A stretch of 64,000 nt of DNA from the NCBI GenBank assembly GCA_018817165.1, contig JAHITY010000124.1:97973-161972 (forward strand), in the 5' to 3' direction. How positions within the stretch are numbered: position 1 is the first letter of the stretch; every line of letters starts with the position of its first letter. The notes under the pieces were generated by a model that was not told the DNA's origin, made no database searches, and saw only the letters and a list, made by a program, of their open reading frames with translations. Positions 1-64,000 of the stretch are shown one piece after another. This DNA comes from Candidatus Omnitrophota bacterium. GTDB lineage: Bacteria > Omnitrophota > Gorgyraeia > B26-G9. The position numbers were made by a program, and so were the translations under genes.

Positions 1-71
1 TTGGTTTTAAAAATAAAACTACGGTTTATAAAACTTTTTTATCCAAAGATACTCTGCTGTCTGACTCCTGG

Positions 72-1418
72 ATGGGCATATATTTTAATAGCTCACCGGT
101 GGGTTTTGTTCATAGCGCGATCGAGCCTTTTATGATTAAAAAAGGTAAAAGCGGCTATCGAATAACCAACCGAACCTTTATGAATTTTTTCATAATGCAA
201 AAACGCAATAAAGTCTGGTTTAATGCCCAGGCAATTGTCGACAATAATTATCAATTAGAAAACTTTAATTTTGAACTTAATTCCGGAATGCATACAGTCA
301 ATGTTTCTGGAGAAATGCTGGACAAGCAAACTCTGCAAGTGAAAATTGATTCTCAGGGAAATATTAGTGAGAAAAAAATTATTTTACCCAATAAACAGGG
401 TGTTTTAATTGCCAGCATTATCAGTCCGTTTACTTCATTCGGCTCACTTGAAGTGGGTAATAATTATAATCTCATGGTTTTTAATCCATTTAGTTTGAGT
501 CTTGAACCCTTGGAAGTCAGTGTGCTAAAGCAGGAAATTATCGCGCATGAAAATCAGGATATCGAGGTTTTTGTGGTAAAAAGTAAATATCGCGGCATTG
601 AACAGACTGCCTGGGTTAATAAAAATGGTGAGATTCTTAAGCAGGAAACAGGATTAGGCTGGGTATTGATCAAGGAAAGTCCTGAATCCGCTACTCGCGC
701 TTATGATGCGATTACAAAATCCGATATTGAGCTGACCCAGATGATCTCAATTGCCGCTAATATTGCTTTGCCCAATAAACTTTTAGAAGTACTGAATATT
801 AAGATAAAAAATTTACCTGATGATTTTGATATTAAAAGTCAACGCCAGAAAATTATCAATGATCAGGATAATATTAAGACCATCCAAATCCGCCAAGAAA
901 AGTTTAAGCCAGATAAGTGTTTAAACTTGCCGATCGCTGAATTTGCTGATTTAAAGCAAGCTTCAGTCTTTATTCAGGCTGATGCTCCTGAGATTAAAAC
1001 TTTGGCTGAAAAAATAATCAATAAAGAAACAAATAGTTATTGGGCAGCTGTAAAAATAAATGAATGGATGTTTAAAAATATTGCTAAAGTTCCGGTGGTC
1101 AGCATTCCCTCCGCAGTGGATGTCTTAAAAACTCGAGAAGGTGATTGTAATGAACACAGTGTTTTATTTGCTGCTTTGGCCAGGGCGGTGGGCATTCCTA
1201 CTAAAATTAATGTGGGACTGGTCTCGAGTAATGGCCGGTTTTATTATCATGCCTGGGTGAGTGTTTATACCGGTGTTTGGCTGGATATGGATCCGACTTT
1301 TGGTCAAAATATTGCCGATGCCGGACATATAAAATTGCTGGAAGGCGATATCAGCCGGCAATTGGATATAATTCAAGTTTTGGGAAAAATTGAGCTGGAG
1401 GTGATTAATTTTCAATGA
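72..1418 (+). CDS. transglutaminase-like cysteine protease domain protein (may extend upstream of window)
   Basis: C-terminal GDCNEHSVLFAALARAVGIP ... YHAWVSVY ... WLDMDPT matches the transglutaminase-like Cys/His/Asp core; 4-bp overlap with the downstream ABC ATPase. Confidence 0.6.
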   Translation: MGIYFNSSPVGFVHSAIEPFMIKKGKSGYRITNRTFMNFFIMQKRNKVWFNAQAIVDNNYQLENFNFELNSGMHTVNVSGEMLDKQTLQVKIDSQGNISEKKIILPNKQGVLIASIISPFTSFGSLEVGNNYNLMVFNPFSLSLEPLEVSVLKQEIIAHENQDIEVFVVKSKYRGIEQTAWVNKNGEILKQETGLGWVLIKESPESATRAYDAITKSDIELTQMISIAANIALPNKLLEVLNIKIKNLPDDFDIKSQRQKIINDQDNIKTIQIRQEKFKPDKCLNLPIAEFADLKQASVFIQADAPEIKTLAEKIINKETNSYWAAVKINEWMFKNIAKVPVVSIPSAVDVLKTREGDCNEHSVLFAALARAVGIPTKINVGLVSSNGRFYYHAWVSVYTGVWLDMDPTFGQNIADAGHIKLLEGDISRQLDIIQVLGKIELEVINFQ

Positions 1419-2158
1419 TTAAGATCGAGAATTTAAGTAAACAATTTGGTAAACTCATGGCTGTGGATAATTTAAATCTAGAAATACCTCAAGGAGAGTT
1501 TTTTGCTTTTCTTGGGCCAAATGCCGCGGGTAAAACAACTACAATTAAATTATTGATCGGGCTATTAAAGCCGACAACAGGTACGGCTTATATCTGCGGC
1601 CACAATATTCAGACGGATTACATTAAAGCCAAAGCTTTGATCAGTTATATTCCGGATTTCCCTTTTCTTTATGATAAGCTTACGGGAGTGGAATTTCTTG
1701 ATTTTGTAATGAAATTGTATCCGCAATCAAATCGAAAAAAACAACTCAAGCTAATGGATGAATTATTAGCGGCTTTTGGTCTAGCTGATGCCAAAAATAA
1801 TTTGATTGAGTACTATTCTCATGGGATGCGTCAGAAACTCGTATTTGCCAGCGCATTGTTGCATGAGCCTCAGGTTATGGTAATTGACGAACCTATGGTC
1901 GGGCTTGACCCGCATTCAAGCCGAGTGGTCAAGGATATTTTAAAGCAAAAAGCGCGACAAGGCGTGACTATTTTTTTGTCGACCCATACTTTAAGTGTAG
2001 CTGAAGAACTGGCAGACCGGATCGGAATAATTGATAAAGGGAAATTGCTGGCTTTGGGTAGTCTGGATCAGCTCAGTCGTTCATCGGGAGTAACCGGAAA
2101 GCTTGAAGATGTTTTTTTAAGGATAACCCAAGAAGAGCCGATTAATGGAAATACTTAA
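1415..2158 (+). CDS. ABC transporter ATP-binding protein
   Basis: Walker A GPNAAGKTT, ABC signature YSHGMRQKL, Walker B VMVIDEP; ATGA overlap with the upstream gene. Confidence 0.85.
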   Translation: MIKIENLSKQFGKLMAVDNLNLEIPQGEFFAFLGPNAAGKTTTIKLLIGLLKPTTGTAYICGHNIQTDYIKAKALISYIPDFPFLYDKLTGVEFLDFVMKLYPQSNRKKQLKLMDELLAAFGLADAKNNLIEYYSHGMRQKLVFASALLHEPQVMVIDEPMVGLDPHSSRVVKDILKQKARQGVTIFLSTHTLSVAEELADRIGIIDKGKLLALGSLDQLSRSSGVTGKLEDVFLRITQEEPINGNT

Positions 2159-3824
2159 AAATATCTATACAGCGAGAATTCAGGTTTTAAATAATAAAAT
2201 CCGCGGGATCAGTCAACATTCAAAACTAAAAATATTTGTCGTGGGATTTATGGCAATTGGTTTATTTTGGTTAATGTTTTTTGTTCCTTTCAGAGCTTTT
2301 TTATTTCTTGAGTCATTGGGCAGTCTGGGCTTGGTGATTATTGATCGGCTTTTATTTTTACTGTTTATGGGTTTGTTTGTAATGCTGATTTTCTCAAATT
2401 GTATTATCAGTTATTCTAGTGCTTATAAAGCGCGGGAAACTGTTTATTTTTTTACCCTGCCTCTGGAATATACGGAAATTTATTTTGTCAAATTAATTGA
2501 TTCGATTATTCTCAGTTCCTGGACATTCTTGTGTTTTCTTTTGCCGATTTTAGGAGCTTATGCCGCAGTCAGGGATTTGGGATTAATTTTTTATCTGAGT
2601 TTGCTGATATTTTTCATTCCGTTCGCGGTTATTGCCGGTGCTTGGGGATGTTTGCTTACTATGTTGGCGATTAAGTTTATTCCTAAACAAGCAGTAAAAT
2701 ATTTTATCTGGATACTGGTCTTGCTGTTTATTGCCGGCTGTGTGGGACTTATCTTGACTGGTAAAGCAGCCGCGGACAAGGAAAATGAAGTCATGTTTTT
2801 GCTGACCAATTTTATTCCTCATTTTGGTTTTACGCAATGCGCTTTTTTGCCTAATTTCTGGATCAGCACTGGTTTATTGAACATAATCTCAGCTGACTAT
2901 AAGCAGAGTCTATTCTGGTGGTTACTATTGATCAGTAATGGTTTGTTTTTTAGCTATATTGCTGTGCTTGTTTCAAAATTAATTTACTATGATAGTTGGG
3001 CGAATACTCGGTTTCAGGGGATACGTAAAACATATACGATCAGTAACAGTAAACTGGAAAAAATATTTGGCGGACTTAAATTTGTTTGTTTGCCGATCAG
3101 GGCGATGATTATAAAAGATATCCGGGTCTTTATCCGTGATCCTTTGCAGTGGTCGCAGTTTACGATATTTTTTGGTTTGCTTGCTATCTATTTCATCAAT
3201 ATCCGCAATCTGGGCTATCAGAATCTTTTGCCTTTTTGGAAAAATATTATCAGCTTTCTTAATCTGGCATCAACTAATTTAACTTTGGCTTCTTTGTCAG
3301 TGCGATTTGTTTTTCCTCAGCTTAGCTTGGAAGGTAAGCGGTTTTGGATTCTGGGCTTGGCTCCGGTAGCTAAGAAAACGCTTTTACTGGAAAAATTTTG
3401 GCTGAATAGCTTGATTGCTTTGTGCATAAGTTTGCCTTTAATATCGATTTCCAATTATATGCTTAATGTTTCAAGCCTCGTAAGCATATTATCGGGAATT
3501 ATGGTTTTGCTTATGTCGTTTTCCTTGATCAGTATCTGTATTGGATTAGGCGCCTTGTTTCCTGATTTTAAAGAAGATAATCCCGCCGCGATTGTTTCTG
3601 GTTTTGGCGGAACATTGGCTTTAGTTTTAACTTTAATCTATATTGCGGTTAATGTTAGTGCCTTAGCAATTCCATTTCATTTACTTGTTACCCAGCAGAT
3701 CAGTCAGGCTTATTTTGATAAATTAATCATTGCGGCAGTATTGTTTATCGTGATCTTAGGATTAAGCACAATCTTCGGATTTTTATCAGCTGGCGGTAAA
3801 GCGCTTGAGCGGCTGGAGATCTAA
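2145..3824 (+). CDS. polytopic membrane protein, putative ABC-2-type exporter permease
   Basis: 559 aa, many hydrophobic helices, translationally coupled to the ABC ATPase. Confidence 0.5.
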   Translation: MEILKNIYTARIQVLNNKIRGISQHSKLKIFVVGFMAIGLFWLMFFVPFRAFLFLESLGSLGLVIIDRLLFLLFMGLFVMLIFSNCIISYSSAYKARETVYFFTLPLEYTEIYFVKLIDSIILSSWTFLCFLLPILGAYAAVRDLGLIFYLSLLIFFIPFAVIAGAWGCLLTMLAIKFIPKQAVKYFIWILVLLFIAGCVGLILTGKAAADKENEVMFLLTNFIPHFGFTQCAFLPNFWISTGLLNIISADYKQSLFWWLLLISNGLFFSYIAVLVSKLIYYDSWANTRFQGIRKTYTISNSKLEKIFGGLKFVCLPIRAMIIKDIRVFIRDPLQWSQFTIFFGLLAIYFINIRNLGYQNLLPFWKNIISFLNLASTNLTLASLSVRFVFPQLSLEGKRFWILGLAPVAKKTLLLEKFWLNSLIALCISLPLISISNYMLNVSSLVSILSGIMVLLMSFSLISICIGLGALFPDFKEDNPAAIVSGFGGTLALVLTLIYIAVNVSALAIPFHLLVTQQISQAYFDKLIIAAVLFIVILGLSTIFGFLSAGGKALERLEI

Positions 3825-3857
3825 AAAGGACAAGGGGCAAGTTTGTAAAGTCGCAAT

Positions 3858-3950
3858 GTAGGGGCCGTGCTTGTCTCGGCCCGTAATAATATAAATTATT
3901 AAAATCGGTTAAATAATTGATAATCGGGCGCCGGCAAGCAGCGCCCCTAC
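3858..3950. repeat. pair of inverted REP-like elements (GTAGGGGC(C/G)-N7-CTTG-N6-GSCCYG)
   Basis: 3858-3883 gtaggggccgtgcttgtctcggcccg; 3926-3950 is its reverse-complement copy (gggcgccggcaagcagcgcccctac); same motif at 47548, 48736 and 48888. Confidence 0.6.
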
Positions 3951-3980
3951 GATTAGCTTTTTCTGGTCTCTGTTTTTGAC

Positions 3981-4001
3981 CATCAGCCATCAGCTATCAG
4001 C
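3981..4001. repeat. tandem heptamer array catcagc-catcagc-tatcagc
   Basis: 3 x 7-bp direct repeats; reverse complement GCTGATN matches the AGCTNAT-type arrays elsewhere in the window. Confidence 0.5.
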
Positions 4002-4132
4002 AAAGCAGGCTTTTCATGCTTTCTGTTTGATTTATCCTGCAGATATGATAAAATAAATGATTAGTTTGAACGGTAGTATATGATGTTTAAATAATTAGGG
4101 GTTTTTAGATCATATATTTTTAAGGGGGTTTG

Positions 4133-4495
4133 ATGACTGATTATAATGAAAAAAGAAGATATCTGCGCATGGGAGCTTTTTTAGACGGTACTTTTCAAAC
4201 TGAAGATGCTAAAAACGGTTTAGTAATGTTGATGAACTTTAATCGAGAAGGTTTGAAAGCTGCGCTGAATCGAAATATTCCTGTAGGGCAGTTGTTAAAA
4301 TTAGAAATTTGGATCCCTGGTTCAATAATTCCGATATTCGCTAAAGGTGAGGTTGTTTGGATCAGAAAAAGTGCGCAGGACTGGACTTATAATTATGATG
4401 CTGGATTAAGAATTAATGAAATTGGCCAGGATGACAGGCAAAGAATTTTAGATTATGCCTATGAGAATTGGCGCCATTCAAGGGGAAAAGTATGA
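4133..4495 (+). CDS. PilZ-domain protein (putative c-di-GMP binding)
   Basis: RRYLR ... NFNREG resembles the PilZ RxxxR / DxSxGG motifs; SD aaggggg 4 nt upstream of the ATG; stop overlaps the pyk start (ATGA). Confidence 0.4.
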   Translation: MTDYNEKRRYLRMGAFLDGTFQTEDAKNGLVMLMNFNREGLKAALNRNIPVGQLLKLEIWIPGSIIPIFAKGEVVWIRKSAQDWTYNYDAGLRINEIGQDDRQRILDYAYENWRHSRGKV

Positions 4496-5913
4496 GAGAA
4501 TATTGGAACAGCACTAAGGTAATCTGTACAATCGGTCCGGCTTGCAACAGCCGAAAGGTAATCAAGGAATTAATTCTCGCGGGAATGGATATTGCCAGGT
4601 TTAATTTTTCGCATGGCAAGCCAGCGGATCATGTTAAATATATTAAACTGGTAAAAGCAGTTGCTCAGGAACTTAAATCTCCGGTAGCGATCTTACAGGA
4701 TCTTCCCGGTCCAAAAATCAGGCTGGGAGAGTTAAGTGCCGAATCAATTTATTTGAATCAGGGGCAAATATTTACGCTAACCAGTAAAAAAGTTATTGGG
4801 ACTAATTTGGAAGTATGTGTTAATCATAGTGCTTTTATCAAGGAACTGAAAAAAAATAATATTGTTTATCTTAATGACGGCTTAGTAAAACTGCAGGTGA
4901 TTTCCAAAACTCCCGAAAAAGCAGTTTGTTCGGTTTTGCTTGGCGGCCGGATATATCCGCGTAAAGGAGTCAGCTGTCCAAGTCAGTTTTTTAAAATGAG
5001 CTCAGTTACTCCTTATGACTTAAAATGTTTGAAATACGGCATTGAAGCTGGAGTTGATTTTGTCGCGGTGTCTTTTGTCCAGCAGGCAAAAGATATTATA
5101 AAAGCAAAAAATTATCTAAATAAAAGAAAAAAACAAATTTCGGTTGTGGCAAAAATAGAGCGCAAAGTCGCTTTTCAGGACATTGATAATATTATTAATG
5201 TCAGTGACGTGATTATGGTAGCGCGGGGAGATCTGGGAATTGAGGCTGATTTGGAAGATGTGCCTTTTCTTCAAAAAGAAATTATTAGAAAATGCAATGC
5301 TGTGGGTAAACCGGTTATTACCGCAACCCAGATGCTCGAATCAATGGTCGTCAGTCCTCAGCCAACCCGGGCGGAAGTTACTGATGTGGCCAATGCGATT
5401 CTTGACGGGACTGATGCATTGATGCTTTCAGAAGAAACCGCGGTGGGTAAATATCCGGTGCAGACGCTTAAGATGATGCTGAAAATTGCCAACCGGGCAG
5501 AGGAAAAACTTTGTCTAAAACAAAAAGAATTAAGTTTAGCGGAACCAGACGCGGAAAATTTAGTCAGTGCTTTTAGCCGGGCAGCAGTGAATATTTCCAA
5601 CAAGATAAAAGCCAAAGCGATTATTGCCCCTACGCATAGCGCTCAAGCAATATCCTGGCTGAGCCGCTGCCGGCCGCAAGCTAAGATTGTCGGCGTGACC
5701 ACTGATCCGAAGGTGCTCAAACAAATGATTATGTATTGGGGAGTATATCCTTTATTAATGCCTAGGTTTGCTAAACTGGGGCAAACGCTGGATGATTGTA
5801 TTAAACTAGCGAAAAAAAACAGATTAGTGAATATCAAGGATAATGTGCTGGTAATGCTTACCGAAGATAATAAGGTTTTTTGTTCAAATATAATGGAAGT
5901 CCGCAGGATTTAG
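4492..5913 (+). CDS. pyk: pyruvate kinase
   Basis: TKVICTIGPAC ... IARFNFSHG ... MVARGDLGIE are classic pyruvate kinase motifs. Confidence 0.85.
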   Translation: MREYWNSTKVICTIGPACNSRKVIKELILAGMDIARFNFSHGKPADHVKYIKLVKAVAQELKSPVAILQDLPGPKIRLGELSAESIYLNQGQIFTLTSKKVIGTNLEVCVNHSAFIKELKKNNIVYLNDGLVKLQVISKTPEKAVCSVLLGGRIYPRKGVSCPSQFFKMSSVTPYDLKCLKYGIEAGVDFVAVSFVQQAKDIIKAKNYLNKRKKQISVVAKIERKVAFQDIDNIINVSDVIMVARGDLGIEADLEDVPFLQKEIIRKCNAVGKPVITATQMLESMVVSPQPTRAEVTDVANAILDGTDALMLSEETAVGKYPVQTLKMMLKIANRAEEKLCLKQKELSLAEPDAENLVSAFSRAAVNISNKIKAKAIIAPTHSAQAISWLSRCRPQAKIVGVTTDPKVLKQMIMYWGVYPLLMPRFAKLGQTLDDCIKLAKKNRLVNIKDNVLVMLTEDNKVFCSNIMEVRRI

Positions 5914-5940
5914 CAACCAAGAAAAAGAGAGAATATTGAA

Positions 5941-7200
5941 ATGAAATTGAATAGATATCTGATAGGGTTTTTTACAACTTGTTTAACTTTGTGTAATGTT
6001 TTAACTGCTTTTGCGGAAAATCAAATACCGGTGATAGTATCAGTATCTCCACAGTATGGGCAAACTGATGTTAGTACTGATTCCGCGATCAAGATAGCCT
6101 TTAATACTCGAATGGATAAAAAAGCTGTGAGCAAAAGCTTTAATATATATCCGGAAATAAGAGGTAAAACTATTTGGGATAATAATACTTTGGTTTTTAC
6201 GCCAAATAATCCCTTGCTGGCTTCAACTTCATATTTTGTTACTTTTACCCCAGATGTAAAATCAAAGGACGGAGTTCCTTTGGCAATAACTTATTTTTCC
6301 ACACCAGCGCAAGGAGTATGTGTTGGTCCAAAGGGGAATATTAATGTTATTAGCATAAATGGAGATGTAAAAGAACTAGATGCGAAGGGAGCGCATCCGG
6401 TTTGGGCACAGGATAATACCCTGATTATTTATGATTATCAAGGGCAGCTTTGGAAAATAGATACAAATGGGCAAACTAATGAAAACCTAGTGGAAAAAGA
6501 TCCGATTTATAATGCTTCTTTCGCGGAATCAAATCCTTTGCTTGACCTGGTTGCTTTCATCGGGACTAATGATGCTGAATGTTCGAATATTTATATTGTT
6601 GATTTAAAAACCAAGATAGTCCGTCAACTAACAGCTTTTTTTGAGCCTAATAAAATCGAATACCTGAATTGGTCGGCAGATGGTTTATACCTAGCTTTTC
6701 TAAGAGCTGGACAGATTTGGATAATGAATCAGGATGGTAAAGATCTGCGTAAGCTTACTACTGATGGACTGGCATGCAAAGGAAATTTTGCCTGGTCACC
6801 CGGGGGCACAAAGATTGCTTTTTCCGGTGAAAAAAATATTTGGGTGGGGGATATCTATTCTTTAGAAATTAAGAGATTGTCTTTTGATAATCCAAAAACC
6901 GGAATTCTTGCCTGGTCGGTTAATAATAAAATCGCTTTTGAAACAGAGGGAATTACGGTTATGAATGCTGATGGCAGTGATGAAATTCAGATTCCAACTG
7001 CTGCCAGAAGACCGGAATGGATCAATGAAGGCAAAACATTCAGTTTAGTTTTACCTTTGCACAATAAGGAAAACACAGCGCAGCTGTGGATAATGAGCGC
7101 GGATGGAAAAACTAAACAGAAAATAGCGGATATTGCTGATGAATTTACTAATATTTCCTGGTCTAAAAATATTGGTTTTTGGAATTTATTTTCGCCGTAA
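5941..7200 (+). CDS. secreted protein with Ig-like (SbsA-type) domain and TolB-like/PD40 beta-propeller repeats
   Basis: N-terminal signal peptide; IPVIVSVSPQYGQTDV Big-like segment; repeated WSPGG/WSADG PD40-like units. Confidence 0.5.
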   Translation: MKLNRYLIGFFTTCLTLCNVLTAFAENQIPVIVSVSPQYGQTDVSTDSAIKIAFNTRMDKKAVSKSFNIYPEIRGKTIWDNNTLVFTPNNPLLASTSYFVTFTPDVKSKDGVPLAITYFSTPAQGVCVGPKGNINVISINGDVKELDAKGAHPVWAQDNTLIIYDYQGQLWKIDTNGQTNENLVEKDPIYNASFAESNPLLDLVAFIGTNDAECSNIYIVDLKTKIVRQLTAFFEPNKIEYLNWSADGLYLAFLRAGQIWIMNQDGKDLRKLTTDGLACKGNFAWSPGGTKIAFSGEKNIWVGDIYSLEIKRLSFDNPKTGILAWSVNNKIAFETEGITVMNADGSDEIQIPTAARRPEWINEGKTFSLVLPLHNKENTAQLWIMSADGKTKQKIADIADEFTNISWSKNIGFWNLFSP

Positions 7201-8604
7201 ATGAGCAGCGGGAATTTTCAAGGCATTGCGGTATTTGGTTACGGTTCTCCGAGAAATCGGCATTCCTTTTTCGATGAGTAAACCGACAATATCCTGATCA
7301 CTTAAAGGCTTATTTTCCGGTTCTGTTTTTACTAATTCGTCAATCGTTGCTTTAATGTTTTGATTAGACATTGAGCCCTGTTCAGTGCTGATTGCTTGAG
7401 AAAAGAATTTTTTTAAAGCAAAAGTTCCATAGGGAGTTTGCATATATTTATTCGCCACGGTCCTGCTGATTGTTGATGGATGGACTTCCAGTTTTTCCGC
7501 GATTTCTTTTAATGTCAATGGCTTTAGATTAGAAATTCCTTTTTCAATAAAATCCTGCTGATATTCAATAATACATTTTGATACACGTTCAAGCGTTTGC
7601 TCTCTTTGGCTTAAACCATTGATTAAATTTTGCGCGTTCTGCAGCTTTTCCCGGATAAACTCCAATGCCGCTTTTTCGCATTTTTTTTCTTTGAGCATTT
7701 TTTTGTAAAGCTGACTGATGGAAAGCTTGGGTAAATTTTTAGAATTGATGATCACTTCGTATTTATCTTCCGCTTTTTCTAAGATAACATCAGGGACAAT
7801 GCTCAGGGCTTCAGCGGCAAAGCTGCGGCATGGTTTAGGATCAAGCGCACTAATTCTTTGGGCATATTTTTTAACTTGAGGTAGGGGCAGTTTTAATTCA
7901 CTGCTGATTAGGGTATATTTTTTCGCTGCTAATTCCTTTAAGTAATTTTTTACAATCTCAGCTTCAATTGAATTTTCCCTGCTCTGGCGTTTTAGCTGGA
8001 GGAGCAGACATTCTCTTAAATCTCTGGCGCCAATCCCCGCGGGCTCAAGACCTTGAATGACATCCAGCACTTGATGGACTTTAGCTAAATCAAAATTATT
8101 TGTCCGGGAGATTTCTTCAACACTGGCCACTAAATAACCGTTTTCCGCGATATTGCCGATTATTTGCTCAGCGATTAATAAATCGTCCTCATTTTCTGAC
8201 ATGATCCGAAACTGCTGCATTAATTCATCTTGCATTGATGAATTATTTGTAATCATTGTCTCCTGAAAATTATGTTTTTCAATTGATTGCGAGATCTTTC
8301 CACGATCAAAAAAATCAGAAAACCAGACATTATCATTGTCCAGCCAATCCGGCTCAAGGCTAATATTCTCCTGATCGCGAATTTTAGGCATTTCTTCCGG
8401 AGGACTTTCAATGACTTCTTTATTTGTATCGCTGGGCTCTTGCAGCGAAGTGTCTTCTAATACAGGGTTTACAGCCATTTCTTCAGCGATTAACTGATCT
8501 AGCTCAACAACATTTAACTGCAAAATATGCATAGACTGCTGCATTTTTGCAGACATGATCATTTTTTGGACTTGTTTTTGAAATAGTTTCTGTTGTAATG
8601 CCAT
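7186..8604 (-). CDS. rpoN: RNA polymerase sigma-54 factor
   Basis: N-terminal LQQKLFQKQ...QLNVVEL glutamine-rich region and C-terminal RpoN box ISRRTVTKYR. Confidence 0.9.
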   Translation of the reverse strand: MALQQKLFQKQVQKMIMSAKMQQSMHILQLNVVELDQLIAEEMAVNPVLEDTSLQEPSDTNKEVIESPPEEMPKIRDQENISLEPDWLDNDNVWFSDFFDRGKISQSIEKHNFQETMITNNSSMQDELMQQFRIMSENEDDLLIAEQIIGNIAENGYLVASVEEISRTNNFDLAKVHQVLDVIQGLEPAGIGARDLRECLLLQLKRQSRENSIEAEIVKNYLKELAAKKYTLISSELKLPLPQVKKYAQRISALDPKPCRSFAAEALSIVPDVILEKAEDKYEVIINSKNLPKLSISQLYKKMLKEKKCEKAALEFIREKLQNAQNLINGLSQREQTLERVSKCIIEYQQDFIEKGISNLKPLTLKEIAEKLEVHPSTISRTVANKYMQTPYGTFALKKFFSQAISTEQGSMSNQNIKATIDELVKTEPENKPLSDQDIVGLLIEKGMPISRRTVTKYRNALKIPAAHLRRK

Positions 8605-8668
8605 AATTCCTCCTAATTAATTATATATTAACTTATTGTTTTAATCAAGTTACGTTTGTAAACAAAAT

Positions 8669-8698
8669 TTGAACCAGAAATAGAATTATGCTATACTA
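8669..8698 (+). promoter_or_regulatory. putative sigma-70 promoter (TTGAAC-N18-TATACT) directly upstream of the rSAM gene
   Basis: -10 ends 8 bp before the ATG at 8706 and no SD is evident; possibly a leaderless transcript. Confidence 0.3.
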
Positions 8699-8705
8699 GA
8701 CCAAA

Positions 8706-10088
8706 ATGAAAAAAATATTGCTTTTAAATCCTCCAGGCAGTCGAAAATTTCTTCGGGATCAGTATTGCAGCTCAGCAACAAAGGCGGATTATTATTGGCC
8801 GGCTGTGGATTTGCTGGTTTTGAGTGGAATTTTGTCTGATCATTTTGAATTGGAGGTTTTGGATGCTATTGCTCTAAATGCAGATAAGAAAACAACAATT
8901 GAAAAGATTCTCAGCGGTTCATATGATGCTTTGATAAGCCTTAGTTCTAGCGCAAGCATGGATGAAGATTTTGCGCTTTTTGAAACAATCAAAGCGAAGA
9001 GTAATATAATTATTATTATAAATGCGGGGTTTTCGCGAGATGATCCTAAAAAATATCTTGAAGAGCATGATTTTATTGATGCGATAATTATGGATTATAT
9101 AAAATTAGGGATTGTTGATTATTTGCAGGCTAAGCCAGGACCATATCAAGGCCTTGGCTATAAGTCAAATAAGCAGATTATTGGCCAAGACAGTGATCTT
9201 GAGCAAAACACTAGCTTTTCTTATCCAGTGCCCAGACATGATCTTTTTGCTTTAAAAAATTATTATTTGCCCCAAGCTAGAAAATTACCTTTTAGCTGTT
9301 GCTTGATCTCATATGGCTGTAAATATGGGTGTACTTATTGTTCAAGTGGTTCAATTGGCTTTAAATTAAGAGATATTGATAATATTATGCTTGAGCTAAA
9401 AGCAATCAAAGCTTTAGGCATATCGGAAGTTCATTTTCCGGATTTCACTTTTACAGCGGATATGACCCATGCGAGAAAGCTTTGTCAAGCGATGATTGAT
9501 CAAGGCCTTGAACTTAGCTGGGACTGCCTAACTCGAGTTGATTGTTTTGATATGGCTACGGCATTGCTGCTGAAAAAAGCCGGAGCGCATACAATTCAGT
9601 TTGGAATTGAGACACAGAATGAGCAATTGCTGAAAAAAATGGGAAAGCCCATCAGCAATGAGCAGGTTAAACGCTGTTTTGCCATATGTAAGCAGGTTGG
9701 TTTGGAAACAATCGGCTTTTTTATCATTGGCTTACCGGGAGAAGATGCTAAAAGCATTAAAAAGAGCATTGATTTTGCTTGCGAGCTTGATTGTGATTAC
9801 GCGGCTTTTTCGATTTATGTTCCGGATCATGGTTCTCTGCTGCGCAAACAATTGGAAACGATTGATCCTTTAATTGCCAATATTAAAAACTTTGACCGAA
9901 CAATGTATCCGGTTATTGATAATCTGATTGTAAGTAGAAGAGTGATTTGGCAGTTGCGTAATTATGCGCTGAAAAAGTTTTATTTGCGGCCTAGCTATAT
10001 TTGGCGGCAGATTAAAAAAATAAATAGTCTTGAAAAAATAAAATCAGTTGGTAAAATAAGTTATTCATTAATCAAAGGGATCATATAG
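8706..10088 (+). CDS. B12-binding domain radical SAM protein (class B rSAM)
   Basis: N-terminal Rossmann-like B12-binding region; CxxxCxxC cluster GCKYGCTYC. Confidence 0.8.
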   Translation: MKKILLLNPPGSRKFLRDQYCSSATKADYYWPAVDLLVLSGILSDHFELEVLDAIALNADKKTTIEKILSGSYDALISLSSSASMDEDFALFETIKAKSNIIIIINAGFSRDDPKKYLEEHDFIDAIIMDYIKLGIVDYLQAKPGPYQGLGYKSNKQIIGQDSDLEQNTSFSYPVPRHDLFALKNYYLPQARKLPFSCCLISYGCKYGCTYCSSGSIGFKLRDIDNIMLELKAIKALGISEVHFPDFTFTADMTHARKLCQAMIDQGLELSWDCLTRVDCFDMATALLLKKAGAHTIQFGIETQNEQLLKKMGKPISNEQVKRCFAICKQVGLETIGFFIIGLPGEDAKSIKKSIDFACELDCDYAAFSIYVPDHGSLLRKQLETIDPLIANIKNFDRTMYPVIDNLIVSRRVIWQLRNYALKKFYLRPSYIWRQIKKINSLEKIKSVGKISYSLIKGII

Positions 10089-10108
10089 CTTTATGGAGTA
10101 TAAATAAT

Positions 10109-11353
10109 TTGAAGATAGCAATAATCGGCGCGGGAATAAGCGGTTTAGTAAATGCCTATAGATTTTCTACCAAGCATCAAGTTACGGTCTATGAACAAAC
10201 CAAGCAGATTGGAGGATTATGCTCAGGTTTTGAATCGGATGGTAAATATATTGATAAATATAATCATTTCTTTTCCAAGTTTGATAAAGAATTAATCGAA
10301 CTTCTTGCTGAGCTGGGGATAAGTAAAAAAGTTTCTTGGAAAAAATCAGGGCAATGTTTATTCATTAATGATCAGCTTCAGGACTTAAGTAATCCGTTTA
10401 ATCTGTTTTCAATCAAGAATCTTGGTTTGCTTGATAAAATTAAAACAGGAAAATTCTTGGTGGAAAATCTTTTTTCCAGAATGAATATGGAGTTAAATGA
10501 CAAAAATGCTGAAGAATGGATTATTGATCAATGTGGTATTGCCGCGTTTAATCTCTTATTTAAGCCATTACTTAATTTTAAAACTCAGCAAACAGAAGAT
10601 ATTAGCGCCATGTATTTAAAGGCGCGGCTTAAAGAAAGAAAAAATAATATAATTGGAATCCTTGATGGAGGGATGCATACGCTGTTGATTGCCTTAAGAG
10701 ACAGACTGCATAAAAATAAAACTCATATTTGGTTAAATTCAAAAGTTAAAAAAATAATGCGAGATGATAAAAATAAGTGGCAGGTTGTTTTAGATACCGG
10801 ATCTGAGGAGTATGATCTGGTTATTGCCTGTATCTCATTGGCTGATGCGTCAGCTTTATTTGGGGGTAATCCGGGGTTTCCTGTGCCAGAGTACCTTAGT
10901 GTCGGATCTTGGGTATTGGATTTAAATAAGCCGCTTAATCAAAAATGCTGGATTTGTTTGGTTGATGATCAACAGGGAAAAAGGCATGTGGTAGTTAATA
11001 CTCAGCCGCTGGACAAGGACAATCGGGCATATTTTACTTTTTATCTGCGCAATCAATCTCTAAATCAGCAAATTGAGCAGGAGATGTTTAATGCTTGCTG
11101 TGATGCCCTAAAAAAGATAAATCCAGAATTTAATCAGCAATGGATCACTCAAAAGACTTTTCACTCAGATGTCAATGTTGAGCCGGTATTTACCCAGAGA
11201 TTTGTCGCTAAACTTTATGGAGCTGTGGAATCATTTAATGGATTGTATCTTCCTGATTTAGTGTACATGCCGCAGCTTTTAAAAACGATTAATACATCAA
11301 TTGTAAAAAGTTTAATAATAAAACAGAGAATTAGAAAAGAATTTAAAATTTAA
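10109..11353 (+). CDS. FAD-dependent oxidoreductase (amine oxidase / protoporphyrinogen oxidase-like fold)
   Basis: N-terminal dinucleotide-binding IAIIGAGISGLVNAY ... YEQTKQIGG. Confidence 0.6.
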   Translation: MKIAIIGAGISGLVNAYRFSTKHQVTVYEQTKQIGGLCSGFESDGKYIDKYNHFFSKFDKELIELLAELGISKKVSWKKSGQCLFINDQLQDLSNPFNLFSIKNLGLLDKIKTGKFLVENLFSRMNMELNDKNAEEWIIDQCGIAAFNLLFKPLLNFKTQQTEDISAMYLKARLKERKNNIIGILDGGMHTLLIALRDRLHKNKTHIWLNSKVKKIMRDDKNKWQVVLDTGSEEYDLVIACISLADASALFGGNPGFPVPEYLSVGSWVLDLNKPLNQKCWICLVDDQQGKRHVVVNTQPLDKDNRAYFTFYLRNQSLNQQIEQEMFNACCDALKKINPEFNQQWITQKTFHSDVNVEPVFTQRFVAKLYGAVESFNGLYLPDLVYMPQLLKTINTSIVKSLIIKQRIRKEFKI

Positions 11354-11365
11354 TCAGGGAAAATT

Positions 11366-12292
11366 ATGTATGCCACAATACAGGTTGATTTAGATAGTTT
11401 ATGGACTTATGATCGATACCTGTACCAAAAAATAAATAATTATCCGGTTGATCCTGTATATTCGCAAAGTCTTCAATCTTTCCTCGATCTTTTTGCCAAA
11501 TATAAATTAAAAGCCACTTTTTTCATTATTGGCAAAGATGTTCAAAATCCCAAACAAAGCAAATATATTAAAATGATAATTGAACAGGGGCATGAAATTG
11601 CCAATCACAGCATGAATCATCTGTCTGATTTCGCTGCTCTAAGCTTGGAGCAAATAAGAGAGGAAATTATCTTAGCGCATAATCTAATAAAATCAGTGAT
11701 TAATAAGGATCCAGTTGGTTTCCGCGCTCCGATGTTTTCGATTAATCAACCGGTAATCCGAGTGCTTGAGGATCTGGGGTATAAGTATGATGCATCCCTG
11801 ATGCCTTCAGCGATTTTCCCCCTGATGATGAACACGGCACATTCTTTATTAAAGTTAAAACCAGTTAATCTTAAATGCGGAAATATCCGCTGGGGTGATG
11901 CGCCTCGCGGAATTTATCATCCGGATAAGCAAAATATGGCAAAACCCGGGGCAATGGAAATTAAAGAGGTACCGGTCAGCGTAAGTAATTTTGCGCGTTT
12001 TCCGATGCACAGCACATATGTTTTTGTTTTTGGGAAATTTTTATTTGATTCTGGTTTTAACTATGCTTTAAAAAATAAAATAACTTTGCATTATCTTTTT
12101 CATGGGATTGATCTATTGAATATTGAACAATATTCGCTCAAATTACCTGGCTTTAAGACTTTGACTAAAAGGCAGAAAATCTGTGAGCAGATAGTTAAAA
12201 AACTTGCTGAAAATTCGCAGGTTGTCACAACCGAGAATCTGATTGCAATTGGAAAGGAAACCCATGGTATACATCCTGCTTCCGGCATTTAA
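11366..12292 (+). CDS. polysaccharide deacetylase (NodB homology; ArnD-like)
   Basis: ATFFIIGKDV ... HEIANHSMNH match NodB motifs 1 and 2. Confidence 0.75.
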   Translation: MYATIQVDLDSLWTYDRYLYQKINNYPVDPVYSQSLQSFLDLFAKYKLKATFFIIGKDVQNPKQSKYIKMIIEQGHEIANHSMNHLSDFAALSLEQIREEIILAHNLIKSVINKDPVGFRAPMFSINQPVIRVLEDLGYKYDASLMPSAIFPLMMNTAHSLLKLKPVNLKCGNIRWGDAPRGIYHPDKQNMAKPGAMEIKEVPVSVSNFARFPMHSTYVFVFGKFLFDSGFNYALKNKITLHYLFHGIDLLNIEQYSLKLPGFKTLTKRQKICEQIVKKLAENSQVVTTENLIAIGKETHGIHPASGI

Positions 12293-12998
12293 TGAAGCGA
12301 AAAATCTAGAACAGATGTTTACGAATATATCTTTGGTATTAAAGCAGGCAAAACAGCAGTTTTGCATATTTGTAGTTAATGACGGCAGTACTGATAATAC
12401 CGCAAAAATTGTCTTAGAAAAAAACGCGGAATTTCCTTTAGAATTAATTTCTTTTGCCCAAAATCAAGGGGTAGGCCAAGTGTTTCGTCAGGGGATCAAA
12501 ACTATTTGTGCCAAAGCTCAGGCTGCTGACATATTGATATCAATGGATTGCGATCAGACGCATCCAGCTAATGTTTTACCTTTGATGATTGAAAATATAA
12601 GTTCCGGATACGAGCTTGTGATTGCCTCGAGATATCATAAGCAAAGCACTACAGTTAATCTTCCTTGGATCAGGCTGATCATGAGTGACGCGATAAACGG
12701 GTTTTTAAAAGCTTGTTTTGGAATAAAAGGGGCCAGAGATTATTCGACTTTTTTCCGGGCGTATAAAATAGGGTTACTGCAAAAAGCAGAGAAATTTTAT
12801 CAAACTGATTTTATTGAACAAAAGGGTTTTGCCTGTATGGCGGAAATTTTGATAAAACTGCGCAGATTTAATCCGCAAATAAAGGAAGTCCCGCTTAATC
12901 TGCGCTTTGATCTGCGTACGGGCAAAAGTAAGATGAAGGTGTTTAATACTATTTTGGGATATTTGAAGTTAATTGTAAAAGAAAAATTTAGGAAGTGA
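12264..12998 (+). CDS. family 2 glycosyltransferase, polyprenol-phosphate sugar synthase-like (DPM1/ArnC-like)
   Basis: ILLPAFNEAKNL ... VNDGSTDNT ... MDCDQTHP (DxD region). Confidence 0.75.
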   Translation: MVYILLPAFNEAKNLEQMFTNISLVLKQAKQQFCIFVVNDGSTDNTAKIVLEKNAEFPLELISFAQNQGVGQVFRQGIKTICAKAQAADILISMDCDQTHPANVLPLMIENISSGYELVIASRYHKQSTTVNLPWIRLIMSDAINGFLKACFGIKGARDYSTFFRAYKIGLLQKAEKFYQTDFIEQKGFACMAEILIKLRRFNPQIKEVPLNLRFDLRTGKSKMKVFNTILGYLKLIVKEKFRK

Positions 12999-13121
12999 AA
13001 AATATTTACAATGGCGGATTAATAGTCAATAGCTCATGCTAATGGCCAATAGTAAAAATCTCCTGATCCGGGCAGGTAAGTTGGAATATTGTATATCTAA
13101 AATACTTTTAAGGGTAAAAAA

Positions 13122-13634
13122 ATGCTGAAAAATTCAGAGGCAATTCCGCTTTCGATCTTTGTTGTTTATACGAGATTCATTGATTCTCCAATTATCGAAA
13201 ATTGGAAATATCCATTCCTTGTCAGCGGGCTTGCGGCGCTTATTGTCATTATTTCAGTTTTACGCAGAAAAATAATATTTGATCGTATTCTTTTAGGTGT
13301 TAATCTTTATTTAATTAGCGGGGCTTTGGCCTTTATCACGCACAAATGGTGGTTATACAATCTTTACTACCAACTTCAGGCCTCAGGAATGATTGTCTGG
13401 ATTATAGCTACAGGGATTGTAACTGTTTCTTTGAACTCAAAAGGTTTTATTGGTGTTGACTCATCGGATATAAATTCTATTAAAAAATATTCCGGCTATT
13501 TGCTATTGATTTGTGTATTTGCGTTTGCTTTTTCGTTCTGGCTGCGTACCAACATCTTACTTTCAGGATTCCTGCCATTTACTTGCTTATTTTTAGTCCA
13601 AAAATCATTTAAGGATACTTGTCTTAGGAAATAA
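13122..13634 (+). CDS. small integral membrane protein
   Basis: 170 aa with 4-5 hydrophobic helices; no recognisable motif. Confidence 0.4.
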   Translation: MLKNSEAIPLSIFVVYTRFIDSPIIENWKYPFLVSGLAALIVIISVLRRKIIFDRILLGVNLYLISGALAFITHKWWLYNLYYQLQASGMIVWIIATGIVTVSLNSKGFIGVDSSDINSIKKYSGYLLLICVFAFAFSFWLRTNILLSGFLPFTCLFLVQKSFKDTCLRK

Positions 13635-13656
13635 CCTTTTACGCCTTAGAGAATTA

Positions 13657-13691
13657 ATTGTTTTTTCCTTAAGAACGCGGTAATGCGTCTA
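13657..13691. repeat. 35-bp direct repeat (left copy) bounding an ORF-free insert
   Basis: ttaagaacgcggtaatgcgtctactcgataacacg; a split right copy lies at 14271-14392 (ttaagaacgacgcaatac ... taatgcgtt ... aactcgataacac). Confidence 0.45.
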
Positions 13692-14145
13692 CTCGATAAC
13701 ACGTAACCGTACTAGCGCACAAACTAGGTAAATCATATCGTAACTAATAATTCATAACTATACACTTCAAGATGATAGGCAATTTTTACATTATATACTC
13801 AGAGTACTCTTTTCTCTTCATTTCTTTGCTGCAGGTCAAAGAAACGAAGCAAAGAAACCCCGCCCCCAGATGAAACAGTGATGATTTTCTAATGATTTAG
13901 TAACTCCGACTTCACCCCGCATTTGCGGGGTTCGCCGCCAAATCGCTCCTCCTGGCTCAGTGGCGTTCCGCCGTCCTGGCTCCATCTCCGTTCCTAAACC
14001 AAAGAAAATAGATCACTTGGTTTCAAGGGGGGAATCTAAACCTAGCTATTAGATTAATTCATGTGAAAGATGATGGGAAAATTTTTAAGCTTCTCACAAA
14101 TTTAGGTAAATACGTGTCGGATTTTTGGGGACCCTTTAAATGAGA

Positions 14146-14262
14146 GCCTGACTTACGGAGTGTTAGCGAAGTCAAGTCAGCCTGCTCGCTTGTCCCGCCG
14201 TTCTCTGGCGGGGAATTTAGCACGAGAAGCAGCGATTAGCTGCTGATCGTGAATCCTTATTA
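14146..14262 (+). repeat. ~115-bp hairpin-rich dispersed element (X element), copy 1
   Basis: ~90% identical to the reverse complement of 28968-29086; internal hairpins cctgacttacgg/ggctgacttga and aagcagcgattagctgctt. Confidence 0.7.
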
Positions 14263-14270
14263 TTTAAGAA

Positions 14271-14392
14271 CGACGCAATACTAAAGAGTTGCAATCTTTT
14301 GTCAGCGTAAAATTTGCCTGCCATCTTTTAAAAGTAATGCGTTGGCGAGTTGATTGTTTTTTTTATGAACTCGTTAACTCGATAACACTCAA
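14271..14392. repeat. right copy of the 35-bp direct repeat, split by ~85 bp of extra sequence
   Basis: See 13657-13691. Confidence 0.4.
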
Positions 14393-14411
14393 ACGTGTCA
14401 ACCCTGTTAAA

Positions 14412-15827
14412 CTATTTTCTTTTTTCGAAAAGTAAATACTTGAGCATGTAGAATGAGAGTTTGCATAATTGGGGGAGTTGTTTAGGATTGAGCATTTTTT
14501 TGCAGAAAAAACCGATAAAATGCCAGCTGAATAAATAACGGGTATAGATCTGTTTTTGAAAGGTGACTAATTGTTGGGCAGTTAAATGTTTTGTGCCCCA
14601 GGGCGGGACAGAGTGCATGAAATTAAACTTATTCCAATCAATGTCTTTGATCAAACCATATTCCTGCATAATATTATAAATTTCTGTGCCGGGATAGGGA
14701 CAGATAATTCCCAGCTGAAATACATCAGGTTTGATTTCTTTGATTATCTGCTCAGTCAGGGCAATATCTTCAGCAGTTTCTTCAGGATGAGAGCCGAGAA
14801 TAAAAAAAGCGCAGGCAACTATTCCTGCCTTATGCGTTAGCTTGAAAGCTTGCTTGATTTGTTCTATAGTTATGTTTTTCTTCATTAGTTTTAGGATCTT
14901 AGGACTGCCGGATTCAACTCCGTAAGCAATTTTTAAACAACCACAATCCTTCATCAGAGAAATTAGCTGTTTATTGACCATGCTGACTTTAGTCTGACAA
15001 TCCCAAGTTAATTTCAACTCTTTTAATCCAAAACAAATTTGTTTGAATCGATCAGGATTTAAAGTTAGATTAGTGTCTTCAAAGGTAATATGATTATAGC
15101 CCATGTCTTTGCATTGCTTTAATTCAGCAATAACATTTTCTGCGCTGCGGAATCTTGCTTTTGGACCGCTGGTTTTTTTAACAGCGCAGAATGTGCAGTC
15201 CTGAGAACATCCTCGAGAAGTAAATAAAACAGTGGGTTTTTTGCCGGCAGTATCAATGCCGGCAGCATACATATTTTTATATAAATTATGATTCAGTAGG
15301 CTGCGGTCAGGAAAAGGCAGGCTGTCTAAATCTTCAATGTCCTCAGTGGGTTGATTTATCACTGCTTGTTCGTCCTTTATAAAAGCAATGCCGCTGATAC
15401 TGTCAATCGGTTGTTTGTCTCTAAGATTTTGGCAGAGTTTGAGCAAAGCGATTTCACCTTCGCGCAAAACCAGATAATCAAAACAAGGGAATTCCTCTAA
15501 GCTCTGCTTTGGCACTGCGGAAACATGCGCGCCACCGGCAATTGTAATTATATTATTATTGATTTTCTTTGTGGCTTTGGCAAGATCATGCGCATTATTA
15601 ATAGTAGGCGTCATGCTGGTAATGCCGATAATCGAGATATTGGCTTCCTTGATTTTTCGGGCTAAAATATCCGGTGAAAAATGTTCGACCTCAAAATCCC
15701 AAATAATTGTTTTGAATTTATTTGCATTTAAAAAAGCAGCTAAATAGGCGAGGTTTATCGGTTCCTGAATTAGGATTTTTTCAAAAGCTCCAGTTATTTT
15801 TGGCGGACGAATAAGGGCAATATTCAT
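14412..15827 (-). CDS. B12-binding domain radical SAM protein
   Basis: SRGCSQDCTFC rSAM cluster; N-terminal B12-binding-like fold; SD aaggaaag before the ATG. Confidence 0.8.
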   Translation of the reverse strand: MNIALIRPPKITGAFEKILIQEPINLAYLAAFLNANKFKTIIWDFEVEHFSPDILARKIKEANISIIGITSMTPTINNAHDLAKATKKINNNIITIAGGAHVSAVPKQSLEEFPCFDYLVLREGEIALLKLCQNLRDKQPIDSISGIAFIKDEQAVINQPTEDIEDLDSLPFPDRSLLNHNLYKNMYAAGIDTAGKKPTVLFTSRGCSQDCTFCAVKKTSGPKARFRSAENVIAELKQCKDMGYNHITFEDTNLTLNPDRFKQICFGLKELKLTWDCQTKVSMVNKQLISLMKDCGCLKIAYGVESGSPKILKLMKKNITIEQIKQAFKLTHKAGIVACAFFILGSHPEETAEDIALTEQIIKEIKPDVFQLGIICPYPGTEIYNIMQEYGLIKDIDWNKFNFMHSVPPWGTKHLTAQQLVTFQKQIYTRYLFSWHFIGFFCKKMLNPKQLPQLCKLSFYMLKYLLFEKRK

Positions 15828-15875
15828 GTCTTTCCTTAATTACCGATAGTAAATTTAGTCATTGTAACTAATTAA

Positions 15876-15911
15876 ATATTATGATAGACTCTAATATTAT
15901 GATAGGCTCTA
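15876..15911. promoter_or_regulatory. tandem 18-bp direct repeat (ATATTATGATAGACTCTA x2) in the divergent promoter region
   Basis: Two adjacent near-identical 18-mers between the divergently transcribed rSAM genes 14412-15827(-) and 16054-17553(+); candidate regulator binding site. Confidence 0.3.
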
Positions 15912-16053
15912 TAAGTATTTTGTACTTATGTTACTCTTAATATTTTCATAAGTCAACAGTGGGGTTAGAAAGCATGGAGGCTAACATTGATTTTATGCGG
16001 AACAATTGATAAAACAATCTAACTTTATAGAATAAATCTAACCAGGATAAATT

Positions 16054-17553
16054 TTGAAAATATTACTGTTAAATCCTATTGATATTCATATTGCTTGGCC
16101 CGTTAAAAATGACTTTGCTAAATATCTTTTTTGTAATCCAGGTATTACCTTTCCCCTCATAGCAAGATTAATTCCCAAACATCATACTGTTTTCTTTTTT
16201 GATGGGTTTTACCACCAAATCAGTCTCAAAGAGTACAAAGATTTGATAAAACAATATGATATTATTATGCTGACAATTGTCGATTCCTTAGTTGCCTTGA
16301 ACTATGAAATAAGCATTAAATTAATAAAAAAACTTTTTCCTGAAAAAGTTATCATTGCCGGAGGAATACATGCGAATATTTATGCAAAAGATTGGCTGGG
16401 AAAAGGAGTTGACATTATTGTCAAAGGCGAAGCGGAAAACAGTTTACCCCAACTTATAGAAGCTATTGAATATAAAGCTTCTTTGCAGGGAATTAATGGG
16501 TTGATATATTTGGAAAATGGCGGGATCAAAGAAACCGCAACGCAAAGTTTATTGGATGATCTCGACGCAAGTCCGATTCCTAATTGGGACATTATTGATT
16601 TTAAATTATATAATTTAATGCTAAGAAAAAAAGGATATACCGCGGCTTTAGAAACATCGCGCGGCTGTATTAATGGATGTAATTTTTGTTTGGTGAATTC
16701 ATTTTGGAAAAAAACCCAGAGGTATAAATCAATACCGCGTGTTTTGGAAGAATTAAAAATTTTAAAGCGTTATGATGTATCACAATTTGCGATGCTTGAT
16801 GATGGATTTGCTAATGATATTGATCGCGACAGCCGGCTTTTGGAAGCAATGTTAAGTAAGGGGCTTGATTTTGCTTGGGCGTCTTTCTTAAGAATCGATA
16901 CAATTATTGATCATCCGGAATTTGTTGAACTAGCGGCAAAAAGCGGTTTAAAACGGGTAGTTGTAGGTTTTGAACATACTAATGCCGCGGTTCTTAAACT
17001 GATCAATAAAGGATTAAAAGATGGTGGTTGTGATGAAGAGTATATCAAAGCAATGGATGTATTAAAGAAAAATAATATATTTACGGTTGGTCTTTTTATC
17101 GCGGGATATCCCGGTCTTAAAAAAGATGAAAAGCTTAAATACAGCAAAGCCAGAAGATATTGTACTGATGCGCGGGCCGGAAATTACAAAGCCCTGCCTA
17201 GTACTTTTGGCTATAATAATGTTTCGAAGAATTTTGACGTTGAAAATATGTTTTATCATGATGCTCGATTGACTTCTTCCGCTCAATCTTCCAAGGAACA
17301 TTTTATCTTTAATGTCTTGGCTACCTTAGACCCTGTAAAATATACTATTTTATTTGATCGCCGCTATCATTACAGAGAGTATTTTTATAAAAGCCTTTTG
17401 CTTCTTTTTAGACAGATGTTTGATCTTAATTTGTCTAAAATTAAGGAATTTATAGTCTTAAAAATCTTAAATTTGCCACTTAAGGATAAAAAACAGTATT
17501 TGGTCAAAAACTATTTATCAGAGGATTTTATTAATCGGTTAATTTTAAAATAA
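16054..17553 (+). CDS. B12-binding domain radical SAM protein (TTG start)
   Basis: TSRGCINGCNFC cluster; paralog of neighbouring genes. Confidence 0.75.
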   Translation: MKILLLNPIDIHIAWPVKNDFAKYLFCNPGITFPLIARLIPKHHTVFFFDGFYHQISLKEYKDLIKQYDIIMLTIVDSLVALNYEISIKLIKKLFPEKVIIAGGIHANIYAKDWLGKGVDIIVKGEAENSLPQLIEAIEYKASLQGINGLIYLENGGIKETATQSLLDDLDASPIPNWDIIDFKLYNLMLRKKGYTAALETSRGCINGCNFCLVNSFWKKTQRYKSIPRVLEELKILKRYDVSQFAMLDDGFANDIDRDSRLLEAMLSKGLDFAWASFLRIDTIIDHPEFVELAAKSGLKRVVVGFEHTNAAVLKLINKGLKDGGCDEEYIKAMDVLKKNNIFTVGLFIAGYPGLKKDEKLKYSKARRYCTDARAGNYKALPSTFGYNNVSKNFDVENMFYHDARLTSSAQSSKEHFIFNVLATLDPVKYTILFDRRYHYREYFYKSLLLLFRQMFDLNLSKIKEFIVLKILNLPLKDKKQYLVKNYLSEDFINRLILK

Positions 17554-17560
17554 ATTTATT

Positions 17561-18916
17561 ATGAGCAATAAACCAAATGTAATTTTGATCTATCCTAAAA
17601 TTGGAGGGCCATTTATCAATCTTCGCAAAAAAAGACCAATGCCGCTGGGATTATTAAATGCATCGGTTTATTTAGTTGATGATTATGAGGTTAAAATATT
17701 TGACCAATCATTACATTCTAACTGGAAACAAGCACTTAGAAATTTAATCAATTCAAATACCTTAATTGTCGGTATTCACGCCATGGCGGGATATCAGCTG
17801 CTACATGCTCAAGATGTGTCTAAATTTATAAAATCCATTTGTAGCACCCCAATAATCTGGGGAGGGGTGCATCCTACTTTAATCCCGGAAACAGTTCTTA
17901 AAGAACCTTTTATTGATTATGTTTGTGTCGGAGAAGGTGAGCGGACATTTCCCGAATTGGTAAAAGCAATCCAGCTTAAGCAGGATATCAGTTCGGTTAA
18001 AGGAATTTATTATCGAAATAACAGCAAGAATATCTTTACCGGGGATCGGGAGTTTGTTGATTTGAATCAACTTCCTGAATTGCCGTATCATTTACTTAAC
18101 CTTTCTGATTACAATGTCAGCGGGGGGGCGAGGTTTGATGAAAAGGAATTAAAACTATCTATGGAAACCTCCCGGGGTTGTGCTAATGATTGTATTTTTT
18201 GTTACAATCCCGTATTTAATAAGCGACATTGGCGAGCCCAAGATGCCGATAGAGTTATCGAACGTATCGAATTTTTAGTAAAAAATTATCATGTGACCCA
18301 TATTGATTTTATTGATGATGCCTTTTTTACTGATTTGGGTCGTGTGGAAAAAATCGCTAAATCATTGATTGCTAAAAAAATCAATATTAAGTGGTTTTTA
18401 CAAGGAGTGGATATTCAAAAACTTATGCAGGCCGATGATGCTTATTTGGATCTTTTAGATAAAGCCGGCTGCCGCGTTATGCGTATGGGGGCAGAATCAG
18501 GCTCCGCGAGACTCCTTGAGCAGATGCAGAAAAAAAGCACGATTGATCAAGTAATTAAGATCAATAAGCGATTGCGCGATACAAATATTGTTTGTTATTA
18601 CTATTTTACAATTGGCATGCCTCAAGAGACAGAAGCGGATCTAAAAAAGACTGTGGATCTAATGCTGACACTATTAGCGGATAATCCTCAAGCTAGAATA
18701 TTGTCGGCATTTTGTCTGACCCCTCAGCCAGGCACTAGATTGCTTGAAGAGGCTCAAAAGCAGGATTTTTCCTTGCCTAAAACCGTCAGTGATTGGGCAA
18801 AGATTGATGGAACAACGATTATTACGCCTTGGTTTGATAAAAAAATGAAAAAAAAAATTAAATTTCCTTTTTTTTATAAGCTTGTTTATAGATCGGAAAA
18901 ATCAGGATATAATTGA
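17561..18916 (+). CDS. B12-binding domain radical SAM protein
   Basis: TSRGCANDCIFC cluster. Confidence 0.8.
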   Translation: MSNKPNVILIYPKIGGPFINLRKKRPMPLGLLNASVYLVDDYEVKIFDQSLHSNWKQALRNLINSNTLIVGIHAMAGYQLLHAQDVSKFIKSICSTPIIWGGVHPTLIPETVLKEPFIDYVCVGEGERTFPELVKAIQLKQDISSVKGIYYRNNSKNIFTGDREFVDLNQLPELPYHLLNLSDYNVSGGARFDEKELKLSMETSRGCANDCIFCYNPVFNKRHWRAQDADRVIERIEFLVKNYHVTHIDFIDDAFFTDLGRVEKIAKSLIAKKINIKWFLQGVDIQKLMQADDAYLDLLDKAGCRVMRMGAESGSARLLEQMQKKSTIDQVIKINKRLRDTNIVCYYYFTIGMPQETEADLKKTVDLMLTLLADNPQARILSAFCLTPQPGTRLLEEAQKQDFSLPKTVSDWAKIDGTTIITPWFDKKMKKKIKFPFFYKLVYRSEKSGYN

Positions 18917-19121
18917 TTCAACTTTTATTCGGTTTTTATGTGCTGTTTATCGTCCGATTGCTTTATTTCGGATTAAGCGCCTTAATTTTAAGTTTCCTAT
19001 AGAATATGCGATGTTTAATTTGCTCAAAAAAATATATTAAGAACAAATTTTGTTATTAAACATTCTAGTTGATAGAATAAATCTTAACCTTAAAAATTAT
19101 AATAAAATCAAGGAAGAGTAT

Positions 19122-20618
19122 ATGCAATTTAGCAAAAAAATAAAGAAAGTCATGTTGATTTTTCCTACAGGAAAAGTCTTGAAATGGCGTTTTCATCATT
19201 GCGAAATTCCTATGGGTCTGGCATATTTAGCAGCTGTTTTAAGAGATGATTTTGAAGTTAAAGTTCTTGATGGCCGGGCAAAATTTCAAAGGATAGTCCC
19301 GAAAAACAGTAAATGGGAGTATTTTGGATATAAGCCAGAGGAGATTGCCGCGCAGGTTAAAGCGTATGCTCCGGATGTAGTGGGAATCAGCTGTCTTTCT
19401 TCATTTCATTTTTCCGATGTTGCGGATTTATTTGAACGTATTAAGCAAGTAGATAAAGATATTATTACTGTAACCGGAGGAACTCATCCGACCTTTTTAG
19501 CTGATGAAGTTATGAAAAAACACACCAGTATTGATTTTATTGTTATGGGTGAAGGTGAACAGACTTTTCGGCAGCTGCTTCTTAATATAAATTCTGAAAA
19601 AGACTATAGCCGAATGGATGGGCTGGCTTTTCGGAGTAAGGGAACTTATCAAATTAATCCCAAGACAGAGTACATTAAAAATCTTGACGAATTGCCTTAT
19701 CCGGCATTTGATTTATTCCCCCTAGATTTTTATGAAAAAAAAAGCATTCCCTTTAGTGTTACCTCTCGCAGTAAGAAAACGATTCCAATTTTAACCAGCC
19801 GCGGCTGCGCGTCAAACTGTATATTCTGCGCGTCTAAAAATTATTGGGGTAACCGTTACCGCATGCGTTCCGCGGAAAATGTATTAGATGAAATAGAATA
19901 TGTGGTCAAAAATTACGGCGCTCGAGAAATTCAGTTTATTGATGATAATCTTACCTTAGATAAAAATAGGGCCTGTAAAATTTTTCAAGGTTTAATTGAC
20001 CGCAAGCTTGATATTCATTGGAATACGCCCAATGGTGTCGCGGTATGGACATTAGATGAAAAGATGCTTAAATTAATGAAGGCAAGCGGCTGTTATGAAT
20101 TAACTGTTGCTTTTGAAAGCGGAGCGCAGGAAGTCTTGACCGATATTATTAAAAAGCCATTGGATTTAGAATACGCGAGAAAAATGGTTAATAAGATGAA
20201 AGAACTGGGTATACAGGTGCATTCATTTTTTATTTCCGGATTTCCCGGAGAAACAAAAGAGCAAATAAAAAGAAGTTTTGCTTTTGCAAAGACCATGGAT
20301 TTAGACAGCGCTTGGTTTTTTGTCGCGAATCCGACACCCGGTTCTGAATTATATGATATTTGCAAAAAAGAAGGATATATTAATGATGATTTCTCATTTG
20401 AAAATATTGAGTATACTCTTTCGCACATAAAAAATAAGGAGTTTACTCCTAAGGAAATGGAAAAACTCGTAATAAAACAGTTTAGTGATTATAATTTAGG
20501 TCAGATGGTAAAACATCCTATTCGTTTTTTAAAAAAATATCTTGGGCTGATAATTTCCCACCCGATAATGTCTTTAAGGACTGTCTTGGCGGATATTTTA
20601 TTTTATGTAGGTAAATGA
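19122..20618 (+). CDS. B12-binding domain radical SAM protein
   Basis: TSRGCASNCIFC; SD aggaag before the ATG at 19122; close paralog of the next gene. Confidence 0.8.
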   Translation: MQFSKKIKKVMLIFPTGKVLKWRFHHCEIPMGLAYLAAVLRDDFEVKVLDGRAKFQRIVPKNSKWEYFGYKPEEIAAQVKAYAPDVVGISCLSSFHFSDVADLFERIKQVDKDIITVTGGTHPTFLADEVMKKHTSIDFIVMGEGEQTFRQLLLNINSEKDYSRMDGLAFRSKGTYQINPKTEYIKNLDELPYPAFDLFPLDFYEKKSIPFSVTSRSKKTIPILTSRGCASNCIFCASKNYWGNRYRMRSAENVLDEIEYVVKNYGAREIQFIDDNLTLDKNRACKIFQGLIDRKLDIHWNTPNGVAVWTLDEKMLKLMKASGCYELTVAFESGAQEVLTDIIKKPLDLEYARKMVNKMKELGIQVHSFFISGFPGETKEQIKRSFAFAKTMDLDSAWFFVANPTPGSELYDICKKEGYINDDFSFENIEYTLSHIKNKEFTPKEMEKLVIKQFSDYNLGQMVKHPIRFLKKYLGLIISHPIMSLRTVLADILFYVGK

Positions 20619-22138
20619 AAAATATTAAAAAAAATATTAAAAAAGTTTTACTTATTTTTCCTCCGGTTGTCTGTTCGCAGGAAAGTCCTAAACAGATCAT
20701 GCCGCCATTGGGGATCAGTTATCTGGGGGCTTATTTAGAAGGTGATTATGAGGTTAAGCTTCTTGATGCCGCTTTAGAAGGTTATGAGCATGAGCAAATA
20801 ATAAGTCCAGGGTTTTTTCAATATGGACTTTCTGCGGAGCAGATAAAACAAAAAATTACTGAATTTTCTCCGGATGTTGTGGGCGTATCATGTTTATATT
20901 CCAGCCAGTTTTCCGCAGTATCCAAAATTTGTGATATAGCCAAAGAAATATCTCCGCTAATAATTACTTTGATCGGAGGCACACATCCGACTTTTCTCCC
21001 TAAAGAGTGTTTGGGATTTGAATCTATTGATTTTATTTGTTTGGGAGAAGGGGAATTGCCGACAAAAGCGCTGCTTGATAGTTTTAAAAATGGAAATTCT
21101 TATGAACATATAGATGGAATTGCTTTTCGTACAGACAAAGATATTGTAATCAATCCCCAAAAAAGAATAATTGAAAATATTGATGCTTTGCCTCATCCGG
21201 CAAGGCATCTGTTGTCTTTAGATAAATATTTTAAAATTGGTTTGCCAATGGGGCTGATCAGCCGTAAGACTCCGGCGATTAATATTATAACTTCGCGGGG
21301 CTGTCCGTTTGAGTGCTCGTTTTGTTCTTCATGCCATTTTTGGAGTAGACGCTATCGAGTGCGTTCTGTGGAAAATGTTTTAGGGGAAATGGATGAGCTT
21401 AAAAAAATGGGAGTGCGAGAGTTAAAATTCTTTGATGATAATCTAACATTGGATAAGCCGCGGGCAAAGGCTTTGTTTAAGGCTATGATCAAACGCGAAT
21501 ACAATTTTAGCTGGAATACCCCCAATGGGATTGCCGCGCAAACTCTTGATGAAGAATTGCTGTATTTAATGAAAGCTAGCGGGTGTTATGAGGTGACTTT
21601 AGCCATAGAAAGCGGAGATGAACAGATATTAAAAGAAGTTCTAAAAAAACCAATTGATTTAGAATATACTATAAAAATGGCTAAGCTGATTAAGAAATTG
21701 GGCATGGATACATACGGTTTTTTTATTATTGGGTTTCCTCAGGAGACTAAAAAACAAATATATAAAACTCTAAAATTTATGGATAAAATTAAACTGGATA
21801 GAATTTCCTTGTTTATCGCAAATCCGTTGCCCGGCACAGAAATATACGATGTTTGTAAAAAACAAAATTATCTGTGCGCTCAGATTACGGGTAAAGCATT
21901 AGATTATTTTAGTTCGAGTTTTGAAACACCTGAGTTTGATTCAAAGTTTCTAGAAAAAATCAGAAGAGATTGGTATTGGGCATATAATTTAAAGCTTTTA
22001 TTAAGAAATCCTTTTAAATTTTTCCGAAATTATAGTATATTTATATTCAAAAGACCGTTATTTTTATTCCAAGTTTTAATAAAAAAACTAATTATTCCGA
22101 GCCTAATATATGGAAAACGCAAAACTTCAAAAAAATAA
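20615..22138 (+). CDS. B12-binding domain radical SAM protein
   Basis: TSRGCPFECSFC; ATGA overlap with the upstream paralog; shares HPTFL, WNTPNG and MKASGCYE blocks with 19122-20618. Confidence 0.8.
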   Translation: MKNIKKNIKKVLLIFPPVVCSQESPKQIMPPLGISYLGAYLEGDYEVKLLDAALEGYEHEQIISPGFFQYGLSAEQIKQKITEFSPDVVGVSCLYSSQFSAVSKICDIAKEISPLIITLIGGTHPTFLPKECLGFESIDFICLGEGELPTKALLDSFKNGNSYEHIDGIAFRTDKDIVINPQKRIIENIDALPHPARHLLSLDKYFKIGLPMGLISRKTPAINIITSRGCPFECSFCSSCHFWSRRYRVRSVENVLGEMDELKKMGVRELKFFDDNLTLDKPRAKALFKAMIKREYNFSWNTPNGIAAQTLDEELLYLMKASGCYEVTLAIESGDEQILKEVLKKPIDLEYTIKMAKLIKKLGMDTYGFFIIGFPQETKKQIYKTLKFMDKIKLDRISLFIANPLPGTEIYDVCKKQNYLCAQITGKALDYFSSSFETPEFDSKFLEKIRRDWYWAYNLKLLLRNPFKFFRNYSIFIFKRPLFLFQVLIKKLIIPSLIYGKRKTSKK

Positions 22139-24176
22139 ATCTAGATACATCGATCTGATTATTTGCTTAGGCATATTCTTTTTCGCGTTTTTTCTGCGCT
22201 TGATCTATCTTTATGAGTATAGAAATAATCCTTTTTTTGACAGCCCGGTAATTGATGCTTTGACTAATTATTTGTTTGCTATGCGTGCCGCTGAGGGGGA
22301 TTGGCTTGTAAAGGGAGTAGTTGTTGGTCGTGGGCCGGTGTATGTGTATTTTCTGGCTGGTTTATTTAAAATTTTTGGAGCGGGTTTTACCACGGTTCGC
22401 GTATGGCAGATGGCTTTAGGCGCGGTTAATTGTATTTTAGTGTATTTTTTAGGGAAAAAGATATTTTCTCGCTCGGTTGGGGTAATCAGTGCTTTTATCT
22501 GCAGTATGTATGGGGTGCTGATCTATTTTGACGCGGAATTTTTGTACGTGGGGCTGGCAATATTTATAAATATCCTGTTGATCTTATCTTTATTGAATTC
22601 AATCGATAGACCCAAGGTTTGGAAATGGATCGGCTGCGGGATCCTTCTGGGAGCGTCTCTTCAAACAAACGCGACTATAATATTATTCTTTCCTCTGCTC
22701 TTTATATGGTTATTTTTATCCGCGGATAAGAAAAAGCAGGATGAGCAAATAAATAACAAAAAGATCAGATTTAGAAAAGCTATGGGACCATTTTTATTAA
22801 TTGCTACTGGAGTAAGTCTGGTTATGCTTCCATTTACTTTGCGTAACTATTTTATGGGTGGAGATCTGGTAATGATCGGTTCAGCGGTGGGGATTAATTT
22901 GCATATTGGCAATAATCTGAATGCTGATGGTAAAAGTGTGAATGTCCCGACAAGGGATTTCTCTTATTCAAATCAGTGGGACGATAATACGCTGATTGCT
23001 GCTAAAAAAGGCGCGGAAAGGGAAATGGGAAGAGAAATATTGCCTTCTGAGGCTTCTAATTACTGGATACGCAAATCTCTGGGTTTTATGTTAACTAATC
23101 CTGTAACTGCTTTGTCTCTTTTTATAAGAAAATTTTATTATTTTTTTAATGCTTATGAGATTGCGGAAAATCAGAGTATTTATTTTTATCGTCTTTGGTC
23201 ACCGCTGTTAAAAATACTGGTCTTTCATAATAGGGTACTGGCTTTTCCTTTTGGAATAATTTGCCCATTAGCTTTATGGGGAATTGCTGTTTCTGCGAAA
23301 AAAAATAAGGCAGTGATGCTGCTGCTTATTTATCTGGCGGCATTTTTAATGCTTATGATGATTTTCTTTGTTTGTAGCCGTTACCGGACGATTGCTGTTC
23401 CGGTTTTCGTGATTTTTGCGGCAGTTGCTTTGGATTGGTACGCTAAACAGATAAGAGAGCGTAAATTTAAAGTTTTATTTTTATCGTTGATACCGCTGTT
23501 TTTCCTTTATCTATTTAGTAATTCGATTGTTTTTGATATTCGCCAAGAAGATCAATCGCGGTGGTTTTTAAATCTGGGCACTGCTTATCGAAATAAAGGG
23601 GAAAATGAAAAAGCAATTAAATCCTTTAAGGCGGCAGAAAAAGTAAACCCGCGTAATCCTGACGCGGTATACAATCTCGGAGTCATATATTTGGAAAAAG
23701 AAGAATATCAAGACGCAATTGAGGAATTTAGAAAATCGATTAAAATAGATGAGTATGATTCTGCGGCTTATTCCAATGTGGGCATAGTCTTGATGAAGCA
23801 AAAAAAAATTGATGAAGCTATTGCCAGTTTTCAATCAGCACTGACCTTAGACCCGGCTGATGTAACAGCAATGGCAAATCTAGGAGCTGCTTTAATTACA
23901 AAAGGCGATTATCCCGCGGCGCTACTCGTACTTAAGCAAGGACTGGAAAGGGATGAGAATTTTCCGCCACTGCATTTGCATTTGGGCATATTGTTTGAAG
24001 AAACGGGAAAGTATGCGGAGGCAGAACAAGCATATATAAGTGCGATAAAAAAAGACCCGGAATATATTCAAGCTTATTGGGGTTTGGCTAAACTTTATGA
24101 TATAATTGGACTCCCGGATAAGGCAAAGTGGGCAAGGACCAAAGCAATGTATATGGTTTCTGATAAGCTTAAATAA
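22110..24176 (+). CDS. GT-C family membrane glycosyltransferase (PMT/ArnT-like) with C-terminal TPR repeats
   Basis: N-terminal multi-helix region with FFDSPV-type loop typical of the PMT_2/ArnT family; C-terminal repeats of AxxxYxxAxxxxP TPR units. Confidence 0.65.
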   Translation: MENAKLQKNKSRYIDLIICLGIFFFAFFLRLIYLYEYRNNPFFDSPVIDALTNYLFAMRAAEGDWLVKGVVVGRGPVYVYFLAGLFKIFGAGFTTVRVWQMALGAVNCILVYFLGKKIFSRSVGVISAFICSMYGVLIYFDAEFLYVGLAIFINILLILSLLNSIDRPKVWKWIGCGILLGASLQTNATIILFFPLLFIWLFLSADKKKQDEQINNKKIRFRKAMGPFLLIATGVSLVMLPFTLRNYFMGGDLVMIGSAVGINLHIGNNLNADGKSVNVPTRDFSYSNQWDDNTLIAAKKGAEREMGREILPSEASNYWIRKSLGFMLTNPVTALSLFIRKFYYFFNAYEIAENQSIYFYRLWSPLLKILVFHNRVLAFPFGIICPLALWGIAVSAKKNKAVMLLLIYLAAFLMLMMIFFVCSRYRTIAVPVFVIFAAVALDWYAKQIRERKFKVLFLSLIPLFFLYLFSNSIVFDIRQEDQSRWFLNLGTAYRNKGENEKAIKSFKAAEKVNPRNPDAVYNLGVIYLEKEEYQDAIEEFRKSIKIDEYDSAAYSNVGIVLMKQKKIDEAIASFQSALTLDPADVTAMANLGAALITKGDYPAALLVLKQGLERDENFPPLHLHLGILFEETGKYAEAEQAYISAIKKDPEYIQAYWGLAKLYDIIGLPDKAKWARTKAMYMVSDKLK

Positions 24177-24179
24177 AAT

Positions 24180-25706
24180 CTAAAACTTCTTTTTTATTTT
24201 TTTCCCCAAAGCTTTTGAGAGTATCCATCCGGACATAATCGCGGTAGTTATGCCGGTTCCCGGAATAGTCCAATGACCAGATAAATGTAGATTTTTAATC
24301 GGGGTTGTTTGTTTTAAACGGTAGATTAAGCTTTGTTCCGGAGAATTGGCCCAACCATACATTGCTCCACGATGACTCAAAGAGAAATCATTTAAATCTT
24401 GGGGCGTAAATATCTTTTTAATCACAATATGATCAGACAAGTTTTTGACTTTTTTTTCTACCAGTTGAATCATTTCATGGGCAATTTGCTCTTTTGCGCT
24501 GCGCCAATCACGTTCTGTTTGCCAGGGGTAGAAAAGGGTTAAAATTAATGTGCTGTGACCTTTTGGCGCTAAATTCGGTTCAAGGTGGGTCGGACTATAG
24601 GCACTTAAGCAGGGAACTAGACCTTTTTCGAATTTTTCATAACATTCTTCAAAATCAAAAGATTCGTAGAAAAAATATTCGTGTTGGGCAAACCCATGTT
24701 TAGCAATATCAAAATCAAGACCTATAAATACTTTAAAAGGTCCTACAGATGGAGTTAGTTTGGATAGTTTTCGCATATAATTTTTAGGCAGAATATCCGG
24801 ATCAATCAGTTTTGTAAAAGTTTGTATTGCATCCGCATTAGAAATAACTGTTTTAGCAAATATCTTTTGGCCGTTTTCTAAGACGACTCCTTGCGCGATA
24901 TTGTTTTTAACGATAATTTCTTTAACCCCAGAGTTGAGCATAACCTTGCCTTGATTTTCCTCTATGGCGCTGACAAAGACATCAGCAATTTTTTGTGAAT
25001 TACCTTGAGGATAATAGGTGTGTTCGCCATATAGGCCGCTCATGCATGATACCATCCATAATCCAGAAGCTTTTTTCGGAGGCAATCCCAGATAAGGCCA
25101 ACATGCCGCGAATAAAGCGGCGATGTTTTTATTTTTAGTCAGTATTTTGAAAAGTTTATCGGTAGTTTTGCGAGAATTTAAAAACCAAAACAAGCCGGTA
25201 AACGGGAAGGTTAGTTTTTTTAATAATTTAATTTTTCCATAATTACTGTTTTCAACTGATTTTTTACCTTGGAAAATCCGCCCGGTAATTAGTATGTCTT
25301 GCCGCCAGGCAATCATTGTCTTAAAAAATCGGCGGATGTCTTTCTTATGGTCAGGAGCCAGGTCAATCATAGCTTTTTCAAGCCCTTCATAACTTCCGGG
25401 CAGAGAAATTTCGCGATCAGGTAGGATTAAAGTAACAAAAGGGTCAATTCTGAAAAATTTAAGTTTATCCTTAATTTTATAATCTTCAAAAACTTGCGCG
25501 CAGTTGCCATTATCATCAACTCCGGTTAATTGATGTACTGCTACGTCAAATGTATAATCTCCGATAGGAAAGGAAGAGCAATTGCCTCCGGCAACTGAGT
25601 TGCGTTCGCAAACAACTACCTTTTGCCCAGCTCTGGCTAATCCTAAAGCCGCGGATAAACCGCCCATGCCACTGCCAATAACTATCACATCTACATTATT
25701 TTGCAT
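24180..25706 (-). CDS. phytoene desaturase-family FAD-dependent oxidoreductase (CrtI-like)
   Basis: DVIVIGSGMGGLSAALGLARAGQKVVVCE dinucleotide-binding motif; ~500-aa CrtI-like length. Confidence 0.7.
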   Translation of the reverse strand: MQNNVDVIVIGSGMGGLSAALGLARAGQKVVVCERNSVAGGNCSSFPIGDYTFDVAVHQLTGVDDNGNCAQVFEDYKIKDKLKFFRIDPFVTLILPDREISLPGSYEGLEKAMIDLAPDHKKDIRRFFKTMIAWRQDILITGRIFQGKKSVENSNYGKIKLLKKLTFPFTGLFWFLNSRKTTDKLFKILTKNKNIAALFAACWPYLGLPPKKASGLWMVSCMSGLYGEHTYYPQGNSQKIADVFVSAIEENQGKVMLNSGVKEIIVKNNIAQGVVLENGQKIFAKTVISNADAIQTFTKLIDPDILPKNYMRKLSKLTPSVGPFKVFIGLDFDIAKHGFAQHEYFFYESFDFEECYEKFEKGLVPCLSAYSPTHLEPNLAPKGHSTLILTLFYPWQTERDWRSAKEQIAHEMIQLVEKKVKNLSDHIVIKKIFTPQDLNDFSLSHRGAMYGWANSPEQSLIYRLKQTTPIKNLHLSGHWTIPGTGITTAIMSGWILSKALGKKIKKKF

Positions 25707-25954
25707 ATAATTAGGGTGTTGATTTCAGACTGGTTGTTTTAATTGAAAATATTTGAATGTTTCTTCGTATTTCTAGTTGAGTTACTATATTATTTTGTTG
25801 GGTGCGAAGGATTTAAATATTATTGATATACTACTGTAACTTTTTTATAATGTCAAGTAACTTCGTGATATTCTATGCGTTTTAATATGTTTTTATTAGT
25901 TTAACTTGACAAGTGACTACCATTATGGTATCTTTAAAGCAATAGATAACCTTT

Positions 25955-26050
25955 AAATTAGTCCAGAGAGACTAGCAAGGAGTCAAAAAAATGTTGTTTT
26001 TAGCCTGCTTAAACTATACCGATCTGAGGTAAGTGAGCAGGTTTTTTTTA
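25955..26050 (+). promoter_or_regulatory. PyrR-binding RNA attenuator (binding loop plus terminator)
   Basis: uuaguCCAGAGAGacuaGCAAGGag matches the conserved PyrR binding loop; followed by hairpin cctgctt...aagtgagcagg and a U8 tract, directly upstream of pyrR. Confidence 0.7.
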
Positions 26051-26071
26051 TGCCCAATTTAAGGAGAGACA

Positions 26072-26626
26072 ATGCTGAAAAAAGAAGCGAATTTAATGGA
26101 TGATAAGATGATAAAACGCACTTTGATGCGGATCAGTCATGAAATATTGGAACGGAATAAAGGTACTGAGGGGCTGGCGATTGTCGGTATTCAATGCCGG
26201 GGAGCTTATCTTGCTCAGCGAATAGCTGATCTGATCAAAGAAATCGACGGCTCAGATGTTCCGGTGGGCATAATGGATATAACTCTTTATCGTGATGATC
26301 TGACCATGATTGATTATTGTCCGGTTGTGCACAGCACAAAAGTTGAATTTGATATTGATGATAAAAAGATTGTTTTGGTTGATGATGTTTTGTTTACCGG
26401 CAGAACGATTCGCTGCGCTTTGGATGAATTGATTGATTTGGGTAGACCGCAGAATATTCAGCTGGCTGTATTGATTGACCGCGGACATCGAGAACTGCCG
26501 ATCCGAGCGGATTATGTGGGTAAGAATTTACCGACAACTTTAGAGGAAAATGTTGAGGTCAGATTGGTTGAAGCCGATGGAAAAGATGAGATAGTTTTAA
26601 TTAACCAAAAGGAAAAACGCCAATGA
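26072..26626 (+). CDS. pyrR: bifunctional pyr operon regulator / uracil phosphoribosyltransferase
   Basis: PRTase motif [12 protein letters not shown]; PyrR-like N-terminus; SD aaggagag. Confidence 0.85.
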
Positions 26627-27567
26627 GTGAATGGACAAGAAAAGATCTTTTGGGAATTGAGGAATTGTCTGCGCAGGAAATTGAGCTGATTTTGCAAACC
26701 GCGGAATCATTTAAAGAAGTTTCTACTCGTTCAGTTAAAAAAGTACCGACCTTGCGCGGCAAAACAATTGTCCTATTCTTCTTTGAACCGTCAACCCGGA
26801 CGAGAACAAGTTTTGAACTGGCTGCGAAAAGGTTAAGTGCCGATACTTTGAGTATTGCTACCTCAACCAGCGCGATTCAAAAAGGCGAGACGCTGAAAGA
26901 TACTTTTAAAAACATTGAAGCGATGAAAGTCGATGCGATTATTCTTCGCCATTCTTCAAGTGGAGTAATGCATACCTTGGCTGATTCCATGGGACCGTCG
27001 ATTATCAATGCCGGAGACGGTTGTCATGAACATCCTACACAAGCATTGCTTGATATGTTTACGATCAAAGAAAAAAAAGGTAAAATAAAAGGCCTGAATG
27101 TTTCGATTATCGGTGATATAACGCATTCTCGGGTTGCCCGGAGTAATATCTGGGGACTGAAAAAGTTGGGAGCGAATGTAACGATCTGCGCGCCGAGAAC
27201 TCTCTTACCGCGGGAAATTGAAAAAATGGGGGTAAATATTACCACAGATTTATCCAAAGCACTAAAAGGCGCGGATGTGATTAATATTCTGCGAATTCAA
27301 AAAGAACGCCAAAAGGCCGGATTGTTTCCTTCGATGCGCGAATACGCGATTCAGTATGGAGTGAGCAAGGAAAAGCTGGAAAAATACGCTAAAAAAGATG
27401 TATTGGTAATGCATCCCGGACCAATGAATCGAGGCATTGAGATCATGCCTGATGTTGCTGATGGGACTTATTCCGTTATTCTTGAACAGGTGACCAATGG
27501 AATTGCGGTGAGAATGGCAGTACTCTATTTGGTATCACAAGCCAATTCTGATGAACAGGAGCAATAA
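26623..27567 (+). CDS. pyrB: aspartate carbamoyltransferase catalytic subunit
   Basis: STRTRTSFE and HPTQAL motifs. Confidence 0.9.
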
Positions 27568-27568
27568 T

Positions 27569-28864
27569 ATGAAATTACTGATAAAAAATGCCAGGGTAAT
27601 TGACGCGAAGAGTAATCTAGATGATCAGCTGGATGTTTTAATTGAAAATAGTAAGATTGTTAAAATCGCCAAAAATATAAAAGATAAAGACGCCCAGATC
27701 ATTGACGCAAAAGATAAAGTGCTGATGCCGGGTTTTGTGGATATGCATGTGCATCTTCGTGAACCTGGATATGAGTATAAGGAAACAATTAAATCTGGAA
27801 CCATGGCCGCGGCTGCCGGCGGATTTACCACTGTCTGCTGTATGCCTAATACCAATCCGGTTATTGATAATCAGGGAGTTGTTGAGTTTGTGATTTCTGA
27901 AGCGAGAAAATCAGCCTTGATTAATGTGTACCCAATTGGCGCGATTACTAAAGGATTAAAGGGCGAAGAGCTCTCGGAAATAGCGGATATGCAGAATGCG
28001 GGAATAATCGCGATCTCAGACGACGGCAAGGGAGTGATGAATGCTGATCTGATGCGTCGCGCTCTGGAATATGCTTCGATGCTGAATATCCCTGTGATTG
28101 CTCATTCGGAAGATAATGATCTGGCTTTGGGGGGAGTAATGAATGAAGGCTATGTTGCCACGAAGCTGGGTTTAAAAGGTATTCCTACTCTGGCTGAATC
28201 AACGATAATTGCCCGAGATATTGAAATTGCCCGCTATACAGATACTGGTTTGCATATTGCCCATATCAGCGCGAAAGAATCAGTGGCTTTGGTAAAAAGA
28301 GCGAAAAAGGACGGGCTAAAAATTACCTGTGAAGCAACTCCGCATCATTTCAGCTTAACTGATGAGGCCGTATTGGGCTATGATACTAATACAAAAGTTA
28401 ATCCGCCGCTGCGCTCAGATGTTGATGTCCAGGCAATTAAGCAGGGTTTGAAAAACGGAACAATTGATTGTATTGCCACTGATCACGCGCCGCATGCTGA
28501 ATCAGAAAAAGATGTGGAATATGATCATGCGCCGTTTGGAATCATTGGTTTGGAAACAGCTTTGAGTTTAGCAATCAGCGAATTGGTTGAACCGGGGATA
28601 TTGACTTTAAATCAGCTGTGTGAAAAAATGGCTTATAATCCGGCAAAGATCCTTGGTTTGGATAAAGGCTATATTGCGGAAGGCTCGATTGCAGATCTGG
28701 TGATTTTTGATCCATTAAAAGAATCAATTATCAGTGCCGCTGATTTTAAATCGAAATCTAAAAATACTCCGTTTATTGGTCAAAAAGTAAAAGGAGCAGT
28801 TTGCCTTACTATATGTAATGGAAATGTTGTTTATAATAATAATGTATCCGAAAGTGCCTGCTAG
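27569..28864 (+). CDS. pyrC: dihydroorotase
   Basis: VDMHVHLREPG metal-binding motif; DHAPH. Confidence 0.85.
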   Translation: MKLLIKNARVIDAKSNLDDQLDVLIENSKIVKIAKNIKDKDAQIIDAKDKVLMPGFVDMHVHLREPGYEYKETIKSGTMAAAAGGFTTVCCMPNTNPVIDNQGVVEFVISEARKSALINVYPIGAITKGLKGEELSEIADMQNAGIIAISDDGKGVMNADLMRRALEYASMLNIPVIAHSEDNDLALGGVMNEGYVATKLGLKGIPTLAESTIIARDIEIARYTDTGLHIAHISAKESVALVKRAKKDGLKITCEATPHHFSLTDEAVLGYDTNTKVNPPLRSDVDVQAIKQGLKNGTIDCIATDHAPHAESEKDVEYDHAPFGIIGLETALSLAISELVEPGILTLNQLCEKMAYNPAKILGLDKGYIAEGSIADLVIFDPLKESIISAADFKSKSKNTPFIGQKVKGAVCLTICNGNVVYNNNVSESAC

Positions 28865-29092
28865 GTCGCAGTCATTTCGGACTAAATTCGCGTAGGCTGA
28901 CTTGACGTCGTGAAAAGCACTCCGTAAGTCAGGCGCTTATTTATGTAATGGTGAGATTGTTTATAATAATGATTCACGAATAAGCAGCTAATCGCTGCTT
29001 CTCGTGCTAAATTCCCGGCCAAAGTACGGCGGGATAAACGCGCAGGCTGACTTGACGTCGCTAATACTCCGTAAGTCAGGCTCTCATTTAAC
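28865..29092. repeat. composite repeat: partial X-element end, duplicated pyrC 3-prime segment, full X element (inverted relative to 14146-14262)
   Basis: 28895-28933 and 29044-29089 are direct copies of ggctgacttgacgtcg-N8-actccgtaagtcagg; 28937-28974 is a degenerate copy of pyrC codons at 28809-28845. Confidence 0.65.
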
Positions 29093-29101
29093 TGGGAACT
29101 T

Positions 29102-30373
29102 ATGAAATTTATTGCTGATTTACATATCCATTCTAAATACAGCCGCGCTACATCTCCAAATATGGATTTGCCTAATCTGGCTAAATGGGCAAAAATAAAA
29201 GGCATTGATCTTTTAGGCACAGGTGATTTTACGCATCATCTTTGGCTGGAGCATTTAAAATCAGTGCTCAAGCCGTCAGGCAATGGATTATTTGTTTATA
29301 ATGATGTTCATTTTATGCTGACTGCTGAGATCAGTAGTATTTATTCTAAAAACAATCGCTGTTATCGGATCCATAATCTGATTTTCGCGTCTTCATTTGA
29401 AACAGTTGATAAAATAAATAAAGCATTGTCCGCGATCGGCAATCTGCGATCTGACGGCCGGCCGATTCTTGGCTTGGACGCGGCCAAACTGGCAAGAATT
29501 GTTTTTGATATTGATCCTAATTGTATGTTGGTGCCGGCGCATATTTGGACTCCCTGGTTTAGTTTATTTGGTTCAAAGTCAGGATTTGATTTAATCGAAG
29601 ATTGTTTTGAAGAGCAGGCAAAAAATATTTTTGCTCTGGAAACCGGACTTTCTTCCGATCCGGCAATGAACTGGCGTTTGAGTGCCTTGGATAAATACAG
29701 TTTGATCTCCAATTCAGATTGTCATTCACCCCAGAAAATCGGCAGAGAAGCTAATGTGTTTGATTGTGAAATGTCATATTTTGAAATCAGAGATGTTTTA
29801 AAAACTAAAGACAAAAAAAGGTTTCTCTATACGATTGAATTTTTTCCGGAAGAAGGTAAATATCATTATGATGGACATCGTAACTGTAAGGTAAGGTTAT
29901 CGCCGCAACAGACTAAAGCAAATAAAGGACTTTGCCCTGAATGCGGTAAAGCAGTTACAGTGGGTGTTACTAATCGAGTGGAAGTTTTGGCTGACCGTCC
30001 GGAAGGGTTTATTCCTGATAATGCTATTCCGTTTAAAAATTTGATTCCTTTGGAAGAAATTATTGCCGAAGCTTTAGAAGTAGGGCGCACGTCAAAAAGA
30101 GTGGCGGCTGCTTATGATCAGGCAATAAAAACATTAGGCAAAGAATTTGATATTTTGATGCATAAAACTGAAAAGGAACTTTTGTTTGCCTTGCCGCCAC
30201 GAATAGCTGAGGGAATTTTAAAAGTCCGCCGGGCTGAATGTATAATCAAACCGGGATATGATGGTGAATATGGAATTATTAGTATATTTGAAAAAGATGA
30301 GACTAAAATGAAGAAAACAAGTAAAATAAAGAAGAATGATAAAATTGGAAAGAATAAAAAAGGGGAAAAGTAG
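29102..30373 (+). CDS. endonuclease Q-like PHP-domain nuclease with zinc ribbon
   Basis: Blocks DLHIHSKYSRATS, GTGD, DGRPIL, PAHIWTPW, ETGLSSD, ISNSDCHSP, GREANVF, GKYH, CPECGK, PGYDGEYGII align one-to-one with archaeal EndoQ. Confidence 0.7.
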   Translation: MKFIADLHIHSKYSRATSPNMDLPNLAKWAKIKGIDLLGTGDFTHHLWLEHLKSVLKPSGNGLFVYNDVHFMLTAEISSIYSKNNRCYRIHNLIFASSFETVDKINKALSAIGNLRSDGRPILGLDAAKLARIVFDIDPNCMLVPAHIWTPWFSLFGSKSGFDLIEDCFEEQAKNIFALETGLSSDPAMNWRLSALDKYSLISNSDCHSPQKIGREANVFDCEMSYFEIRDVLKTKDKKRFLYTIEFFPEEGKYHYDGHRNCKVRLSPQQTKANKGLCPECGKAVTVGVTNRVEVLADRPEGFIPDNAIPFKNLIPLEEIIAEALEVGRTSKRVAAAYDQAIKTLGKEFDILMHKTEKELLFALPPRIAEGILKVRRAECIIKPGYDGEYGIISIFEKDETKMKKTSKIKKNDKIGKNKKGEK

Positions 30374-30431
30374 TTAGATCTTTTTTAGGTTATTTTCTGG
30401 ATGAATAAATACAATAGGAGAAAATAGAAAA

Positions 30432-30914
30432 ATGAAAAGAGCAATAGTCGTTTATTATTCATATTCCGGCAATACTAAAAAAACAGCAGGATTTCTCAAA
30501 GACAAGATTACCCGTAAATTTCAAACTGATGTGCTTGAACTTAAACCCGCGGATGAATCAAGATTTTTCTTAAAACAATGTGTGCGCGCTTTTCGCAAAG
30601 TGCAGGCTGATTTGAAGCAGGATCTGATCTTGGATTTAAAGGACTATGATTTGATTGCTCTGGGCACTCCGGTCTGGGCTTTTGGTATGGCGCCGGCGAT
30701 GCGTAGCTATATTGATAAATGTAAAGGGCTTTCGGAAAAAAAAGTAATTTTATTTGCTACATATGGCAGCGGAGTAGGCAAAGATAAATGTGTGCAGGAA
30801 ATGGCGGAGATTGTCAAAGCCAAAGGGGCTGATGAAGTCAGGTCTTTTTTAATTCCGCATTATGATGTTAAAAATGGCGATGTGTTTGAGCAAAAAAGCA
30901 ATGGCTTAGTTTGA
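30432..30914 (+). CDS. flavodoxin-like protein
   Basis: AIVVYYSYSGNTKKTA FMN-binding N-terminus; ~160 aa. Confidence 0.6.
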   Translation: MKRAIVVYYSYSGNTKKTAGFLKDKITRKFQTDVLELKPADESRFFLKQCVRAFRKVQADLKQDLILDLKDYDLIALGTPVWAFGMAPAMRSYIDKCKGLSEKKVILFATYGSGVGKDKCVQEMAEIVKAKGADEVRSFLIPHYDVKNGDVFEQKSNGLV

Positions 30915-30955
30915 TATGAAAAAATCAAATTTTGAAAATACTAGGATAAGCTGAT

Positions 30956-31342
30956 ATGGAAAATATTGTTGTGCGCACAAAAAGCCGGGTGGAATTGATT
31001 GATATTACTGCGCAGATCCAGGATATTGTTACGCTTAATCATCTGGACGAAGGAATTTGTCAGGTTTTTGTTCCGCATACTACTGCCGGAATTACAATCA
31101 ATGAAAATGCTGATCCTGATGTCTGTTCTGATATTATCAATTGCTTAAATAAAATGGTACCGTTTAATGATATGTATAAACATGCTGAAGGTAATTCCGC
31201 GGCGCATATTAAAGCCTCAATGCTTGGATTTTCTCTGAGTGTGATTGTTGAAGGCGGCAGGCTGCAATTAGGAACTTGGCAAGGAATTTATTTTGCGGAG
31301 TTTGACGGTCCGCGCAATCGTAAGGTTTGGGTGAAGCTATAA
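30956..31342 (+). CDS. YjbQ family (UPF0047) secondary thiamine-phosphate synthase-like protein
   Basis: VFVPHTTAGITINENADPDV and GTWQGIYF...EFDGPRNRKV. Confidence 0.7.
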   Translation: MENIVVRTKSRVELIDITAQIQDIVTLNHLDEGICQVFVPHTTAGITINENADPDVCSDIINCLNKMVPFNDMYKHAEGNSAAHIKASMLGFSLSVIVEGGRLQLGTWQGIYFAEFDGPRNRKVWVKL

Positions 31343-31346
31343 AACA

Positions 31347-31441
31347 GCTTAGCTGATGGCTGATAGCTCATAGCTTATAAAAAACTCAAAGAAGAATGTA
31401 AAGCCAAAAAATATTAGCTAACAGCTAAGAGCTATGAGCTA
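31347..31441. repeat. two clusters of AGCTNAT heptamer tandem repeats with an 11-bp inverted core
   Basis: agctgatggctgatagctcatagct and agctaacagctaagagctatgagct; agctcatagct / agctatgagct are reverse complements. Confidence 0.55.
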
Positions 31442-31463
31442 AATTTTTCAAGGAAAAATTTTT

Positions 31464-32282
31464 ATGCCTGAATTGCCGGAAGTTGAAACAATTAAAACTG
31501 ATTTAGAAAAAGTAATTCTTAATCAGACAATTACTAAGGTAGATGTCTTGCGGGCCAGCGTAGTCAAACAGCCGGAAATTAATAAATTTAAAGCTGGTTT
31601 AACAAACGCGCTGATAAAGCAAATAATCCGCAGAGGCAAACTGCTGGTCATAGATATTCAAACAAAAGATAAGAAAACTTTATATCTGACCATACATTTG
31701 CGGATGACCGGGCAGTTGGTTTACGGCGCTTTGGATAAAAAAGCGCGGGTAAGTTTTAAATTATCCAATGGCGATTATTTATGCTACAATGATCAGCGTA
31801 CTTTGGGTGAATTAAGATTAGTTAAAGATTGGAAACAGCTGAGTGTTGTTGCTAAAATGGGCCCAGAGCCTTTATCTAGTGAATTCAAACTAAATCTATT
31901 TGCTAAGATTTTGGCTAAACGCTCCGCAAAGATAAAACCATTGCTGCTTGATCAGCATTTTATTGCCGGGATCGGCAATATTTATGCAGCTGAGGCATTG
32001 TTTTTATCCAAAATAATGCCTGATCGTTTGGCTTGCAGTTTAAAACCAGATGAAGTTAAATTATTATTTAAAAATATCAAGCAGGTTTTAAATAAAGCAA
32101 TTAAATGCCGAGGATCATCTTTTAGTGATTATCGTGACGGTCATGGACAGAAGGGTAACTTTTCGCAGCATTTTTATGTATATGGCCGAAAAGCCCAGCC
32201 ATGTCTGGTTTGCAAAAATAAAATTCAAAGAATTGCTTTAGGCGGCAGAGGAACTTTTTTTTGCGGGAAATGCCAGGTCTAA
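31464..32282 (+). CDS. mutM: formamidopyrimidine-DNA glycosylase
   Basis: N-terminal MPELPEVE (catalytic Pro2/Glu3), C-terminal zinc finger CLVCKNKIQ...CGKCQ. Confidence 0.85.
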   Translation: MPELPEVETIKTDLEKVILNQTITKVDVLRASVVKQPEINKFKAGLTNALIKQIIRRGKLLVIDIQTKDKKTLYLTIHLRMTGQLVYGALDKKARVSFKLSNGDYLCYNDQRTLGELRLVKDWKQLSVVAKMGPEPLSSEFKLNLFAKILAKRSAKIKPLLLDQHFIAGIGNIYAAEALFLSKIMPDRLACSLKPDEVKLLFKNIKQVLNKAIKCRGSSFSDYRDGHGQKGNFSQHFYVYGRKAQPCLVCKNKIQRIALGGRGTFFCGKCQV

Positions 32283-32315
32283 GTCACAAAGTCACCAGGA
32301 CACCAGGTCACAAGG
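32283..32315. repeat. tandem octamer array (TCACMAGG x4)
   Basis: gtcacaaag tcaccagg acaccagg tcacaagg; near-identical array at 47502-47533; inverted partial copy at 32478-32500. Confidence 0.6.
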
Positions 32316-32564
32316 TAAAAGCAGAAGACAGACTATAGAAAAATAGCGGGTAAATGGTAGTCGGTGACGAAGCCCGTATTGGTAACGTTAACGGTCACGG
32401 TTAAAATTAATAAATTTTATGCCGAAAGACGTTTCCCTATAACGAAACGGGCATCGTAACCTTAACCATCACCTTTTAAAGATGTACCTTGTGTCCTTGT
32501 GAAATTTTTACGCAATATTCAATACGCACGACTCAATACTAAATAGTTAATACGGAGTAAATAG

Positions 32565-33407
32565 ATGTTATATGATTTGAAAGCTAAAATTGAAATCAAT
32601 CAGCAGCTAGCAGCCAGTGTTTATTATCTGGAATTAAGTATGGCGAGCATTCCGGCAAAACTTAAGCCTGGGCATTTTGTCCATATTCGTTTGATGCACA
32701 CTAATGATCCTTTATTGCGCAGGCCTTTGAGTGTAAACCGGATTGTTGAACGTAAGATTAAGAATAAAATCGTAAAAAATATCGGGATTGTTTATAAAAT
32801 TGTGGGCAAAGGGACTCATCTATTAAAAGAAATGGCAGTGGGTGAAGAAGTTGATGTTTTGGGTCCTTTGGGTAATGGATTTAATTCAAATGTTTTAAAA
32901 CCTCAGCAGCCGATCATTATGGTTAGTGGTGGAATGGGAATAGCGCCCTTGGTTTTTCTCGCTCAAAAACTAATTGCCGCTAAGTCAAAAAAACAAATTA
33001 CTGTTTTTCTGGGCATGGATACAAAAAAGAATTTAATTTTAGAAGAAGATTTTAAAAAACTTGGCTGTGCGATTCAGATATCTACTGATGATGGAAGTAA
33101 GGGGTTTAAAGGTTATGTGTCAGATTGTCTGGAAAAATATTTATCTAAAACCTATACCCTAAATCCTAAACCCTATATTTACGCCTGCGGTCCAAAACCG
33201 ATGCTCAAAGCTTTGGGGATTGTGGCTAATAAATTTGATATTCCGGGGCAAGTTTCTTTGGATGAAATGATGGGCTGTGGAATTGGCGCGTGTCTGGGGT
33301 GTGTGGTTAAAACTCATGATCCAAAGCAGGAAAAAGATTTTGTCTATAAGCGGATCTGTAAAGACGGCCCGGTATTTGATATTAATGAAATTATTTGGGA
33401 GGAATAA
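32565..33407 (+). CDS. pyrK: dihydroorotate dehydrogenase electron transfer subunit
   Basis: FAD/NAD-binding RRPLSV, GGMGIAP and C-terminal CGxGACLGC 2Fe-2S motif. Confidence 0.8.
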   Translation: MLYDLKAKIEINQQLAASVYYLELSMASIPAKLKPGHFVHIRLMHTNDPLLRRPLSVNRIVERKIKNKIVKNIGIVYKIVGKGTHLLKEMAVGEEVDVLGPLGNGFNSNVLKPQQPIIMVSGGMGIAPLVFLAQKLIAAKSKKQITVFLGMDTKKNLILEEDFKKLGCAIQISTDDGSKGFKGYVSDCLEKYLSKTYTLNPKPYIYACGPKPMLKALGIVANKFDIPGQVSLDEMMGCGIGACLGCVVKTHDPKQEKDFVYKRICKDGPVFDINEIIWEE

Positions 33408-33410
33408 TTT

Positions 33411-33767
33411 ATGAACCTGGGATTTGTCCTGATGGGGCTTGTCGCTGGAATATTTGGCGGTTTTTTCGGCATTGGCGGAGCAGTGGTAATGGTTCCTTGT
33501 TTGGTTTTTTTATTTGGATTTTCGCAACATCAGGCCCAAGGTACGACTTTGGCAGCAATGATTCCTCCCATCGGTTTGCTGGCTGCTTTAAAGTATTATT
33601 CTCAGGGGCATGTTAAGGTTGTGCCAGCCATGCTGATTGCTTTGGGATTTTTCTTTGGCGGATATCTTGGTTCAATACTGGTGGGTAAAGTGTCGGAAAT
33701 GATGCTGAAAAAAATGTTTGGTTTTTTTCTTTTGGCAATGAGTTTTCGATTAATTTTTTTTAAATAA
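33411..33767 (+). CDS. small TSUP/TauE-SafE-like membrane protein (half-size)
   Basis: Gly-rich TM helices FGGFFGIGGAVVMVP typical of DUF81/TSUP repeats; inserted between pyrK and pyrD. Confidence 0.4.
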   Translation: MNLGFVLMGLVAGIFGGFFGIGGAVVMVPCLVFLFGFSQHQAQGTTLAAMIPPIGLLAALKYYSQGHVKVVPAMLIALGFFFGGYLGSILVGKVSEMMLKKMFGFFLLAMSFRLIFFK

Positions 33768-33782
33768 AGGCAGTTTAAATTT

Positions 33783-34712
33783 ATGCAGACAAGTGTAAAC
33801 CTAGGTAAATTAAAATTAAAAAACCCTGTAACCGTTGCCTCTGGAACTTTTGGTTATGCTCAGGAATTTAAAGATCTGGTTGATCTGGATTCATTGGGCG
33901 CGATAATTACTAAAACAATTACTTTAAATCCTCGCGCGGGAAATCCCACTCCCAGACTTGCGGAAACTTCTTCCGGTATGCTCAATGCGATTGGTTTGCA
34001 GAATGAAGGTTTGGATAATTTTATCAGCGTAAAGTTACCAATGCTTCAGAAAATTAAAACTAAGCTAATTGTCAGTGTTAGCGCGAATTCAGCCGATGAG
34101 TTTATTCACTGCGTGGTTGCTTTGGAAAAAGCAGATGTAGAGGCGGTAGAATTGAATCTGTCCTGCCCGAATATAAAATACGCCAAGCTTAAAAGCCACA
34201 AGGGCAAGGCTAGAATCTTTGCTCAGGATGAAAACGATACATTCCGCTTGATTAATGCGGTTGCTAAAAAAACCAATCTGGTTTTAATTGCTAAATTAAG
34301 CCCAAATGTTACTGATATAACCAGTATTGCCATGGCCGCACAAAAAGCCGGGGCGCATGCTCTGAGTTTAGTAAATACATTTTCCGCTATGGCGATTGAT
34401 ATAAATACGCTTAAGCCTCGATTAGCTAATGTGAACGGCGGTTTAAGCGGTCCGGCGATCAAGCCGATTGCCGTAAAAATGGTTTATGATGTCGCGCAGG
34501 CAGTGAATATTCCGCTATTGGGTATGGGCGGGATAATGAATGCTGATGATGCTATTGAATTTATTTTGGCCGGAGCAACCGCAATCAGCGTGGGAACTGC
34601 GAATTTTGTTCAGCCCAATGTTTCCATGGAGATTATTAAAGGAATTGAGCGGTATTGCCAAAAAAATAATATTAAAGATATTAATAAACTGATTGGCAAG
34701 TTTAGAGTATAA
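33783..34712 (+). CDS. pyrD: dihydroorotate dehydrogenase catalytic subunit (class 1B)
   Basis: NPVTVASGTFGY, NLSCPN, GGI...A motifs. Confidence 0.85.
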   Translation: MQTSVNLGKLKLKNPVTVASGTFGYAQEFKDLVDLDSLGAIITKTITLNPRAGNPTPRLAETSSGMLNAIGLQNEGLDNFISVKLPMLQKIKTKLIVSVSANSADEFIHCVVALEKADVEAVELNLSCPNIKYAKLKSHKGKARIFAQDENDTFRLINAVAKKTNLVLIAKLSPNVTDITSIAMAAQKAGAHALSLVNTFSAMAIDINTLKPRLANVNGGLSGPAIKPIAVKMVYDVAQAVNIPLLGMGGIMNADDAIEFILAGATAISVGTANFVQPNVSMEIIKGIERYCQKNNIKDINKLIGKFRV

Positions 34713-34793
34713 TAAGATTTAATCTAGTATATGCAATAGAAATAATTTAAATAATAAGAGTTAAGCTGAAATAATTAATAAATCAGAGGTAAA

Positions 34794-35504
34794 ATGAAAA
34801 CACAATTAATTGTTGCTTTGGATGTCCCGGATTTAAAACAAGCAGAAGATCTTGTAAAAGAATTATCCCCTGTAGTTAAATATTTTAAAATCGGCATGCA
34901 GCTATTTACGGCTTGTGGTCCAAATGTTGTGCGGATGGTGCGCAAATATAATTCTGATGTTTTTCTTGATTTGAAATTTCATGATATTCCCAATACAGTG
35001 GCTCAGGCAGCCTTGAGTTCTTTGCGTTTGGGTGTTTCGATGTTTAATGTGCACGCTCTGGGCGGAGATGTAATGCTGGCCACTGTGATCCAGGCAATCA
35101 ATAAAGAAATTGAACAGACTAAACAGCCGTCGCCGATCGTGCTCGGGGTTACTGTTTTGACCAGTATGGACAGGCAGCAGTTAAACCGTGTGGGGGTTAT
35201 CCGCAGTGTGAAAAATGAAGTTGTTGGTTTGGCGGGATTATGTAAAAAAGCGGGTTTAAGCGGAGTGGTTTGTTCGGGCAAAGAGATAAAATTATTACGC
35301 CGAGTCATGGGAAAAGATTTCATTTTAGTGGTACCTGGGATCAGACCATTGGAAGCTAAAGCTGATGATCAAAAAAGAATTGTTACTCCAACTCAGGCAG
35401 CAGAGTGGGGAGCGGATTATATTGTTGTGGGTCGTCCGATAACTCAAGCCACAAACCGGATTCAGGCAGCAAAAGAAATTTTAAGTGATTTAAATAAAGC
35501 TTAA
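34794..35504 (+). CDS. pyrF: orotidine 5-prime-phosphate decarboxylase
   Basis: LIVALDVP ... DLKFHDIPNTV motifs. Confidence 0.85.
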   Translation: MKTQLIVALDVPDLKQAEDLVKELSPVVKYFKIGMQLFTACGPNVVRMVRKYNSDVFLDLKFHDIPNTVAQAALSSLRLGVSMFNVHALGGDVMLATVIQAINKEIEQTKQPSPIVLGVTVLTSMDRQQLNRVGVIRSVKNEVVGLAGLCKKAGLSGVVCSGKEIKLLRRVMGKDFILVVPGIRPLEAKADDQKRIVTPTQAAEWGADYIVVGRPITQATNRIQAAKEILSDLNKA

Positions 35505-35512
35505 GGAGAATT

Positions 35513-36688
35513 ATGGAAACAGGGAAAAAAGTCAGTCAGAGTCTGATTATATCTTTGTGTCTGACTACGGTTATTCCGATTTTGGTAGCGGTTTATCTGA
35601 TCAAGCCTGATCTTTTTTTTGTTTCCGGTAAAGTCAATGCTCCGCTGATCATAGGGATTACGGTAATTATTATTGCTATGGGCGTGTATATTATGTTTCG
35701 GATAAGTCAAGCGATCAATCAATTATCGAATAATGCGACTTTATTGGCTAAAGGTGATTTAGCTTCGGTAAATAAAGCGCCAATACCCATAGAACTAAAA
35801 AAACATTCAGATGTCAGCGGTTTATCGGAATCTCTGAATCTGATTACTGAACAGCTGATTTTCAATGTCGATGAATTGGAAAGCAAAGCAATCCTTTTAG
35901 AGCGGACTAATCGGGCCTTAGAAGAAATAAATAAAACTAAAGATAAATTCATTTCATTGATGTCGCATGAGCTGCGCGCTCCTTTGATTAATATAAAACA
36001 ATGTTCGTCGATGATTTTGGAAGGGCATTTTGGGACGCTGGTTTCGCAGCAAAAGGAAAGTCTGCTGATGATCAAGAATAATTCACAAAGACTGATAGCG
36101 ATGATTGCTGATTTGCTTGATGTTAGCAAGCTTAATTCCCGCCAATTAAATTATTCACAGGTTAATATTCATGATTTGCTTGATGATGCTTTATCTACAG
36201 TCAATCATTGGTGTCAAAGCAAAGGGATAAAAATTAGTTTAAAAGGGTTGACAAAGGAGATGCAGGTTTATGCTGATTATGAAAGAATCAGGCAAGTCTG
36301 TACTAATTTACTGAGTAATGCGATTAAATATACTCGTCCACGCGGAATAATTGTAATTTCCGTAAGGATGCTCAAGGAAAAGCAAACGGAAAGTCAATTG
36401 CATGAATTTAATCAACAACCATTTGTGGAAATAGAAGTAAAAGATAATGGGATTGGGATTGCCGAAGCTGATCTGGTTAAAATCTTTGATCGGTTTGTTA
36501 AAATCAAGAATCCGGATTTCAACAATAGTTTAAACAGTACAGGTTTAGGGCTTTCGATTGTTAAGGAAATTGTGGAGATGCATGGCGGAAGTATATCCGT
36601 AAAAAGCGCAATTGAAAAAGGCAGTAGCTTTATTGTTTCATTGCCTTTAATCGAGGCTAAACAGCAGGAAGTTAATGTTGCTGTCTAA
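35513..36688 (+). CDS. sensor histidine kinase
   Basis: H-box LMSHELRAPL, N/G boxes LLSNAIKYT and GIGLSIVKEIVEMHGG; two N-terminal TM helices. Confidence 0.8.
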   Translation: METGKKVSQSLIISLCLTTVIPILVAVYLIKPDLFFVSGKVNAPLIIGITVIIIAMGVYIMFRISQAINQLSNNATLLAKGDLASVNKAPIPIELKKHSDVSGLSESLNLITEQLIFNVDELESKAILLERTNRALEEINKTKDKFISLMSHELRAPLINIKQCSSMILEGHFGTLVSQQKESLLMIKNNSQRLIAMIADLLDVSKLNSRQLNYSQVNIHDLLDDALSTVNHWCQSKGIKISLKGLTKEMQVYADYERIRQVCTNLLSNAIKYTRPRGIIVISVRMLKEKQTESQLHEFNQQPFVEIEVKDNGIGIAEADLVKIFDRFVKIKNPDFNNSLNSTGLGLSIVKEIVEMHGGSISVKSAIEKGSSFIVSLPLIEAKQQEVNVAV

Positions 36689-36705
36689 TGTATGGATATG
36701 TTTAG

Positions 36706-36734
36706 TTGACTTAAAATCGATAATTAAGTATACT
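36706..36734 (+). promoter_or_regulatory. putative sigma-70 promoter TTGACT-N17-TATACT
   Basis: Near-consensus -35/-10 with 17-bp spacer, ~70 bp upstream of yicC. Confidence 0.4.
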
Positions 36735-36802
36735 ATATGTTTGATTTAAATAACTTTTAAAAACCTAAGTTATGAATTTTAAAACCAAAAAGGACGGATA
36801 AA

Positions 36803-37681
36803 TTGATAAAGAGTATGACGGGTTTTGGCAAAGGCAAGGCTGCTTATGCCGGTGGTAATATTCAGATTGAATTAAAAACATTTAATCATAAATATTTCGA
36901 GGCAGGCTATAAATTGCCGGATAATCTCCAGGAAATCGAAACCCAGGTTAAAAATACGCTTAAAAATCAGATTTGCCGCGGTAAGCTGTATCTCTGGGTG
37001 CATTATGAACAGCTGCAGGATAATAGCAATGATATTATTATTGATCAGAAAAAACTCAAACGTTACTATAAATTATTAAATGATATTAAAAAACAGCTGC
37101 ACTTGAAAGATGAGATCAGTTTGGCGCAGCTGACAGCTTATTCAGATATTATTGTTACCAAGCCGGCCAAAGAAAATAAAAAAGCTTTGTTCAAAGCAGC
37201 CAATATGGCAATTAGCCGGGCTTTAGCGGCTTTAATCGGCATGCGTAAAAAAGAAGGCTTGGCTTTATACAAAGATCTTAATACCCGGGCACAGACTATT
37301 GAAAAATCATTGCAGAAAATAAGCGTTTATCTACCGGAAGAAATAAAAGGTTTTCGGGTCAAGCTGAATAAAAAAGCCAAAGAATGTGCTGATAAAAACG
37401 GAATTAAAAAAGAGCGAATTGAAGCGGAAGTGGCTTTATTTGCTAAAAGTTGCGATATTGCGGAAGAGATTACTCGCTTAAAATCGCATTTAGCTAATTT
37501 TAAATCGTCTTTAAAAAGCGCCGGAGAAGTGGGAAAAGTACTTGATTTTATTGCTCAGGAAATTCAAAGAGAAATTAATACTATTGGCGCTAAATCCTCT
37601 GATTTTCGGATTGCCAAAGAAGTGATAAAAGTAAAAGGCGAGGTTGAAAAGATCAGAGAACAAGTTCAGAACGTTGAATAA
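36803..37681 (+). CDS. yicC: YicC family stress-induced protein
   Basis: N-terminal MIKSMTGFGKG and overall YicC_N / DUF1732 architecture; TTG start. Confidence 0.75.
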   Translation: MIKSMTGFGKGKAAYAGGNIQIELKTFNHKYFEAGYKLPDNLQEIETQVKNTLKNQICRGKLYLWVHYEQLQDNSNDIIIDQKKLKRYYKLLNDIKKQLHLKDEISLAQLTAYSDIIVTKPAKENKKALFKAANMAISRALAALIGMRKKEGLALYKDLNTRAQTIEKSLQKISVYLPEEIKGFRVKLNKKAKECADKNGIKKERIEAEVALFAKSCDIAEEITRLKSHLANFKSSLKSAGEVGKVLDFIAQEIQREINTIGAKSSDFRIAKEVIKVKGEVEKIREQVQNVE

Positions 37682-37744
37682 ATTAAAAACATATTTATTT
37701 TATTGATGTTTCGCCAAACCGTAGCTTAAAGAATTGTGATAAAT

Positions 37745-38326
37745 ATGGCTAAAAACCACGGCAGATTGTTTGTGATTTCTGCTCCTTCTGGAGCCGGTAA
37801 AACTACCTTAGTAAATAAGGTACTTAAATTATGCCCGAATATTGTACGCTCTGTGTCGATGACTACCCGTCAAATCAGAAAAGGAGAAGCAGCAGGCCGG
37901 GATTATTTATATGTAAGCAAAGAAAAATTCGAAAGCCTTATCAAAGTCAACGGATTTTTAGAATATGCTCAGGTATTTGGCAATTATTATGGCAGTCCGA
38001 GAAAGTTCATTGAGGCTCAACTTAGACAAAAAAAAGATGTTATTCTGACAATTGATGTTCAGGGCGCAATGAAAATTCAAAAAAGCATGGCAAATAAGGC
38101 AGTATTTATTTTTATTTTGCCGCCTAAATTTTCGGATTTAAAAAAACGCTTGTTAAAGCGTAAATCTGACAGCTCTAAAGAAATAGCCAATAGATTGAGA
38201 ATTGCCAAACAGGAGATGAAATATTTAAAATATTATGACTATCAAATTATTAATGATGATATAAAAATTGCTTATCAGCAATTGCTGTCGATTTTTATAT
38301 CTACAAAATGCAAGATATTGAAATAG
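37745..38326 (+). CDS. gmk: guanylate kinase
   Basis: P-loop SAPSGAGKTT, SVSMTTR and YGSP... motifs. Confidence 0.85.
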   Translation: MAKNHGRLFVISAPSGAGKTTLVNKVLKLCPNIVRSVSMTTRQIRKGEAAGRDYLYVSKEKFESLIKVNGFLEYAQVFGNYYGSPRKFIEAQLRQKKDVILTIDVQGAMKIQKSMANKAVFIFILPPKFSDLKKRLLKRKSDSSKEIANRLRIAKQEMKYLKYYDYQIINDDIKIAYQQLLSIFISTKCKILK

Positions 38327-38337
38327 GAGATTGGATT

Positions 38338-38541
38338 ATGGAAGAGATGGAAAAATTAGTCAAGCAAACTGGCAGTATCTTTAAATTAGCGATTTTGGCG
38401 GCAAAAAGAACTTGTGAGCTTAATAATGGTTTTAAAGCCAAAATTGATGATATTAAAGGCAAAAAATTGGCAACAATAGCTTTAGAAGAAATTGCTGAAG
38501 GTAAAATCGAATTTACTACTGATGCTGCGAGTGATGTTTGA
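38338..38541 (+). CDS. rpoZ: DNA-directed RNA polymerase subunit omega
   Basis: Conserved gmk-rpoZ order; KLAILAAKRTCEL matches the omega core helix; start ambiguous (38308 or 38338). Confidence 0.5.
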   Translation: MEEMEKLVKQTGSIFKLAILAAKRTCELNNGFKAKIDDIKGKKLATIALEEIAEGKIEFTTDAASDV

Positions 38542-38581
38542 TTTGTTGTTTAAAAATAAATAATTTTAAGAAAAATTTAAA

Positions 38582-39127
38582 ATGAAAAAAGCAAATAAAC
38601 AAATTTTGATCGCGGTTACCGGAGGAATCAGTGCTTATAAAGCTTGTGAGCTGGTGCGTGATCTGATGAAAAAAGGTCATAGTGTAAGCGTGATGATGAC
38701 ACGGGAAGCAACGCAGTTTGTTACTGCCTTGACATTTCGCACTTTGACCAATCAGCCGGTAATCGTGGACATGTTTGATCCGGATCTAAAATGGGATCCT
38801 TGTCATATTGCATTGGCTGAGCGGGCTGATATTGTCGCGGTTGTTCCTGCCACAGCTAATTTTATTGCTAAGCTGGCCAATGGGCTTTGTGATGATATCT
38901 CAAGCTGCGTGATTATGGCGACAAAAGCTAAGATCCTAATTGCCCCGGCAATGAATGATAATATGTACAGCCATCCGGCTTTTAAGCAAAATCTGGAAAA
39001 GGTTAAAAACTTTGGCTATCGAATAGTTTCCCCAATCACGGGTGCTTTGGCTTGTGGTAAAACAGCTATGGGGCATTTAGCGCCTGTTTCTAAAATTAGT
39101 CAGGAAATCGAAAAGCTGCTTGAATGA
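38582..39127 (+). CDS. coaC: phosphopantothenoylcysteine decarboxylase (flavoprotein)
   Basis: ILIAVTGGISAYKA and PAMN motifs. Confidence 0.8.
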   Translation: MKKANKQILIAVTGGISAYKACELVRDLMKKGHSVSVMMTREATQFVTALTFRTLTNQPVIVDMFDPDLKWDPCHIALAERADIVAVVPATANFIAKLANGLCDDISSCVIMATKAKILIAPAMNDNMYSHPAFKQNLEKVKNFGYRIVSPITGALACGKTAMGHLAPVSKISQEIEKLLE

Positions 39128-39768
39128 AATTAAAAAAATCTGCTTTAAATGTCTTAATCAGTGCTGGGCCTACACGGGAATTTATTGATCCAGTGCGTTT
39201 TATTTCCAATAGTTCTACGGGTACCTTTGGCTATTTATTGGCCAAAACCGCAAAACAGCTGGGTCATAATATTGTGCTTCTGATGGGGCCGAGTAATTTT
39301 AAACCAATTCCTGGAATTGAAACAATAAATTTTATTAGTGCTTTGGATTTAAAAAAACAAATGGATGATTATTTTGATTGGGCTGATTGTATTATATGTT
39401 CAGCGGCAGTGGGTGATTTTAGGCCAGTTATCAGAGCGAAACATAAAATTAAAAAAAATCAGATGATGGCGCGGATCAAGCTTCGGCCGAATCCGGATAT
39501 TTTAAAAGCTTTGGGTAAAAAGAAAAAGAATAAGATTTTAGTTGGTTTTGCTTTAGAAAGCGAGAATTTGTTAAAAAACGCTCAAGCTAAATTAAAAGCG
39601 AAAAACCTTGATTTAATTATTGCTAATCAGATTGACAGCGATAAAAACCCTTTTGGCTCAGGTTTGACCAATGCTTACTTGATTGATTCTGCTGATTTTA
39701 AGCAATATGATAATATTTCTAAGGCAAAACTAGTTAGAATTATCCTTGACAGGATAAGCTCATTATGA
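39124..39768 (+). CDS. coaB: phosphopantothenate-cysteine ligase
   Basis: LISAGPTREFIDPVRFISNSSTGTFG; separate ORF overlapping coaC by ATGA. Confidence 0.8.
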   Translation: MKLKKSALNVLISAGPTREFIDPVRFISNSSTGTFGYLLAKTAKQLGHNIVLLMGPSNFKPIPGIETINFISALDLKKQMDDYFDWADCIICSAAVGDFRPVIRAKHKIKKNQMMARIKLRPNPDILKALGKKKKNKILVGFALESENLLKNAQAKLKAKNLDLIIANQIDSDKNPFGSGLTNAYLIDSADFKQYDNISKAKLVRIILDRISSL

Positions 39769-39818
39769 TATTATTTTAATGTCATAAACGTTATATTAAT
39801 ATAACAAAGGAGGTAGTA

Positions 39819-40277
39819 ATGTTAAAAAGAAGTAAGGGGTTTACGTTAATTGAATTATTGGTTGTAATGGCTGTTATTGCTATTTTAGCAGGCGCTTTAT
39901 TGCCGTCATTAGGCAGAGCCAGAGAGCAAGGCAGAAGAACGACATGTATGAATAACCTTAAACAAATTGGTTTGGGAATAGCGATGTTTAGATTAGATAA
40001 TGGCGATAACTATCCCGCAGGTTTAGATGATTTATTTAATGTTGCTTTGCCGAGTGATGGATATATTGATAATATTAATGTATTTGTTTGCCCAAGTTCG
40101 GGTAGTGCAGTTCCAGCATTACCATCTGCTGGTGATTATACTTATATTCAGCCGGCTTTAACTGCTGCGTCAACAATAATAATGTGTTCTGACGCTACTG
40201 GAAACCATGGTACTCCGGGTACTGGTGGAAATCAGCTTTCAGTCGATGGTCGCGTAGCTTGGGATCCGACTATATAG
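39819..40277 (+). CDS. prepilin-type N-terminal cleavage/methylation domain protein (DUF1559-like, PVC-type)
   Basis: [20 protein letters not shown] prepilin motif; C-terminal ...SVDGRVAWD. Confidence 0.7.
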
Positions 40278-40301
40278 TAATTATGTGATATTGTAATTAT
40301 A

Positions 40302-40358
40302 AACATATTAAGCACTTAAGTTTATATACGCTTAAGTGCTTAATTTTTGGTTTTTTGC
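40302..40358 (+). terminator. rho-independent terminator
   Basis: ttaagcacttaag ... cttaagtgcttaa inverted repeat followed by tttttggtttttt. Confidence 0.5.
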
Positions 40359-40373
40359 TGATTTAGATTTTAT

Positions 40374-40448
40374 GGCGGCGTAGCCAAGTGGGAAGGCAGA
40401 GGTCTGCAAAACCTCTATTCAGCGGTCCGAATCCGCTCGCCGCCTCCA
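40374..40448 (+). tRNA. tRNA-Cys (GCA)
   Basis: Acceptor GGCGGCG/CGCCGCC, anticodon loop cuGCAaa, T-arm agcgg-tccgaat-ccgct, discriminator U, encoded CCA. Confidence 0.8.
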
Positions 40449-40672
40449 TGAACCATTCGCTGTGCTCAGGCTTTGCCCTGTACTGCATTGCAGTACAGGG
40501 TTCATGTCACTGCCAGAAAGAAGAGCTGCGAGCGATGTGCGATTTCCCTCGCCGCCTGCTTTTGACCCAGAGCGAGCGTATTGAGTCGAAAGACCAAGGG
40601 AAAATAAAAAAACAGTAAAAAATGTTGTTATTTTGATATAAAATGTGTTAGAATAACTACTTCAGCAATACT

Positions 40673-40756
40673 GGGTGAGTGGTGGAATGGCATACACGAC
40701 GGACTTAAAATCCGTTGACTGTAATGGTCTTGAGGGTTCGAATCCCTCCTTGCCCA
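40673..40756 (+). tRNA. tRNA-Leu (UAA), type II with long variable arm
   Basis: Anticodon stem acgga/tccgt with loop cuUAAaa; T-arm gaggg-ttcgaat-ccctc; acceptor with two G-U pairs; followed by hairpin ggggtaaa...tttacccc. Confidence 0.7.
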
Positions 40757-40816
40757 TTTATTTTAAACTAGGCAATGGGGTAAAGGTTTTCTGCTTTTAC
40801 CCCATAATCCTAATAG

Positions 40817-40893
40817 GGGCGGTTAGCTCAGTTGGTTAGAGCGTTGCGTTGACATCGCAAAGGTCACAGATTCGAGTTCTGTACCGCCCACCA
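40817..40893 (+). tRNA. tRNA-Val (GAC)
   Basis: GGGCGGTTAGCTCAGTTGGTTAGAGCG; anticodon loop ttGACat; T-arm acaga-ttcgagt-tctgt; acceptor accgccc; CCA encoded. Confidence 0.8.
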
Positions 40894-41196
40894 TAAACCA
40901 CTCGCCAAAAAGCGGCTTGGGTTCATGGCACGGCCATTTAAGAACGAAGAATCTGAAAAGAGGATTTTAGGGAGAAAGATTGCTCCGTCGCTACGCTTGT
41001 CGCAACGAAGATAATTTTGTGCGTTGGTTTCTCCCTATCGGCGTACTTGAACTTCCTGCCATGAACCAAAGCGAAGCTTGGTACATGGCAAGCGGAAGGA
41101 AAAGGAATATTAAGGGAAAACCATAAGGGTTGTCCCTTAAGGAGTGCGCACCTGAGCACGGCGCTGTTTTACAAGCGTTAGCGGAGGGTGCAAACG

Positions 41197-41291
41197 ACAG
41201 ATTGGAGTTCTGTACCGCCCACCATAAACCACTCGCCAAAAAGCGGCTTGGGTTCATGGCACGGTCATTGAAGGAACGAAGAATCTGAAAG
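41197..41291 (+). repeat. direct repeat of tRNA-Val 3-prime end (T-arm, acceptor, CCA) plus 65 bp of downstream flank
   Basis: ~95 bp nearly identical to 40866-40959 (3 mismatches: T-loop C to G, C/T, 1-nt indel). Confidence 0.75.
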
Positions 41292-41344
41292 TAAAACAAA
41301 AACTGGGATTGTTAACTCGTTAACGCGTTAACTGTATAATTTTT

Positions 41345-43081
41345 ATGGTTGATTTATCTACATTAAGACATAGTTGTTCGCATATCATGGCGCAGGCTGT
41401 AACTGAGTTGTTTCCTGAGGTTAAAGTGGCGATCGGTCCTTCGATTGAGGACGGGTTTTATTATGATTTTGAAAAACCTGAGCCGTTTAATCCTGAGGAT
41501 CTGCTGAAAATTGAAAAAGTAATGAAGCATATTATCAAGCAGAATCAGCTGTTTACCAGTGAACAATGGACTAAACAGCAGGCGATCGACTATTTTACGC
41601 AGCACAAAGAAACTTATAAGCTGGAATTGATCGAGGCAATTGCTGATGATCATGTGACTGTCTATAAAACCGGAGATAAGTTTTTAGATCTTTGCCGCGG
41701 ACCGCATATTGGTTCAACCGGAGAGATTAAAGCATTTAAATTATTATCGATTGCCGGGGCTTACTGGCGGGGTGATGAAAAAAACCCCATGCTTCAGAGA
41801 ATTTACGGCACTTGTTTTGAAACTAAAGAATTACTTGATGAATATTTGACCAGACTGGAAGAAGCCAAGAAGAGAGATCATCGAAAACTTGGCACAGAGC
41901 TGGAGCTGTTTGAAATGTCTGATGAAATGGGCGCGGGATTGGTATTGTATCATCCTAAAGGCACGGTATTGCGCGGGATACTTGAAGATTATGAAAAAGC
42001 TGAGCATCGTAAACGGGGTTATCACCAGATAATCGGCCCGATGATCATGAAGTCTGATATTTGGATAAAATCCGGACATTATGATTACTATAAAGAGAAT
42101 ATGTATATTTTCTCAGTAGAAGGCAAAGAATTCGCGATAAAGCCGATGAATTGTCCTGGACATATCATGGTTTATAAATCTAAGAAACGCAGTTACCGTG
42201 AATTGCCATTACGTTTATTTGAACTAGGCACTGTGCACAGACATGAAAAATCCGGAGTATTGCATGGATTATTAAGAGTTCGCGGTTTTACTCAGGATGA
42301 CGCGCATTTATTTTGTACAGCGGATAATCTGAAATCGGAAATTAAAGATATTATTGATTTTGTTATTGATACGATGAAGGTATTTGGTTTTAAAGAATGG
42401 CATATTGAACTGAGTACTCGTCCGGAAAAAAGCATTGGAACTGATGCTGATTGGCAGCAGGCAACTGAGGCTTTAGCTGAATCGTTGAAAGAAAAAGAAT
42501 TAAAGTTTGATATCAATGAAGGTGACGGAGCTTTTTACGGACCAAAGATCGATATTAAATTAAAAGACGCGATCGGTAGGCAATGGCAGTGCGCGACAAT
42601 TCAATGTGATTTTGCTCTGCCGGAGCGGTTTGATTTAAAATATGACGCGGCTGATGGTACTCAGAAAAGGCCGATCATGCTGCACCGCGTATTATTGGGC
42701 AGCTTGGAAAGATTCTTTGGCTGTTTGATCGAACAGTATGCCGGGGCTTTTCCGGTATGGTTGGCACCAGTGCAGTTAAAAGTTGTTCCGATTTCGGAAA
42801 AACAGCATGATTACGCGCAAGCGGTATATCAGAAATTATTTGATTTAGGGATTAGATGTGAAGCTGATAGGCGTAATGAAAAAGTCGGCTATAAAATTCG
42901 CGACGCGGTAAAGCAAAAAGTTCCTTATATTTTGGTTGTGGGGGATAATGAGATTGCTAATCAAACTGTGGCTGTGCGCTATGAACGCGGCGCGGAAAAA
43001 GGCCAGACAGTCAATGATGTTAAATTAGAGGATTTTATTAAGACTATTAACGAAAAGATCGAATCACGAATAGTAGAATAA
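41345..43081 (+). CDS. thrS: threonyl-tRNA synthetase
   Basis: N2 editing-domain motifs HSCSHIMAQAV ... GFYYDFE; class II motifs incl. CRGPH; TATAAT box 5 bp upstream of the ATG. Confidence 0.85.
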   Translation: MVDLSTLRHSCSHIMAQAVTELFPEVKVAIGPSIEDGFYYDFEKPEPFNPEDLLKIEKVMKHIIKQNQLFTSEQWTKQQAIDYFTQHKETYKLELIEAIADDHVTVYKTGDKFLDLCRGPHIGSTGEIKAFKLLSIAGAYWRGDEKNPMLQRIYGTCFETKELLDEYLTRLEEAKKRDHRKLGTELELFEMSDEMGAGLVLYHPKGTVLRGILEDYEKAEHRKRGYHQIIGPMIMKSDIWIKSGHYDYYKENMYIFSVEGKEFAIKPMNCPGHIMVYKSKKRSYRELPLRLFELGTVHRHEKSGVLHGLLRVRGFTQDDAHLFCTADNLKSEIKDIIDFVIDTMKVFGFKEWHIELSTRPEKSIGTDADWQQATEALAESLKEKELKFDINEGDGAFYGPKIDIKLKDAIGRQWQCATIQCDFALPERFDLKYDAADGTQKRPIMLHRVLLGSLERFFGCLIEQYAGAFPVWLAPVQLKVVPISEKQHDYAQAVYQKLFDLGIRCEADRRNEKVGYKIRDAVKQKVPYILVVGDNEIANQTVAVRYERGAEKGQTVNDVKLEDFIKTINEKIESRIVE

Positions 43082-43103
43082 CTAATGAAAGGAAGGTGGG
43101 AAT

Positions 43104-43610
43104 ATTTCGAAGTTTGTAAAAGTGAATGAGCAAATCAGAGCCAAAGAAGTAAGGTTAGTCGGAGCTGAAGGGGAGCAAATAGGGATAGTATCGATATTTG
43201 ATGCAATGAGCAAAGCCAAAGCCGTGGAGCTCGATTTGGTGGAAGTAGCTCCGGATTCAACTCCTCCGGTTTGTCGGATCATGGATTACACTAAATTCCG
43301 CTATGATCAGAAGAAACAGCAGCGGGAGGCTAAGAAAAAGCAAAAGGTTGTTCAGACTAAGGAAATTAGACTTAAGCCGAAAATCGGAGAACATGATTAT
43401 CAGGTAAAAGTAAAAGCCTTAAAGAAATTCCTTGAGCATCATGACAAGGTTAGAGTAAGAATGACTTATCGGGGCAGAGAAATGGCGCACATGGAATTTG
43501 GCCAGAAGATATTAGACCGGATTGTTCTGGATGCCGCGGAATTTGGAGATTTAGAACGCGCTCCTGTCAGAGAAGGTCGTAATGTTATATTGACATTTAA
43601 GCCGAAATAA
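43104..43610 (+). CDS. infC: translation initiation factor IF-3 (AUU start)
   Basis: SD aaggaaggtggg 5-7 nt upstream of in-frame ATT at 43104; the next in-frame codon upstream is a stop; VRLVGAEGEQIGIVS and IF3 C-domain motifs. Confidence 0.75.
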   Translation: MSKFVKVNEQIRAKEVRLVGAEGEQIGIVSIFDAMSKAKAVELDLVEVAPDSTPPVCRIMDYTKFRYDQKKQQREAKKKQKVVQTKEIRLKPKIGEHDYQVKVKALKKFLEHHDKVRVRMTYRGREMAHMEFGQKILDRIVLDAAEFGDLERAPVREGRNVILTFKPK

Positions 43611-43637
43611 TTAGGCGTAAAAAGGAAGAGGAAAGCA

Positions 43638-43841
43638 ATGCCGAAGATGAAATTAAAGACTAAAAAAGGGGTAAAAAAGCGTTTTAGTTTTACTAAGAAA
43701 AATAAAGTAAAACATGATAAGGCGAATAAAGGTCATTTGAAATCAGCGAACAACGCAAAGAATACGAGAAATACCCGTAGAACTGGCGTGGTATCAAAAT
43801 CTGAAACAAAAATGATCAAGACTTTAATGCCGTACAATTAA
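43638..43841 (+). CDS. rpmI: 50S ribosomal protein L35
   Basis: MPKMKLKTKKGVKKRF... Confidence 0.85.
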   Translation: MPKMKLKTKKGVKKRFSFTKKNKVKHDKANKGHLKSANNAKNTRNTRRTGVVSKSETKMIKTLMPYN

Positions 43842-43981
43842 ATTTTTTTTACTTGAGTATATGCAGCAAGACGCCTTAGTCGGGTTCTTTTTGATAAAAG
43901 TTCTCTGGCAAGGTCCACAAGTTCGCAACAAATATACTCAGGACTGTTCTGCTGTGCAGAACGCATAAGGAGGTAAATAAA

Positions 43982-44335
43982 ATGCCAAGAGTAAGAAGGT
44001 CACCAGCTACAAAAAAGAGAAAGAAAAAGATTATAAAAGCCGTTAAAGGCGCGTTTGGTCTGCGGAAAAATGTTTATCGCAGAGCAAAGGAAACTATCCA
44101 AAGAGCTTTACAGTTTGCTCAACGTGACCGTAAAACTCGCAAACGTGAGTTCAGACAGCTTTGGACCGTCAGAATTAATGCCGCTGTACGCGAACAGGAT
44201 ATGTCTTATAGCCGTTTTATTGGCGCTTTGAAAAAAGCCAATGTGCTTGTAGATAGAAAAATGATGGCTGAGCTGGCAGTTAATGATAAGCCGGCATTTG
44301 CCGCTTTGGTTAATGTGGCCAAATCAGTAAAGTAA
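43982..44335 (+). CDS. rplT: 50S ribosomal protein L20
   Basis: MPRVRRSPATKKRKKKIIK ... QLWTVRINAAVR. Confidence 0.9.
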   Translation: MPRVRRSPATKKRKKKIIKAVKGAFGLRKNVYRRAKETIQRALQFAQRDRKTRKREFRQLWTVRINAAVREQDMSYSRFIGALKKANVLVDRKMMAELAVNDKPAFAALVNVAKSVK

Positions 44336-44375
44336 TATCTTTTAGACGATTAACTTTTTAACCAAAAAGACTAAC

Positions 44376-45410
44376 ATGGATGATAAACTAAAAGCTATAG
44401 AGCAGGAATTCAAACAGGCGATTAGTAATGCTGATTCTCAGGAAATCCTTGAGAATATCCGGATTAGGTTTTTAGGCAGAAAAGAAGGACTGGTAACAAA
44501 TATTTTTAAACAGCTGGGAACAGTTTCCCCTGAGCAAAAACCTTTGTACGGTCAGAAAATTAATCAGTTAAAAGACCTGGTAACTCAGGAAATAGACAAT
44601 AAAGCCAAACAAATTGAAGGGCAGATCGCCAAGGGAGTCAGCCAAAAAGCAAGTAAAGGTTTTGATATAACCTTACCGGCTTTTAAGCAGACAATTGCCA
44701 AGGCACATCCTCTGACATTAGTCAGGGATGAGATCTGCTCTTTGTTTATTGAAATGGGTTTTAATATAGTCGAAGGTCCGGAGATCGAGACTGAATACTA
44801 TAATTTTGAAGCTTTGAACATTCCTTTAGAACATCCATCAAGAGAATCTTTTGATACATTCTATTTGGATAAAAAGCATTTACTGCGCAGTCATACATCA
44901 CCCGTCCAGATCCGCTACATGGAAAACAAACAACCGCCGATCCAGATCATTGTTCCCGGCAAAGTATATCGCCCGGATGCTACTGATGCCACGCATTCAT
45001 TTATGTTTCATCAGTTGGAAGGCTTATTAATTGATAAAAACATCACTTTAGCCCATCTTAAAGGGGTTTTAAGCGTATTTGCTAAAAAATTGTTTGGAGC
45101 AAAGACCAAAACCAGATTTCGTCCGCACTTTTTTCCGTTTACTGAGCCATCCGCGGAAATGGATGTAAGCTGCATTATCTGCGGCGGCAAAGGCTGCAGA
45201 GTCTGTAAACACAATGGCTGGATTGAAATCTTGGGCTCGGGCATGGTGCATCCTAAGGTTTTAAAAGCGGGAAATATAGACAGTAAAAAATTCTCGGGTT
45301 TCGCGTTCGGCATGGGCATTGAAAGAATTGCCATGCTTAAATACGGGATTGATGATATTAGATTATTTTATGAAAATGATTTAAGATTTGTCAAACAGTT
45401 CAGCTGTTAA
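44376..45410 (+). CDS. pheS: phenylalanyl-tRNA synthetase alpha subunit
   Basis: Class II motifs FHQLEGL and GFAFGMGIERIAM. Confidence 0.9.
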   Translation: MDDKLKAIEQEFKQAISNADSQEILENIRIRFLGRKEGLVTNIFKQLGTVSPEQKPLYGQKINQLKDLVTQEIDNKAKQIEGQIAKGVSQKASKGFDITLPAFKQTIAKAHPLTLVRDEICSLFIEMGFNIVEGPEIETEYYNFEALNIPLEHPSRESFDTFYLDKKHLLRSHTSPVQIRYMENKQPPIQIIVPGKVYRPDATDATHSFMFHQLEGLLIDKNITLAHLKGVLSVFAKKLFGAKTKTRFRPHFFPFTEPSAEMDVSCIICGGKGCRVCKHNGWIEILGSGMVHPKVLKAGNIDSKKFSGFAFGMGIERIAMLKYGIDDIRLFYENDLRFVKQFSC

Positions 45411-45438
45411 CAATCAACATAAAAAAAGAAAAGTGAAT

Positions 45439-47496
45439 ATGAAAGTATCCTTAACTTGGCTTGAACAATATATAGACATTAAGATTCCGATTAAAACATT
45501 GGTGGATAAATTAACTGATGCAGGGTTGGAAGTCGGAGCAGTGGAAAAAGTCAATAATGACACTGTTTTTGAGATCGAGATCACGTCTAATCGTCCGGAT
45601 TGGCTGAGCTTGCTGGGCATTGCCCGGGAAGTTGCCGCGGTTACTGGTACAAGGAAAATAATTCAGCCAGACGCATTACCTCAGATGAATAAATCAAGCA
45701 AACAAAAAAAATCTTATTCGATTGAAATCCAGGATAAAGCAGCTTGTCCGAGATATGTCGGTAGGTTGATCCGCGATGTGCAGATCGCTCCATCCCAAGA
45801 AAACATTAAAACTTATTTAGAGAATATTGGCTCAAGACTGATCAATAATGCGGCGGATATTACTAATTACTGCTTGTATGAAACCGGTCAGCCGATGCAT
45901 GTATTTGATTTTGATAAAATCAAAGGCGCAAAGATCATTGTCCGCCGAGCAAAAAAGGGCGAGACGATTACGACAATCGATGGGGTTAACCGCAAGCTAG
46001 ATGAATCTATCTTAGTTATTGCGGATGCTGAAAAACCGATTGCTATTGCCGGGATCATGGGTGGACTTGATACTGAAGTAACTGATTTCACAAAAAATAT
46101 TTTGCTTGAATCGGCTTATTTTGATCCAGTGACTATTCGCCGCGGTTCAAGAAAGCTGGGATTATCCACAGAGTCTAATTATCGTTTTGAACGCAAAGTC
46201 GATACTGGTAATATTGTGTTTGCATCATGCCGAGCCGCATACTTATTGCAGGATATTTGTAAAGGCAAGGTAGAAAGCTTTTATTTGGATGTGAATTATT
46301 TAAAAGATAAAGTTAGAAAAGTTGATATTCAGGTAGAGCATGTGGAAAGACTCATTGGCATAAAAGTTTCAACTTCTAAAATTAAAAGCATACTCCTGCC
46401 TTTAGGGTTTAAAGTTGCTAATGCTAAAAAGAAAAACACTTTGACTGTGACTGTTCCTAGCTTTAGAACCGATGTAAGCATCGAAGAAGACCTGATCGAG
46501 GAAATAGCCAGGGTAGAAGGGTTTAGCAGCATAATAGAGTCATTGCCGCCGATTCAGGCGCATATCAACAGCGCCTGCACTGATCAATATATGGCAAAAA
46601 CCAAGATCAGTAATCTTTTGCTCGGACAGGGAATCAATGAGATCATTACCTTGACCTTGATGAGCACAAAAAACTTGGATGATGCGTTTATCCCTGCTGA
46701 TAAAAGGGTAATATTGATCAATCCTTTGAGCATTGAGCAGGAAGCATTAAGAACCTCGCTGTTGCCATCAACCCTTAAAGTGATCAATACTAATCTTAAC
46801 CGCAAGGTCAAAGATCTAAAAGTATTTGAAATCGGCAATATTTATGAAAAAGCTACTAATAAATTCCTGGAAACAGAATCAGTTGCCATAGCTCTTACCG
46901 GCAATGCTTATCAAAACTGGAAAGACCATAACCGCAAAGTCAGTTTTTATGATTTAAAAGGGATTGTGGAAAATGTTTTAGATAGTTTTGGTGTGGATGG
47001 TAATTGTAAATTGGAAGCCAAAGTATTGGCTTATTTTGATCCTGAGCAATCAGCGGTTATTACAGTAGATAATAAAGTCATTGCCGAGCTGGGCAAGGTA
47101 AATAAAAAAGTTACTAAAAATTATGATATATCTGAGCCGGTTTATTTTGCTCAGTTAAATATAGCTGATATCGTATCACTGCAAAGAACCGCTTTTCGCT
47201 ACAACTCAGTACCAAAATATCCTTCGGTAAACCGAGATATTGCTCTGGTAGTTGATAAGCTTATTTCCGCACAGTCTGCCTTGGATATTATCAAACAAGT
47301 CGCAGGCGCTCTTGCCGTAAAAATCGAACTCTTTGATCTGTATACAGGCGATCAAGTGCCTGATAATAAGAAGAGTCTTGCATTTTCTATTGAATACCAA
47401 AGCAGTACCGCTACACTTACTGAGGAAGAAGTATCTAAAGTACATAATAATGTACAGGATGCGCTTCTGAGTAAGTTGGGCGCGAGTCTTAGGTAA
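45439..47496 (+). CDS. pheT: phenylalanyl-tRNA synthetase beta subunit
   Basis: N-terminal MKVSLTWLEQYI, B3/4 and B5 regions; start moved to the ATG at 45439. Confidence 0.85.
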   Translation: MKVSLTWLEQYIDIKIPIKTLVDKLTDAGLEVGAVEKVNNDTVFEIEITSNRPDWLSLLGIAREVAAVTGTRKIIQPDALPQMNKSSKQKKSYSIEIQDKAACPRYVGRLIRDVQIAPSQENIKTYLENIGSRLINNAADITNYCLYETGQPMHVFDFDKIKGAKIIVRRAKKGETITTIDGVNRKLDESILVIADAEKPIAIAGIMGGLDTEVTDFTKNILLESAYFDPVTIRRGSRKLGLSTESNYRFERKVDTGNIVFASCRAAYLLQDICKGKVESFYLDVNYLKDKVRKVDIQVEHVERLIGIKVSTSKIKSILLPLGFKVANAKKKNTLTVTVPSFRTDVSIEEDLIEEIARVEGFSSIIESLPPIQAHINSACTDQYMAKTKISNLLLGQGINEIITLTLMSTKNLDDAFIPADKRVILINPLSIEQEALRTSLLPSTLKVINTNLNRKVKDLKVFEIGNIYEKATNKFLETESVAIALTGNAYQNWKDHNRKVSFYDLKGIVENVLDSFGVDGNCKLEAKVLAYFDPEQSAVITVDNKVIAELGKVNKKVTKNYDISEPVYFAQLNIADIVSLQRTAFRYNSVPKYPSVNRDIALVVDKLISAQSALDIIKQVAGALAVKIELFDLYTGDQVPDNKKSLAFSIEYQSSTATLTEEEVSKVHNNVQDALLSKLGASLR

Positions 47497-47501
47497 GTAA
47501 A

Positions 47502-47645
47502 GTCACAAAGACACCAGGACACAAGGTCACAAGAACGAAAAAAATACGTAGGGGCCGGCCTTGCGTCGGCCTGATAATAATCATAAATAAACCTGTAGGG
47601 ACAGCCCCGACGAAGGAGGGGTGCGAAGCAGGCACTGCCCTGTCC
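47502..47645. repeat. mosaic repeat block: TCACMAGG octamer array plus two REP-like GTAGGG hairpin elements
   Basis: 47502-47533 octamers; 47548-47573 gtaggggccggccttgcgtcggcctg; 47595-47645 gtagggacagcccc...ggcactgccctgtcc. Confidence 0.6.
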
Positions 47646-47769
47646 TATAATAAAAATACAAAATGCCGCAATCCAATGCGGGTTTGGAAAAACATGTTGG
47701 CTGTTGGCTTATAGCTAATAGTAAAAAATATAAACAATCGGGTTAATTTCTAATGAAGGATTTTTTGTT

Positions 47770-48300
47770 ATGGCAAAACAAAGATCAATTGTAAAAATTA
47801 GTAAGATTGAACAGCGTATTTTATTAATGCGTGGTGAGAAAGTGATGATAGATGCGGATCTTGCTGAATTTTACGGGGTGTCGACTAAACGCTTGAATGA
47901 ACAGATAAAACGCAATATTAAGCGTTTCCCTGAAGATTTTATTTTTCAGTTAACAGAAAATGAGAAAGCCGAGGTGGTCGCAAATTGCGACCACCTTTTA
48001 AATTTGAAATATTCAAAGTCATTGCCCTATGCTTTTACCGAACATGGAGCGATTATGGCTGCAAGTGTTCTTAATTCAGCCCGCGCTATAGAGGCTAGTA
48101 TTTTCATTGTAAGAGCGTTTGTTCAGCTTAGAGAAGCAATTGCTTCAAATAAAGAAATCGCCTTAAAAGTAGCCCAGCTTGAGCGAAAACTTGCCGACCA
48201 TGACGGACAAATCTTGGCATTAGTAGAAGCGATAAAGGAATTTTTGGTTTTTAAGCCTGTGCCGAAAAAAAGACAAATAGGGTTTAATCCGGATGAATGA
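47770..48300 (+). CDS. ORF6N-domain protein (phage/mobile-element associated, anti-repressor-like)
   Basis: IRG.KVMID.DLAEFYGV.TKRLNEQIKRNIKRFPEDFIFQLT ... SLPYAFTEHGAIMAASVLNS matches the ORF6N family signature. Confidence 0.7.
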   Translation: MAKQRSIVKISKIEQRILLMRGEKVMIDADLAEFYGVSTKRLNEQIKRNIKRFPEDFIFQLTENEKAEVVANCDHLLNLKYSKSLPYAFTEHGAIMAASVLNSARAIEASIFIVRAFVQLREAIASNKEIALKVAQLERKLADHDGQILALVEAIKEFLVFKPVPKKRQIGFNPDE

Positions 48301-48609
48301 TTAGTTGTAGTGTCCTGGCGACTTTGGATAAAGATAGCCAATAGAATGGAAAGTTTATGAAGTGAAATTGTAAAGCTTGTATTGCGTAAAACCGAAGTAC
48401 GAGGGACGACCGCTGCGCTAAGACGATGGACGATTAAGCAAAAAATGCAGAAAAACCGATATTATCAGATCATCTGATTTACTGGTATTACATAGCAAAT
48501 AAGATGTATTTAGACATAATATGGCTGTTTTAGATGCAAAATTTACTAATTATAGTGGGTTTTTTCAGTAAACAAGATGGTCGTATATTAAGTGTTATAA
48601 CAAACAAAA

Positions 48610-49143
48610 ATGCAAAAATTAAAAACCAGAAAATTAAACAGATTTAAAAATTATAATTATTCAACGAATGGATATTATTTTGTAACCATTTGTTCAAATG
48701 ACAGACAAGATATATTCGGTAATTTTACAAATAACGTAGGGGCGCCGCTTGCCTGCGCCCGTATAGAATTATCAAAAATCGGTCAAATAATCAATAACCA
48801 ATGGAATGATATCCCTAATCAATATGATAATGTCGAAATAATCGAATACGTTATCATGCCGAATCATATCCATGGAATAATTAAATTAGGGGCGACCGCC
48901 AGGGTCGCCCCTACAGGATTAGGTAAAATTATTGGTACATTTAAATCAAAATGTTCAACTAAATATTTACGATATATTAAAAATAATGATATTGGTACAT
49001 CCGCGGATATCTGGCAGCGAAACTATTATGACCATGTTATTCGAACGGATTCATCATTAAAACAAATATGTGAATATATTCGCACAAATTTATTTACATG
49101 GTCAACCGATACAAAAAATCCAGAAAATAACAAAAGCACATAA
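48610..49143 (+). mobile_element. REP-associated tyrosine transposase (RAYT; IS200/IS605-type Y1 HUH transposase)
   Basis: YYFVTICS, HUH motif MPNHIHGII and catalytic-Tyr region WQRNYYDHVIR; two REP-like sequences embedded in the CDS (48736-48761, 48888-48913). Confidence 0.7.
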
Positions 49144-49254
49144 CCATTCGCTCCAGGGTAATCGCTACCCGCCGCCAAATGGCGTCGGTTCGCTCTGACT
49201 AAAATCAAGTGTTATGGGAATTATAACAGGAATTTTAAATGAAAGGAGAAGATT

Positions 49255-50121
49255 ATGGGACCGATGATGACAGTAATAGCTGGCGTAGTTTTATTTATAT
49301 TTTTTCTGGGGATTCGGATTGTAAGACCTACACACCGGGGGTTAATTGAAAGGTTGGGTAAATACAATCGCTTTGCTAACTACGGATTTAACTGGATTGT
49401 GCCAATTATTGATAATATGTATATGGTTAATGTTACAGAACAAATGGTTGATGCTGATCCACAGGAAATAATTACAAATGATAATCTAAATGCAACTGTT
49501 GATGCTCAAGTTTATTTTAAGGTAAAAGCTGATGAGGAAAGCGTTAAAAGTTCTCAATATCATGTTAATGATTATCAATCACAAATCGTTAATCTTGCTC
49601 GAACAACTTTAAGAAATATAATAGGTACTCTTACTTTGAAGTCTGCTAATAGTGAAAGAGGAAAAATTAATAATGAATTACATAAAACCCTTCGAGAAGA
49701 AACAACTACTTGGGGGATTGAAATTGTCCGCACTGAATTAAAGCAAATCGATCCGCCAAAAGATGTGCAGGAAACAATGAATAAAGTTGTTAAGGCGGAG
49801 AATGAGAAAATTTCGGCTATTGATTATGCAACAGCCAGAGAAACCGTGGCTGACGGAGAGAAAAGAGCAAAGATAAAAGAAGCTGAAGGGGTAAAAAGAG
49901 CCAGGATTCTACAGGCAGAAGGTGAATCGGAAGCTATAAAATTAGTAAATGAAGCTGCAGAGAAATATTTTGTTGGCAATGCTCAAATTTTAAGAAAGAT
50001 TCAGATGGTTGAAACTTCATTAGAAGATAATGCTAAGGTAGTTATTCCCACTGGGACTGACTTAGTTAATGTAGTCGGTGAATTAGCGGGTATATTACCT
50101 CTTAAGACAAAAGAAAAATAA
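49255..50121 (+). CDS. SPFH/Band 7 (stomatin-prohibitin-like) membrane protein
   Basis: N-terminal TM helix, IVRPTHRGLIERLGKY, coiled-coil E/K/A-rich C-terminus. Confidence 0.75.
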   Translation: MGPMMTVIAGVVLFIFFLGIRIVRPTHRGLIERLGKYNRFANYGFNWIVPIIDNMYMVNVTEQMVDADPQEIITNDNLNATVDAQVYFKVKADEESVKSSQYHVNDYQSQIVNLARTTLRNIIGTLTLKSANSERGKINNELHKTLREETTTWGIEIVRTELKQIDPPKDVQETMNKVVKAENEKISAIDYATARETVADGEKRAKIKEAEGVKRARILQAEGESEAIKLVNEAAEKYFVGNAQILRKIQMVETSLEDNAKVVIPTGTDLVNVVGELAGILPLKTKEK

Positions 50122-50401
50122 ATACATAATAAATCACTTCCCCTTCATAGAACGGCGGGATAAACCCCGAATGAGAAAGTTGTGGGATAAACAGGCAATC
50201 CAAAAAATAGCGATTAGGAGTTAGCGAATAGCGGTATTTTGTTTTTTCAAACGCTTAACGCTATCCGTTAATTTTAGCCTTAGCTTGGGATATGAGAGCT
50301 TATCTGGACATTTCAGCCGAAAAAGAGTAGACTTATTAAGTTGAAATGGCAAAACAGTACTTTCCTTTAACAGCTGCACAAAATCAAAAAATTGGAGCAA
50401 T

Positions 50402-51010
50402 ATGCTAAAACAAGTTATTTTTATTTGTCTAATAATCCTAATCCCCCTGATTGCTGGATGTTCCACACCAAGCAATTCTTTAAAAGTGGATTATTCAGAT
50501 ATTTCAAAATTGTCGAGTGCCGGGAATCTGGAAGTAGTGGTGATCTGTAAAGCTAAGACGGCGGAAAAAGAAATAGTGAAAATTGGCGATGCTGTAGTCA
50601 GTCAGTTGAAAAATATCGGGGTTTTTAAAAATGTCTATGGCGTGCAATCTAACGGGAGGATGACTTCTGATCTTAGATTAGAAGTAACAATAACCGCGCT
50701 TAAACCGGTTTCAAAATCAGCTCGTTTTTTGATTGGGGCTTTGGCTGGACAGGGAAAAATAGAAGCAAGGATTGATCTGCTTGATTTGGCTGCCAAGCGT
50801 CAGGTGGTCTGGGCAAATGTCTCTGGTTCAACCTCAACTGGATCAGCCTTGGCGGGAACAACCGAAGAAGCGATTGATCAGCTGGCTGCGGCAATTGCTA
50901 AAATTTTTCAGGAAAAAGTATTAAAACAAACAGTTGTTAAAGATAGCGATAAAGCTTGTGTGCAGCCTTTTTTAATCAAAGAACTGGGTGAAAATCTGCC
51001 GGCTAATTAA
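50402..51010 (+). CDS. putative lipoprotein
   Basis: Signal peptide with lipobox LIAGCS. Confidence 0.4.
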   Translation: MLKQVIFICLIILIPLIAGCSTPSNSLKVDYSDISKLSSAGNLEVVVICKAKTAEKEIVKIGDAVVSQLKNIGVFKNVYGVQSNGRMTSDLRLEVTITALKPVSKSARFLIGALAGQGKIEARIDLLDLAAKRQVVWANVSGSTSTGSALAGTTEEAIDQLAAAIAKIFQEKVLKQTVVKDSDKACVQPFLIKELGENLPAN

Positions 51011-51173
51011 AGATAATGGTGGCTAGTCTTGAATTTTTAGTTTTACTGTTTACTAAACGCTGTTTTTAGCCTAAGCTAAAATTTTAGATGGAATATGAAA
51101 TAAAAAAAATTATATTTCAATCAATAACAACTCGTTTCAGATAAACCGATAAAAAAATAAAAACTATCAGTTC

Positions 51174-51202
51174 TTGACCATTAGCTATTGAGCGTATAGA
51201 AT
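51174..51202 (+). promoter_or_regulatory. putative sigma-70 promoter TTGACC-N17-TAGAAT
   Basis: Followed by (aactt)x3 and strong SD aaggagg before the ATG at 51251. Confidence 0.35.
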
Positions 51203-51250
51203 ATATGAAATAACTCAACTTAACTTAACTTAAACAAAAAGGAGGAATAA

Positions 51251-51577
51251 ATGGTAGAAGCAAAAGGATTAAGTAAGCCGGTAAAGCTAAAAAGTGATCT
51301 TGCGGCATTCTTGGGAAAGAAAGAACTTCCTAGAACAGAGATTACAAAAAAACTATGGGATTATATTAAAAAGAATAAATTGCAGACAAAGTCTGTTAAT
51401 GGGAAACCGGAGAATGCAGGTAAGTACATTGTAGCAGATGCTAAATTGCTGCCTATTTTCAAGAATACCAATTCGAAAAGCAAGTCAGGTTCAATCACTA
51501 ATCTTACTGCGATGAAAGAAGGCCAGACAATCAATATGATGCAGATGGCAGCTGTTGTCGGAGCAAATATCGAATAA
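51251..51577 (+). CDS. SWIB/MDM2 domain protein
   Basis: KPVKLKSDLAAFLGKKELPRTEITKKLWDYIKKNKLQ matches the SWIB domain. Confidence 0.7.
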   Translation: MVEAKGLSKPVKLKSDLAAFLGKKELPRTEITKKLWDYIKKNKLQTKSVNGKPENAGKYIVADAKLLPIFKNTNSKSKSGSITNLTAMKEGQTINMMQMAAVVGANIE

Positions 51578-51604
51578 GCTGAATTGTTAATAAAAATCCA
51601 GAAT

Positions 51605-51670
51605 AAATCAGTTGTAGCTAATCGATGATAGTCGATGGTCAATGGTAATAAATTATAAACCATCGGCTAT
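51605..51670. repeat. heptamer-type tandem repeats (agctaat cgatgat agtcgat ggtcaat ...)
   Basis: Same loose AGCTNAT periodicity as 3981, 13001, 31347 and 47695. Confidence 0.4.
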
Positions 51671-51727
51671 CGGGTTTTATCTAAATATTTTGAGTTAAAA
51701 CATTTAAATAATAAAAATGAGGAAATT

Positions 51728-52015
51728 ATGTCAGTATACTTTTTGGCGGAAATTACTGAAATTACCGATGAGAAAATGTATCAGGAGTATATTAAAAAAG
51801 CCAAGCCGATTGTCGGTAAGTTTGGCGGGAAGTATGTGCTGAAATCAGATAAATTAATTCCTGTAACCGGAGACTGGGATTTAGAGAAGATAATCCTAAT
51901 TAATTTTGAAAGCAAAGAAAAAATCCAGGAATGTTTTCAGTCAAAAGAATATAAAGCAATAAAGCACTTAAGAATTGATTCGACTGAATCTAGAGCTTTG
52001 ATTGTTGAAGAATAA
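51728..52015 (+). CDS. DUF1330 domain protein
   Basis: MSVYFLAEITEITDEKMYQEYIKKAKPIVGKFGGKY ... matches the DUF1330 family pattern. Confidence 0.6.
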   Translation: MSVYFLAEITEITDEKMYQEYIKKAKPIVGKFGGKYVLKSDKLIPVTGDWDLEKIILINFESKEKIQECFQSKEYKAIKHLRIDSTESRALIVEE

Positions 52016-52082
52016 ATGTTTAAGAGTAATGCTATGTGCTCTTGTCTGGACAGCCGCATACTAGATTAAATCAGAAGGGTGA

Positions 52083-52202
52083 ATGATGAAAAAAATAAAA
52101 CTTAGTCTATTGGTTTTAATTTGGTTGATAATCTTTGTTTTTCCTGTATATGCCGGAATGGGTTACTCATTAAAATGTTCTAGTTGTGGGCTGGAAGAAT
52201 AA
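52083..52202 (+). CDS. small secreted Cys-containing peptide (39 aa), in frame with the next ORF across a TAA stop
   Basis: MMKKIKLSLLVLIWLIIFVFPVYAGMGYSLKCSSCGLEE*; same frame as 52221-52559. Confidence 0.3.
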   Translation: MMKKIKLSLLVLIWLIIFVFPVYAGMGYSLKCSSCGLEE

Positions 52203-52220
52203 TTATTTTTTGAATCAGGA

Positions 52221-52559
52221 ATGCTGATGCGTGTTATTGCTAATGGCTATTGTACGAATTGTAATAAATTTCAGCGAATTAGCTGCGGGACAGTCAAGAA
52301 TCAAGAAGGATTATATGTGAATTCTAATGGCACGACAATGACTTCAGAAGAAATTAAGAGTTTAGAAACCCCCCTGGGCTATGTTTATTGTCCATATTCA
52401 AAAACAAATAAGGCATTATATTCCTGTCCCAGTTGTGGCAAACCTTTTATGGCAATTGATGAGGATGATTTTGGAAGTTTCGAATCCCCGGAAAACTTAT
52501 ATTGTCCTAAGTGTCATAAAAACACGTTGCTAGGACAATCTGGAATACTCTGGGATTAA
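52221..52559 (+). CDS. Cys-rich zinc-ribbon protein
   Basis: Four CxxC pairs (CTNCN, CPYS, CPSCGK, CPKCHK). Confidence 0.35.
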   Translation: MLMRVIANGYCTNCNKFQRISCGTVKNQEGLYVNSNGTTMTSEEIKSLETPLGYVYCPYSKTNKALYSCPSCGKPFMAIDEDDFGSFESPENLYCPKCHKNTLLGQSGILWD

Positions 52560-52614
52560 AACCTGAACAGCTATCTGTCAAAGTAAAATTATAAACAGCG
52601 TTGGGAAATTAAAA

Positions 52615-53190
52615 GTGGATATATTTATTTTAATTGGAATAGCCGTAGGCTTATCATTAGACGCATTTACAGTCTCTGTTACAAACAGCACAATAATCAA
52701 AAATCTGGAACTTAGACATGGTTTAAGGATGTCTGTATTTTTTGGATTTTTTCAGATGATAATGCCGATAATCGGATGGGCCGCAGGACTTACCTTCAGT
52801 CAATATATTCAGGGGTTTGATCATTGGATTGCTTTTGGATTATTAGCTTTTGTCGGAGGAAGAATGATTTGGTCGGGCTTGCCGATGAACAAGCAAACTG
52901 ACTCAAGTAATAATGAAAATAATCAGGATTGTCGGAATTTACCAACACTGTTTGTTTTATCAATCGCGACAAGTATTGATGCCATGGCAGTGGGCTTGAG
53001 TTTTGCCTTGATTGAAATATCAATTATATTCCCGGCAATCATAATTGGAATTATTACATTTCTCATGTCTTTAATTGGTTATTTTATTGGCAAAAGAATC
53101 GGGGAAAAGCTGGATTTTAAATTAGAAGTAATCGGAGGGATAATCTTAATTGGAATTGGGATTAAAATTCTTTTTGACCATATTATGTAA
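52615..53190 (+). CDS. mntP: manganese efflux pump MntP family
   Basis: LSLDAFTVSVT and SIDAMAVGLSF paired DUF204 repeats; GTG start. Confidence 0.7.
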   Translation: MDIFILIGIAVGLSLDAFTVSVTNSTIIKNLELRHGLRMSVFFGFFQMIMPIIGWAAGLTFSQYIQGFDHWIAFGLLAFVGGRMIWSGLPMNKQTDSSNNENNQDCRNLPTLFVLSIATSIDAMAVGLSFALIEISIIFPAIIIGIITFLMSLIGYFIGKRIGEKLDFKLEVIGGIILIGIGIKILFDHIM

Positions 53191-53487
53191 GAAAGAGATA
53201 AAGATTTTTTTTAACAAATGTTTAATCAATTAATGAAAATAAGTGTGAAAGATTAATATGAGTTGGACTTGTCCTCATCAAATAAAAGATAATTTTTGTG
53301 AATTGCGCAAAAAAGAATGTGAATCTGGTGCTGTTGGGTGTGTTTTGTCAAAAAAATTTAAGTTTATTGGTGATCAAACAGTACCCGACAAAATTAAGAA
53401 TAAAGGAAATATTAAAAAATATACCATTAAAAATGAGAAAATGTGAAAGAAACAAGCAAATAATTGCGGACATTTTACAGCTTAATT

Positions 53488-54453
53488 ATGAAAAACTTTA
53501 TTAATTGTAATTCAAAAACTATTTTAATCTGGATTATTACGGCTTGTTTTATTTTTGACGTTTCTCAGTCAGCTTTAGCTGCGTCTGCAATATTCAGCAA
53601 GCCTTATCCCGTCCAAATCAAAGGTTTACCTCTGGGGGTTGATAATACACCAATCAGCACTGAAGAACCTTTTATTTCCCGTGACGGTAGATTTTTATTT
53701 TTTAATACCGCGGCAAGTGAAAACAATAAAGATTTGCATTTTGCTGAGTTTATTCAAAATCAATGGGTATATCGAGGTCCAATCGGTCCGGATGTTAATA
53801 CTGCTAAGTATGTTGAAGGCAATCCGACAATGGATAGAAGAAACAAGTTTTTATATATTGATACAGCTGTTGACCGTATGGTCAGAAGTGCTAAGTTTTC
53901 TTCTGAGACAGGGCAACTTAGTGATATAAAAGAGTTTCAAACCATTCCCAATCGCCAGATAGACCTGGTCTACCAGAAATTTCAAGGGAATATGGGCGTA
54001 GAGATCAGTGCTGATGGGAAAACTATATACTTTTCTCGGGCTGTCTGGGAAATGCGCGGTATGGAATTGGGAAGAATGGTTGGCTCGGATATTCTTTTCC
54101 TTACTAAAAAAAATGGAACTTATCTTTTTGACAAGATATGGGTAAAAAATATTATGCAGAATATAAACACAACTGATTTGGAGTATGCAGCTTCAATTTC
54201 CGCAGATGGTCTGGAATTGTTTTTTACCAGGATGGAGCTTGAAGGTTTAAAAAAAGGCAAAATAAGCTCAAGAATCATGCATGCAGTAAGAACTTCTTTA
54301 TCAGAACCATTTGGTCATCCGGTAATGATTCAGACAATCGGTAGCTCTAATTTTGTGGAGGGGCCAGCGATATCTCCGGATGGGAAAGAATTATACTACC
54401 ATAAGTATAATGGGAGAAAATTTCGAATTTTTAAAGTTAGACGTTATAATTAA
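53488..54453 (+). CDS. secreted PD40 (WD40-like beta-propeller) repeat protein
   Basis: Signal peptide; repeated ISRDGRFLFF / ISADGKTIYF / ISADGLELFF / ISPDGKELYY units. Confidence 0.45.
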   Translation: MKNFINCNSKTILIWIITACFIFDVSQSALAASAIFSKPYPVQIKGLPLGVDNTPISTEEPFISRDGRFLFFNTAASENNKDLHFAEFIQNQWVYRGPIGPDVNTAKYVEGNPTMDRRNKFLYIDTAVDRMVRSAKFSSETGQLSDIKEFQTIPNRQIDLVYQKFQGNMGVEISADGKTIYFSRAVWEMRGMELGRMVGSDILFLTKKNGTYLFDKIWVKNIMQNINTTDLEYAASISADGLELFFTRMELEGLKKGKISSRIMHAVRTSLSEPFGHPVMIQTIGSSNFVEGPAISPDGKELYYHKYNGRKFRIFKVRRYN

Positions 54454-54525
54454 TGTCGGAGAATTTAAAGTAAGATAATAGCATAAAGGGAATTTTTTTA
54501 TGCAGTTAGATTGTAAGGAGATAGA

Positions 54526-54831
54526 ATGATCAAACACATTGTAATTTGGAGTTTAAAGGAAAATGCTAATGAAAACTCTAAACAAGTCAATGCTCAGATT
54601 ATCAAAGAAAAGCTGGAAGCATTACGAGGTAGGATTCCGGGCTTGTTAAACATAGAAGTCGGTATAGATTTTTCTTTTACAGCGAATAGCGGCGATATTG
54701 TGCTTTATTCAGAGTTTACATCTAAGCAAGCGCTTATTGAATATCAAATCCATCCTGAGCATAAGGCTGTTGTTCCTATGGTTGTCGAAGTTTGCAGTTC
54801 AAGACAAGTAGTTGATTATGAAATTAACTAA
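54526..54831 (+). CDS. Dabb family stress-responsive alpha/beta-barrel protein
   Basis: MIKHIVIWSLKE ... HPEHKAV pattern. Confidence 0.55.
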   Translation: MIKHIVIWSLKENANENSKQVNAQIIKEKLEALRGRIPGLLNIEVGIDFSFTANSGDIVLYSEFTSKQALIEYQIHPEHKAVVPMVVEVCSSRQVVDYEIN

Positions 54832-55305
54832 TAAAATTAATTAATGAAATAAAGTTGATTATTTTATGGAGAGGCAAATGTCTAAACAAAATAAAATCTG
54901 GTTTAATGCTTATAGTCGGACGCTGTGGATACCGGTTTGCTGGCAAGGCTGGGTGGTGATTCTTGCGTTTTCAGCTTCAATTGGATTGATTTATATAACT
55001 AATAATGTCTCGGATAATGTGCCGTTTGATTTTGCTAAACATTGGCCGCTATTAGTCGAGTTGGCAAGTGTATTTATTTCAGTTAATCTTATCTCTAAGG
55101 GGCATATAGATAAAAAATATTGAAAAAAACACAAAAAAGCAGTCTGAAATTACGCCAGGAAAAAAGACGATTTAATGCTATTTACTCCATTTAATTTTGG
55201 CGCACATGCTTGCGCAGCATTGCCTTTAGATTGTATTTATCCTGGCAATGTTAGTATATTTTAAGGCTATAAGCAAATATAAGAAATCTAACCCTGAGGT
55301 AAAAC

Positions 55306-56544
55306 ATGAATAATCAAATTAAATGTCCTAACTGCGGTCACAGCTTTGATGTGGAAGAAGCGCTTTCTGGAAAAATGGAAGCGCATTTTAAAGCTGAATA
55401 TGAAAAAAAAGTAGCTGAGCAGGCAGATAAATTTAATCAGGAGAAAAATAAGCTGGATGCGGAAAGGCGCTTGTTTGCTCAAAAACAAGCTGAACAGGCT
55501 GAATTGTTTGAGGCAGAATTGGCTAAACAGCTAAAACAAGAAAAAGCCAAGATCGAAAGTAAAGCCTTGGAGTCAGTTGAGCAAGAAATGAAATCTCTCC
55601 AGCAAGAAAATGATAAAAGAAAAGCTGAGAATAAAGCTTTAAAAGAAAAAGAAGTTCAGCTGTTAAAACAAGAAGCAGCGCTAAAAGAAAAGCAGGAAGA
55701 TTTGCAGCTTAGCATGGAAAAACAGATGTTGGAAAGACAAAAAGAAATTGAAGATAAAGCCAGAGCAAAAGAAAGAGAAAGCTTTGAGCTGGAAAAAGTT
55801 AAGCTGGTCAAACAGCTTGATGACCAAAAAAAATTAACTGAAGAAATGAAACGGAAGCAAGAGCAAGGCTCTATGCAGATGCAGGGTGAAGTCCAGGAAC
55901 TGGCTTTAGAAGATTTATTATCCAGGACTTATCCATTTGATAAAATTTCTGAGGTACCTAAAGGGGTTAGAGGTGCTGACTCAATTCAGCTGGTAGTTAA
56001 TGCCCTGCAGCAGGACTGCGGTTCGATTGTCTATGAAAGCAAAAGAACTAAAAGCTTTGCTAATGACTGGATTGATAAGCTAAAACAAGATCAGATTATT
56101 TGTAAAGCTGATATCGCGGTTCTTGTTACAGAATCATTGCCCAGCGATATGGATCGGTTTGGCGAGAAAAATGGAGTATGGATCTGCGGGTTTAATGAAG
56201 TTAAGAGTTTATCTTTTGTTTTGCGAGAAATGCTGATTAAAACTCATTCAGTGAAATTAGCCCAGGTGAACAAGGGCGATAAAATGGAATTGCTCTATAA
56301 TTACCTTACCAGCAATGAATTTGTGCAAAATATCAAAAGAATTGTGGAAAACTATGATGAAATGATCAATCAGCTGAATTCGGAGAAAAAAGCAATGCAG
56401 AAGATCTGGGCAATAAGGGAAAAACAGATATGGGTAGTACAGGAAAATATATCCTCTTTGTTTGGCTCAATTAAAGGCATTGCCGGTAATGCTTTGGATA
56501 CAAGCAGTGTATTGCAATTGCCTGATGCGACAATAGACGCATAA
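55306..56544 (+). CDS. DUF2130 family protein (N-terminal zinc ribbon, long coiled coil, conserved C-terminal domain)
   Basis: CPNCGHSFD; ~180-aa E/K/Q-rich coiled coil; C-terminal GVRGADSI...WICGFNE block. Confidence 0.55.
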   Translation: MNNQIKCPNCGHSFDVEEALSGKMEAHFKAEYEKKVAEQADKFNQEKNKLDAERRLFAQKQAEQAELFEAELAKQLKQEKAKIESKALESVEQEMKSLQQENDKRKAENKALKEKEVQLLKQEAALKEKQEDLQLSMEKQMLERQKEIEDKARAKERESFELEKVKLVKQLDDQKKLTEEMKRKQEQGSMQMQGEVQELALEDLLSRTYPFDKISEVPKGVRGADSIQLVVNALQQDCGSIVYESKRTKSFANDWIDKLKQDQIICKADIAVLVTESLPSDMDRFGEKNGVWICGFNEVKSLSFVLREMLIKTHSVKLAQVNKGDKMELLYNYLTSNEFVQNIKRIVENYDEMINQLNSEKKAMQKIWAIREKQIWVVQENISSLFGSIKGIAGNALDTSSVLQLPDATIDA

Positions 56545-56594
56545 GCCGGAAATATAATTGAGTAGTATATTTATTTGATTTAAAGGATTGTTAG

Positions 56595-57038
56595 ATGCGA
56601 TTATTAATATTATGTTTAATGATTTTGTTTTTGCGTGTTTTGAGTGTTTATGCTTTGGACGGCATTGCATTAGAAAACCAAGTGATTATGGAATCTGAAT
56701 GGATGCCAACAAAAGTCCAGACTCAAGCGGCCTTGGTTCATGTTTTTAATTATATAACTAATATTAAAGCGAATACTGATAATCTGCATTTAATTGATTC
56801 TTCAGAAGATATTCTTAAAAATATTAACAATTATCGAGTTCAGCTTAAAGGCATAATCAAAGATAATAAACAGATAATTTATTGCAACTTTTTCCCGGTA
56901 AACTCGATTAGTTTGGAATTTGTAAATTGGAAAGAAAATCTTATCTATGTTTATGCCGGTGGTTTTTGGTTTTGGCAGATTGAATATGATTTGCAGTCAG
57001 AGCGATGCTTTAATTTTGCTGTAAACGGAGATGCTTGA
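56595..57038 (+). CDS. hypothetical secreted protein
   Basis: Signal peptide; no recognisable motif. Confidence 0.3.
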   Translation: MRLLILCLMILFLRVLSVYALDGIALENQVIMESEWMPTKVQTQAALVHVFNYITNIKANTDNLHLIDSSEDILKNINNYRVQLKGIIKDNKQIIYCNFFPVNSISLEFVNWKENLIYVYAGGFWFWQIEYDLQSERCFNFAVNGDA

Positions 57039-57210
57039 AATATATACTTGTGAAATGTATTTGTAAATCAAAGCCAATCTATTCCAATAAATTAAGCGAG
57101 ATATTCAGTGCTTTATTAATCATTGTATACATGATAAAATGATAACTGTAGTAGAAATCAATAATGAAAAACTGCATCATAACTGAGCAAACAATAGAAG
57201 GAAGTAAATT

Positions 57211-57717
57211 ATGGATCTAGACAAAATTTTAATAACTAAAATGATGTGGACTGTGCTTTTTCTTTTGGGCATATTTTTTATGTCTGTGCTGACTAAGTCA
57301 AAGGTAAAGCAAATCCAGGAAGAAAAGCAGCTGGCGAAGAGCCGTTATTATACAATCAAGCGCCTGGTCAGTATTTTTTCCGTGATTCTCGCTATTGTCT
57401 TGATGGTTGCCCTCTGGGGTATAAATATCAGGCATTTATGGGTAAGCATCACTAGTGTTTTAGCGATGATTGCGGTAGCATTTTTTGCTGTTTGGAGTTT
57501 GGTCGGTAATATTCTAGCGGGAATTATTATCTTTTTTACTGAGCCGTTTAAAATTAATGATCGGATTGAAGTTCTTCCGGAAAACATTAAAGGCAAAGTG
57601 ATTGCGATCAATACTTTTTTTACTCTGATCCATGATGAAGAGGATAATATTATTAATATCCCTAATTCCATGGTGTTTCAAAGGTTTGTTAAAAGACTTA
57701 AACGTAAGAAACATTAA
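57211..57717 (+). CDS. small MscS-like mechanosensitive channel family protein
   Basis: Three TM helices followed by the FTEPFKINDRIEV beta-domain motif. Confidence 0.5.
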   Translation: MDLDKILITKMMWTVLFLLGIFFMSVLTKSKVKQIQEEKQLAKSRYYTIKRLVSIFSVILAIVLMVALWGINIRHLWVSITSVLAMIAVAFFAVWSLVGNILAGIIIFFTEPFKINDRIEVLPENIKGKVIAINTFFTLIHDEEDNIINIPNSMVFQRFVKRLKRKKH

Positions 57718-57774
57718 GATAATATCGTAAAATTTATTAATTTAATAAGCGTATTTTAAATCGATGAGGTGAAT

Positions 57775-58359
57775 ATGAAAGTTTTAGCAATTAATGGTAG
57801 TCCCAGATTAAATGGCAATACTGATGAATTAATTAAAACAGTTTTTACGGCTTTGGAAGCAGAGGGCATTGAAACTGAATGTATTCAGATCGGAGCTAAA
57901 AACATTAAAGGCTGCATTGCTTGTTATAAATGTTTTGAAAATAAAGATAAAAAATGCGCAGTTAAGAATGATATTGCTAATGAGGTGATCACTAAGATAT
58001 TGGAAGCTGATGGCTTGATTTTAGCTTCGCCGACTTATTTTACGGATATTACTGCTGAGTTAAAAGCTTTGATTGACAGATTAGGATTAGTTGCCATTGC
58101 TAACGGCGGATTATTGAGACACAAAGTCGGAGCCGCGGTAATTGCGGTTAGAAGGGGCGGCGGTATTCATGCTTTTGATACAATAAATCATTTATTTCAG
58201 ATCAGCCAGATGTTTATTGTTGGTTCAACCTATTGGAATTTGGGCTTTGGTCGGAATAAAGGCGAAGTATTAGGTGATGATGAAGGCTTGAAAAATATGA
58301 CTAATTTAGGACAGTCAATGGCTTTCTTACTGAAAAAATTAGATGCAAAGGATATTTAA
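57775..58359 (+). CDS. NADPH-dependent FMN reductase / iron-sulfur flavoprotein family
   Basis: MKVLAINGSPRLNGNT flavodoxin-like N-terminus plus CIACYKC Cys cluster; SD gaggtg. Confidence 0.6.
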   Translation: MKVLAINGSPRLNGNTDELIKTVFTALEAEGIETECIQIGAKNIKGCIACYKCFENKDKKCAVKNDIANEVITKILEADGLILASPTYFTDITAELKALIDRLGLVAIANGGLLRHKVGAAVIAVRRGGGIHAFDTINHLFQISQMFIVGSTYWNLGFGRNKGEVLGDDEGLKNMTNLGQSMAFLLKKLDAKDI

Positions 58360-58935
58360 ATGTCAGAAGACAGAGCGAGTAAAGAGTTTCAACACCATCA
58401 TAAAGGCAAGACTTCAGAAGCATTATTGGATAAAAATATTATCTTAAATGCTTTAAACCTAACTTGCGGTCAGACAGTTATTGATGCGGGTTGCGGTAAT
58501 GGCTATATGGCTAAAAAATTTGCTGAATTAGTCAAACCAAATGGGCGAGTGTATGCCATAGATATTGATCAGCAAGTGATTGAACAGTTAAAAATAGAAA
58601 TAGGTAATTCGCTTATTCAGCCAATGATTGCTGATATTACCCAGTCTATACCAATAGCAGATGGTTCAATTGATTTAATTTATTTGTCAACAGTGTTTCA
58701 TGGCTTTTCTCTGGATCAGATCAAGGGCTTTGTTGATCTAGTGAAAAGATTATTAAAACCTAATGCTGTTTTGGTAATTTTGGAAATGGAGAAAAAACAA
58801 ACTTCTTTTGGACCGCCTTTAAACATTAGGGTCTCTGCTCAGGAACTAAAGCAATTGATTAGGCTTGAGCCTAAAAAAACAATTAAAATAGGTGAAGATT
58901 TTTATTTGCAGTTATTTATCAATAAACCGCTTTAA
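58360..58935 (+). CDS. class I SAM-dependent methyltransferase
   Basis: Motif I VIDAGCGNG; acidic motif II YAIDID. Confidence 0.7.
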   Translation: MSEDRASKEFQHHHKGKTSEALLDKNIILNALNLTCGQTVIDAGCGNGYMAKKFAELVKPNGRVYAIDIDQQVIEQLKIEIGNSLIQPMIADITQSIPIADGSIDLIYLSTVFHGFSLDQIKGFVDLVKRLLKPNAVLVILEMEKKQTSFGPPLNIRVSAQELKQLIRLEPKKTIKIGEDFYLQLFINKPL

Positions 58936-58990
58936 TGTTTAATTAGGTTGATTTGGTTTTAATTTAATTGTAAATTATGAGGAAGTTAAA

Positions 58991-59329
58991 ATGCTGGATT
59001 TAAAGACGCTTAAATGTGAAGCTTGTCAGACAGGGGCGCCTATATTGACTGAAGAGCAAATAAAACAGTTTATGGAACTTATTCCTTTGTGGAATATTGT
59101 TGAGCAGGAATCAATTAAAAAGCTTGAGCGAATGTTCACGTTTAAGGATTTTAAGCAGACTTTGTCTTTTGTTAATAGGATAGGGGAGATTGCAGAGGAA
59201 AATGGACATCATCCTTTGTTATTGGTTGGTTATAATCAACTGATAGTTTGGTGGTGGACGCATAAAATTAATGGTTTACATCAGAATGATTTTATTATGG
59301 CAGCAAAAATTGATGGATTGGTTGTTTAA
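58991..59329 (+). CDS. pterin-4a-carbinolamine dehydratase (PCD/DCoH)
   Basis: EENGHHP ... W.THK..GL core. Confidence 0.65.
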   Translation: MLDLKTLKCEACQTGAPILTEEQIKQFMELIPLWNIVEQESIKKLERMFTFKDFKQTLSFVNRIGEIAEENGHHPLLLVGYNQLIVWWWTHKINGLHQNDFIMAAKIDGLVV

Positions 59330-59342
59330 CCCGGGAGGTTTG

Positions 59343-59690
59343 ATGAATTGGTATTTGGCTGTATTAAAAAAATATGCGGTTTTCAAGGGCAGGGCAAGAA
59401 GAAAAGAGTATTGGATGTTTTTTTTGTTTAATCTGATTATTGCTTTTGTTCTGGGTATGGTGGAAGGGTTTTTGGGAATTAATCCCACTGGTGGTCAAAG
59501 TATATTAGCGGATATTTATCAGCTGGCGGTTTTATTGCCTTCAATTGCTGTGGGCATACGCAGAATGCATGATGTGAATAAAAGCGGCTGGTTTATTCTA
59601 GTACCAATATATAATCTGTTTTTAGCAGTTAAACAAGGCGATGTTGGAGAAAATAGATTTGGTCCTGATCCATTGGAAGTAGTAAGTTAA
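59343..59690 (+). CDS. DUF805 (YhaH-like) inner membrane protein
   Basis: GRARRKEYWMF ... GIRRMHDVNKSGW motifs. Confidence 0.6.
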   Translation: MNWYLAVLKKYAVFKGRARRKEYWMFFLFNLIIAFVLGMVEGFLGINPTGGQSILADIYQLAVLLPSIAVGIRRMHDVNKSGWFILVPIYNLFLAVKQGDVGENRFGPDPLEVVS

Positions 59691-59709
59691 GATTAATTGA
59701 GGGGGCAAT

Positions 59710-60138
59710 ATGAAAAAAATAATTATAGGATTAGTTTGTCTGGGGTTTATTATCGGAATAACCGACATTAGCAGTGCGGATTCCTGGAACGCGAGAAAAA
59801 ATAAAGTAAAGCAATTGCTGAAGAAAAATAATCTGGTAGGTTCTGATCGCTTTGAATTAGTTTATGCGCAGAAAATTACTGATCGGATGTCTAATCATTT
59901 TGTTTATATTCTTCAGGATGAGCTAACCAAGAGGGAGTATTTAATTTATACAGTTGGCGATGGAGATTCAACAGCTATCAATAATCTGGCAATTACCCCA
60001 TTATTGCTGGCGGAGCCTGGGCAGACTCTGACTATTAATAAAACCAGTACTCAGTCAGCCATGGACGATGCTGATGAGGAAGAAGATACTTTAGAAGATG
60101 TGGAAGAGGCTGAGGTTGCAGATGATGCTACAAAATAG
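59710..60138 (+). CDS. hypothetical secreted protein with acidic C-terminal tail
   Basis: Signal peptide; DDADEEEDTLEDVEEAEVADD tail. Confidence 0.3.
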   Translation: MKKIIIGLVCLGFIIGITDISSADSWNARKNKVKQLLKKNNLVGSDRFELVYAQKITDRMSNHFVYILQDELTKREYLIYTVGDGDSTAINNLAITPLLLAEPGQTLTINKTSTQSAMDDADEEEDTLEDVEEAEVADDATK

Positions 60139-60215
60139 ATGATTATGCGAAAGTTGAAAAAAGATCTAAAGTGAAATATCTATTTCTGTTTTAAACGTAA
60201 ACCAGGAGGTATGTT

Positions 60216-60458
60216 ATGAATTTTGATACTTTGCTGCGGATATTAGGATGGTGTAGTATTATTAATATCGGAATTTTATTTTGGTGGTTTGCGATTATTG
60301 CATTTGCCGGGAAATGGGTATATAAAATTCATAGTAAGTGGTTTAAAATACCTGAAGAACAGTTTAATGCGATTCATTATAGCGGGATTATGTATTATAA
60401 AATAACTATATTTGTGGTTTTTATAGTTCCTTATATTGTTTTGCGAATTATTAGATGA
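60216..60458 (+). CDS. small membrane protein
   Basis: 80 aa, two TM helices. Confidence 0.3.
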   Translation: MNFDTLLRILGWCSIINIGILFWWFAIIAFAGKWVYKIHSKWFKIPEEQFNAIHYSGIMYYKITIFVVFIVPYIVLRIIR

Positions 60459-60470
60459 ATTTAATTTGGA

Positions 60471-60851
60471 TTGATTATGGCTTTAGATCGAAAAAAACTG
60501 GCGCTGATTCATATAATTAAAAAAAATCTGGGTCTAAGTGATGAACTTTATCGGGAGATTCTTTTTCAGGCAGCTGGGGTAAGAAGCGCCAAGGATCTGA
60601 ATGAACAGAGTTTTCATAAGTTGATGAAGCACTTTGTGCGGAGTTCTTATTTTCAGAAAAATCAGTATGGAATAACCCTTAAACAAAAGATGTATATTGA
60701 TTATTTGAGTGAGAAAATTGATTGGACTCAAGACCATTTGATTAATTTTATCCGCAAGTATTATCATAAAACTGATCTTGATCATTTAACTAGAAAAGAT
60801 GCGGCTAAGACTATTGAGGCATTGAAAAATATACGCTTGCGCCAGGGATAA
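60471..60851 (+). CDS. phage GemA/gp16-like regulatory protein (DUF1018-like)
   Basis: LIHIIKKNLGLSDELYREIL ... resembles Mu GemA-type N-terminus; weak. Confidence 0.35.
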   Translation: MIMALDRKKLALIHIIKKNLGLSDELYREILFQAAGVRSAKDLNEQSFHKLMKHFVRSSYFQKNQYGITLKQKMYIDYLSEKIDWTQDHLINFIRKYYHKTDLDHLTRKDAAKTIEALKNIRLRQG

Positions 60852-60888
60852 AAATAGATGAATATTAAAAATAAGAAAGGGAATAACA

Positions 60889-61560
60889 ATGAATTTAAAT
60901 AATGTTTTTAATCGGGATGATAGTACTTCATCTGGACAGACAATCAGCGCGAATATATACAATCTGGTAATTGGTTTGGTATTATGCTGGGGTTTTTTTA
61001 TTAATTATTTGATTATTAAAAATGTCGCGTATCAGTCCATTGCGCAGATAAATCCGATTTTATTTTTTATCGGATATATTGGTAGCTGTTTTCTCGGTAT
61101 ATCGATGTTTAAGTCATCGGATAATCCTTTGATTAGTTTTGTTGGATATAATTTTGTGGTAGTTCCTTTTGGCTTTGTGATAAATCTGATAGTGTCTCAG
61201 TACGATCCAATGATTGTCCAGGAAGCGATTAGAGTTACCGGGTTAGTAACTGCTTTTATGATGCTTTTGGGGACTTTGTTCCCAGATTTCTTTAAGAAAA
61301 TCATCGGGGGGTTAACTATTGCATTGTTTGCGGTGATAATTATTGAGTTGATTGAGGTTTTTATTTTTAAAATGCATCATGGTTTTTTAGATTATATTGT
61401 TGTTTTGATTTTCTGCGGCTATATTGGTTATGATTGGGCCAGAGCGAACAATATTCCCAAAACACTGGATAATGCCGTGGATAGCGCGGCATCATTGTAT
61501 ATTGATATTATAAACCTGTTTATCAGAATACTCAGAATCATGGGCAGAAGAAATAACTAA
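60889..61560 (+). CDS. integral membrane protein
   Basis: 223 aa, 6-7 predicted TM helices. Confidence 0.3.
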   Translation: MNLNNVFNRDDSTSSGQTISANIYNLVIGLVLCWGFFINYLIIKNVAYQSIAQINPILFFIGYIGSCFLGISMFKSSDNPLISFVGYNFVVVPFGFVINLIVSQYDPMIVQEAIRVTGLVTAFMMLLGTLFPDFFKKIIGGLTIALFAVIIIELIEVFIFKMHHGFLDYIVVLIFCGYIGYDWARANNIPKTLDNAVDSAASLYIDIINLFIRILRIMGRRNN

Positions 61561-61578
61561 TTAGTTTTTGAGGAATAT

Positions 61579-62025
61579 ATGAATAAGCAATCAATCATAA
61601 TTATAATTTTGGGGCTGGCGGCTGCTGCCTGGGGGGGATGGCTGACTTATAATAGCTATCCGCTGATGTTAGACAGTATCTTAATGTTTTCACAAACAGC
61701 TGAGCAGATTGGGAAATTTAAAGCAGGAATTTATTTGTTTGTGCAGGTGATTCCTGTGTTTTTTTTGCTGGGAGGGATGGGCCTGCTTTTACTCAAAGGC
61801 TGGGGTTTAAGATTAGTTCATACAACTATTTTTATTGATATTTTTATCAATCTTTTTAGGTTGGGTAGGCATGTTTATTTTTGGTTTAAGCCGTTGGAAA
61901 CTATTGAAATATCTGTTTTGCAGTATTTTTTTGACCCGGCAATGATGGTAATCAGTATGCTGGTTTTAGTCGAAATTATTGCGATAAATTTTTCTACGCA
62001 TTTGAAAAATGGATTGATTAATTGA
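61579..62025 (+). CDS. integral membrane protein
   Basis: 148 aa, 4 TM helices. Confidence 0.3.
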   Translation: MNKQSIIIIILGLAAAAWGGWLTYNSYPLMLDSILMFSQTAEQIGKFKAGIYLFVQVIPVFFLLGGMGLLLLKGWGLRLVHTTIFIDIFINLFRLGRHVYFWFKPLETIEISVLQYFFDPAMMVISMLVLVEIIAINFSTHLKNGLIN

Positions 62026-62066
62026 ATTAGCAGAGTAGTATTCTTAAAATAAGCGAGGATGCATGT

Positions 62067-62408
62067 ATGGATAGAATTCAAATAGCATATACTGTTTTAG
62101 GATCATTGGGGTTGATTTTAGCTACTCTCGGCTATCTGATAAAATACAAAAAAATGATTAATTTGGTTGCCGGAGTTTGTAAAAACGATAAGAGAATTAA
62201 AAATAAGATTGGTTTCGCCCGTTTTGTCGGAGGCAATGTTATGGCCTTGGGCATTGTGTTTTTTATCGGGTCTTTGATGATTTATAGTAATTATCAACAC
62301 AAGATTTTAATTGAGACATTTTTTTTAGTGGGCGTATTTATGGTTATTAGTATAACTTTCAGAAATGCGAAAAAATATATTAATCAAGAAGAAAATCATG
62401 AAAAATAA
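62067..62408 (+). CDS. small membrane protein (DUF3784-like)
   Basis: 113 aa, 3 TM helices. Confidence 0.3.
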   Translation: MDRIQIAYTVLGSLGLILATLGYLIKYKKMINLVAGVCKNDKRIKNKIGFARFVGGNVMALGIVFFIGSLMIYSNYQHKILIETFFLVGVFMVISITFRNAKKYINQEENHEK

Positions 62409-62439
62409 GCAAATACAAATTATTTGGTTAAATTATTAG

Positions 62440-63933
62440 ATGAAAGATATTGTTCTTGCCACTATCAATGCTCGATATACCCACTCTTCTATTGCCTTAA
62501 GATATTTATATGCGAATCTTAAAGCGCTTAAGGGTTCAGCTGTTATTCAGGAATATGATATATCCGATAATCCGCAGCAGATTGCTGAGCAGATATTAGC
62601 TTTAAAACCCAAGCTTGTATGTATGGGGATTTATATCTGGAATGCGCGGGAATCCCAAGCTGTGATTGAAATCATTAAAAAGGTTTGTCCTGAGATATTT
62701 ATTATTCTCGGTGGCCCGGAAGTTAGTTATCAGCCGTTCAGAGTTGATTTTGGCAAAGCTGATTATATTATTCAGGGCGAAGGAGAAATCACGCTTTATA
62801 ATTTAGCGGTACAATTATTGAATAATCATAAGCCGCCTAATCGGATTTTTAATCCAAAAGCGGTTGACCTTGAATTAATTGAATTGCCTTATGCCTATTA
62901 TACTGACGAGGATATTAAAAATAGAATAATTTATGTTGAGGCATCGCGCGGCTGTGCTTTTAACTGCGAATTTTGTTTGTCTTCAATTGATAAACAGGTC
63001 AGGTCTTTTAATCTAGATAAAATCCTTGCTGAACTGGATAAGTTGTGGGAAAGGGGCTGTTGCTCCTTCAAGTTTGTTGATCGGACATTTAATCTTGATA
63101 TTAAAGTAACTAATAGAATTCTTGATTTCTTTTTGGCAAAACAAATGCCTTATTTTGTTCATTTTGAAGTGATCCCCGAGAATTTTCCCGAAGAATTTAA
63201 GCAGAGAATTAAACAGTTTCCCCCCCAAGCCTTGCAATTGGAAGTAGGAATTCAAACCCTGAATCCGCAAGTGGCTAATAATATTAAAAGAAATCTGGAT
63301 ATGGAAAAGATTAAACAAAATTTAATCTTTCTGGAAACTCTGACTAATGCGCATTTGCATGTGGATTTAATTGTCGGGCTGCCGGGACAAACCATTGAGA
63401 GCTTTGCTAATGATTTAAATCAATTAGTTTCGATTATGAGTTCTAAAATTCAACTGGGTGTGCTGAAAAAACTTTCGGGAACCACTATATCGCGGCATGA
63501 TCAAATTCATGGCATGGTTTATTCTGATTTGCCGCCTTATGATATCTTAAAAAATGATTTAATTTCGTATGAGCAGATGCAGAAATTAAAACGCATGGCG
63601 CGTTTTTGGGAAATAACTTATAATGGCAATAACTTTTCTCAGAGCGTCAAGTTGCTTTGGCCCGATGGAGATGTGTTTAAAGGTTTTTTTGGCTTTTGTG
63701 AATGGGTTTATAACCAGACTCAATCAACTTATCAAATATCGTTAAATAGGCTGGCAGAATTGTTGTTTATGTATATAATAAAGCTAGAGCCGAGAACGGA
63801 TAAGGAAAAGACGGAATTAGCAAATTTAATGGTTGCTGATATTTTAAAACGCAAACTTAGGAAAATTCCGGGATTTTTACGCGATTACGCGTCAGATATC
63901 CCGATTATTAAAAAATCAAGTTATGGTGTTTAA
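62440..63933 (+). CDS. B12-binding domain / radical SAM / DUF4080 protein
   Basis: N-terminal B12-binding fold, EASRGCAFNCEFC rSAM cluster, DUF4080-like C-terminal extension. Confidence 0.75.
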   Translation: MKDIVLATINARYTHSSIALRYLYANLKALKGSAVIQEYDISDNPQQIAEQILALKPKLVCMGIYIWNARESQAVIEIIKKVCPEIFIILGGPEVSYQPFRVDFGKADYIIQGEGEITLYNLAVQLLNNHKPPNRIFNPKAVDLELIELPYAYYTDEDIKNRIIYVEASRGCAFNCEFCLSSIDKQVRSFNLDKILAELDKLWERGCCSFKFVDRTFNLDIKVTNRILDFFLAKQMPYFVHFEVIPENFPEEFKQRIKQFPPQALQLEVGIQTLNPQVANNIKRNLDMEKIKQNLIFLETLTNAHLHVDLIVGLPGQTIESFANDLNQLVSIMSSKIQLGVLKKLSGTTISRHDQIHGMVYSDLPPYDILKNDLISYEQMQKLKRMARFWEITYNGNNFSQSVKLLWPDGDVFKGFFGFCEWVYNQTQSTYQISLNRLAELLFMYIIKLEPRTDKEKTELANLMVADILKRKLRKIPGFLRDYASDIPIIKKSSYGV

Positions 63934-64000
63934 TGGGGGTAGTTAAATTAAAAAGAAAGGACAGTTATGAGGGATTTTTTATTTTTTAGGAAATTAGTCA

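Follow-up and report, generated by a model that had tools for sequence, protein, structure and literature searches.

A conserved Omnitrophota locus rich in radical-SAM genes that may modify a cell-envelope glycoconjugate

The locus at 8706–25706 of the window (the whole 64,000-nt stretch of a Candidatus Omnitrophota contig that was analysed) carries six radical-SAM (rSAM) genes, designated R1–R6, two flavoenzymes, a NodB deacetylase, a GT2, a small membrane protein and a GT-C/TPR protein. Each gene listed in the initial annotation was found where it had been placed, including a seventh B12-rSAM with a DUF4080 extension further downstream, in which both domains were detected.

7186–8604, − strand: rpoN, present as listed
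8706–10088, + strand: R1, rSAM with a degenerate Rossmann/B12-like N-terminal domain, AprD4/HpnJ-like, at the head of the left module
10109–11353, + strand: FADoxA, amine-oxidase-fold flavoenzyme of a PRK07233-like uncharacterised clade
11366–12292, + strand: NodB-fold (CE4) sugar N-deacetylase, cytoplasmic (Polysacc_deac_1, 80.4 bits)
12243–12998, + strand: GT2 of the polyprenyl-phosphate sugar synthase class, soluble, 251 aa (Glycos_transf_2, 70.4 bits)
13122–13634, + strand: orf170, small membrane protein with four TM segments, of an unnamed family, within an insertion (13002–14409)
14412–15827, − strand: R2, class-B rSAM, conserved core
16054–17553, + strand: R3, rSAM with a weak B12 domain, accessory module (R3, R4 and the CrtI-like gene)
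17561–19040, + strand: R4, class-B rSAM, accessory module (the assembled ORF ends at 18916)
19050–20618, + strand: R5, class-B rSAM, core
20615–22138, + strand: R6, class-B rSAM, core
22110–24176, + strand: GT-C glycosyltransferase with a PMT_2 domain, ∼10–11 TM helices and a C-terminal TPR region (∼residues 480–688)
24180–25706, − strand: CrtI-like FAD oxidoreductase, accessory module, co-present with R3 and R4
62440–63933: seventh rSAM, with B12 and DUF4080 domains

By synteny comparison, at least eight Omnitrophota contigs have the locus flanked by rpoN on one side and pyrR-pyrB-pyrC on the other, a chromosomal position that holds over a broad range of Omnitrophota. Homologues of the rSAM family occur at a density of 0.24 per 100 kb in unrelated control loci totalling 1.25 Mb, so that ∼0.04 would be expected in 17 kb; with six observed, the clustering exceeds chance. 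Overlaps between neighbouring genes (50 nt for the deacetylase and GT2, 4 nt for R5 and R6, 29 nt for R6 and GT-C) indicate co-translation, as far as gene spacing can be read, and those of R5/R6 and R6/GT-C point to translational coupling of R5, R6 and GT-C. No TM segment or signal peptide is present in any of the rSAMs, in either flavoenzyme, in the deacetylase or in GT2; GT-C is the sole integral membrane member. No −24/−12 site was found in the intergenic regions of the cluster, and the adjacency of rpoN is a matter of synteny only.

R1 has a clear Radical_SAM domain in Pfam (67.5 bits), while its B12-binding match (17.8 bits) is under the cutoff of 32.1 bits that applies to this domain throughout. 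Its best NCBIfam model is HpnJ (143.7 bits versus a cutoff of 577.6), with AprD4 at 89.8 bits. The best sequence match in the PDB is AprD4 (6fd2, E-value 5.9e-21), and an AF2 model of R1 (pLDDT 90.5) also has AprD4 as its top Foldseek match (TM 0.76–0.79); by the title of the entry, the crystals of AprD4 contained paromamine. Identity to AprD4 is just ∼20%, and the scores are far below the cutoffs of both families. Judged by these sequence and model comparisons, the nearest relatives of R1 are enzymes that work on glucosamine rings, AprD4 by sequence and fold and HpnJ by profile. AprD4 is cobalamin-independent (PMC12931638), and R1 probably is as well. The HpnJ step comes after deacetylation by HpnK (PMC13459092). 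Orthologues of R1 are present in every Omnitrophota locus whose sequence extends to its position.

A single CxxxCxxC motif lies ∼200–250 residues from the start of each of the R1–R6 ORFs. The SRGC form of this motif, initially assigned to all six rSAMs, is present in five, while R1 has SYGCKYGCTYC; likewise, B12 binding is supported for R2, R4, R5 and R6 (51–89 bits) and falls below threshold for R3 and R1. The description of the six as paralogues fits R5 and R6 (42% identity), all other pairs being at 24–31%. In Pfam, the B12-binding and Radical_SAM scores, respectively, are 78.8 and 89.9 bits for R2, 25.4 and 57.9 for R3, 51.1 and 75.5 for R4, 89.3 and 82.4 for R5, and 81.4 and 83.8 for R6. 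The best NCBIfam models are HpnJ for R2 (198 bits versus 578), BchE for R3 (128.6 versus 481), TIGR04072, a ladderane-associated lipid rSAM, for R4 (137 versus 360) and the Sden_1168 family for R5 and R6 (303.5 and 327.7 versus 575). The search against characterised families that had been proposed thus left all six rSAMs under the curated cutoffs (best scores 129–328 bits versus 360–578). R6 has >3500 homologues at E-value ≤1e-20. As assembled, R4 contains a frameshift, with one extra A within an A10 run at ∼18847–18856; its conserved final ∼40 residues sit in another frame that ends at 19040 (orthologues have 492–493 aa). The true start of R5 is probably near 19122, since its orthologues are 498–499 aa long (508 aa in one JGI gene call).

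The locus comes in two versions, a four-rSAM core and a six-rSAM form with R3, R4 and the CrtI-like gene added. R2 belongs to both and was found in every relative whose contig extends there. Related loci L001, L154, L167 and L168 carry R3 (78–89% identity), which L002, L003/L004 and L091 lack; the CrtI-like gene occurs in L001, L138, L167 and L168 but not in L002, L003 or L091. R3, R4 and the CrtI-like gene co-vary as one module and, together with R5, R6 and GT-C, as a single cassette. In comparison with L003, pyrB is 99% identical, but identity drops to 44% for GT-C, 58% for R5 and 62% for R6, and R3, R4 and the CrtI-like gene are missing; identity of GT-C, R5 and R6 follows the cassette type rather than the genome backbone. 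Among close relatives both halves of the locus have thus undergone exchange, a mosaic behaviour typical of surface-antigen loci.

The six rSAMs belong to no characterised family and the gene order is kept in related genomes, as the proposed neighbourhood check established, so the view of the locus as a coherent, conserved and uncharacterised tailoring system stands; no comparable pathway has been characterised so far.

Among the partner enzymes, FADoxA begins 20 nt past R1 and is kept in relatives. It matches Amino_oxidase (69.8 bits) and NAD_binding_8 (41.6 bits) in Pfam and PRK07233, a ‘hypothetical protein’, in NCBIfam (239.7 bits versus a cutoff of 252), with HpnE as second match; its match to PDB sequences is confined to the N-terminal FAD motif. 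The CrtI-like enzyme scores 81.7 bits for Amino_oxidase, 172.4 versus 238 for crtI_fam and 149 versus 587 for carotenoid isomerase. The deacetylase has HSMNH and RAP motifs and an N-terminal VDLD, and its best NCBIfam models (PdaB, XrtA-system deacetylase and NodB) are all sub-cutoff. R1 shares an operon with this deacetylase, which would create a glucosamine-type ring. GT2 has as its top PDB sequence match the Pyrococcus Dol-P-Man synthase (5mlz, 77.8 bits, residues 8–244), followed by ArnC (three structures) and GtrB; its NCBIfam matches, all sub-cutoff, are ArnC, PgfS, Dol-P hexose transferase, PpgS and AglJ, with no match to HpnI. The GT-C fold was confirmed, with a conserved Asp in the first loop. 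Its top fold matches include yeast Pmt4, a protein O-mannosyltransferase, and the fold comparison does not separate a Pmt4-like enzyme (protein acceptor) from an ArnT-like one (lipid A acceptor).

Related partnerships occur in other phyla. Distant R1 homologues (37–40% identity) are found across phyla in trios of rSAM, YdjC and GT2, where GT2 is full-length and ArnC/PgfS-like (207–219 bits), YdjC is HpnK-like (195–204 bits versus 232.6) and, in one trio, a PMT_2 GT-C is transcribed divergently. The Scalinduaceae homologue of R1 shares an overlap with a PMT/PMT_2 gene and lies in a cluster with five GT-Cs, two GT2s and three further B12-rSAMs. The partnership of R1, a deacetylase and GT2 thus recurs elsewhere with non-homologous parts. 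For the R5/R6 family, an unbiased count of neighbours at 80 metagenome loci and at control loci, the control set being of other taxonomy and the HMMs having been built from the test set, revealed an enrichment of glycan genes; per 100 kb, test versus control, there were 4.3 versus 0.24 GT4 genes, 4.1 versus 0.96 GT2 genes like that of the window, 2.6 versus 0.64 PMT_2 GT-Cs and 2.3 versus 0.08 TPR genes, while WecA, AsnB and Wzy were seen in the test set and in none of the control loci. Besides these, neighbours elsewhere include Wzx, UDP-sugar dehydrogenase, epimerase and carbamoyltransferase, and two recurrent polysaccharide-operon architectures include rSAMs of this family. Glycan genes are present in 17 of 25 long loci from outside Omnitrophota.

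These results led us to a reading, to which we give an even chance, in which the locus modifies a cell-envelope glycoconjugate through a lipid-carrier relay similar to ArnC/ArnD/ArnT, with rSAM tailoring of an amino sugar. The known relay has a cytoplasmic step that yields a polyprenyl-phosphate sugar and a periplasmic one in which a GT-C transfers the sugar. Here, the soluble GT2 would move an N-acetyl-hexosamine from a nucleotide sugar onto polyprenyl phosphate on the cytoplasmic side of the membrane, and the NodB deacetylase would then expose the 2-amino group. R1 may take a hydrogen atom from the hexosamine ring, leading either to an AprD4-like 1,2-diol dehydration (deoxygenation) or to an HpnJ-like rearrangement, with the adjoining FADoxA dealing with the ensuing redox step. 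The B12-dependent R2, R5 and R6 would modify the sugar further, most likely by methylating unactivated carbons; in the extended cassette R3, R4 and the CrtI-like flavoenzyme would join in, again most likely with methylations. After flipping, GT-C would hand on the completed sugar to an acceptor in the periplasm or at the surface, one chosen by the TPR domain of GT-C. Several observations count against this reading: no flippase or nucleotide-sugar synthesis gene is conserved in the Omnitrophota locus, the superfamily of both flavoenzymes is best known for isoprenoid and amine substrates, one of the four distant R1 contexts and 8 of the 25 long loci have no glycan gene, and some R5/R6-family arrays, such as L005 with its eight rSAMs, have none within 10 kb.

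The initial annotation had left lipid and glycoconjugate tailoring side by side. We favour the glycoconjugate, because of the type of GT2, the relatives of R1, its distant contexts and the polysaccharide loci of other phyla with R5/R6-family genes, whose neighbours are sugar-pathway genes. That the rSAMs and flavoenzymes instead methylate, cyclise or (de)saturate a membrane lipid or the polyprenol carrier, with GT2, the deacetylase and R1 building an HpnI/K/J-like cyclitol head group, appears distinctly improbable. Precedents for action on lipids are GrsA, Hgm/Gmm, HpnP/R and the ladderane enzymes, and the top curated matches of R4, R1 and R2, the CrtI-like score for crtI_fam, the HpnE match of FADoxA and the joint variation of R3, R4 and the CrtI-like gene all point in this direction, as do the Mss and Hbs homologues for membrane-spanning lipids reported in Omnitrophota (10.1101/2023.10.20.563219). 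Still, each of these scores is far under cutoff, no prenyltransferase, fatty-acid or isoprenoid gene was found in the window or related loci, nor any cyclase, whose absence had been noted initially, and R6 is coupled to GT-C, which moves sugars, not lipids. The suggested parallel with hpnI/K/J holds for the logic of GT2, deacetylase and rSAM, which recurs across phyla. A hopanoid cyclitol-ether system itself was rejected, given the lack of an HpnI match, the score of R1 for HpnJ (144 versus 578 bits) and the lack of hopanoid genes in the window; moreover, HpnK is a YdjC protein whereas the deacetylase here is NodB-fold, and in place of HpnI both the locus and the distant trios have a GT2 of polyprenyl-phosphate type (DPMS/ArnC/GtrB/PgfS).

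Homology does not reveal the substrates of rSAMs, which here could be nucleotide sugars, the finished glycan or the acceptor in place of the lipid-linked sugar. A glycan pathway in which the substrates of the rSAMs are nucleotide sugars, the finished polymer or a protein acceptor (altered in the cytoplasm, ahead of export, by RiPP-like methylation or epimerisation) that GT-C/TPR then glycosylates is, in our estimate, unlikely. Many class-B rSAMs are peptide C-methyltransferases, TPR domains mostly bind proteins, Pmt4 is among the top GT-C fold matches and, in other phyla, the rSAMs adjoin UDP-sugar dehydrogenases and epimerases, enzymes of the nucleotide-sugar stage. The ApyD and rSAM_ocin_1 models match R2 and R4–R6 at 90–153 bits, but these scores are far under cutoff, and the locus has no conserved small precursor-peptide ORF. 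The pairing of R1 with a deacetylase and a GT2 of the ArnC type, which recurs in different phyla, speaks for the lipid-linked stage; in known relays (ArnD, NaxD), N-deacetylation occurs on the polyprenyl-phosphate sugar. For ArnD this stage of deacetylation is documented (PMC4402001). Very improbable, we think, is a secondary-metabolite cluster for an aminoglycoside-like compound or a moenomycin-like phosphoglycolipid rather than a structural envelope component. AsnB-type amidotransferases and carbamoyltransferases, a pair that resembles the moenomycin toolkit, adjoin related rSAMs, R1 is AprD4-like, and B12-rSAM sugar C-methyltransferases are known from antibiotic pathways (GenK, GenD1, Fms7 and MoeK5; PMC12931638). 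Yet the site between rpoN and the pyr genes is fixed, the locus has no gene for a scaffold-forming enzyme (2-deoxy-scyllo-inosose synthase, aminotransferase or prenyltransferase), for resistance or for export, and the periplasmic-type architecture of GT-C suits envelope modification. Least probable of all is that these rSAM and glyco genes are unrelated to one another and just happen to be neighbours: R2 and the CrtI-like gene run against the other genes, evolutionary history differs between the two halves and several arrays elsewhere consist of rSAMs alone, but tight spacing, synteny in at least eight contigs, co-variation of the cassette and the independent rise of the same partnerships in other phyla argue for a single system.

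The small membrane protein orf170 had been counted as part of the cluster. The insertion that carries it is missing in all seven relatives compared (L001–L003, L091, L154, L167 and L168), and it is therefore specific to the window and outside the conserved cluster. Without a Pfam or NCBIfam match, orf170 is nonetheless a member of a real protein family with 314 representatives at E-value ≤1e-3, full-length matches included.

The locus at 8706–25706 contains exactly the genes named in the initial annotation, with rpoN lying divergently upstream as reported there.

Genes of the locus (coordinates, strand, product)
8706–10088, + strand: R1, radical-SAM (rSAM) enzyme
10109–11353: FADoxA, amine-oxidase-fold flavoenzyme
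11366–12292: NodB deacetylase
12243–12998: GT2 glycosyltransferase
13122–13634: orf170, 170-aa membrane ORF
14412–15827, − strand: R2, rSAM enzyme
16054–17553, + strand: R3, rSAM enzyme
17561–18916, + strand: R4, rSAM enzyme (frameshifted as assembled)
19050–20618, + strand: R5, rSAM enzyme
20615–22138, + strand: R6, rSAM enzyme
22110–24176: PMT_2 membrane glycosyltransferase (GT-C) fused to TPR repeats
24180–25706, − strand: CrtI-like flavoenzyme

Six rSAM genes in 17 kb far exceed the background, since control loci (1.25 Mb) carry rSAM-family genes at 0.24 per 100 kb. These control loci, from Chloroflexota and Patescibacteria, came from a contig search with a FADoxA alignment; the search relied on generic peptide patterns, returned only 21–32% paralogues without partner genes, and was set aside as uninformative on the module. 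In the cluster, R5 overlaps R6, R6 overlaps the GT-C gene and the deacetylase gene overlaps that of GT2. Among the conserved proteins of the locus, transmembrane (TM) segments or signal peptides are predicted in the GT-C alone. The seventh rSAM gene with a DUF4080 extension is indeed present at 62440–63933 (B12-binding 55.7 bits, Radical_SAM 48.7, DUF4080 67.7), 36 kb off among unrelated small genes; its product is 21–27% identical to R1–R6, and no link between it and the cluster was seen. Elsewhere the window carries housekeeping genes, among them those for pyruvate kinase, ThrRS and PheRS beta and the pyr genes, with a tRNA cluster at 40374–40893 (Cys-GCA, Leu-TAA and Val-GAC).

The Radical_SAM domain (PF04055) scores above its cutoff in all six rSAMs (57.9–89.9 bits), and each carries a single copy of the CxxxCxxC motif after a Rossmann-like N-terminal domain. 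The description of the six as paralogous B12-binding enzymes with an SRGC context holds in part. The B12-binding domain (PF02310, cutoff 32.1 bits) is detected in R2 (78.8), R4 (51.1), R5 (89.3) and R6 (81.4) but falls below the cutoff in R3 (25.4) and R1 (17.8); the SRGC context is present in five of the six, R1 having YGCKYGCTYC instead; and R5 and R6 are close (42% identity), whereas the other pairs are 24–31% identical.

When compared with profiles of characterised class-B families, a check proposed in the initial annotation, all six rSAMs remained below the cutoff of every matched model, and none came near any curated cutoff in the NCBIfam scan. The HpnJ model (TIGR03471, cutoff 577.6 bits) was not reached by R1 (143.7), R2 (198.1), R5 (213.0) or R6 (181.6), nor the AprD4 family model (NF033070, cutoff 500) by R1 (89.8 bits), nor the Sden_1168 family P-methyltransferase model (NF038361, cutoff 575) by R5 (303.5) or R6 (327.7). 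For R5 and R6 the Sden_1168 model is the best one, followed by HpnJ, BchE and PhpK; the best model is BchE for R3 (129 bits versus cutoff 481) and the ladderane-associated rSAM for R4 (137 bits versus cutoff 360). Matches to BchE, HpnR, PhpK, the TsrM-type Trp methylase, the ladderane rSAM, the MCR Gln methylase, BzaD, KedN5 and ApyD were all sub-cutoff, and no GrsA, Fom3, GenK or MoeK5 model was among the NCBIfam matches. FADoxA scores 239.7 bits against PRK07233, a ‘hypothetical protein’ model with a cutoff of 252. Curated libraries offer no names for the rSAMs or FADoxA. The CrtI-like protein reaches neither the CrtI family model (TIGR02734; 172.4 bits, cutoff 238.1) nor the carotenoid isomerase model (149 bits, cutoff 587).

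The top PDB matches of GT2 belong exclusively to the polyprenyl-phosphate class: DPMS 5mlz, the Pyrococcus Dol-P-Man synthase (77.8 bits, residues 8–244), ArnC three times, and GtrB; chondroitin synthase comes next with only 32 bits. Its NCBIfam matches are ArnC, PgfS, PpgS, AglJ and Dol-P hexose transferase; HpnI is not matched at E ≤ 1e-3, and the ArnC equivalog (NF007986, cutoff 529) is not reached (58.8 bits). The C-terminal TM helices of ArnC and GtrB are absent from this 251-aa protein, for which zero TM segments are predicted; soluble or peripheral members (DPM1 type) exist among polyprenyl-phosphate GT2s. The deacetylase is a CE4/NodB enzyme by PF01522 (80.4 bits versus cutoff 23.1) with the motifs HSMNH, FRAPMF and an N-terminal VDLD. 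The GT-C has a multi-TM GT-C fold, and its first extracytoplasmic loop carries an acidic residue, an Asp conserved across its family. This family is small (46 matches, nearly all from Omnitrophota). The PDB profile search matched its membrane domain to no solved GT-C, and fold comparison gave near-equal scores for Pmt4 and ArnT, which does not separate the subfamilies.

Taken together, the class of GT2, the GT-C, the compartments and the gene overlaps give the locus the architecture of the ArnC/ArnD/ArnT relay, in which a sugar is attached to undecaprenyl phosphate and loses its acyl group in the cytoplasm before it is flipped and a GT-C transfers it (PMC4402001). The closest relays are ArnC/ArnD/ArnE-F/ArnT (L-Ara4N), Francisella FlmF2/NaxD/FlmK and Bordetella LgmA/C/B (lipid A aminosugar). 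No gene of the locus reaches any Arn equivalog cutoff, however, and ArnA/ArnB-type sugar-nucleotide genes and a conserved ArnE/F-type flippase are missing. The GT-C of the locus bears a TPR domain, which ArnT lacks, and the locus adds four to six rSAMs and one or two flavoenzymes, found in no known relay. The other closest class is that of the PMT/TMTC-type GT-C protein O-mannosyltransferases (GT39, TPR-fused TMTC); unlike the mannose used there, the donor sugar of the GT-C in the locus is probably a modified hexosamine.

The initial annotation compared the locus with hpnI/K/J. In that system GlcNAc is attached by a GT2, a deacetylase exposes its amino group, and the glucosamine ring is then reworked by an rSAM (PMC13459092). 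The locus would follow the same order of steps, and HpnJ is the top profile for R2 and the closest curated profile for R1. The deacetylase, however, has a NodB and not a YdjC fold, GT2 is of the polyprenyl-phosphate type and not HpnI-like, and the product would pass to a GT-C and so must stay a glycosyl donor. Membership of the hopanoid system itself was rejected on these two enzymes, on the score of R1 (144 bits versus 578) and on the lack of hopanoid genes in the window. The statement that no cyclase is present was borne out, the large ORFs scanned in the window being housekeeping genes.

The nearest solved relative of R1 by sequence is AprD4 (78 bits in the PDB search), and AprD4 is also the nearest by fold (TM 0.76–0.79 over the full length of a predicted model with pLDDT 90.5), at an identity of only ∼20%. 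AprD4, which was crystallised with paromamine, is a radical 1,2-diol dehydratase that works without cobalamin and whose Rossmann-like N-domain binds none (PMC12931638). HpnJ probably brings about ring contraction of the glucosamine in BHT-glucosamine once HpnK has deacetylated it (PMC13459092). The substrate of both is a free-amine glucosamine ring, and the deacetylase of the R1 operon would make such a ring. R1 resembles AprD4 of the AprD4/AprD3 pair (3′-deoxygenation of paromamine) in domain layout and in the Rossmann-like N-domain. The redox partner of AprD4 is a NAD(P)H reductase of the AprD3 type, whereas R1 would pair with an FAD amine-oxidase-fold protein; and AprD4 serves aminoglycoside synthesis, whereas R1 would serve envelope glycosylation.

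Distant homologues of R1, whose top profile is HpnJ (208–215 bits), were seen in four contexts. In two of these, L085 (Aminicenantes) and L169 (a MAG contig), an R1 homologue (38–39% identity) heads an rSAM-YdjC-GT2 trio, in which the YdjC protein is HpnK-like (195–204 bits versus cutoff 232.6) and the GT2 is full-length and of ArnC/PgfS type (207–219 bits), not HpnI; L169 also carries an AsnB gene and a PMT_2 GT-C transcribed divergently. The partnership of R1 with a deacetylase and a GT2 recurs, then, using non-homologous parts. The Scalinduaceae contig JBHICG010000004.1 (L084) has an R1 homologue overlapping a PMT/PMT_2 gene, within a 21-kb stretch containing five PMT_2 GT-Cs, two GT2s, a GT4, a Wzx-type gene, AsnB and five rSAMs (R1 homologue included); three more B12-rSAMs are in the cluster of the R1 homologue. 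This anammox relative displays the same theme as the window locus, more densely packed. No glycan genes were seen around the R1 homologue of the remaining context (L086).

Several B12-rSAM methylases act on sugars, MoeK5 on a lipid-linked sugar. R5 and R6 have the same two-domain architecture as the B12-rSAM sugar and phosphonate methylases, but score about half the equivalog cutoff, and up to five such enzymes occur per locus. GenK, GenD1, Fms7, MoeK5, Fom3, PhpK and SD_1168 are listed as Csp3 or P methyltransferases (PMC12931638).

The R5/R6 family has >3500 members at E ≤ 1e-20. For a census, 80 metagenome loci were sampled by R5/R6-family alignment, ORFs were called, the neighbours were clustered without prior labels, and the largest clusters were then annotated. 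Further B12-rSAMs account for 155 genes across 78 loci. The recurrent neighbours comprise GT4, three kinds of GT2, PMT_2 GT-Cs like that of the window, TPR proteins, WecA/MraY-family transferases, Wzy, Wzx, UDP-sugar dehydrogenases, NAD epimerases, AsnB amidotransferases, NodU-type carbamoyltransferases, SAM methyltransferases, the TIGR04076 small protein and a flavoenzyme of amine-oxidase fold from the uncharacterised PRK07208/PRK07233 group shared with FADoxA. Their rates are 4- to 28-fold above those in the control loci. Of the loci from outside Omnitrophota, 25 are 15 kb or longer; one or more glycan genes occur in 17 of these, and at least two rSAMs in 14.

Two gene orders stand out. A highly conserved polysaccharide operon is shared by six loci (L110, L116, L121, L122, L128 and L157) and reads AsnB, PMT_2 GT-C, GT2, TIGR04076, methyltransferase (MT), GT4, R6-like B12-rSAM, UDP-sugar dehydrogenase, epimerase, TPR, WecA, PRK07208-like flavoenzyme, epimerase, GT4. 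As a model for the role of the rSAM, this operon may be more tractable than the Omnitrophota locus. The other, found in three loci, is GT2, GT4, Wzy, GT4/MT, rSAM, rSAM, GT2. A Deltaproteobacteria chromosome (CP070770.1, 10001–21224 and upstream) is a counter-example to strict glycan association: it has eight B12-binding rSAM genes in a row, several of them R5/R6-like (∼50% identity), and an alpha/beta hydrolase, with no glycosyltransferase within 10 kb.

In every Omnitrophota relative retrieved the cluster occupies the same slot, from rpoN to pyrR-pyrB-pyrC, which bears out the conservation of gene order. The core cassette, with four rSAMs, has the order R1-FADoxA-deacetylase-GT2, R2 on the other strand, R5-R6-GT-C/TPR, and is found in L002, L003/L004 and L091. 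The window, L001, L167 and L168 have the extended version, to which R3, R4 and the CrtI-like gene are added, and L154 and L138 show part of it.

Comparison of four relatives with the window (%)
L003: backbone pyrB 99, pyrR 97, rpoN 90; left half (R1–R2) 76–86; right half R5 58, R6 62, GT-C 44, with R3, R4 and CrtI absent
L167: pyrB 93; left half FADoxA, deacetylase and GT2 (three covered) 66–72, R2 80; right half 88–91
L168: pyrB 95; left half R2 alone covered, 90; right half 78–92
L001: pyrB 76; left half 37–64; right half 71–82

DNA alignments place the breakpoints at ∼15.8 kb, between the divergent genes R2 and R3, and at ∼25.9 kb; the gene-by-gene identities show the two halves of the locus to have separate histories. 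Since the similarity of the GT-C, R5 and R6 follows cassette type and not genome relatedness, the transferase and the rSAM set travel as a unit, both in inheritance and in exchange. Cassette exchange of this kind is typical of surface-antigen loci and is itself evidence for functional coupling. In an exact-sequence look-up R1 and the GT-C were on record exactly and R6 had no record. Sigma-54 control through the neighbouring rpoN was also considered and rejected, since no −24/−12 element (TGGCAC-N5-TTGCW, ≤2 mismatches) occurs in the intergenic regions of the cluster (8605–8705, 15828–16053 and 25707–26071); the whole window has 16 matches versus 30 expected by chance.

Enzyme classes and compartments, operon coupling, synteny, cassette co-inheritance and the cross-phylum recurrence of partnerships are shown by the analysis, and a pathway can be proposed on them. 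GT2 would make polyprenyl-P-HexNAc, which the NodB enzyme would deacetylate. R1 and FADoxA would carry out a radical deoxygenation or rearrangement and an associated redox step. Of these outcomes we prefer, by inference, the AprD4-like one, solely because its product stays a competent glycosyl donor, which is not obviously so after an HpnJ-like ring contraction. The B12-rSAMs R2, R5 and R6, and in the extended cassette R3, R4 and the CrtI-like protein too, would add further modifications, the most common class-B chemistry being methylation of unactivated carbons (PMC12931638). The GT-C would deliver the sugar to an acceptor selected by its TPR domain. Extended beyond this locus, the proposal becomes tentative and rather doubtful: thousands of rSAMs, mostly B12-dependent, from anaerobic uncultured phyla could form a large unrecognised class that tailors polyprenyl-phosphate-attached sugars, with deoxygenated, rearranged and C-methylated amino sugars reaching the surface via GT-Cs, and Omnitrophota could swap the rSAM set and matching GT-C as cassettes, a radical-chemistry form of surface variation in tiny host-associated cells.

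The initial annotation spoke of a ‘lipid/glycoconjugate’ tailoring pathway. The glycoconjugate half of this is favoured, while lipid tailoring by the locus is disfavoured by the type of GT2, the neighbour census and the absence of lipid and isoprenoid genes; it may still apply to the R3/R4/CrtI-like module specifically. That the rSAMs instead have nucleotide sugars, the polymer or a protein acceptor as their substrate is a serious variant of the lipid-carrier model. A secondary-metabolite cluster and the mere adjacency of unrelated genes are both unlikely, as the locus keeps its place on the chromosome, its genes are tightly coupled and those of the cassette are inherited together. A RiPP reading was set aside because the locus has no conserved precursor ORF.

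The individual kinds of enzyme and the logic of the relay are already known. In the literature searched, no GT2/deacetylase/GT-C relay that includes rSAMs is described, and searches on rSAMs with undecaprenyl phosphate and GT-C, on cobalamin-rSAM C-methylation of polysaccharides and on Sden_1168 returned no such system. Class-B rSAM genes number many thousands in databases, and to our knowledge most are without an assigned substrate. For two large rSAM clades at least, those of R1 and of R5/R6, the present analysis offers lipid-carrier-linked amino sugars as a substrate class that can be tested. Should the model hold, radical C-H functionalisation joins the repertoire by which bacteria diversify surface glycans, and new deoxy, C-methyl or rearranged hexosamines would be expected in Omnitrophota, anammox Planctomycetota, Aminicenantes and Deltaproteobacteria. 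Omnitrophota are known nearly only through metagenomes; the locus exposes a putative exchangeable surface-modification cassette and gives a handle on their surface variation.

The frameshift in R4 lies at a run of 10 As (18847–18856), one A more than in the interrupted A-run of four orthologues, and the conserved last ∼40 residues continue in a different frame up to 19040. The extra A reflects either a fault in the assembly or slipped-strand (phase) variation of a surface-glycan gene.

Among the relatives compared, an insertion at 13002–14409 is unique to this genome and consists of orf170 and ∼780 nt of non-coding DNA. Pfam and NCBIfam give no family for orf170, which belongs to a real, unnamed family of four-TM proteins of ∼170–190 aa (314 representatives at E ≤ 1e-3, 130 at E ≤ 1e-10); a flippase role for it in the relay would be pure speculation. 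The 13.0–14.4 kb insertion matched no Rfam family and nothing among the retrieved loci or plasmids. Within it, an ORF-free, GC-richer stretch of ∼630 nt (13711–14338) is flanked by imperfect ∼70-nt direct repeats (13643–13710 and 14339–14396, 74–80% identical). This stretch contains perfect GC hairpins, folds better than its shuffles on both strands (z −4.2/−4.7, 20 shuffles each) and could be a MITE-like element or an ncRNA.

Follow-up and report, generated by a model that had tools for sequence, protein, structure and literature searches.

A predicted Arn-like amino-sugar transfer module set among B12-type radical-SAM genes in an Omnitrophota genome

The Arn system of Enterobacteria (ArnB, ArnC, ArnA, ArnD, ArnT and ArnE/F) modifies lipid A with L-Ara4N. 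A GT2 glycosyltransferase charges undecaprenyl phosphate with an N-acylated amino sugar, a cytoplasmic NodB-fold enzyme removes the acyl group and a GT-C enzyme carries out the periplasmic transfer. ArnC has two C-terminal transmembrane (TM) helices and ArnT lacks a TPR domain. Other members of the polyprenyl-phosphate synthase class, such as human DPM1 and PpgS, are devoid of TM helices. In eukaryotic TMTC1-4 a GT-C membrane domain is joined to a TPR domain facing away from the cytoplasm. Francisella NaxD and Bordetella LgmA/B/C add galactosamine or glucosamine to lipid A, and the NaxD/Lgm deacetylase belongs to the YdjC family. Francisella FlmF2 and FlmK also act in the amino-sugar modification of lipid A (PMC2233673). 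The starting sugar in the FlmF2/NaxD/FlmK and Lgm systems is an ordinary UDP-HexNAc; its loading on undecaprenyl phosphate precedes deacetylation on the lipid and transfer by an ArnT-like GT-C enzyme.

In the GacI/GacJ/GacL system of Streptococcus pyogenes, a GT2 makes GlcNAc-P-undecaprenol with the help of a small membrane protein (bioRxiv 10.1101/180810); in this and related multi-component transmembrane glycosylation systems GT2 loading is followed by GT-C transfer outside the membrane. The only described cases of a radical-SAM (rSAM) enzyme acting on a lipid-bound sugar are HpnI/HpnK/HpnJ, for bacteriohopanetetrol cyclitol ether, and the calditol synthase Cds (PMC13459092).

We describe here a cluster from an Omnitrophota bacterium, located in a 64,000-nucleotide stretch of DNA (the window). 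Judged from its genes, and with a probability of about 0.68 by our estimate, the cluster would load an N-acetyl sugar on a lipid carrier, deacetylate it and transfer it outside the inner membrane, the rSAM enzymes and flavoproteins tailoring the sugar. The genes are:

rSAM1, 8706..10088, + strand: B12-binding radical-SAM; heads the sub-operon rSAM1-FAD1-NodB-GT2
FAD1, 10109..11353, + strand: flavin amine-oxidase / PPOX-like oxidoreductase
NodB, 11366..12292, + strand: cytoplasmic NodB/CE4 deacetylase, 308 aa
GT2, 12264..12998, + strand: short TM-less protein of the DPM1/ArnC/GtrB class, 244 aa; predicted polyprenyl-phosphate HexNAc synthase
orf170, 13122..13634, + strand: small membrane protein, about 4-5 hydrophobic segments
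rSAM2, 14412..15827, - strand: B12-binding radical-SAM; divergent from the right half of the cluster
rSAM3, 16054..17553, + strand: B12-binding radical-SAM; only in the "long" right-half cassette
rSAM4, 17561..18916, + strand: B12-binding radical-SAM of the long cassette; frameshifted in the window
rSAM5, 19122..20618, + strand: B12-binding radical-SAM resembling a class-B methyltransferase
rSAM6, 20615..22138, + strand: rSAM5 paralogue
GT-C, 22110..24176, + strand: PMT_2 GT-C fold glycosyltransferase with a C-terminal TPR domain, 688 aa
CrtI-family flavoprotein, 24180..25706, - strand: phytoene-desaturase/isomerase-like

The ORF list places NodB, GT2 and GT-C, with their overlaps, as the preliminary description had them, including the 29 bp shared by NodB and GT2 (ATG 12264 being taken as the GT2 start; the mechanical ORF begins at TTG 12243). 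In the left sub-operon rSAM1 is followed after a 21 bp gap by FAD1 and this, after 13 bp, by NodB and the overlapping GT2. On the right, rSAM5 overlaps rSAM6 by 4 bp and rSAM6 overlaps GT-C by 29 bp. All six B12-binding rSAM genes around and between the triad include CxxxCxxC. The triad layout, its domain matches and motifs and the presence of six rSAM genes are not attributable to chance.

The Pfam families proposed for the three proteins were all recovered above gathering thresholds: PF01522 for NodB (80.4 bits, E 1.4e-22), PF00535 for GT2 (70.4 bits, E 2.2e-19) and PF13231 (PMT_2) for residues 75-205 of GT-C (45.6 bits, E 1.1e-11). No triad protein reaches any NCBIfam equivalog threshold. 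None of NodB, GT2 and GT-C is orthologous to ArnC, ArnD or ArnT, so that the triad is an analogue of Arn and not a member.

NodB has every CE4 catalytic residue conserved: D8, D10, H81, H85, P122, D142 and H246 are invariant among 26 homologues and R120 is kept in at least 90% of these. [quoted passage not shown] The enzyme therefore does not look like a secreted deacetylase, and the Arn-like idea stands. In function NodB would be an analogue of ArnD, and it is not an orthologue: with the NodB family profile ArnD (8t0j) reaches only 23 bits, and it is absent from the NCBIfam matches of NodB. By sequence, the solved structures nearest to NodB are those of deacetylases for peptidoglycan, chitin and xylan (3qbu, 85 bits by profile), and many more distant NodB relatives, for example in Myxococcales, have no partner genes nearby. 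Both would suit an ordinary secreted peptidoglycan or exopolysaccharide deacetylase lying beside an ordinary polysaccharide GT2, the three genes being unrelated neighbours. This reading is disfavoured by the absence of a signal peptide or TM segment, by the position of the catalytic motif, by the overlap with a DPM1-like GT2 and by the GT2-NodB-GT-C adjacency seen again in distant lineages, and we regard it as very improbable.

The DPM1/ArnC-type N-terminus and DxD region attributed to GT2 were borne out by alignment: "LPAFNE" aligns with "IPTYNE" of P. furiosus DPMS, and "MDCDQTHP" with "MDADLQHP" of the same enzyme and "LDADLQNP" of ArnC. The top PDB match by sequence is P. furiosus DPMS (5mlz, 77 bits, residues 2-237, the whole catalytic domain), followed by three ArnC sequences (44-52 bits) and two GtrB-like sll0501 sequences (40 bits). 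These six best solved relatives are all polyprenyl-phosphate glycosyltransferases, which rules out a processive synthase and again leaves the Arn-like idea standing. Identity with E. coli ArnC is 24% (E 6e-20). Among NCBIfam models ArnC ranks first (58.8 bits against a cut-off of 529), the processive synthase PgaC/IcaA second, and PgfS, Dol-P hexose transferase, PpgS and AglJ third to sixth. The 244 aa protein has no TM helices, hence no membrane anchor of its own, and in this GT2 resembles human DPM1 and PpgS rather than ArnC.

GT-C was described as coupled to the last rSAM and as carrying C-terminal TPRs; the 29 bp overlap and about six Pfam repeats at residues 480-680 agree with this. The TPR domain is predicted to be periplasmic. 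An AlphaFold model of residues 1-475 is confident (pLDDT 87.7, pTM 0.90) and its 27 best Foldseek matches in the PDB are all GT-C enzymes, including STT3/AglB/PglB, Pmt4 (E 4e-4, TM ~0.49), ArnT, ALG3/9/12 and Pmt1-Pmt2. Since this fold class uses polyprenyl-P(P)-linked donors, these matches count toward a lipid-linked donor; the modelled enzyme would take sugar from a lipid carrier and attach it to an acceptor beyond the inner membrane. ArnT itself is found by BLAST at E 0.2 and Pfam detected no MIR domain. D49 is kept in 90% or more of homologues, begins the first external helix and sits where ArnT has "PDETRY", about 15 residues before the common "GDW".

The triad is a real module, recurring in distant lineages with shuffled gene orders. 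In Planctomycetota, in archaeal MAGs and in other bacteria, NodB relatives with 27-38% identity have as neighbours a short GT2 together with a PMT_2 GT-C. Related loci (numbered with the prefix L) include an isolated operon GT2(250 aa)-NodB-PMT_2 (L037), NodB-GT2(246 aa)-amine-oxidase flavoprotein-PMT_2 (L039), B12-rSAM-GT2-NodB-SPASM rSAM-PMT_2 followed by more rSAMs and DegT (L030), DegT-GT2-B12 rSAM-NodB-formyltransferase-...-PMT_2 (L036) and GT-C-NodB-FemAB x2-DegT-two half-size EamA proteins (ArnE/F-like) with GT2 nearby (L019). As to the comparison with arn that was suggested as a check, some related loci add ArnB-like (DegT), ArnA-formyltransferase-like (Formyl_trans_N) and ArnE/F-like (paired half-size EamA) genes; the cluster itself has no ArnA, ArnB or ArnE/F. 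Among Omnitrophota, the flanking housekeeping genes pyk, rpoN, pyrR and pyrB are syntenic as well, so that synteny inside the phylum alone proves little. Taken together, the GT2 relatives, the NodB motifs, the GT-C model and the recurrence in distant lineages support the Arn-like logic that had been proposed.

The new element is the set of B12-type rSAMs, which show translational coupling with the triad here and are its neighbours in other phyla too. rSAM1 (PF04055, 67.5 bits; CxxxCxxC at residue 205) is kept in the same position in 12 Omnitrophota/PVC loci and rSAM2 (PF02310, 78.8 bits; PF04055, 89.9 bits) in 12 of 12 related loci. rSAM3 is found in L008, L014 and L088 and missing from L003-5, L009 and L010. 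Compared with its 494-aa L088 orthologue, rSAM4 is frameshifted near the C-terminus at an A10 run (~18848-18858), its tail continuing in another frame to ~19031. For rSAM5 (PF02310, 89 bits; PF04055, 82 bits) the mechanical ORF starts at TTG 19050, and ATG 19122 fits the orthologue length (498 aa in L088); rSAM6 is 42% identical to it. Among PDB entries rSAM6 is closest to 9ccb and to AprD4 (6fd2), an aminoglycoside sugar diol-dehydratase, with 75 bits for either one; AprD4 acts on an amino sugar.

FAD1 matches PF01593 (69.8 bits) and PRK07233 (239.7 bits against a cut-off of 252), with homologues inside the L039 operon and near NodB in L038. The CrtI-family flavoprotein (TIGR02734, 172 bits, below the 238 cut-off) also directly follows GT-C in L088 (91% identity) and L089 (78%) and is missing where pyrR directly trails GT-C (L003, L005, L009 and L010). 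It accompanies the long right-half cassette. The locus is a mosaic of two exchangeable half-cassettes, resembling in this respect surface-antigen loci. orf170, which has no Pfam or NCBIfam match and was not found in L003-L014 or L088, is specific to this genome; it could, tentatively, be a membrane partner of GT2, in a GacJ-like role, or a flippase.

HpnJ is the best NCBIfam match of rSAM1 (144 bits) and rSAM2 (198 bits) and the second-best of rSAM5 and rSAM6 (144-213 bits for the four). This would suit a pathway for lipid head groups like that of HpnI/HpnK/HpnJ or of calditol synthase, in which GT2 attaches GlcNAc directly to a membrane-lipid alcohol and, after deacetylation by NodB, ring contraction by a B12-type rSAM yields a cyclitol, the product being a new polar lipid and not a GT-C donor; the order glycosyltransferase, deacetylase, rSAM on lipid-bound glucosamine has been proposed for bacteriohopanetetrol cyclitol ether (PMC13459092). 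However, every HpnJ score in the cluster (85-213 bits) is far under the 578-bit cut-off. Moreover, the nearest relatives of GT2 are polyprenyl-phosphate synthases, the only hopanoid-associated glycosyltransferase model that it matches, HpnB, scoring just 26 bits; squalene/hopene genes were not found in the cluster, the upstream flank or the downstream ORFs to ~36.7 kb; and the cluster has a translationally coupled GT-C, an enzyme dependent on a lipid-phosphate-sugar donor, that is found again with NodB and GT2 in other phyla. We consider a head-group pathway improbable.

The amino-sugar triad might also be a plain three-component decoration system, the rSAM and flavoprotein genes being neighbours with a separate job. 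HpnP/HpnR, GDGT-modifying rSAMs and CrtI-type enzymes modify membrane lipids or isoprenoids, and the genes here could do likewise, gathered in a variable envelope locus with no common substrate. The best rSAM family matches are of lipid- or P-methyltransferase type, all below cut-off (HpnJ; TIGR04072, "lipid biosynthesis", 137 bits for rSAM4; NF038361, the Sden_1168 P-methyltransferase, 303 bits against 575 for rSAM5), a CrtI-family gene accompanies the long cassette and relatives have between four and six rSAMs. Triads without rSAMs exist (L037, L039), so the core mechanism can do without rSAMs, which may have another use. Against this stand the rSAM6/GT-C overlap and the place of rSAM1 at the head of the FAD1-NodB-GT2 operon. 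In L026, L030, L036 and L040, B12-rSAMs are immediate neighbours of GT2 and NodB or separate the two, in varied order. They are also enriched where NodB has both partners: among 68 distant NodB loci, 14 have GT2 and GT-C within 10 kb, and a B12-rSAM occurs in 9 of these 14 compared to 10 of the other 54 (Fisher p = 0.0016, relatedness among loci being ignored). Isoprenoid or fatty-acid synthesis genes were not found in the cluster. A separate job thus appears unlikely, and the gene context suggests that the rSAMs probably tailor the lipid-linked amino sugar.

From the protein families and folds, the intact catalytic motifs, the cytoplasmic location of NodB and GT2, the operon coupling and the distant recurrence, we infer the following carrier, sugar, order of steps, flipping and acceptor for the preferred, lipid-linked pathway. 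At the cytoplasmic face, the soluble DPM1-like GT2 would transfer an N-acylated hexosamine from a nucleotide sugar to polyprenyl (undecaprenyl) phosphate, and NodB would strip the N-acyl group to give a lipid-linked amino sugar. The flavin amine-oxidase-like enzyme and the B12-type rSAMs would tailor the sugar, probably while it is on the carrier, with C-methylation, deoxygenation or ring contraction as candidate chemistries. After a flip (no conserved flippase was found in the Omnitrophota cluster), GT-C would act at the periplasmic face, where D49 of its first external loop would serve in handing the sugar to an acceptor in the envelope, and the periplasmic TPR domain of the enzyme may select or hold this acceptor.

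Such a pathway would share with Arn the loading, de-acylation and transfer steps, and with FlmF2/NaxD/FlmK and Lgm the lack of any need for dedicated sugar-nucleotide synthesis genes. It differs from Arn in the TM-less GT2 and the TPR domain of GT-C, and from the Francisella and Bordetella systems in using NodB in place of a YdjC-family deacetylase; in these the acceptor is lipid A and there are neither rSAMs nor a TPR domain. Gac has no deacetylase, rSAM or flavoprotein and its acceptor is a Gram-positive wall polysaccharide. In the Hpn pathway the rSAM step also comes after glycosyltransferase and deacetylase steps; in Hpn and Cds, unlike here, the lipid is a hopanoid or GDGT instead of polyprenyl phosphate and no GT-C is involved. 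Like TMTC1-4 and the PMT protein O-mannosyltransferases, GT-C would use a polyprenyl-P-monosaccharide, and by analogy with TMTC the fusion to a non-cytoplasmic TPR domain suggests a protein acceptor, although the sequence relationship is limited to the PMT_2 domain and the donor here is probably an amino sugar. Arn has neither rSAMs nor flavoproteins, whereas between four and six B12-type rSAMs, along with one or two flavoproteins, are present in this cluster and its relatives; with these radical enzymes and flavoproteins built in, the pathway would be an unusual one.

The cluster occupies window positions 8706-25706 in an uncultured Omnitrophota (Omnitrophica) bacterium and comprises twelve genes. 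It is flanked by housekeeping genes, both upstream (pyruvate kinase, a TolB-like propeller and rpoN) and downstream (pyrR-pyrB-pyrC). A MAG contig of 178 kb encodes a protein identical to its NodB.

Genes of the cluster (window positions)
8706-10088: rSAM1, B12-type radical-SAM gene
10109-11353: FAD1, flavin amine-oxidase-like protein
11366-12292: NodB/CE4 deacetylase
12264-12998: GT2, 244 aa
13122-13634: orf170, small membrane protein of 170 aa
14412-15827, minus strand: rSAM2, radical-SAM gene
16054-22138: rSAM3 to rSAM6, radical-SAM genes
22110-24176: GT-C, PMT_2 protein of 688 aa with about six C-terminal TPRs
24180-25706, minus strand: CrtI-family flavoprotein

The open reading frames agree with the positions of NodB, GT2 and GT-C in the preliminary description and with the 29-bp NodB/GT2 overlap that it reported; rSAM6 and GT-C, which it described as coupled, likewise overlap by 29 bp. 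The motifs that it named are also present, and those of GT2, LPAFNE and MDCDQTHP, align with dolichol-phosphate mannose synthase (DPMS) and ArnC. The rpoN (sigma-54) gene at 7186-8604 (minus strand) is divergent from rSAM1, and this adjacency is syntenic in 10 of 12 related Omnitrophota/PVC loci (most of those long enough to show it). It is probably not regulatory, since the sigma-54 promoter consensus is not enriched and does not occur upstream of either sub-operon. A scan for sigma-70 promoters and terminators gave no clear operon boundaries. The region between GT2 and rSAM2 (12998-14412) is an insert present only in this genome. It includes orf170, which has no family match, followed by about 780 bp without an ORF of at least 60 aa; no Rfam RNA family was found in this ORF-free stretch (13634-14412) or elsewhere in the cluster. 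The spacing between the two genes is about 100-200 bp in the related loci L003 and L088, and they overlap in several more distant relatives.

GT2 matches PF00535 with 70.4 bits. Membership of the polyprenyl-phosphate glycosyltransferase class (DPM1/DPMS, ArnC, GtrB, PpgS) was judged by a GT-A domain, an N-terminal P-x-[YF]-N-E motif, a DxD and greater proximity to this class than to processive synthases, and the GT2 sequence has all of these. In a sequence search its six best PDB sequences are exclusively polyprenyl-phosphate glycosyltransferases: the DPMS of P. furiosus at 77 bits, in an alignment that spans the entire catalytic domain (residues 2-237), followed by three entries for ArnC (44-52 bits) and two for the GtrB-like sll0501 (40 bits). 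The NCBIfam ranking places ArnC first and the processive synthase PgaC/IcaA second, followed at ranks 3-6 by PgfS, a haloarchaeal Dol-P hexose transferase, PpgS and AglJ, all far under the equivalog cut-offs. The score for the ArnC equivalog NF007986 is 58.8 bits against a cut-off of 529, and identity to E. coli ArnC is 24% over 169 residues. Because GT2 contains no hydrophobic segment, and thus lacks the two C-terminal TM helices of ArnC, its sequence groups it with the TM-less members of the class, such as human DPM1 and PpgS, and not with ArnC proper.

NodB is a CE4 protein (PF01522, 80.4 bits; cut-off 23.1). In an alignment of 26 homologues, residues D8, D10, H81, H85, P122, D142 and H246 never vary, and at least 90% of the sequences have R120. 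The preliminary description had named a secreted peptidoglycan deacetylase as one finding that would undo its interpretation. [quoted passage not shown] An ordinary secreted deacetylase among unrelated neighbours is thus refuted by the missing signal peptide together with the operon, and we consider it highly improbable. ArnD does not occur among the NCBIfam matches of NodB (E<=0.001), and the family profile scores 23 bits against ArnD (8t0j; E 2.4e-4) versus 85 bits against the peptidoglycan deacetylase 3qbu. An hhalign comparison with E. coli ArnD reaches 96% probability but covers only 111 CE4 core columns. No specific relationship with ArnD was found beyond the general CE4 fold, and we conclude from these comparisons that NodB is not an ArnD orthologue. 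Its context is nevertheless that expected of an ArnD-like function: it is predicted to be cytoplasmic, it overlaps GT2 by 29 bp and it recurs beside GT2 and GT-C in distant lineages.

GT-C, of which an identical protein occurs in the homologue database, matches PF13231 with 45.6 bits (cut-off 26.1). A PDB sequence search with its membrane domain had no hits up to E = 1, and the BLAST alignment with E. coli ArnT has an E value of 0.2. Foldseek with a full-length model retrieved only TPR proteins; residues 1-475 modelled alone were informative. The AlphaFold model of this region, built from 38 homologues, has a pLDDT of 87.7 and a pTM of 0.90, and each of its 27 best Foldseek matches is a GT-C enzyme (STT3, AglB, PglB, Pmt4, ArnT, ALG12/9/3 and Pmt1-Pmt2). 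ArnT (E 1.3e-3, TM 0.33-0.40) ranks behind STT3/AglB/PglB (E 2e-6 to 4e-4) and Pmt4. Structural modelling, proposed in the preliminary description as a way to distinguish ArnT-like from PMT-like proteins, thus confirms a GT-C fold; it does not place the protein specifically with either, and the protein does not belong to ArnT (GT83). We assigned it to the wider GT-C class (PMT_2; the ArnT/PMT/STT3 structural class), whose hallmarks are a multi-span membrane domain of GT-C fold and, within the first external loop, an acidic residue that is conserved. Residue D49, conserved in at least 90% of the 38 homologues, opens the first external helix (48-61) after TM1. It lies about 15 residues ahead of a GDW motif, which aligns with the same motif after PDETRY in ArnT, and is presumably the catalytic Asp. 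From the positive-inside rule (K/R-rich loops 395-401 and 446-454) the TPR domain is predicted to be periplasmic.

The question of whether the three genes form a system was addressed through their neighbourhoods in other genomes. Twelve Omnitrophota/PVC genomes share the order rSAM1-FAD1-NodB-GT2-rSAM2 (minus strand)-variable slot-rSAM5-rSAM6-GT-C. Synteny inside Omnitrophota was given no weight in judging linkage, as it extends to the housekeeping flanks. More distant partners were sought with an HMM of the GT-C membrane domain and by BLAST with the window proteins. In other lineages, relatives of NodB at 27-38% identity have GT2 and GT-C partners nearby in shuffled orders. The simplest arrangement, at locus L037, is an isolated three-gene operon GT2 (250 aa)-NodB-PMT_2 flanked by genes on the opposite strand. 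A member of the Phycisphaeraceae (L039) carries a four-gene operon, NodB-GT2 (246 aa)-amine-oxidase flavoprotein-PMT_2, and a member of the Planctomycetia (L030) has B12-rSAM-GT2-NodB-SPASM rSAM-PMT_2 followed by more rSAMs and a DegT aminotransferase. A paralogous system in another Omnitrophota genome (L036) reads DegT-GT2-B12 rSAM-NodB-Formyl_trans_N-two methyltransferases-carbamoyltransferase-PMT_2. In an archaeal MAG (L019, positions 8163-16656), Pfam identifies GT-C-NodB-two FemAB-DegT-two half-size EamA (123 and 110 aa) and then a short GT2. The EamA pair resembles ArnE/ArnF, and the gene set comes close to a full Arn set; the two FemAB-like genes hint at attachment of an amino acid to the amino sugar. 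Loci L023, L031 and L034 have layouts similar to this one by ORF size.

Both GT2 and GT-C lie within 10 kb of NodB in 14 of 68 distant loci. A B12-rSAM is found in 9 of these 14, versus 10 of the 54 others (Fisher p = 0.0016, relatedness ignored). The flavoprotein and the B12-rSAMs are recurrent additions to the NodB/GT2/GT-C module. The recurrence of the module in distant, shuffled loci is the decisive evidence that the three genes form a functional unit, and it supports the Arn-like interpretation made in the preliminary description. Because of it, the NodB family of the window is predicted to carry out de-N-acylation in carrier-lipid pathways of the Arn type across several phyla. The fusion of TPRs to GT-C does not alone define the system, since distant GT-C/TPR paralogues (29-33% identity) adjoin neither NodB nor rSAM genes. 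Another Omnitrophota genome (L086/L087) has a plain DUF2079-PMT_2-GT2 (242 aa) set at 17021-20809, without NodB or rSAMs, and, separately, a TPR-fused PMT_2 in a housekeeping neighbourhood; the phylum thus contains several coexisting systems for carrier-lipid glycosylation.

All six rSAMs include PF04055 and the CxxxCxxC motif. The B12-binding domain PF02310 scores 51-89 bits in rSAM2, 4, 5 and 6, and only 25 and 18 bits in rSAM3 and rSAM1, under the gathering score of 32.1. By their domains all six are class B radical-SAM enzymes and predicted cobalamin users. HpnJ (TIGR03471), a proposed ring-contracting enzyme acting on lipid-bound glucosamine (PMC13459092), is the top match of rSAM1 and rSAM2 and the second of rSAM5 and rSAM6 (144-213 bits). 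The scores of 85-213 bits against a cut-off of 578 place the proteins outside this family. The paralogues rSAM5 and rSAM6 (42% identity) are most like the class-B methyltransferases of the Sden_1168 family, below the family cut-off (P-methyltransferase NF038361; 303 and 328 bits versus 575). The best solved relatives of rSAM6 include the aminoglycoside sugar diol-dehydratase AprD4, also below the family cut-off. A hopanoid/ladderane role was rejected: family scores are far under the cut-offs, and neither cyclase nor fatty-acid genes occur in the cluster. A head-group pathway of the Hpn type acting on a membrane lipid, in which GT-C would take no part, seems quite unlikely given the class of GT2 and the coupled GT-C. 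A RiPP role for the array was also rejected, as there is no conserved small ORF between the genes and the equivalent gaps in relatives measure just about 90-230 bp.

Compared with its 494-aa orthologue in L088, the rSAM4 gene (17561-19031) carries a frameshift close to the C-terminal end. The last 58 or so residues lie in another frame downstream of an A10 run (about 18848-18858), which leaves the radical-SAM core intact. A homopolymer error in the assembly could explain this, as could a real, perhaps phase-variable, truncation. The variable slot that separates rSAM2 from rSAM5 is filled differently in three related loci from Omnitrophota, where a gene for a non-B12 radical-SAM protein of about 350 aa takes the place of rSAM3 and rSAM4 (L007, 13173-14216; L012, 5922-7094; L013, 13251-14333); that of L007, the one scanned, is AhbD/NirJ-like.

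Protein identities to the window in related loci (L003, L004, L008, L014, L088 and L089) show that each half of the cluster has its own degree of divergence, independent of that of the flanks. In L003 the flanks are 87-99% identical and the left half (the rSAM1-FAD1-NodB-GT2 side) 76-86%, with a right half of only 45-63% that lacks rSAM3, rSAM4 and CrtI. In L088 pyrR/pyrB are 92-93% identical, the right half (rSAM3 to CrtI) 88-93% and the left half 66-80%. Right halves come in three forms: short (rSAM5-rSAM6-GT-C), short with an additional SPASM rSAM, and long (rSAM3-rSAM4-rSAM5-rSAM6-GT-C-CrtI). Apparent breakpoints map to the intergenic region 15827-16054, where transcription diverges, and to the interval separating CrtI from pyrR. 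Mosaic structure of this kind, with two half-cassettes exchanging independently between conserved flanks, is typical of variable surface-antigen loci. Such mosaicism would fit an envelope product and suggests a surface structure under diversifying selection.

GT-C enzymes take polyprenyl-P(P)-linked donors, DPM1-class GT2s produce polyprenyl-P-monosaccharides, and ArnD, NaxD and LgmC de-acylate carrier-lipid intermediates prior to transfer. Comparable proteins include FlmF2 and FlmK (PMC2233673) and GacI/GacJ/GacL (bioRxiv 10.1101/180810). From this background and the results presented here we infer a mechanism in four steps. GT2 would make a polyprenyl-P-HexNAc at the cytoplasmic face, probably from a common UDP-HexNAc, given that genes for sugar-nucleotide synthesis are absent from the cluster, and NodB would deacetylate it. 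FAD1 and the rSAMs would then tailor the lipid-linked sugar. After flipping, GT-C would move the sugar to an acceptor, which the periplasmic TPR domain may help to select. Family membership and recurrent context make the first, second and fourth steps probable. The tailoring step is a more tentative proposal, drawn from the tight operon structure and the recurrence of these genes beside GT2 and NodB. The rSAMs and flavoproteins could instead be unrelated neighbours acting on membrane lipids, as the existence of triads without rSAMs might suggest; gene overlaps and recurrent adjacency point to a shared pathway, and we regard independent activity as rather unlikely. The boldest reading, to which we assign a probability of roughly 0.35, has the flavoproteins and the four to six B12-type rSAMs of each genome working on an amino sugar linked to polyprenyl phosphate, after the deacetylase step and before the GT-C step. 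They would yield a heavily tailored sugar (C-methylated, deoxygenated or ring-contracted to a cyclitol), which would then be attached to the Omnitrophota envelope.

Systems combining a carrier-lipid GT2, a flippase and a GT-C decorate lipid A, O-antigens, teichoic acids and arabinogalactan and underlie polymyxin resistance. The phylum Omnitrophota is uncultured, and many of its cells are very small and possibly host-dependent. In function the cluster resembles the Arn, Flm-NaxD, Lgm, PpgS-Rv3779 and GacI-L type systems. Its proteins belong to the polyprenyl-P class of GT2, to CE4 and to PMT_2/GT-C but fall outside ArnC, ArnD and ArnT: the three-component logic is built here from non-orthologous parts and coupled to cobalamin-dependent radical-SAM enzymes. 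The cluster departs from known systems in its TM-less GT2, a NodB that is not ArnD, a TPR-fused GT-C (a TMTC-like architecture), a co-operonic amine-oxidase-type flavoprotein and, chiefly, the four to six B12-type radical-SAM enzymes in loci of this type. The core logic is familiar; the presence of rSAMs is the new part. Radical-SAM enzymes in Arn, polyprenyl or GT39 systems were not described in the literature searched. Since the words polyprenyl and undecaprenyl are absent from a 2026 review of lipid-modifying radical-SAM enzymes (PMC13459092), the modification of a glycosyl carrier lipid by rSAMs would count as new chemistry.

The comparative data define a testable four-gene core (GT2, NodB, flavoprotein and GT-C) together with natural variants in which the number of neighbouring rSAMs ranges from zero to six or more; such a series lends itself to heterologous reconstitution. 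A demonstration that radical-SAM enzymes tailor a carrier-lipid sugar would make the system considerably more interesting. If the boldest reading is true, this would be the first known radical-SAM chemistry on a glycosyl carrier lipid, and the two exchangeable half-cassettes would represent surface variation by radical chemistry and not by glycosyltransferase swapping.

Follow-up and report, generated by a model that had tools for sequence, protein, structure and literature searches.

Between a tRNA cluster and thrS in a 64,000-nt stretch of Candidatus Omnitrophota DNA (hereafter, the window), the 3′ end of a tRNA-Val gene occurs twice, which raises the question of whether the repeat marks a lost integrated element, a plain duplication, or a module that belongs to the tRNA genes themselves. 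The intact tRNA-Val(GAC) gene lies at 40817..40893 (ARAGORN; Rfam tRNA 70.9 bits), on the + strand like all features described below unless stated otherwise. Its last 28 nt (40866-40893) and 65 nt of flank, together 40866-40958, were found again at 41197-41290 (BLAST E = 3e-37), bearing out the duplication described in the initial annotation. The two arms, 93 and 94 nt long, differ by the three substitutions counted there and by a 1-nt indel that went uncounted. One substitution turns the T-loop TTCGAGT of the first copy (40866-40958) into TTGGAGT in the second (41197-41290), as alignment of the arms confirmed. No third copy of the tRNA-Val tail was detected within the 64-kb window. The order of tRNA-Val, core and pseudo-tRNA-Val was also seen in three further independent assemblies (loci L081, L086, and L087), so the arrangement is real and no assembly artefact. 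To call it a tandem duplication is fair as a description, the array at tRNA-Val amounting to 1.28 copies of a 331-bp unit.

As to what the repeated unit is, we favor, at a probability of roughly 0.6, a tRNA-linked repeat of the RtT type, i.e., a non-coding module of ~200-330 nt inside the tRNA-Leu/tRNA-Val transcription unit.

Parts of the element

The module is built, in order, of a spacer after the CCA, a G-block (inverted T arm and acceptor), a core composed of hairpin H1, a linker and hairpin H3, and a 28-nt pseudo-tRNA copy. By alignment, the first repeat arm (40866..40958) holds the tRNA-Val 3′ end, a mini-palindrome (hereafter, E2), and the G-block. E2 copy 1 (40894..40936; CCA-TAAACCACTCG...GGGTTCATGG) begins exactly at the tRNA-Val CCA and makes up most of the 65-bp flank. 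A pattern scan found E2 twice in the window against 0 expected, and comparison with relatives placed it directly after tRNA-Val in L091 and L092 as well; it was absent from the sister genome L086. E2 is a member of a separate small repeat family. The G-block (TTTAAGAACGAAGAATCTGAAA; 40937..40958) repeats the tRNA-Val T arm (reverse complement, CAGAACTCGAATCTG) in inverted and degenerate form, and is complementary to the 3′ ends of both the tRNA and the pseudo-tRNA.

Between the repeat copies, covariance model R1 delineated the conserved structured core at 40953..41148 (114.9 bits), ~120 nt of which form the shared part with two covarying hairpins. H1 pairs 40969-40977 with 41028-41036 and corresponds to the hairpin gggagaaag...tttctccc picked out at first reading, which is real; the purine-rich linker (GGAAGGAAAAGGAATA; 41094-41109) is followed by H3 (41110-41140). 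Two insertions are specific to the window. The first, of 45 nt, sits in the H1 loop (40982..41026) and was absent from L086, L081, L087, and L026 in alignments; the second is a 38-nt E2-like palindrome (CCATGAACC...GGTACATGG; 41056..41093) between H1 and the linker, absent from the aligned L086, L081, and L087. The element has itself been invaded by smaller palindromes. The variable segment at 41148..41196 bears a faint likeness to tRNA D and anticodon arms, is missing from the L087 and L026 copies, and is no conserved part of the element family.

The right-hand end of the element is the pseudo-3′ end of tRNA-Val (41197..41224), with T arm, acceptor 3′ strand, and ACCA. It matches 40866-40893 at 27 of 28 positions, the exception being the T-loop C to G, and this G is common to the window, L081, L086, and L087. 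A second unit starts at 41225..41290 with E2 copy 2 (41225-41267) and G-block copy 2 (41268-41290), the latter having a counterpart in L081 at 5806-5824. Elsewhere in the cluster, the remnant of a tRNA-Cys-linked copy (40516..40557) consists of the last ~22 nt of the core (GAAAGAAGAGCTGCGAGCGATG) and a pseudo-3′ end of tRNA-Cys (GTGCGATTTCCCTCGCCGCCT), with 17/21 identity to 40425-40445. By eye, this remnant was judged a homologue of the terminal part of the L089 Leu-linked copy. The native flank after it resembles L084.

A consensus scan placed a promoter-like site at 40625..40654, upstream of tRNA-Leu and tRNA-Val, and no + strand terminator-like site between 40654 and 41345; transcription from this putative promoter would include the element too. 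In that scan, a strong promoter-like site also fell downstream of the element, ahead of the thrS ATG. Across the compared loci, the spacers in this cluster of tRNA genes are very prone to indels.

Several more familiar identities for the segment were rejected. Rfam searches of the window, L086, L087, L026, and L089, at the gathering score and at permissive E-values, returned the three tRNAs only, and the T-box, tmRNA, YrlA, 6S, and ribozyme readings were dropped. ARAGORN and Rfam likewise gave only the three true tRNAs, with no tRNA-like or tmRNA gene in the element. A tmRNA-like fold fails in that its acceptor stem, with the 5′ strand after H1, is not kept in L086 or L087; the L026 pseudo-end is without the 5′ strand of the T stem. 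Nor is the segment a complete decayed duplicate of tRNA-Val, or of tRNA-Leu and tRNA-Val, given a global alignment against shuffles of z = -0.2 (L086 copy) and the absence of the tRNA-like 48-nt piece from the L087 and L026 copies. Protein coding was dismissed as well: the only overlapping ORF, 102 aa on the minus strand, is unconserved, and the lineage inserts of 45 and 38 nt break the frames.

Conservation, covariation and distribution of the core

Beyond its architecture, the element displays conservation well in excess of the neutral level, covariation on the + strand, pseudo-ends that match at three tRNAs, and presence or absence among relatives. The initial annotation leaned towards a decayed island or remnant, or a local duplication, and for the first of these the data point the other way: the block is 97-98% identical among the window, L086, and L081, where the fourfold-degenerate sites of thrS are 54-71% identical, so it is no decayed island or neutral scar. 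Relative to L087, block identity is 88-92% and fourfold-site identity 31-36% (0.92 and 0.35, respectively, for the window versus L087). That the copies are so alike could also stem from a recent spread of the element and not from selection on each copy where it stands.

The further suggestion that the segment may preserve an ncRNA gained ground, given the strong conservation and the covariation of the hairpins. In H1 and H3, 8 of 21 pairs were changed on both sides with 91% paired, a result that 0 of 500 shuffles equalled, in a sample of ~5 effectively independent copies, all from thrS-linked tRNA clusters. The G-U pairs in H1 and H3 fit a + strand RNA. Copies of the element fold more stably than shuffles (z = -6.1, -4.7, and -3.8, with -3.8 for the window core), and that of L026 has extra hairpins with GNRA caps.

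A helix between the G-block and the pseudo-end is predicted to close the element. In the window, the G-block duplex reaches -18.2 kcal/mol with the pseudo-Val end (z = -3.0) and -21.6 with the tRNA end, i.e., the G-block pairs better with the true tRNA end than with the pseudo-end. Over the few independent copies available, the z of the G-block/pseudo-end duplex was -6.7 in L086, -4.3 in L081, -3.0 in the window, -2.9 in L087, -1.7 in L026, and +0.7 in L089. This closing helix is weak in the window and L026 and absent for the L089 Leu copy; in L087, it shows one compensatory A-U to G-C change. The element also carries many GGA motifs, one of them made by the T-loop C to G, a pattern suggestive of a putative CsrA-type sponge.

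A total of seven copies of the core were found in Omnitrophota-type MAGs by nhmmer and model R1 (77-137 bits), always 3′ of a tRNA gene and on the same strand, five at Val, one at Leu, and one at Cys. R1 gave nothing beyond these seven over 91 sources (707 kb). Dispersed core copies were detected neither in the 64-kb window nor in 80 more distant loci, and the core was absent from three further ThrS-anchored loci (L090-L092). Val-linked orthologues occur in L086, L081, and L087, and the Val-linked copy of the distant L026 lies ~570 nt from its own tRNA-Val, with other palindromes in between. Paralogues stand after tRNA-Cys in L087 and after tRNA-Leu in L089, two sisters (ThrS 92.5%) with the element at different tRNAs; lying upstream of other tRNAs, these copies show that the element is not specific to thrS.

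Where the end is clear, the pseudo-end copies the adjoining tRNA, which is Val in five cases and Leu in the sixth. The L026 pseudo-end reads TTCGAGTTCACTACCGCCCACCA against ...TTCGAGTCCACTACCGCCCACCA in its own tRNA-Val, the L089 copy ends in pseudo-Leu, and the window remnant (40516-40557) in pseudo-Cys; the Cys-linked copy of L087 showed no clear pseudo-Cys end.

Relatives without an insert between tRNA-Val and thrS, sought as a check on the integration scar, do exist: L083 and L084/L085 (88-89% ThrS identity), and L088-L092. Core and pseudo-end are absent from L083, L084, and L091, the G-block being kept there, and tRNA-Val lies ~12 nt or less from thrS in L088 and L090, with no element. 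In general, the G-block is conserved in 8 relatives, core-less ones included. Unit counts are 1.28 in the window and L081, 1.0 in L086 and L087, and ~0.25 in L083, L084, and L091. The arms are alike within each genome and differ between genomes; read from the sequence, the two 71-nt arms of L081 differ at the T-loop C/G only, and E2 is in both repeat arms only in the window. A duplicated arrangement shared by all relatives, together with covariation, had been named as the mark of a conserved structured leader rather than an insertion scar; covariation was found, but the arrangement is not universal among relatives.

Likeness to the E. coli RtT repeats and a proposed origin

The tRNA-linked repeats of E. 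coli tyrT have been known for decades, functionally unexplained and treated as an enterobacterial curiosity; older literature puts the array after tyrT at 3.14 units of 178 bp. As a positive control, the Rfam model RF00391 recovered RtT at 133-137 bits in E. coli, after tyrT/tyrV and in the lysT operon, and exact 17-nt 3′ ends of tRNA-Tyr and tRNA-Lys recur ~100-180 nt (start to start) downstream. PMC3318445, citing Bosl and Kersten (1991), gives rttR as one repeat unit of the tyrT operon, and a recent preprint still calls the function of RtT unknown (bioRxiv 10.1101/2024.07.17.603846). Our literature search for a tRNA-linked element in Omnitrophota found no relevant description.

Like the Omnitrophota element, RtT comes right after a tRNA gene, on its strand and inside a tRNA operon. 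In both families the right-hand end repeats, exactly or nearly so, the final 17-28 nt of the tRNA before it, CCA included, and this pseudo-end varies with the tRNA (Tyr or Lys for E. coli RtT; Val, Leu, and Cys in Omnitrophota). Near the 5′ end, each has an inverted degenerate copy of the T arm and acceptor that could pair with the pseudo-end, the reverse-complemented T-loop being AUGAGAAG in RtT, ACGAAGAA in the window, and ACGAGAA in L026. Both occur as fractional tandems, tyrT-tyrV holding four RF00391 matches and four extra tRNA-Tyr 3′ ends. The identity that continues past the tRNA, at first thought atypical, has a parallel too, in that the lysQ repeat of E. coli runs 36 nt into the flank.

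The two families also differ. RtT folds into one closing helix and two inner hairpins over 130 nt, whereas the Omnitrophota element has H1, H3, a purine-rich linker, and variable inserts; the Omnitrophota pseudo-end is longer, spanning the whole T arm (28 nt) with its conserved T-loop C to G; and the phyla are distinct (Omnitrophota versus Enterobacteria). RF00391 had no match in the window or L086 (gathering score, E <= 10) or in L087, L026, and L089 (E <= 1), and R1 had none in the E. coli RtT loci. Because neither covariance model detects the other family, the likeness is architectural and not shown homology. That the same layout turns up without detectable sequence similarity in an uncultured and distant phylum suggests a solution that recurs, and not a chance event.

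How such a repeat might arise can be outlined for the RtT-type reading. Unequal homologous recombination would act on the two kinds of repeat, tRNA end and G-block, to expand, contract, and homogenise the array, and L083, L084, and L091 would then be collapsed arrays of ~0.25 unit with spacer and G-block left. Since tRNAs resemble one another in the T arm, exchange there would carry the unit to neighboring tRNA genes and give pseudo-ends with a T-arm half like the element and an acceptor half like the new tRNA. E2 probably entered the spacer in the window lineage only and is now in both arms because recombination, as proposed, homogenises them; its copying into both arms by concerted evolution would likewise be the reason why the repeat identity extends 65 bp past the tRNA. 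The module would be co-transcribed with the tRNAs and released by tRNA-processing enzymes as a discrete structured RNA. By analogy with the Rfam RtT consensus, which closes with GgGaaGGAU...AUCCuuCcC and then ccaCCACCA, the G-block may pair with the pseudo-tRNA end and leave a CCA-type tail.

More tentatively, RtT-type modules might form a general, phylum-spanning class, with the Omnitrophota family as an independent second example, although we lean against so broad a claim. Members of such a class would be structured RNAs within tRNA operons with both ends templated on the neighboring tRNA, would spread by T-arm recombination among tRNA genes, and would persist under selection because they help to process or regulate the tRNA operon. 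If this were true, the Omnitrophota family would allow the role of RtT, a question 40 years old, to be approached by comparison.

Competing explanations

When genomic islands are called, a second copy of a tRNA 3′ end is routinely taken for an integrase att site. In one rival reading, the arms would be the attL/attR scar of an element placed by a tyrosine integrase in the T arm of tRNA-Val, now integrase-less, CIME-like, and mobilisable in trans, an explanation that we regard as unlikely. The direct repeat does start in the T arm, and its presence varies among close relatives, as at tRNA att sites and in CIME remnants. However, the initial annotation was right that no integrase lies between the repeats, there is none at the locus, and the 237-bp interior has no recombinase, cargo, or conserved ORF and is instead conserved and structured, amid housekeeping neighbors in conserved synteny. 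The single T-loop difference on the pseudo-copy in four genomes would suit a past insertion, as would the L086 pseudo-copy, downstream of which lies the flank seen after the intact tRNA of L083 and L084; yet the "empty" sites of L083, L084, and L091 are part-filled, still carrying the G-block. The element sits at a different tRNA in each of the sisters L087 and L089, and the ends that mimic Leu and Cys have a chimeric look (T-arm half element-like, acceptor half tRNA-like), both compatible with integration, but one ~120-nt core at three tRNAs is unlike the behavior of tRNA-specific integrases. RNA-type covariation, with G-U pairs, and the GNRA loops speak for an RNA, and the E. coli analogue consists of tandem arrays inside tRNA operons. 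A phage or plasmid origin was rejected, with two pattern scans of viral contigs and blastn of phage records returning no match. The initial interpretation as a whole is partly supported. This element and E. coli lysQ indicate a second common cause of tRNA-end repeats for island-finding pipelines to recognise.

MITEs and REP-like repeats resemble the element in being small, non-coding, and patchy, with imperfect inverted termini (here, the G-block versus the pseudo-tRNA end). It differs from them in that its termini are copies of the neighboring tRNA and not fixed terminal inverted repeats, and in that it showed no target-site duplication of the usual size and no dispersed copies in the 64 kb and 80 distant loci.

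We consider it very improbable that the element is a cis-regulatory leader of thrS, i.e., a T-box-like or tRNA-mimic operator for ThrRS. It stands just before thrS and on its strand, as a leader would, but a strong promoter-like site separates it from the thrS ATG, close relatives with the same thrS operon are without it, and paralogous copies lie between tRNA genes and not before a protein gene. The tRNA-like sequence, with a segment complementary to a tRNA 3′ end, would fit an operator, except that the mimicked tRNA is Val, not Thr, and that no T-box or other Rfam leader was matched; that relatives without the core still have the G-block ahead of thrS favors a leader.

Largely refuted, and the least credible of these readings, is a plain, functionless local duplication or slippage of the tRNA-Val 3′ region whose apparent conservation would come from recency alone: the array can be read as 1.28 units of 331 bp and the tRNA-cluster spacers are very indel-prone, but the core is without a counterpart at the locus (alignment to the tRNA-Leu..tRNA-Val stretch, z = -0.2), is common to genomes with saturated silent sites (window versus L087: 0.35 at fourfold sites, 0.92 in the block), and has paralogues at other tRNAs and hairpins that covary.

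A repeated tRNA-Val 3′ end upstream of thrS

Three tRNA genes on the forward strand, tRNA-Cys (40374-40448), tRNA-Leu(UAA) (40672-40757) and tRNA-Val(GAC) (40817-40893), all called by ARAGORN and Rfam, precede thrS (start 41345, ORF 41345-43081, + strand). The last 28 nt of tRNA-Val and 65 nt of its flank (40866-40958) are repeated at 41197-41290 (BLAST E = 3e-37), as the initial annotation had reported, and no further sequence resembling this segment was detected in the 64-kb window. Only three differences between the copies had been counted; we found three substitutions, one of which converts the T-loop TTCGAGT to TTGGAGT, plus a 1-nt indel. An assembly artefact was excluded, given that the arrangement is present in four independent assemblies.

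A database protein annotated as originating in a Candidatus Omnitrophica/Omnitrophota MAG matches the window ThrS at 100% identity; the best GTDB representatives reach no more than 63%. Neighborhoods of thrS in closer relatives were retrieved by looking up exact proteins and by a single pattern scan of metagenome data, with ThrS identities to the window of 94% (L086), 90% (L081), 89% (L083), 88% (L084/L085), 74-75% (L087, L088, L089) and 72-73% (L090-L092). All retrieved relatives share the synteny dfp, pilin-like gene, tRNA-Cys, tRNA-Leu, tRNA-Val, thrS-infC-rpmI-rplT-pheST. Downstream of the pilin-like gene, a near-perfect 19-nt inverted repeat followed by a T-run (40307-40344; ATTAAGCACTTAAG...CTTAAGTGCTTAAT), conserved in L081, L083, L086 and L087, is probably the terminator separating that gene from the tRNA cluster.

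The window ThrRS (578 aa) has recorded Pfam domains tRNA_SAD, tRNA-synt_2b and HGTP_anticodon; a TGS domain is listed neither for it nor for any retrieved Omnitrophota relative. No Shine-Dalgarno sequence was found before the window thrS. A strong promoter-like site (41311-41347; TTAACT, 17 nt, TGTATAAT) ends 4 nt upstream of the ATG, suggesting that the thrS mRNA is leaderless or nearly so. This site overlaps a palindrome, GTTAACTCGTTAACGCGTTAAC, similar to one in L081.

Conservation and predicted RNA structure of the element

In the window, L086, L081 and L087 alike, tRNA-Val is followed by a short spacer, a G-block (..AAGAACGAAGAATCTGAAAAGAGG..) and a core, and the arrangement closes with a pseudo-3′ end of tRNA-Val that carries the TTGGAGT change in all four. 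From the G-block to the pseudo-CCA, identity is 97-98% among the window, L086 and L081 and 88-92% to L087; at fourfold-degenerate sites in the neighboring thrS the corresponding values are only 54-71% and 31-36%. The tRNA-Leu/Val spacer has 69-88% identity and many indels. The block is thus conserved well above the neutral rate, which contradicts a neutral scar, and with it the decayed island or remnant that the initial annotation put forward alongside a local duplication. Two window-specific insertions, one of 45 nt within the loop of hairpin H1 (40982-41026) and the other a 38-nt palindrome (41056-41093), occupy peripheral positions. In the pseudo-T-loop, selection may maintain the conserved C to G change, or the change may simply fall outside conversion tracts.

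The possibility of an ncRNA, also raised earlier, gained support from the core hairpins H1 (9 bp) and H3 (12 bp). In a model-guided alignment these were 91% paired, with 8 of 21 pairs changed on both sides; none of 500 column shuffles matched the pairing or covariation value, and slid-partner controls gave much lower values as well. The + strand has several G-U pairs, which on the opposite strand would be A-C mismatches. Single-sequence folds were well below shuffled controls (z = -6.1, -4.7, -3.8), and the copy in the distant relative L026 has extra hairpins with GUAA and GGGA loop caps at variable positions. A consensus scan placed a promoter-like site upstream of tRNA-Leu and detected no terminator-like site on the + strand before thrS, making it plausible that the element is co-transcribed with the tRNAs.

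At the left end, the G-block (TAAGAACGAAGAATCTG) is similar in sequence to the tRNA-Val T arm when the latter is reverse-complemented (CAGAACTCGAATCTG); in L086 and L081 the block is preceded by GGTGG, the complement of CCACC. The corresponding segment of L026 (GTAGGACGAGAACCAC) tracks that locus's own T stem, and that of L089 tracks the tRNA-Leu T arm. Predicted duplexes of the G-block with its own pseudo-end reached -23.9 kcal/mol in L086 (z vs shuffles -6.7), -24.8 in L081 (-4.3), -18.2 in the window (-3.0), -17.2 in L087 (-2.9), -17.6 in L026 (-1.7) and -5.6 in L089 (+0.7), and pairing with the genuine tRNA end was as strong or stronger. The G-block (window 40937-40958 and 41268-41290) is retained between tRNA-Val and thrS in L083 (5924-5942), L084 (515-533), L085 and L091 (2318-2336), all without core and pseudo-end. 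In those genomes the genuine tRNA-Val 3′ end would be its only possible pairing partner; the block may mark a processing site, represent a collapsed repeat unit or have another role. Logan short-read contigs of close relatives stop in the G-block or tRNA cluster (L082 1-30; starts of L084 and L085), consistent with repeats breaking assemblies.

tRNA linkage, turnover and homogenization

An nhmmer profile, followed by a covariance model of the core (R1), recovered seven copies, roughly five of them independent and all from one locus type. Five are Val-linked (window, L086, L081, L087 and L026, whose ThrS identity is 56%), one lies between tRNA-Leu and tRNA-Val in L089, and one between tRNA-Cys and tRNA-Leu in L087; none was detected in 80 more distant loci, viral contigs or phage records. 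The right end tracks the upstream tRNA: in L026 the terminal TTCGAGTTCACTACCGCCCACCA agrees with the T stem of that locus's tRNA-Val (CCACT, not TCTGT), and a pseudo-tRNA-Leu tail closes the L089 copy. The Cys-linked copy of L087 showed no clear pseudo-Cys end; a Cys-linked remnant in the window (40516-40557) consists of the last ~22 nt of the core and a pseudo-tRNA-Cys tail (17/21 positions match), directly followed by native flank. Both pseudo-Leu and pseudo-Cys tails seem chimeric, joining a common element-type T-arm half (CGATGT[T/G]CGATT[G/T]CCCT) to different acceptor halves. By these comparisons the element is linked to tRNAs, not to thrS. The sister genomes L087 and L089 (ThrS 92.5%) carry it at different tRNAs, so it is acquired, lost or relocated over short time-scales.

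Other repeats crowd the L026 tRNA-Val/thrS spacer. Among them are a ~80-nt element after both tRNA-Val and the pseudo-tRNA-Val end (284-360, 1123-1200) and a segment, AATATTCCTTTTCC (413-447, 825-860), which is reverse-complementary to the purine-rich linker conserved in the family.

About 43 nt of the 65-bp flank (40894-40936, 41225-41267) is a separate mini-palindrome, E2 (CCA-TAAACCACTCG...GGGTTCATGG), which starts right at the CCA, whether that of tRNA genes or that of the pseudo-tRNA end, and incorporates this CCA into its stem; its pattern was observed twice in the window, with zero expected. E2-family palindromes (CCA-TRAACCAYTCG...GGGTTCATGG) lie at window 40446-40515, 40891-40936, 41056-41093 and 41222-41267, and downstream of tRNA-Val in L091 (2200-2230) and L092 (2392-2440). 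Absent from the sister genome L086, E2 entered the window lineage after their split, and is now in both repeat arms. The two 71-nt arms of L081 have a spacer other than the window's, and the T-loop C/G is the sole difference between them. Arms alike within a genome and different between genomes indicate concerted evolution, whether by unequal crossing-over or by gene conversion. If the locus is treated as a tandem array, it comprises 1.28 units in the window and L081 and 1.0 in L086 and L087; L083, L084 and L091 have collapsed to a fractional unit of spacer and G-block, the product expected from recombination between two tRNA-end copies. Other CCA-abutting palindromes occur in L083, L084 and L086 (CCATTTTGC..GCAAAATGG) and in L081 and L092 (CCATAAATGAGCACAT..); such palindromes may be mobile, or fast-evolving 3′-trailer hairpins.

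The anatomy, conservation above the neutral rate, + strand covariation, tRNA-dependent right end, turnover between close relatives and homogenized arms are shown by the comparisons; the following model goes beyond them. The repeated tRNA tail and G-block would drive unequal recombination, setting copy number, erasing the unit in some lineages and spreading insertions in the spacer to both arms. T arms resemble one another among tRNAs, and exchange inside them could transfer the unit to neighboring tRNA genes, in keeping with the chimeric make-up of the pseudo-Leu and pseudo-Cys tails. The element RNA might be cut from the tRNA transcript with a CCA-type tail.

An integrase scar or CIME-like mini-element would account for the repeat boundaries and turnover, but is unlikely given the missing recombinase, a single core serving several tRNAs, "empty" sites that retain the G-block, and RNA-type conservation. 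We regard a thrS leader as very improbable, since some copies lie between tRNA genes and no leader model matched. A functionless local duplication is scarcely credible in view of copies at other tRNAs, hairpin covariation and block identity above silent sites.

Comparison with tRNA-linked repeats of E. coli

The repeats at E. coli tyrT have been described as 3.14 units of 178 bp; the name RtT, "tRNA-linked repeats", was reportedly given by Rudd (1999). One unit of the tyrT operon is rttR, as stated in a passage of PMC3318445 citing Bosl and Kersten 1991; in E. coli K-12 MG1655 it is annotated immediately 3′ of tyrV. RF00391 (RtT RNA) matched four times at the tyrV/rttR locus (133-137 bits) and five times in the lysT operon. 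Its consensus closing helix (GgGaaGGAU...AUCCuuCcC, then ccaCCACCA) pairs an inverted T-stem/acceptor copy with the pseudo-tRNA-Tyr tail. Exact 17-nt copies of tRNA 3′ ends follow both tRNA-Tyr and all five tRNA-Lys genes at about 100-180 nt, start to start, and unit tails track the tRNA (Tyr tails in Tyr-linked, Lys tails in Lys-linked units). At lysQ the repeat spans 54 exact nt, 36 of them in the flank, with copies 156 bp apart, the same signature of a repeat reaching past the tRNA as in the window.

The Omnitrophota element shares with RtT its position, a tRNA-tracking pseudo-tail, an inverted copy near the 5′ end, a fractional tandem array and homogenized arms, whereas the core folds differ. 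RF00391 did not match the element copies at permissive thresholds, nor did R1 match the E. coli RtT loci with filters off, ruling out membership in RF00391. On these sequence comparisons we consider it probable (roughly 0.6) that the element belongs among RtT-like tRNA-linked repeats and has a conserved structured core, the likeness being architectural; tRNA-linked repeats are an old kind, but none had been known in this region of the tree.

In the serV-argVYZQ spacers of E. coli (NC_000913 2816500-2819500), where the RF00391 threshold was not reached, three of the four arg genes are followed, ~120-135 nt downstream, by an exact 18-nt copy of the 3′ end of tRNA-Arg; E. coli tRNA-linked repeats are thus broader than the Rfam family.
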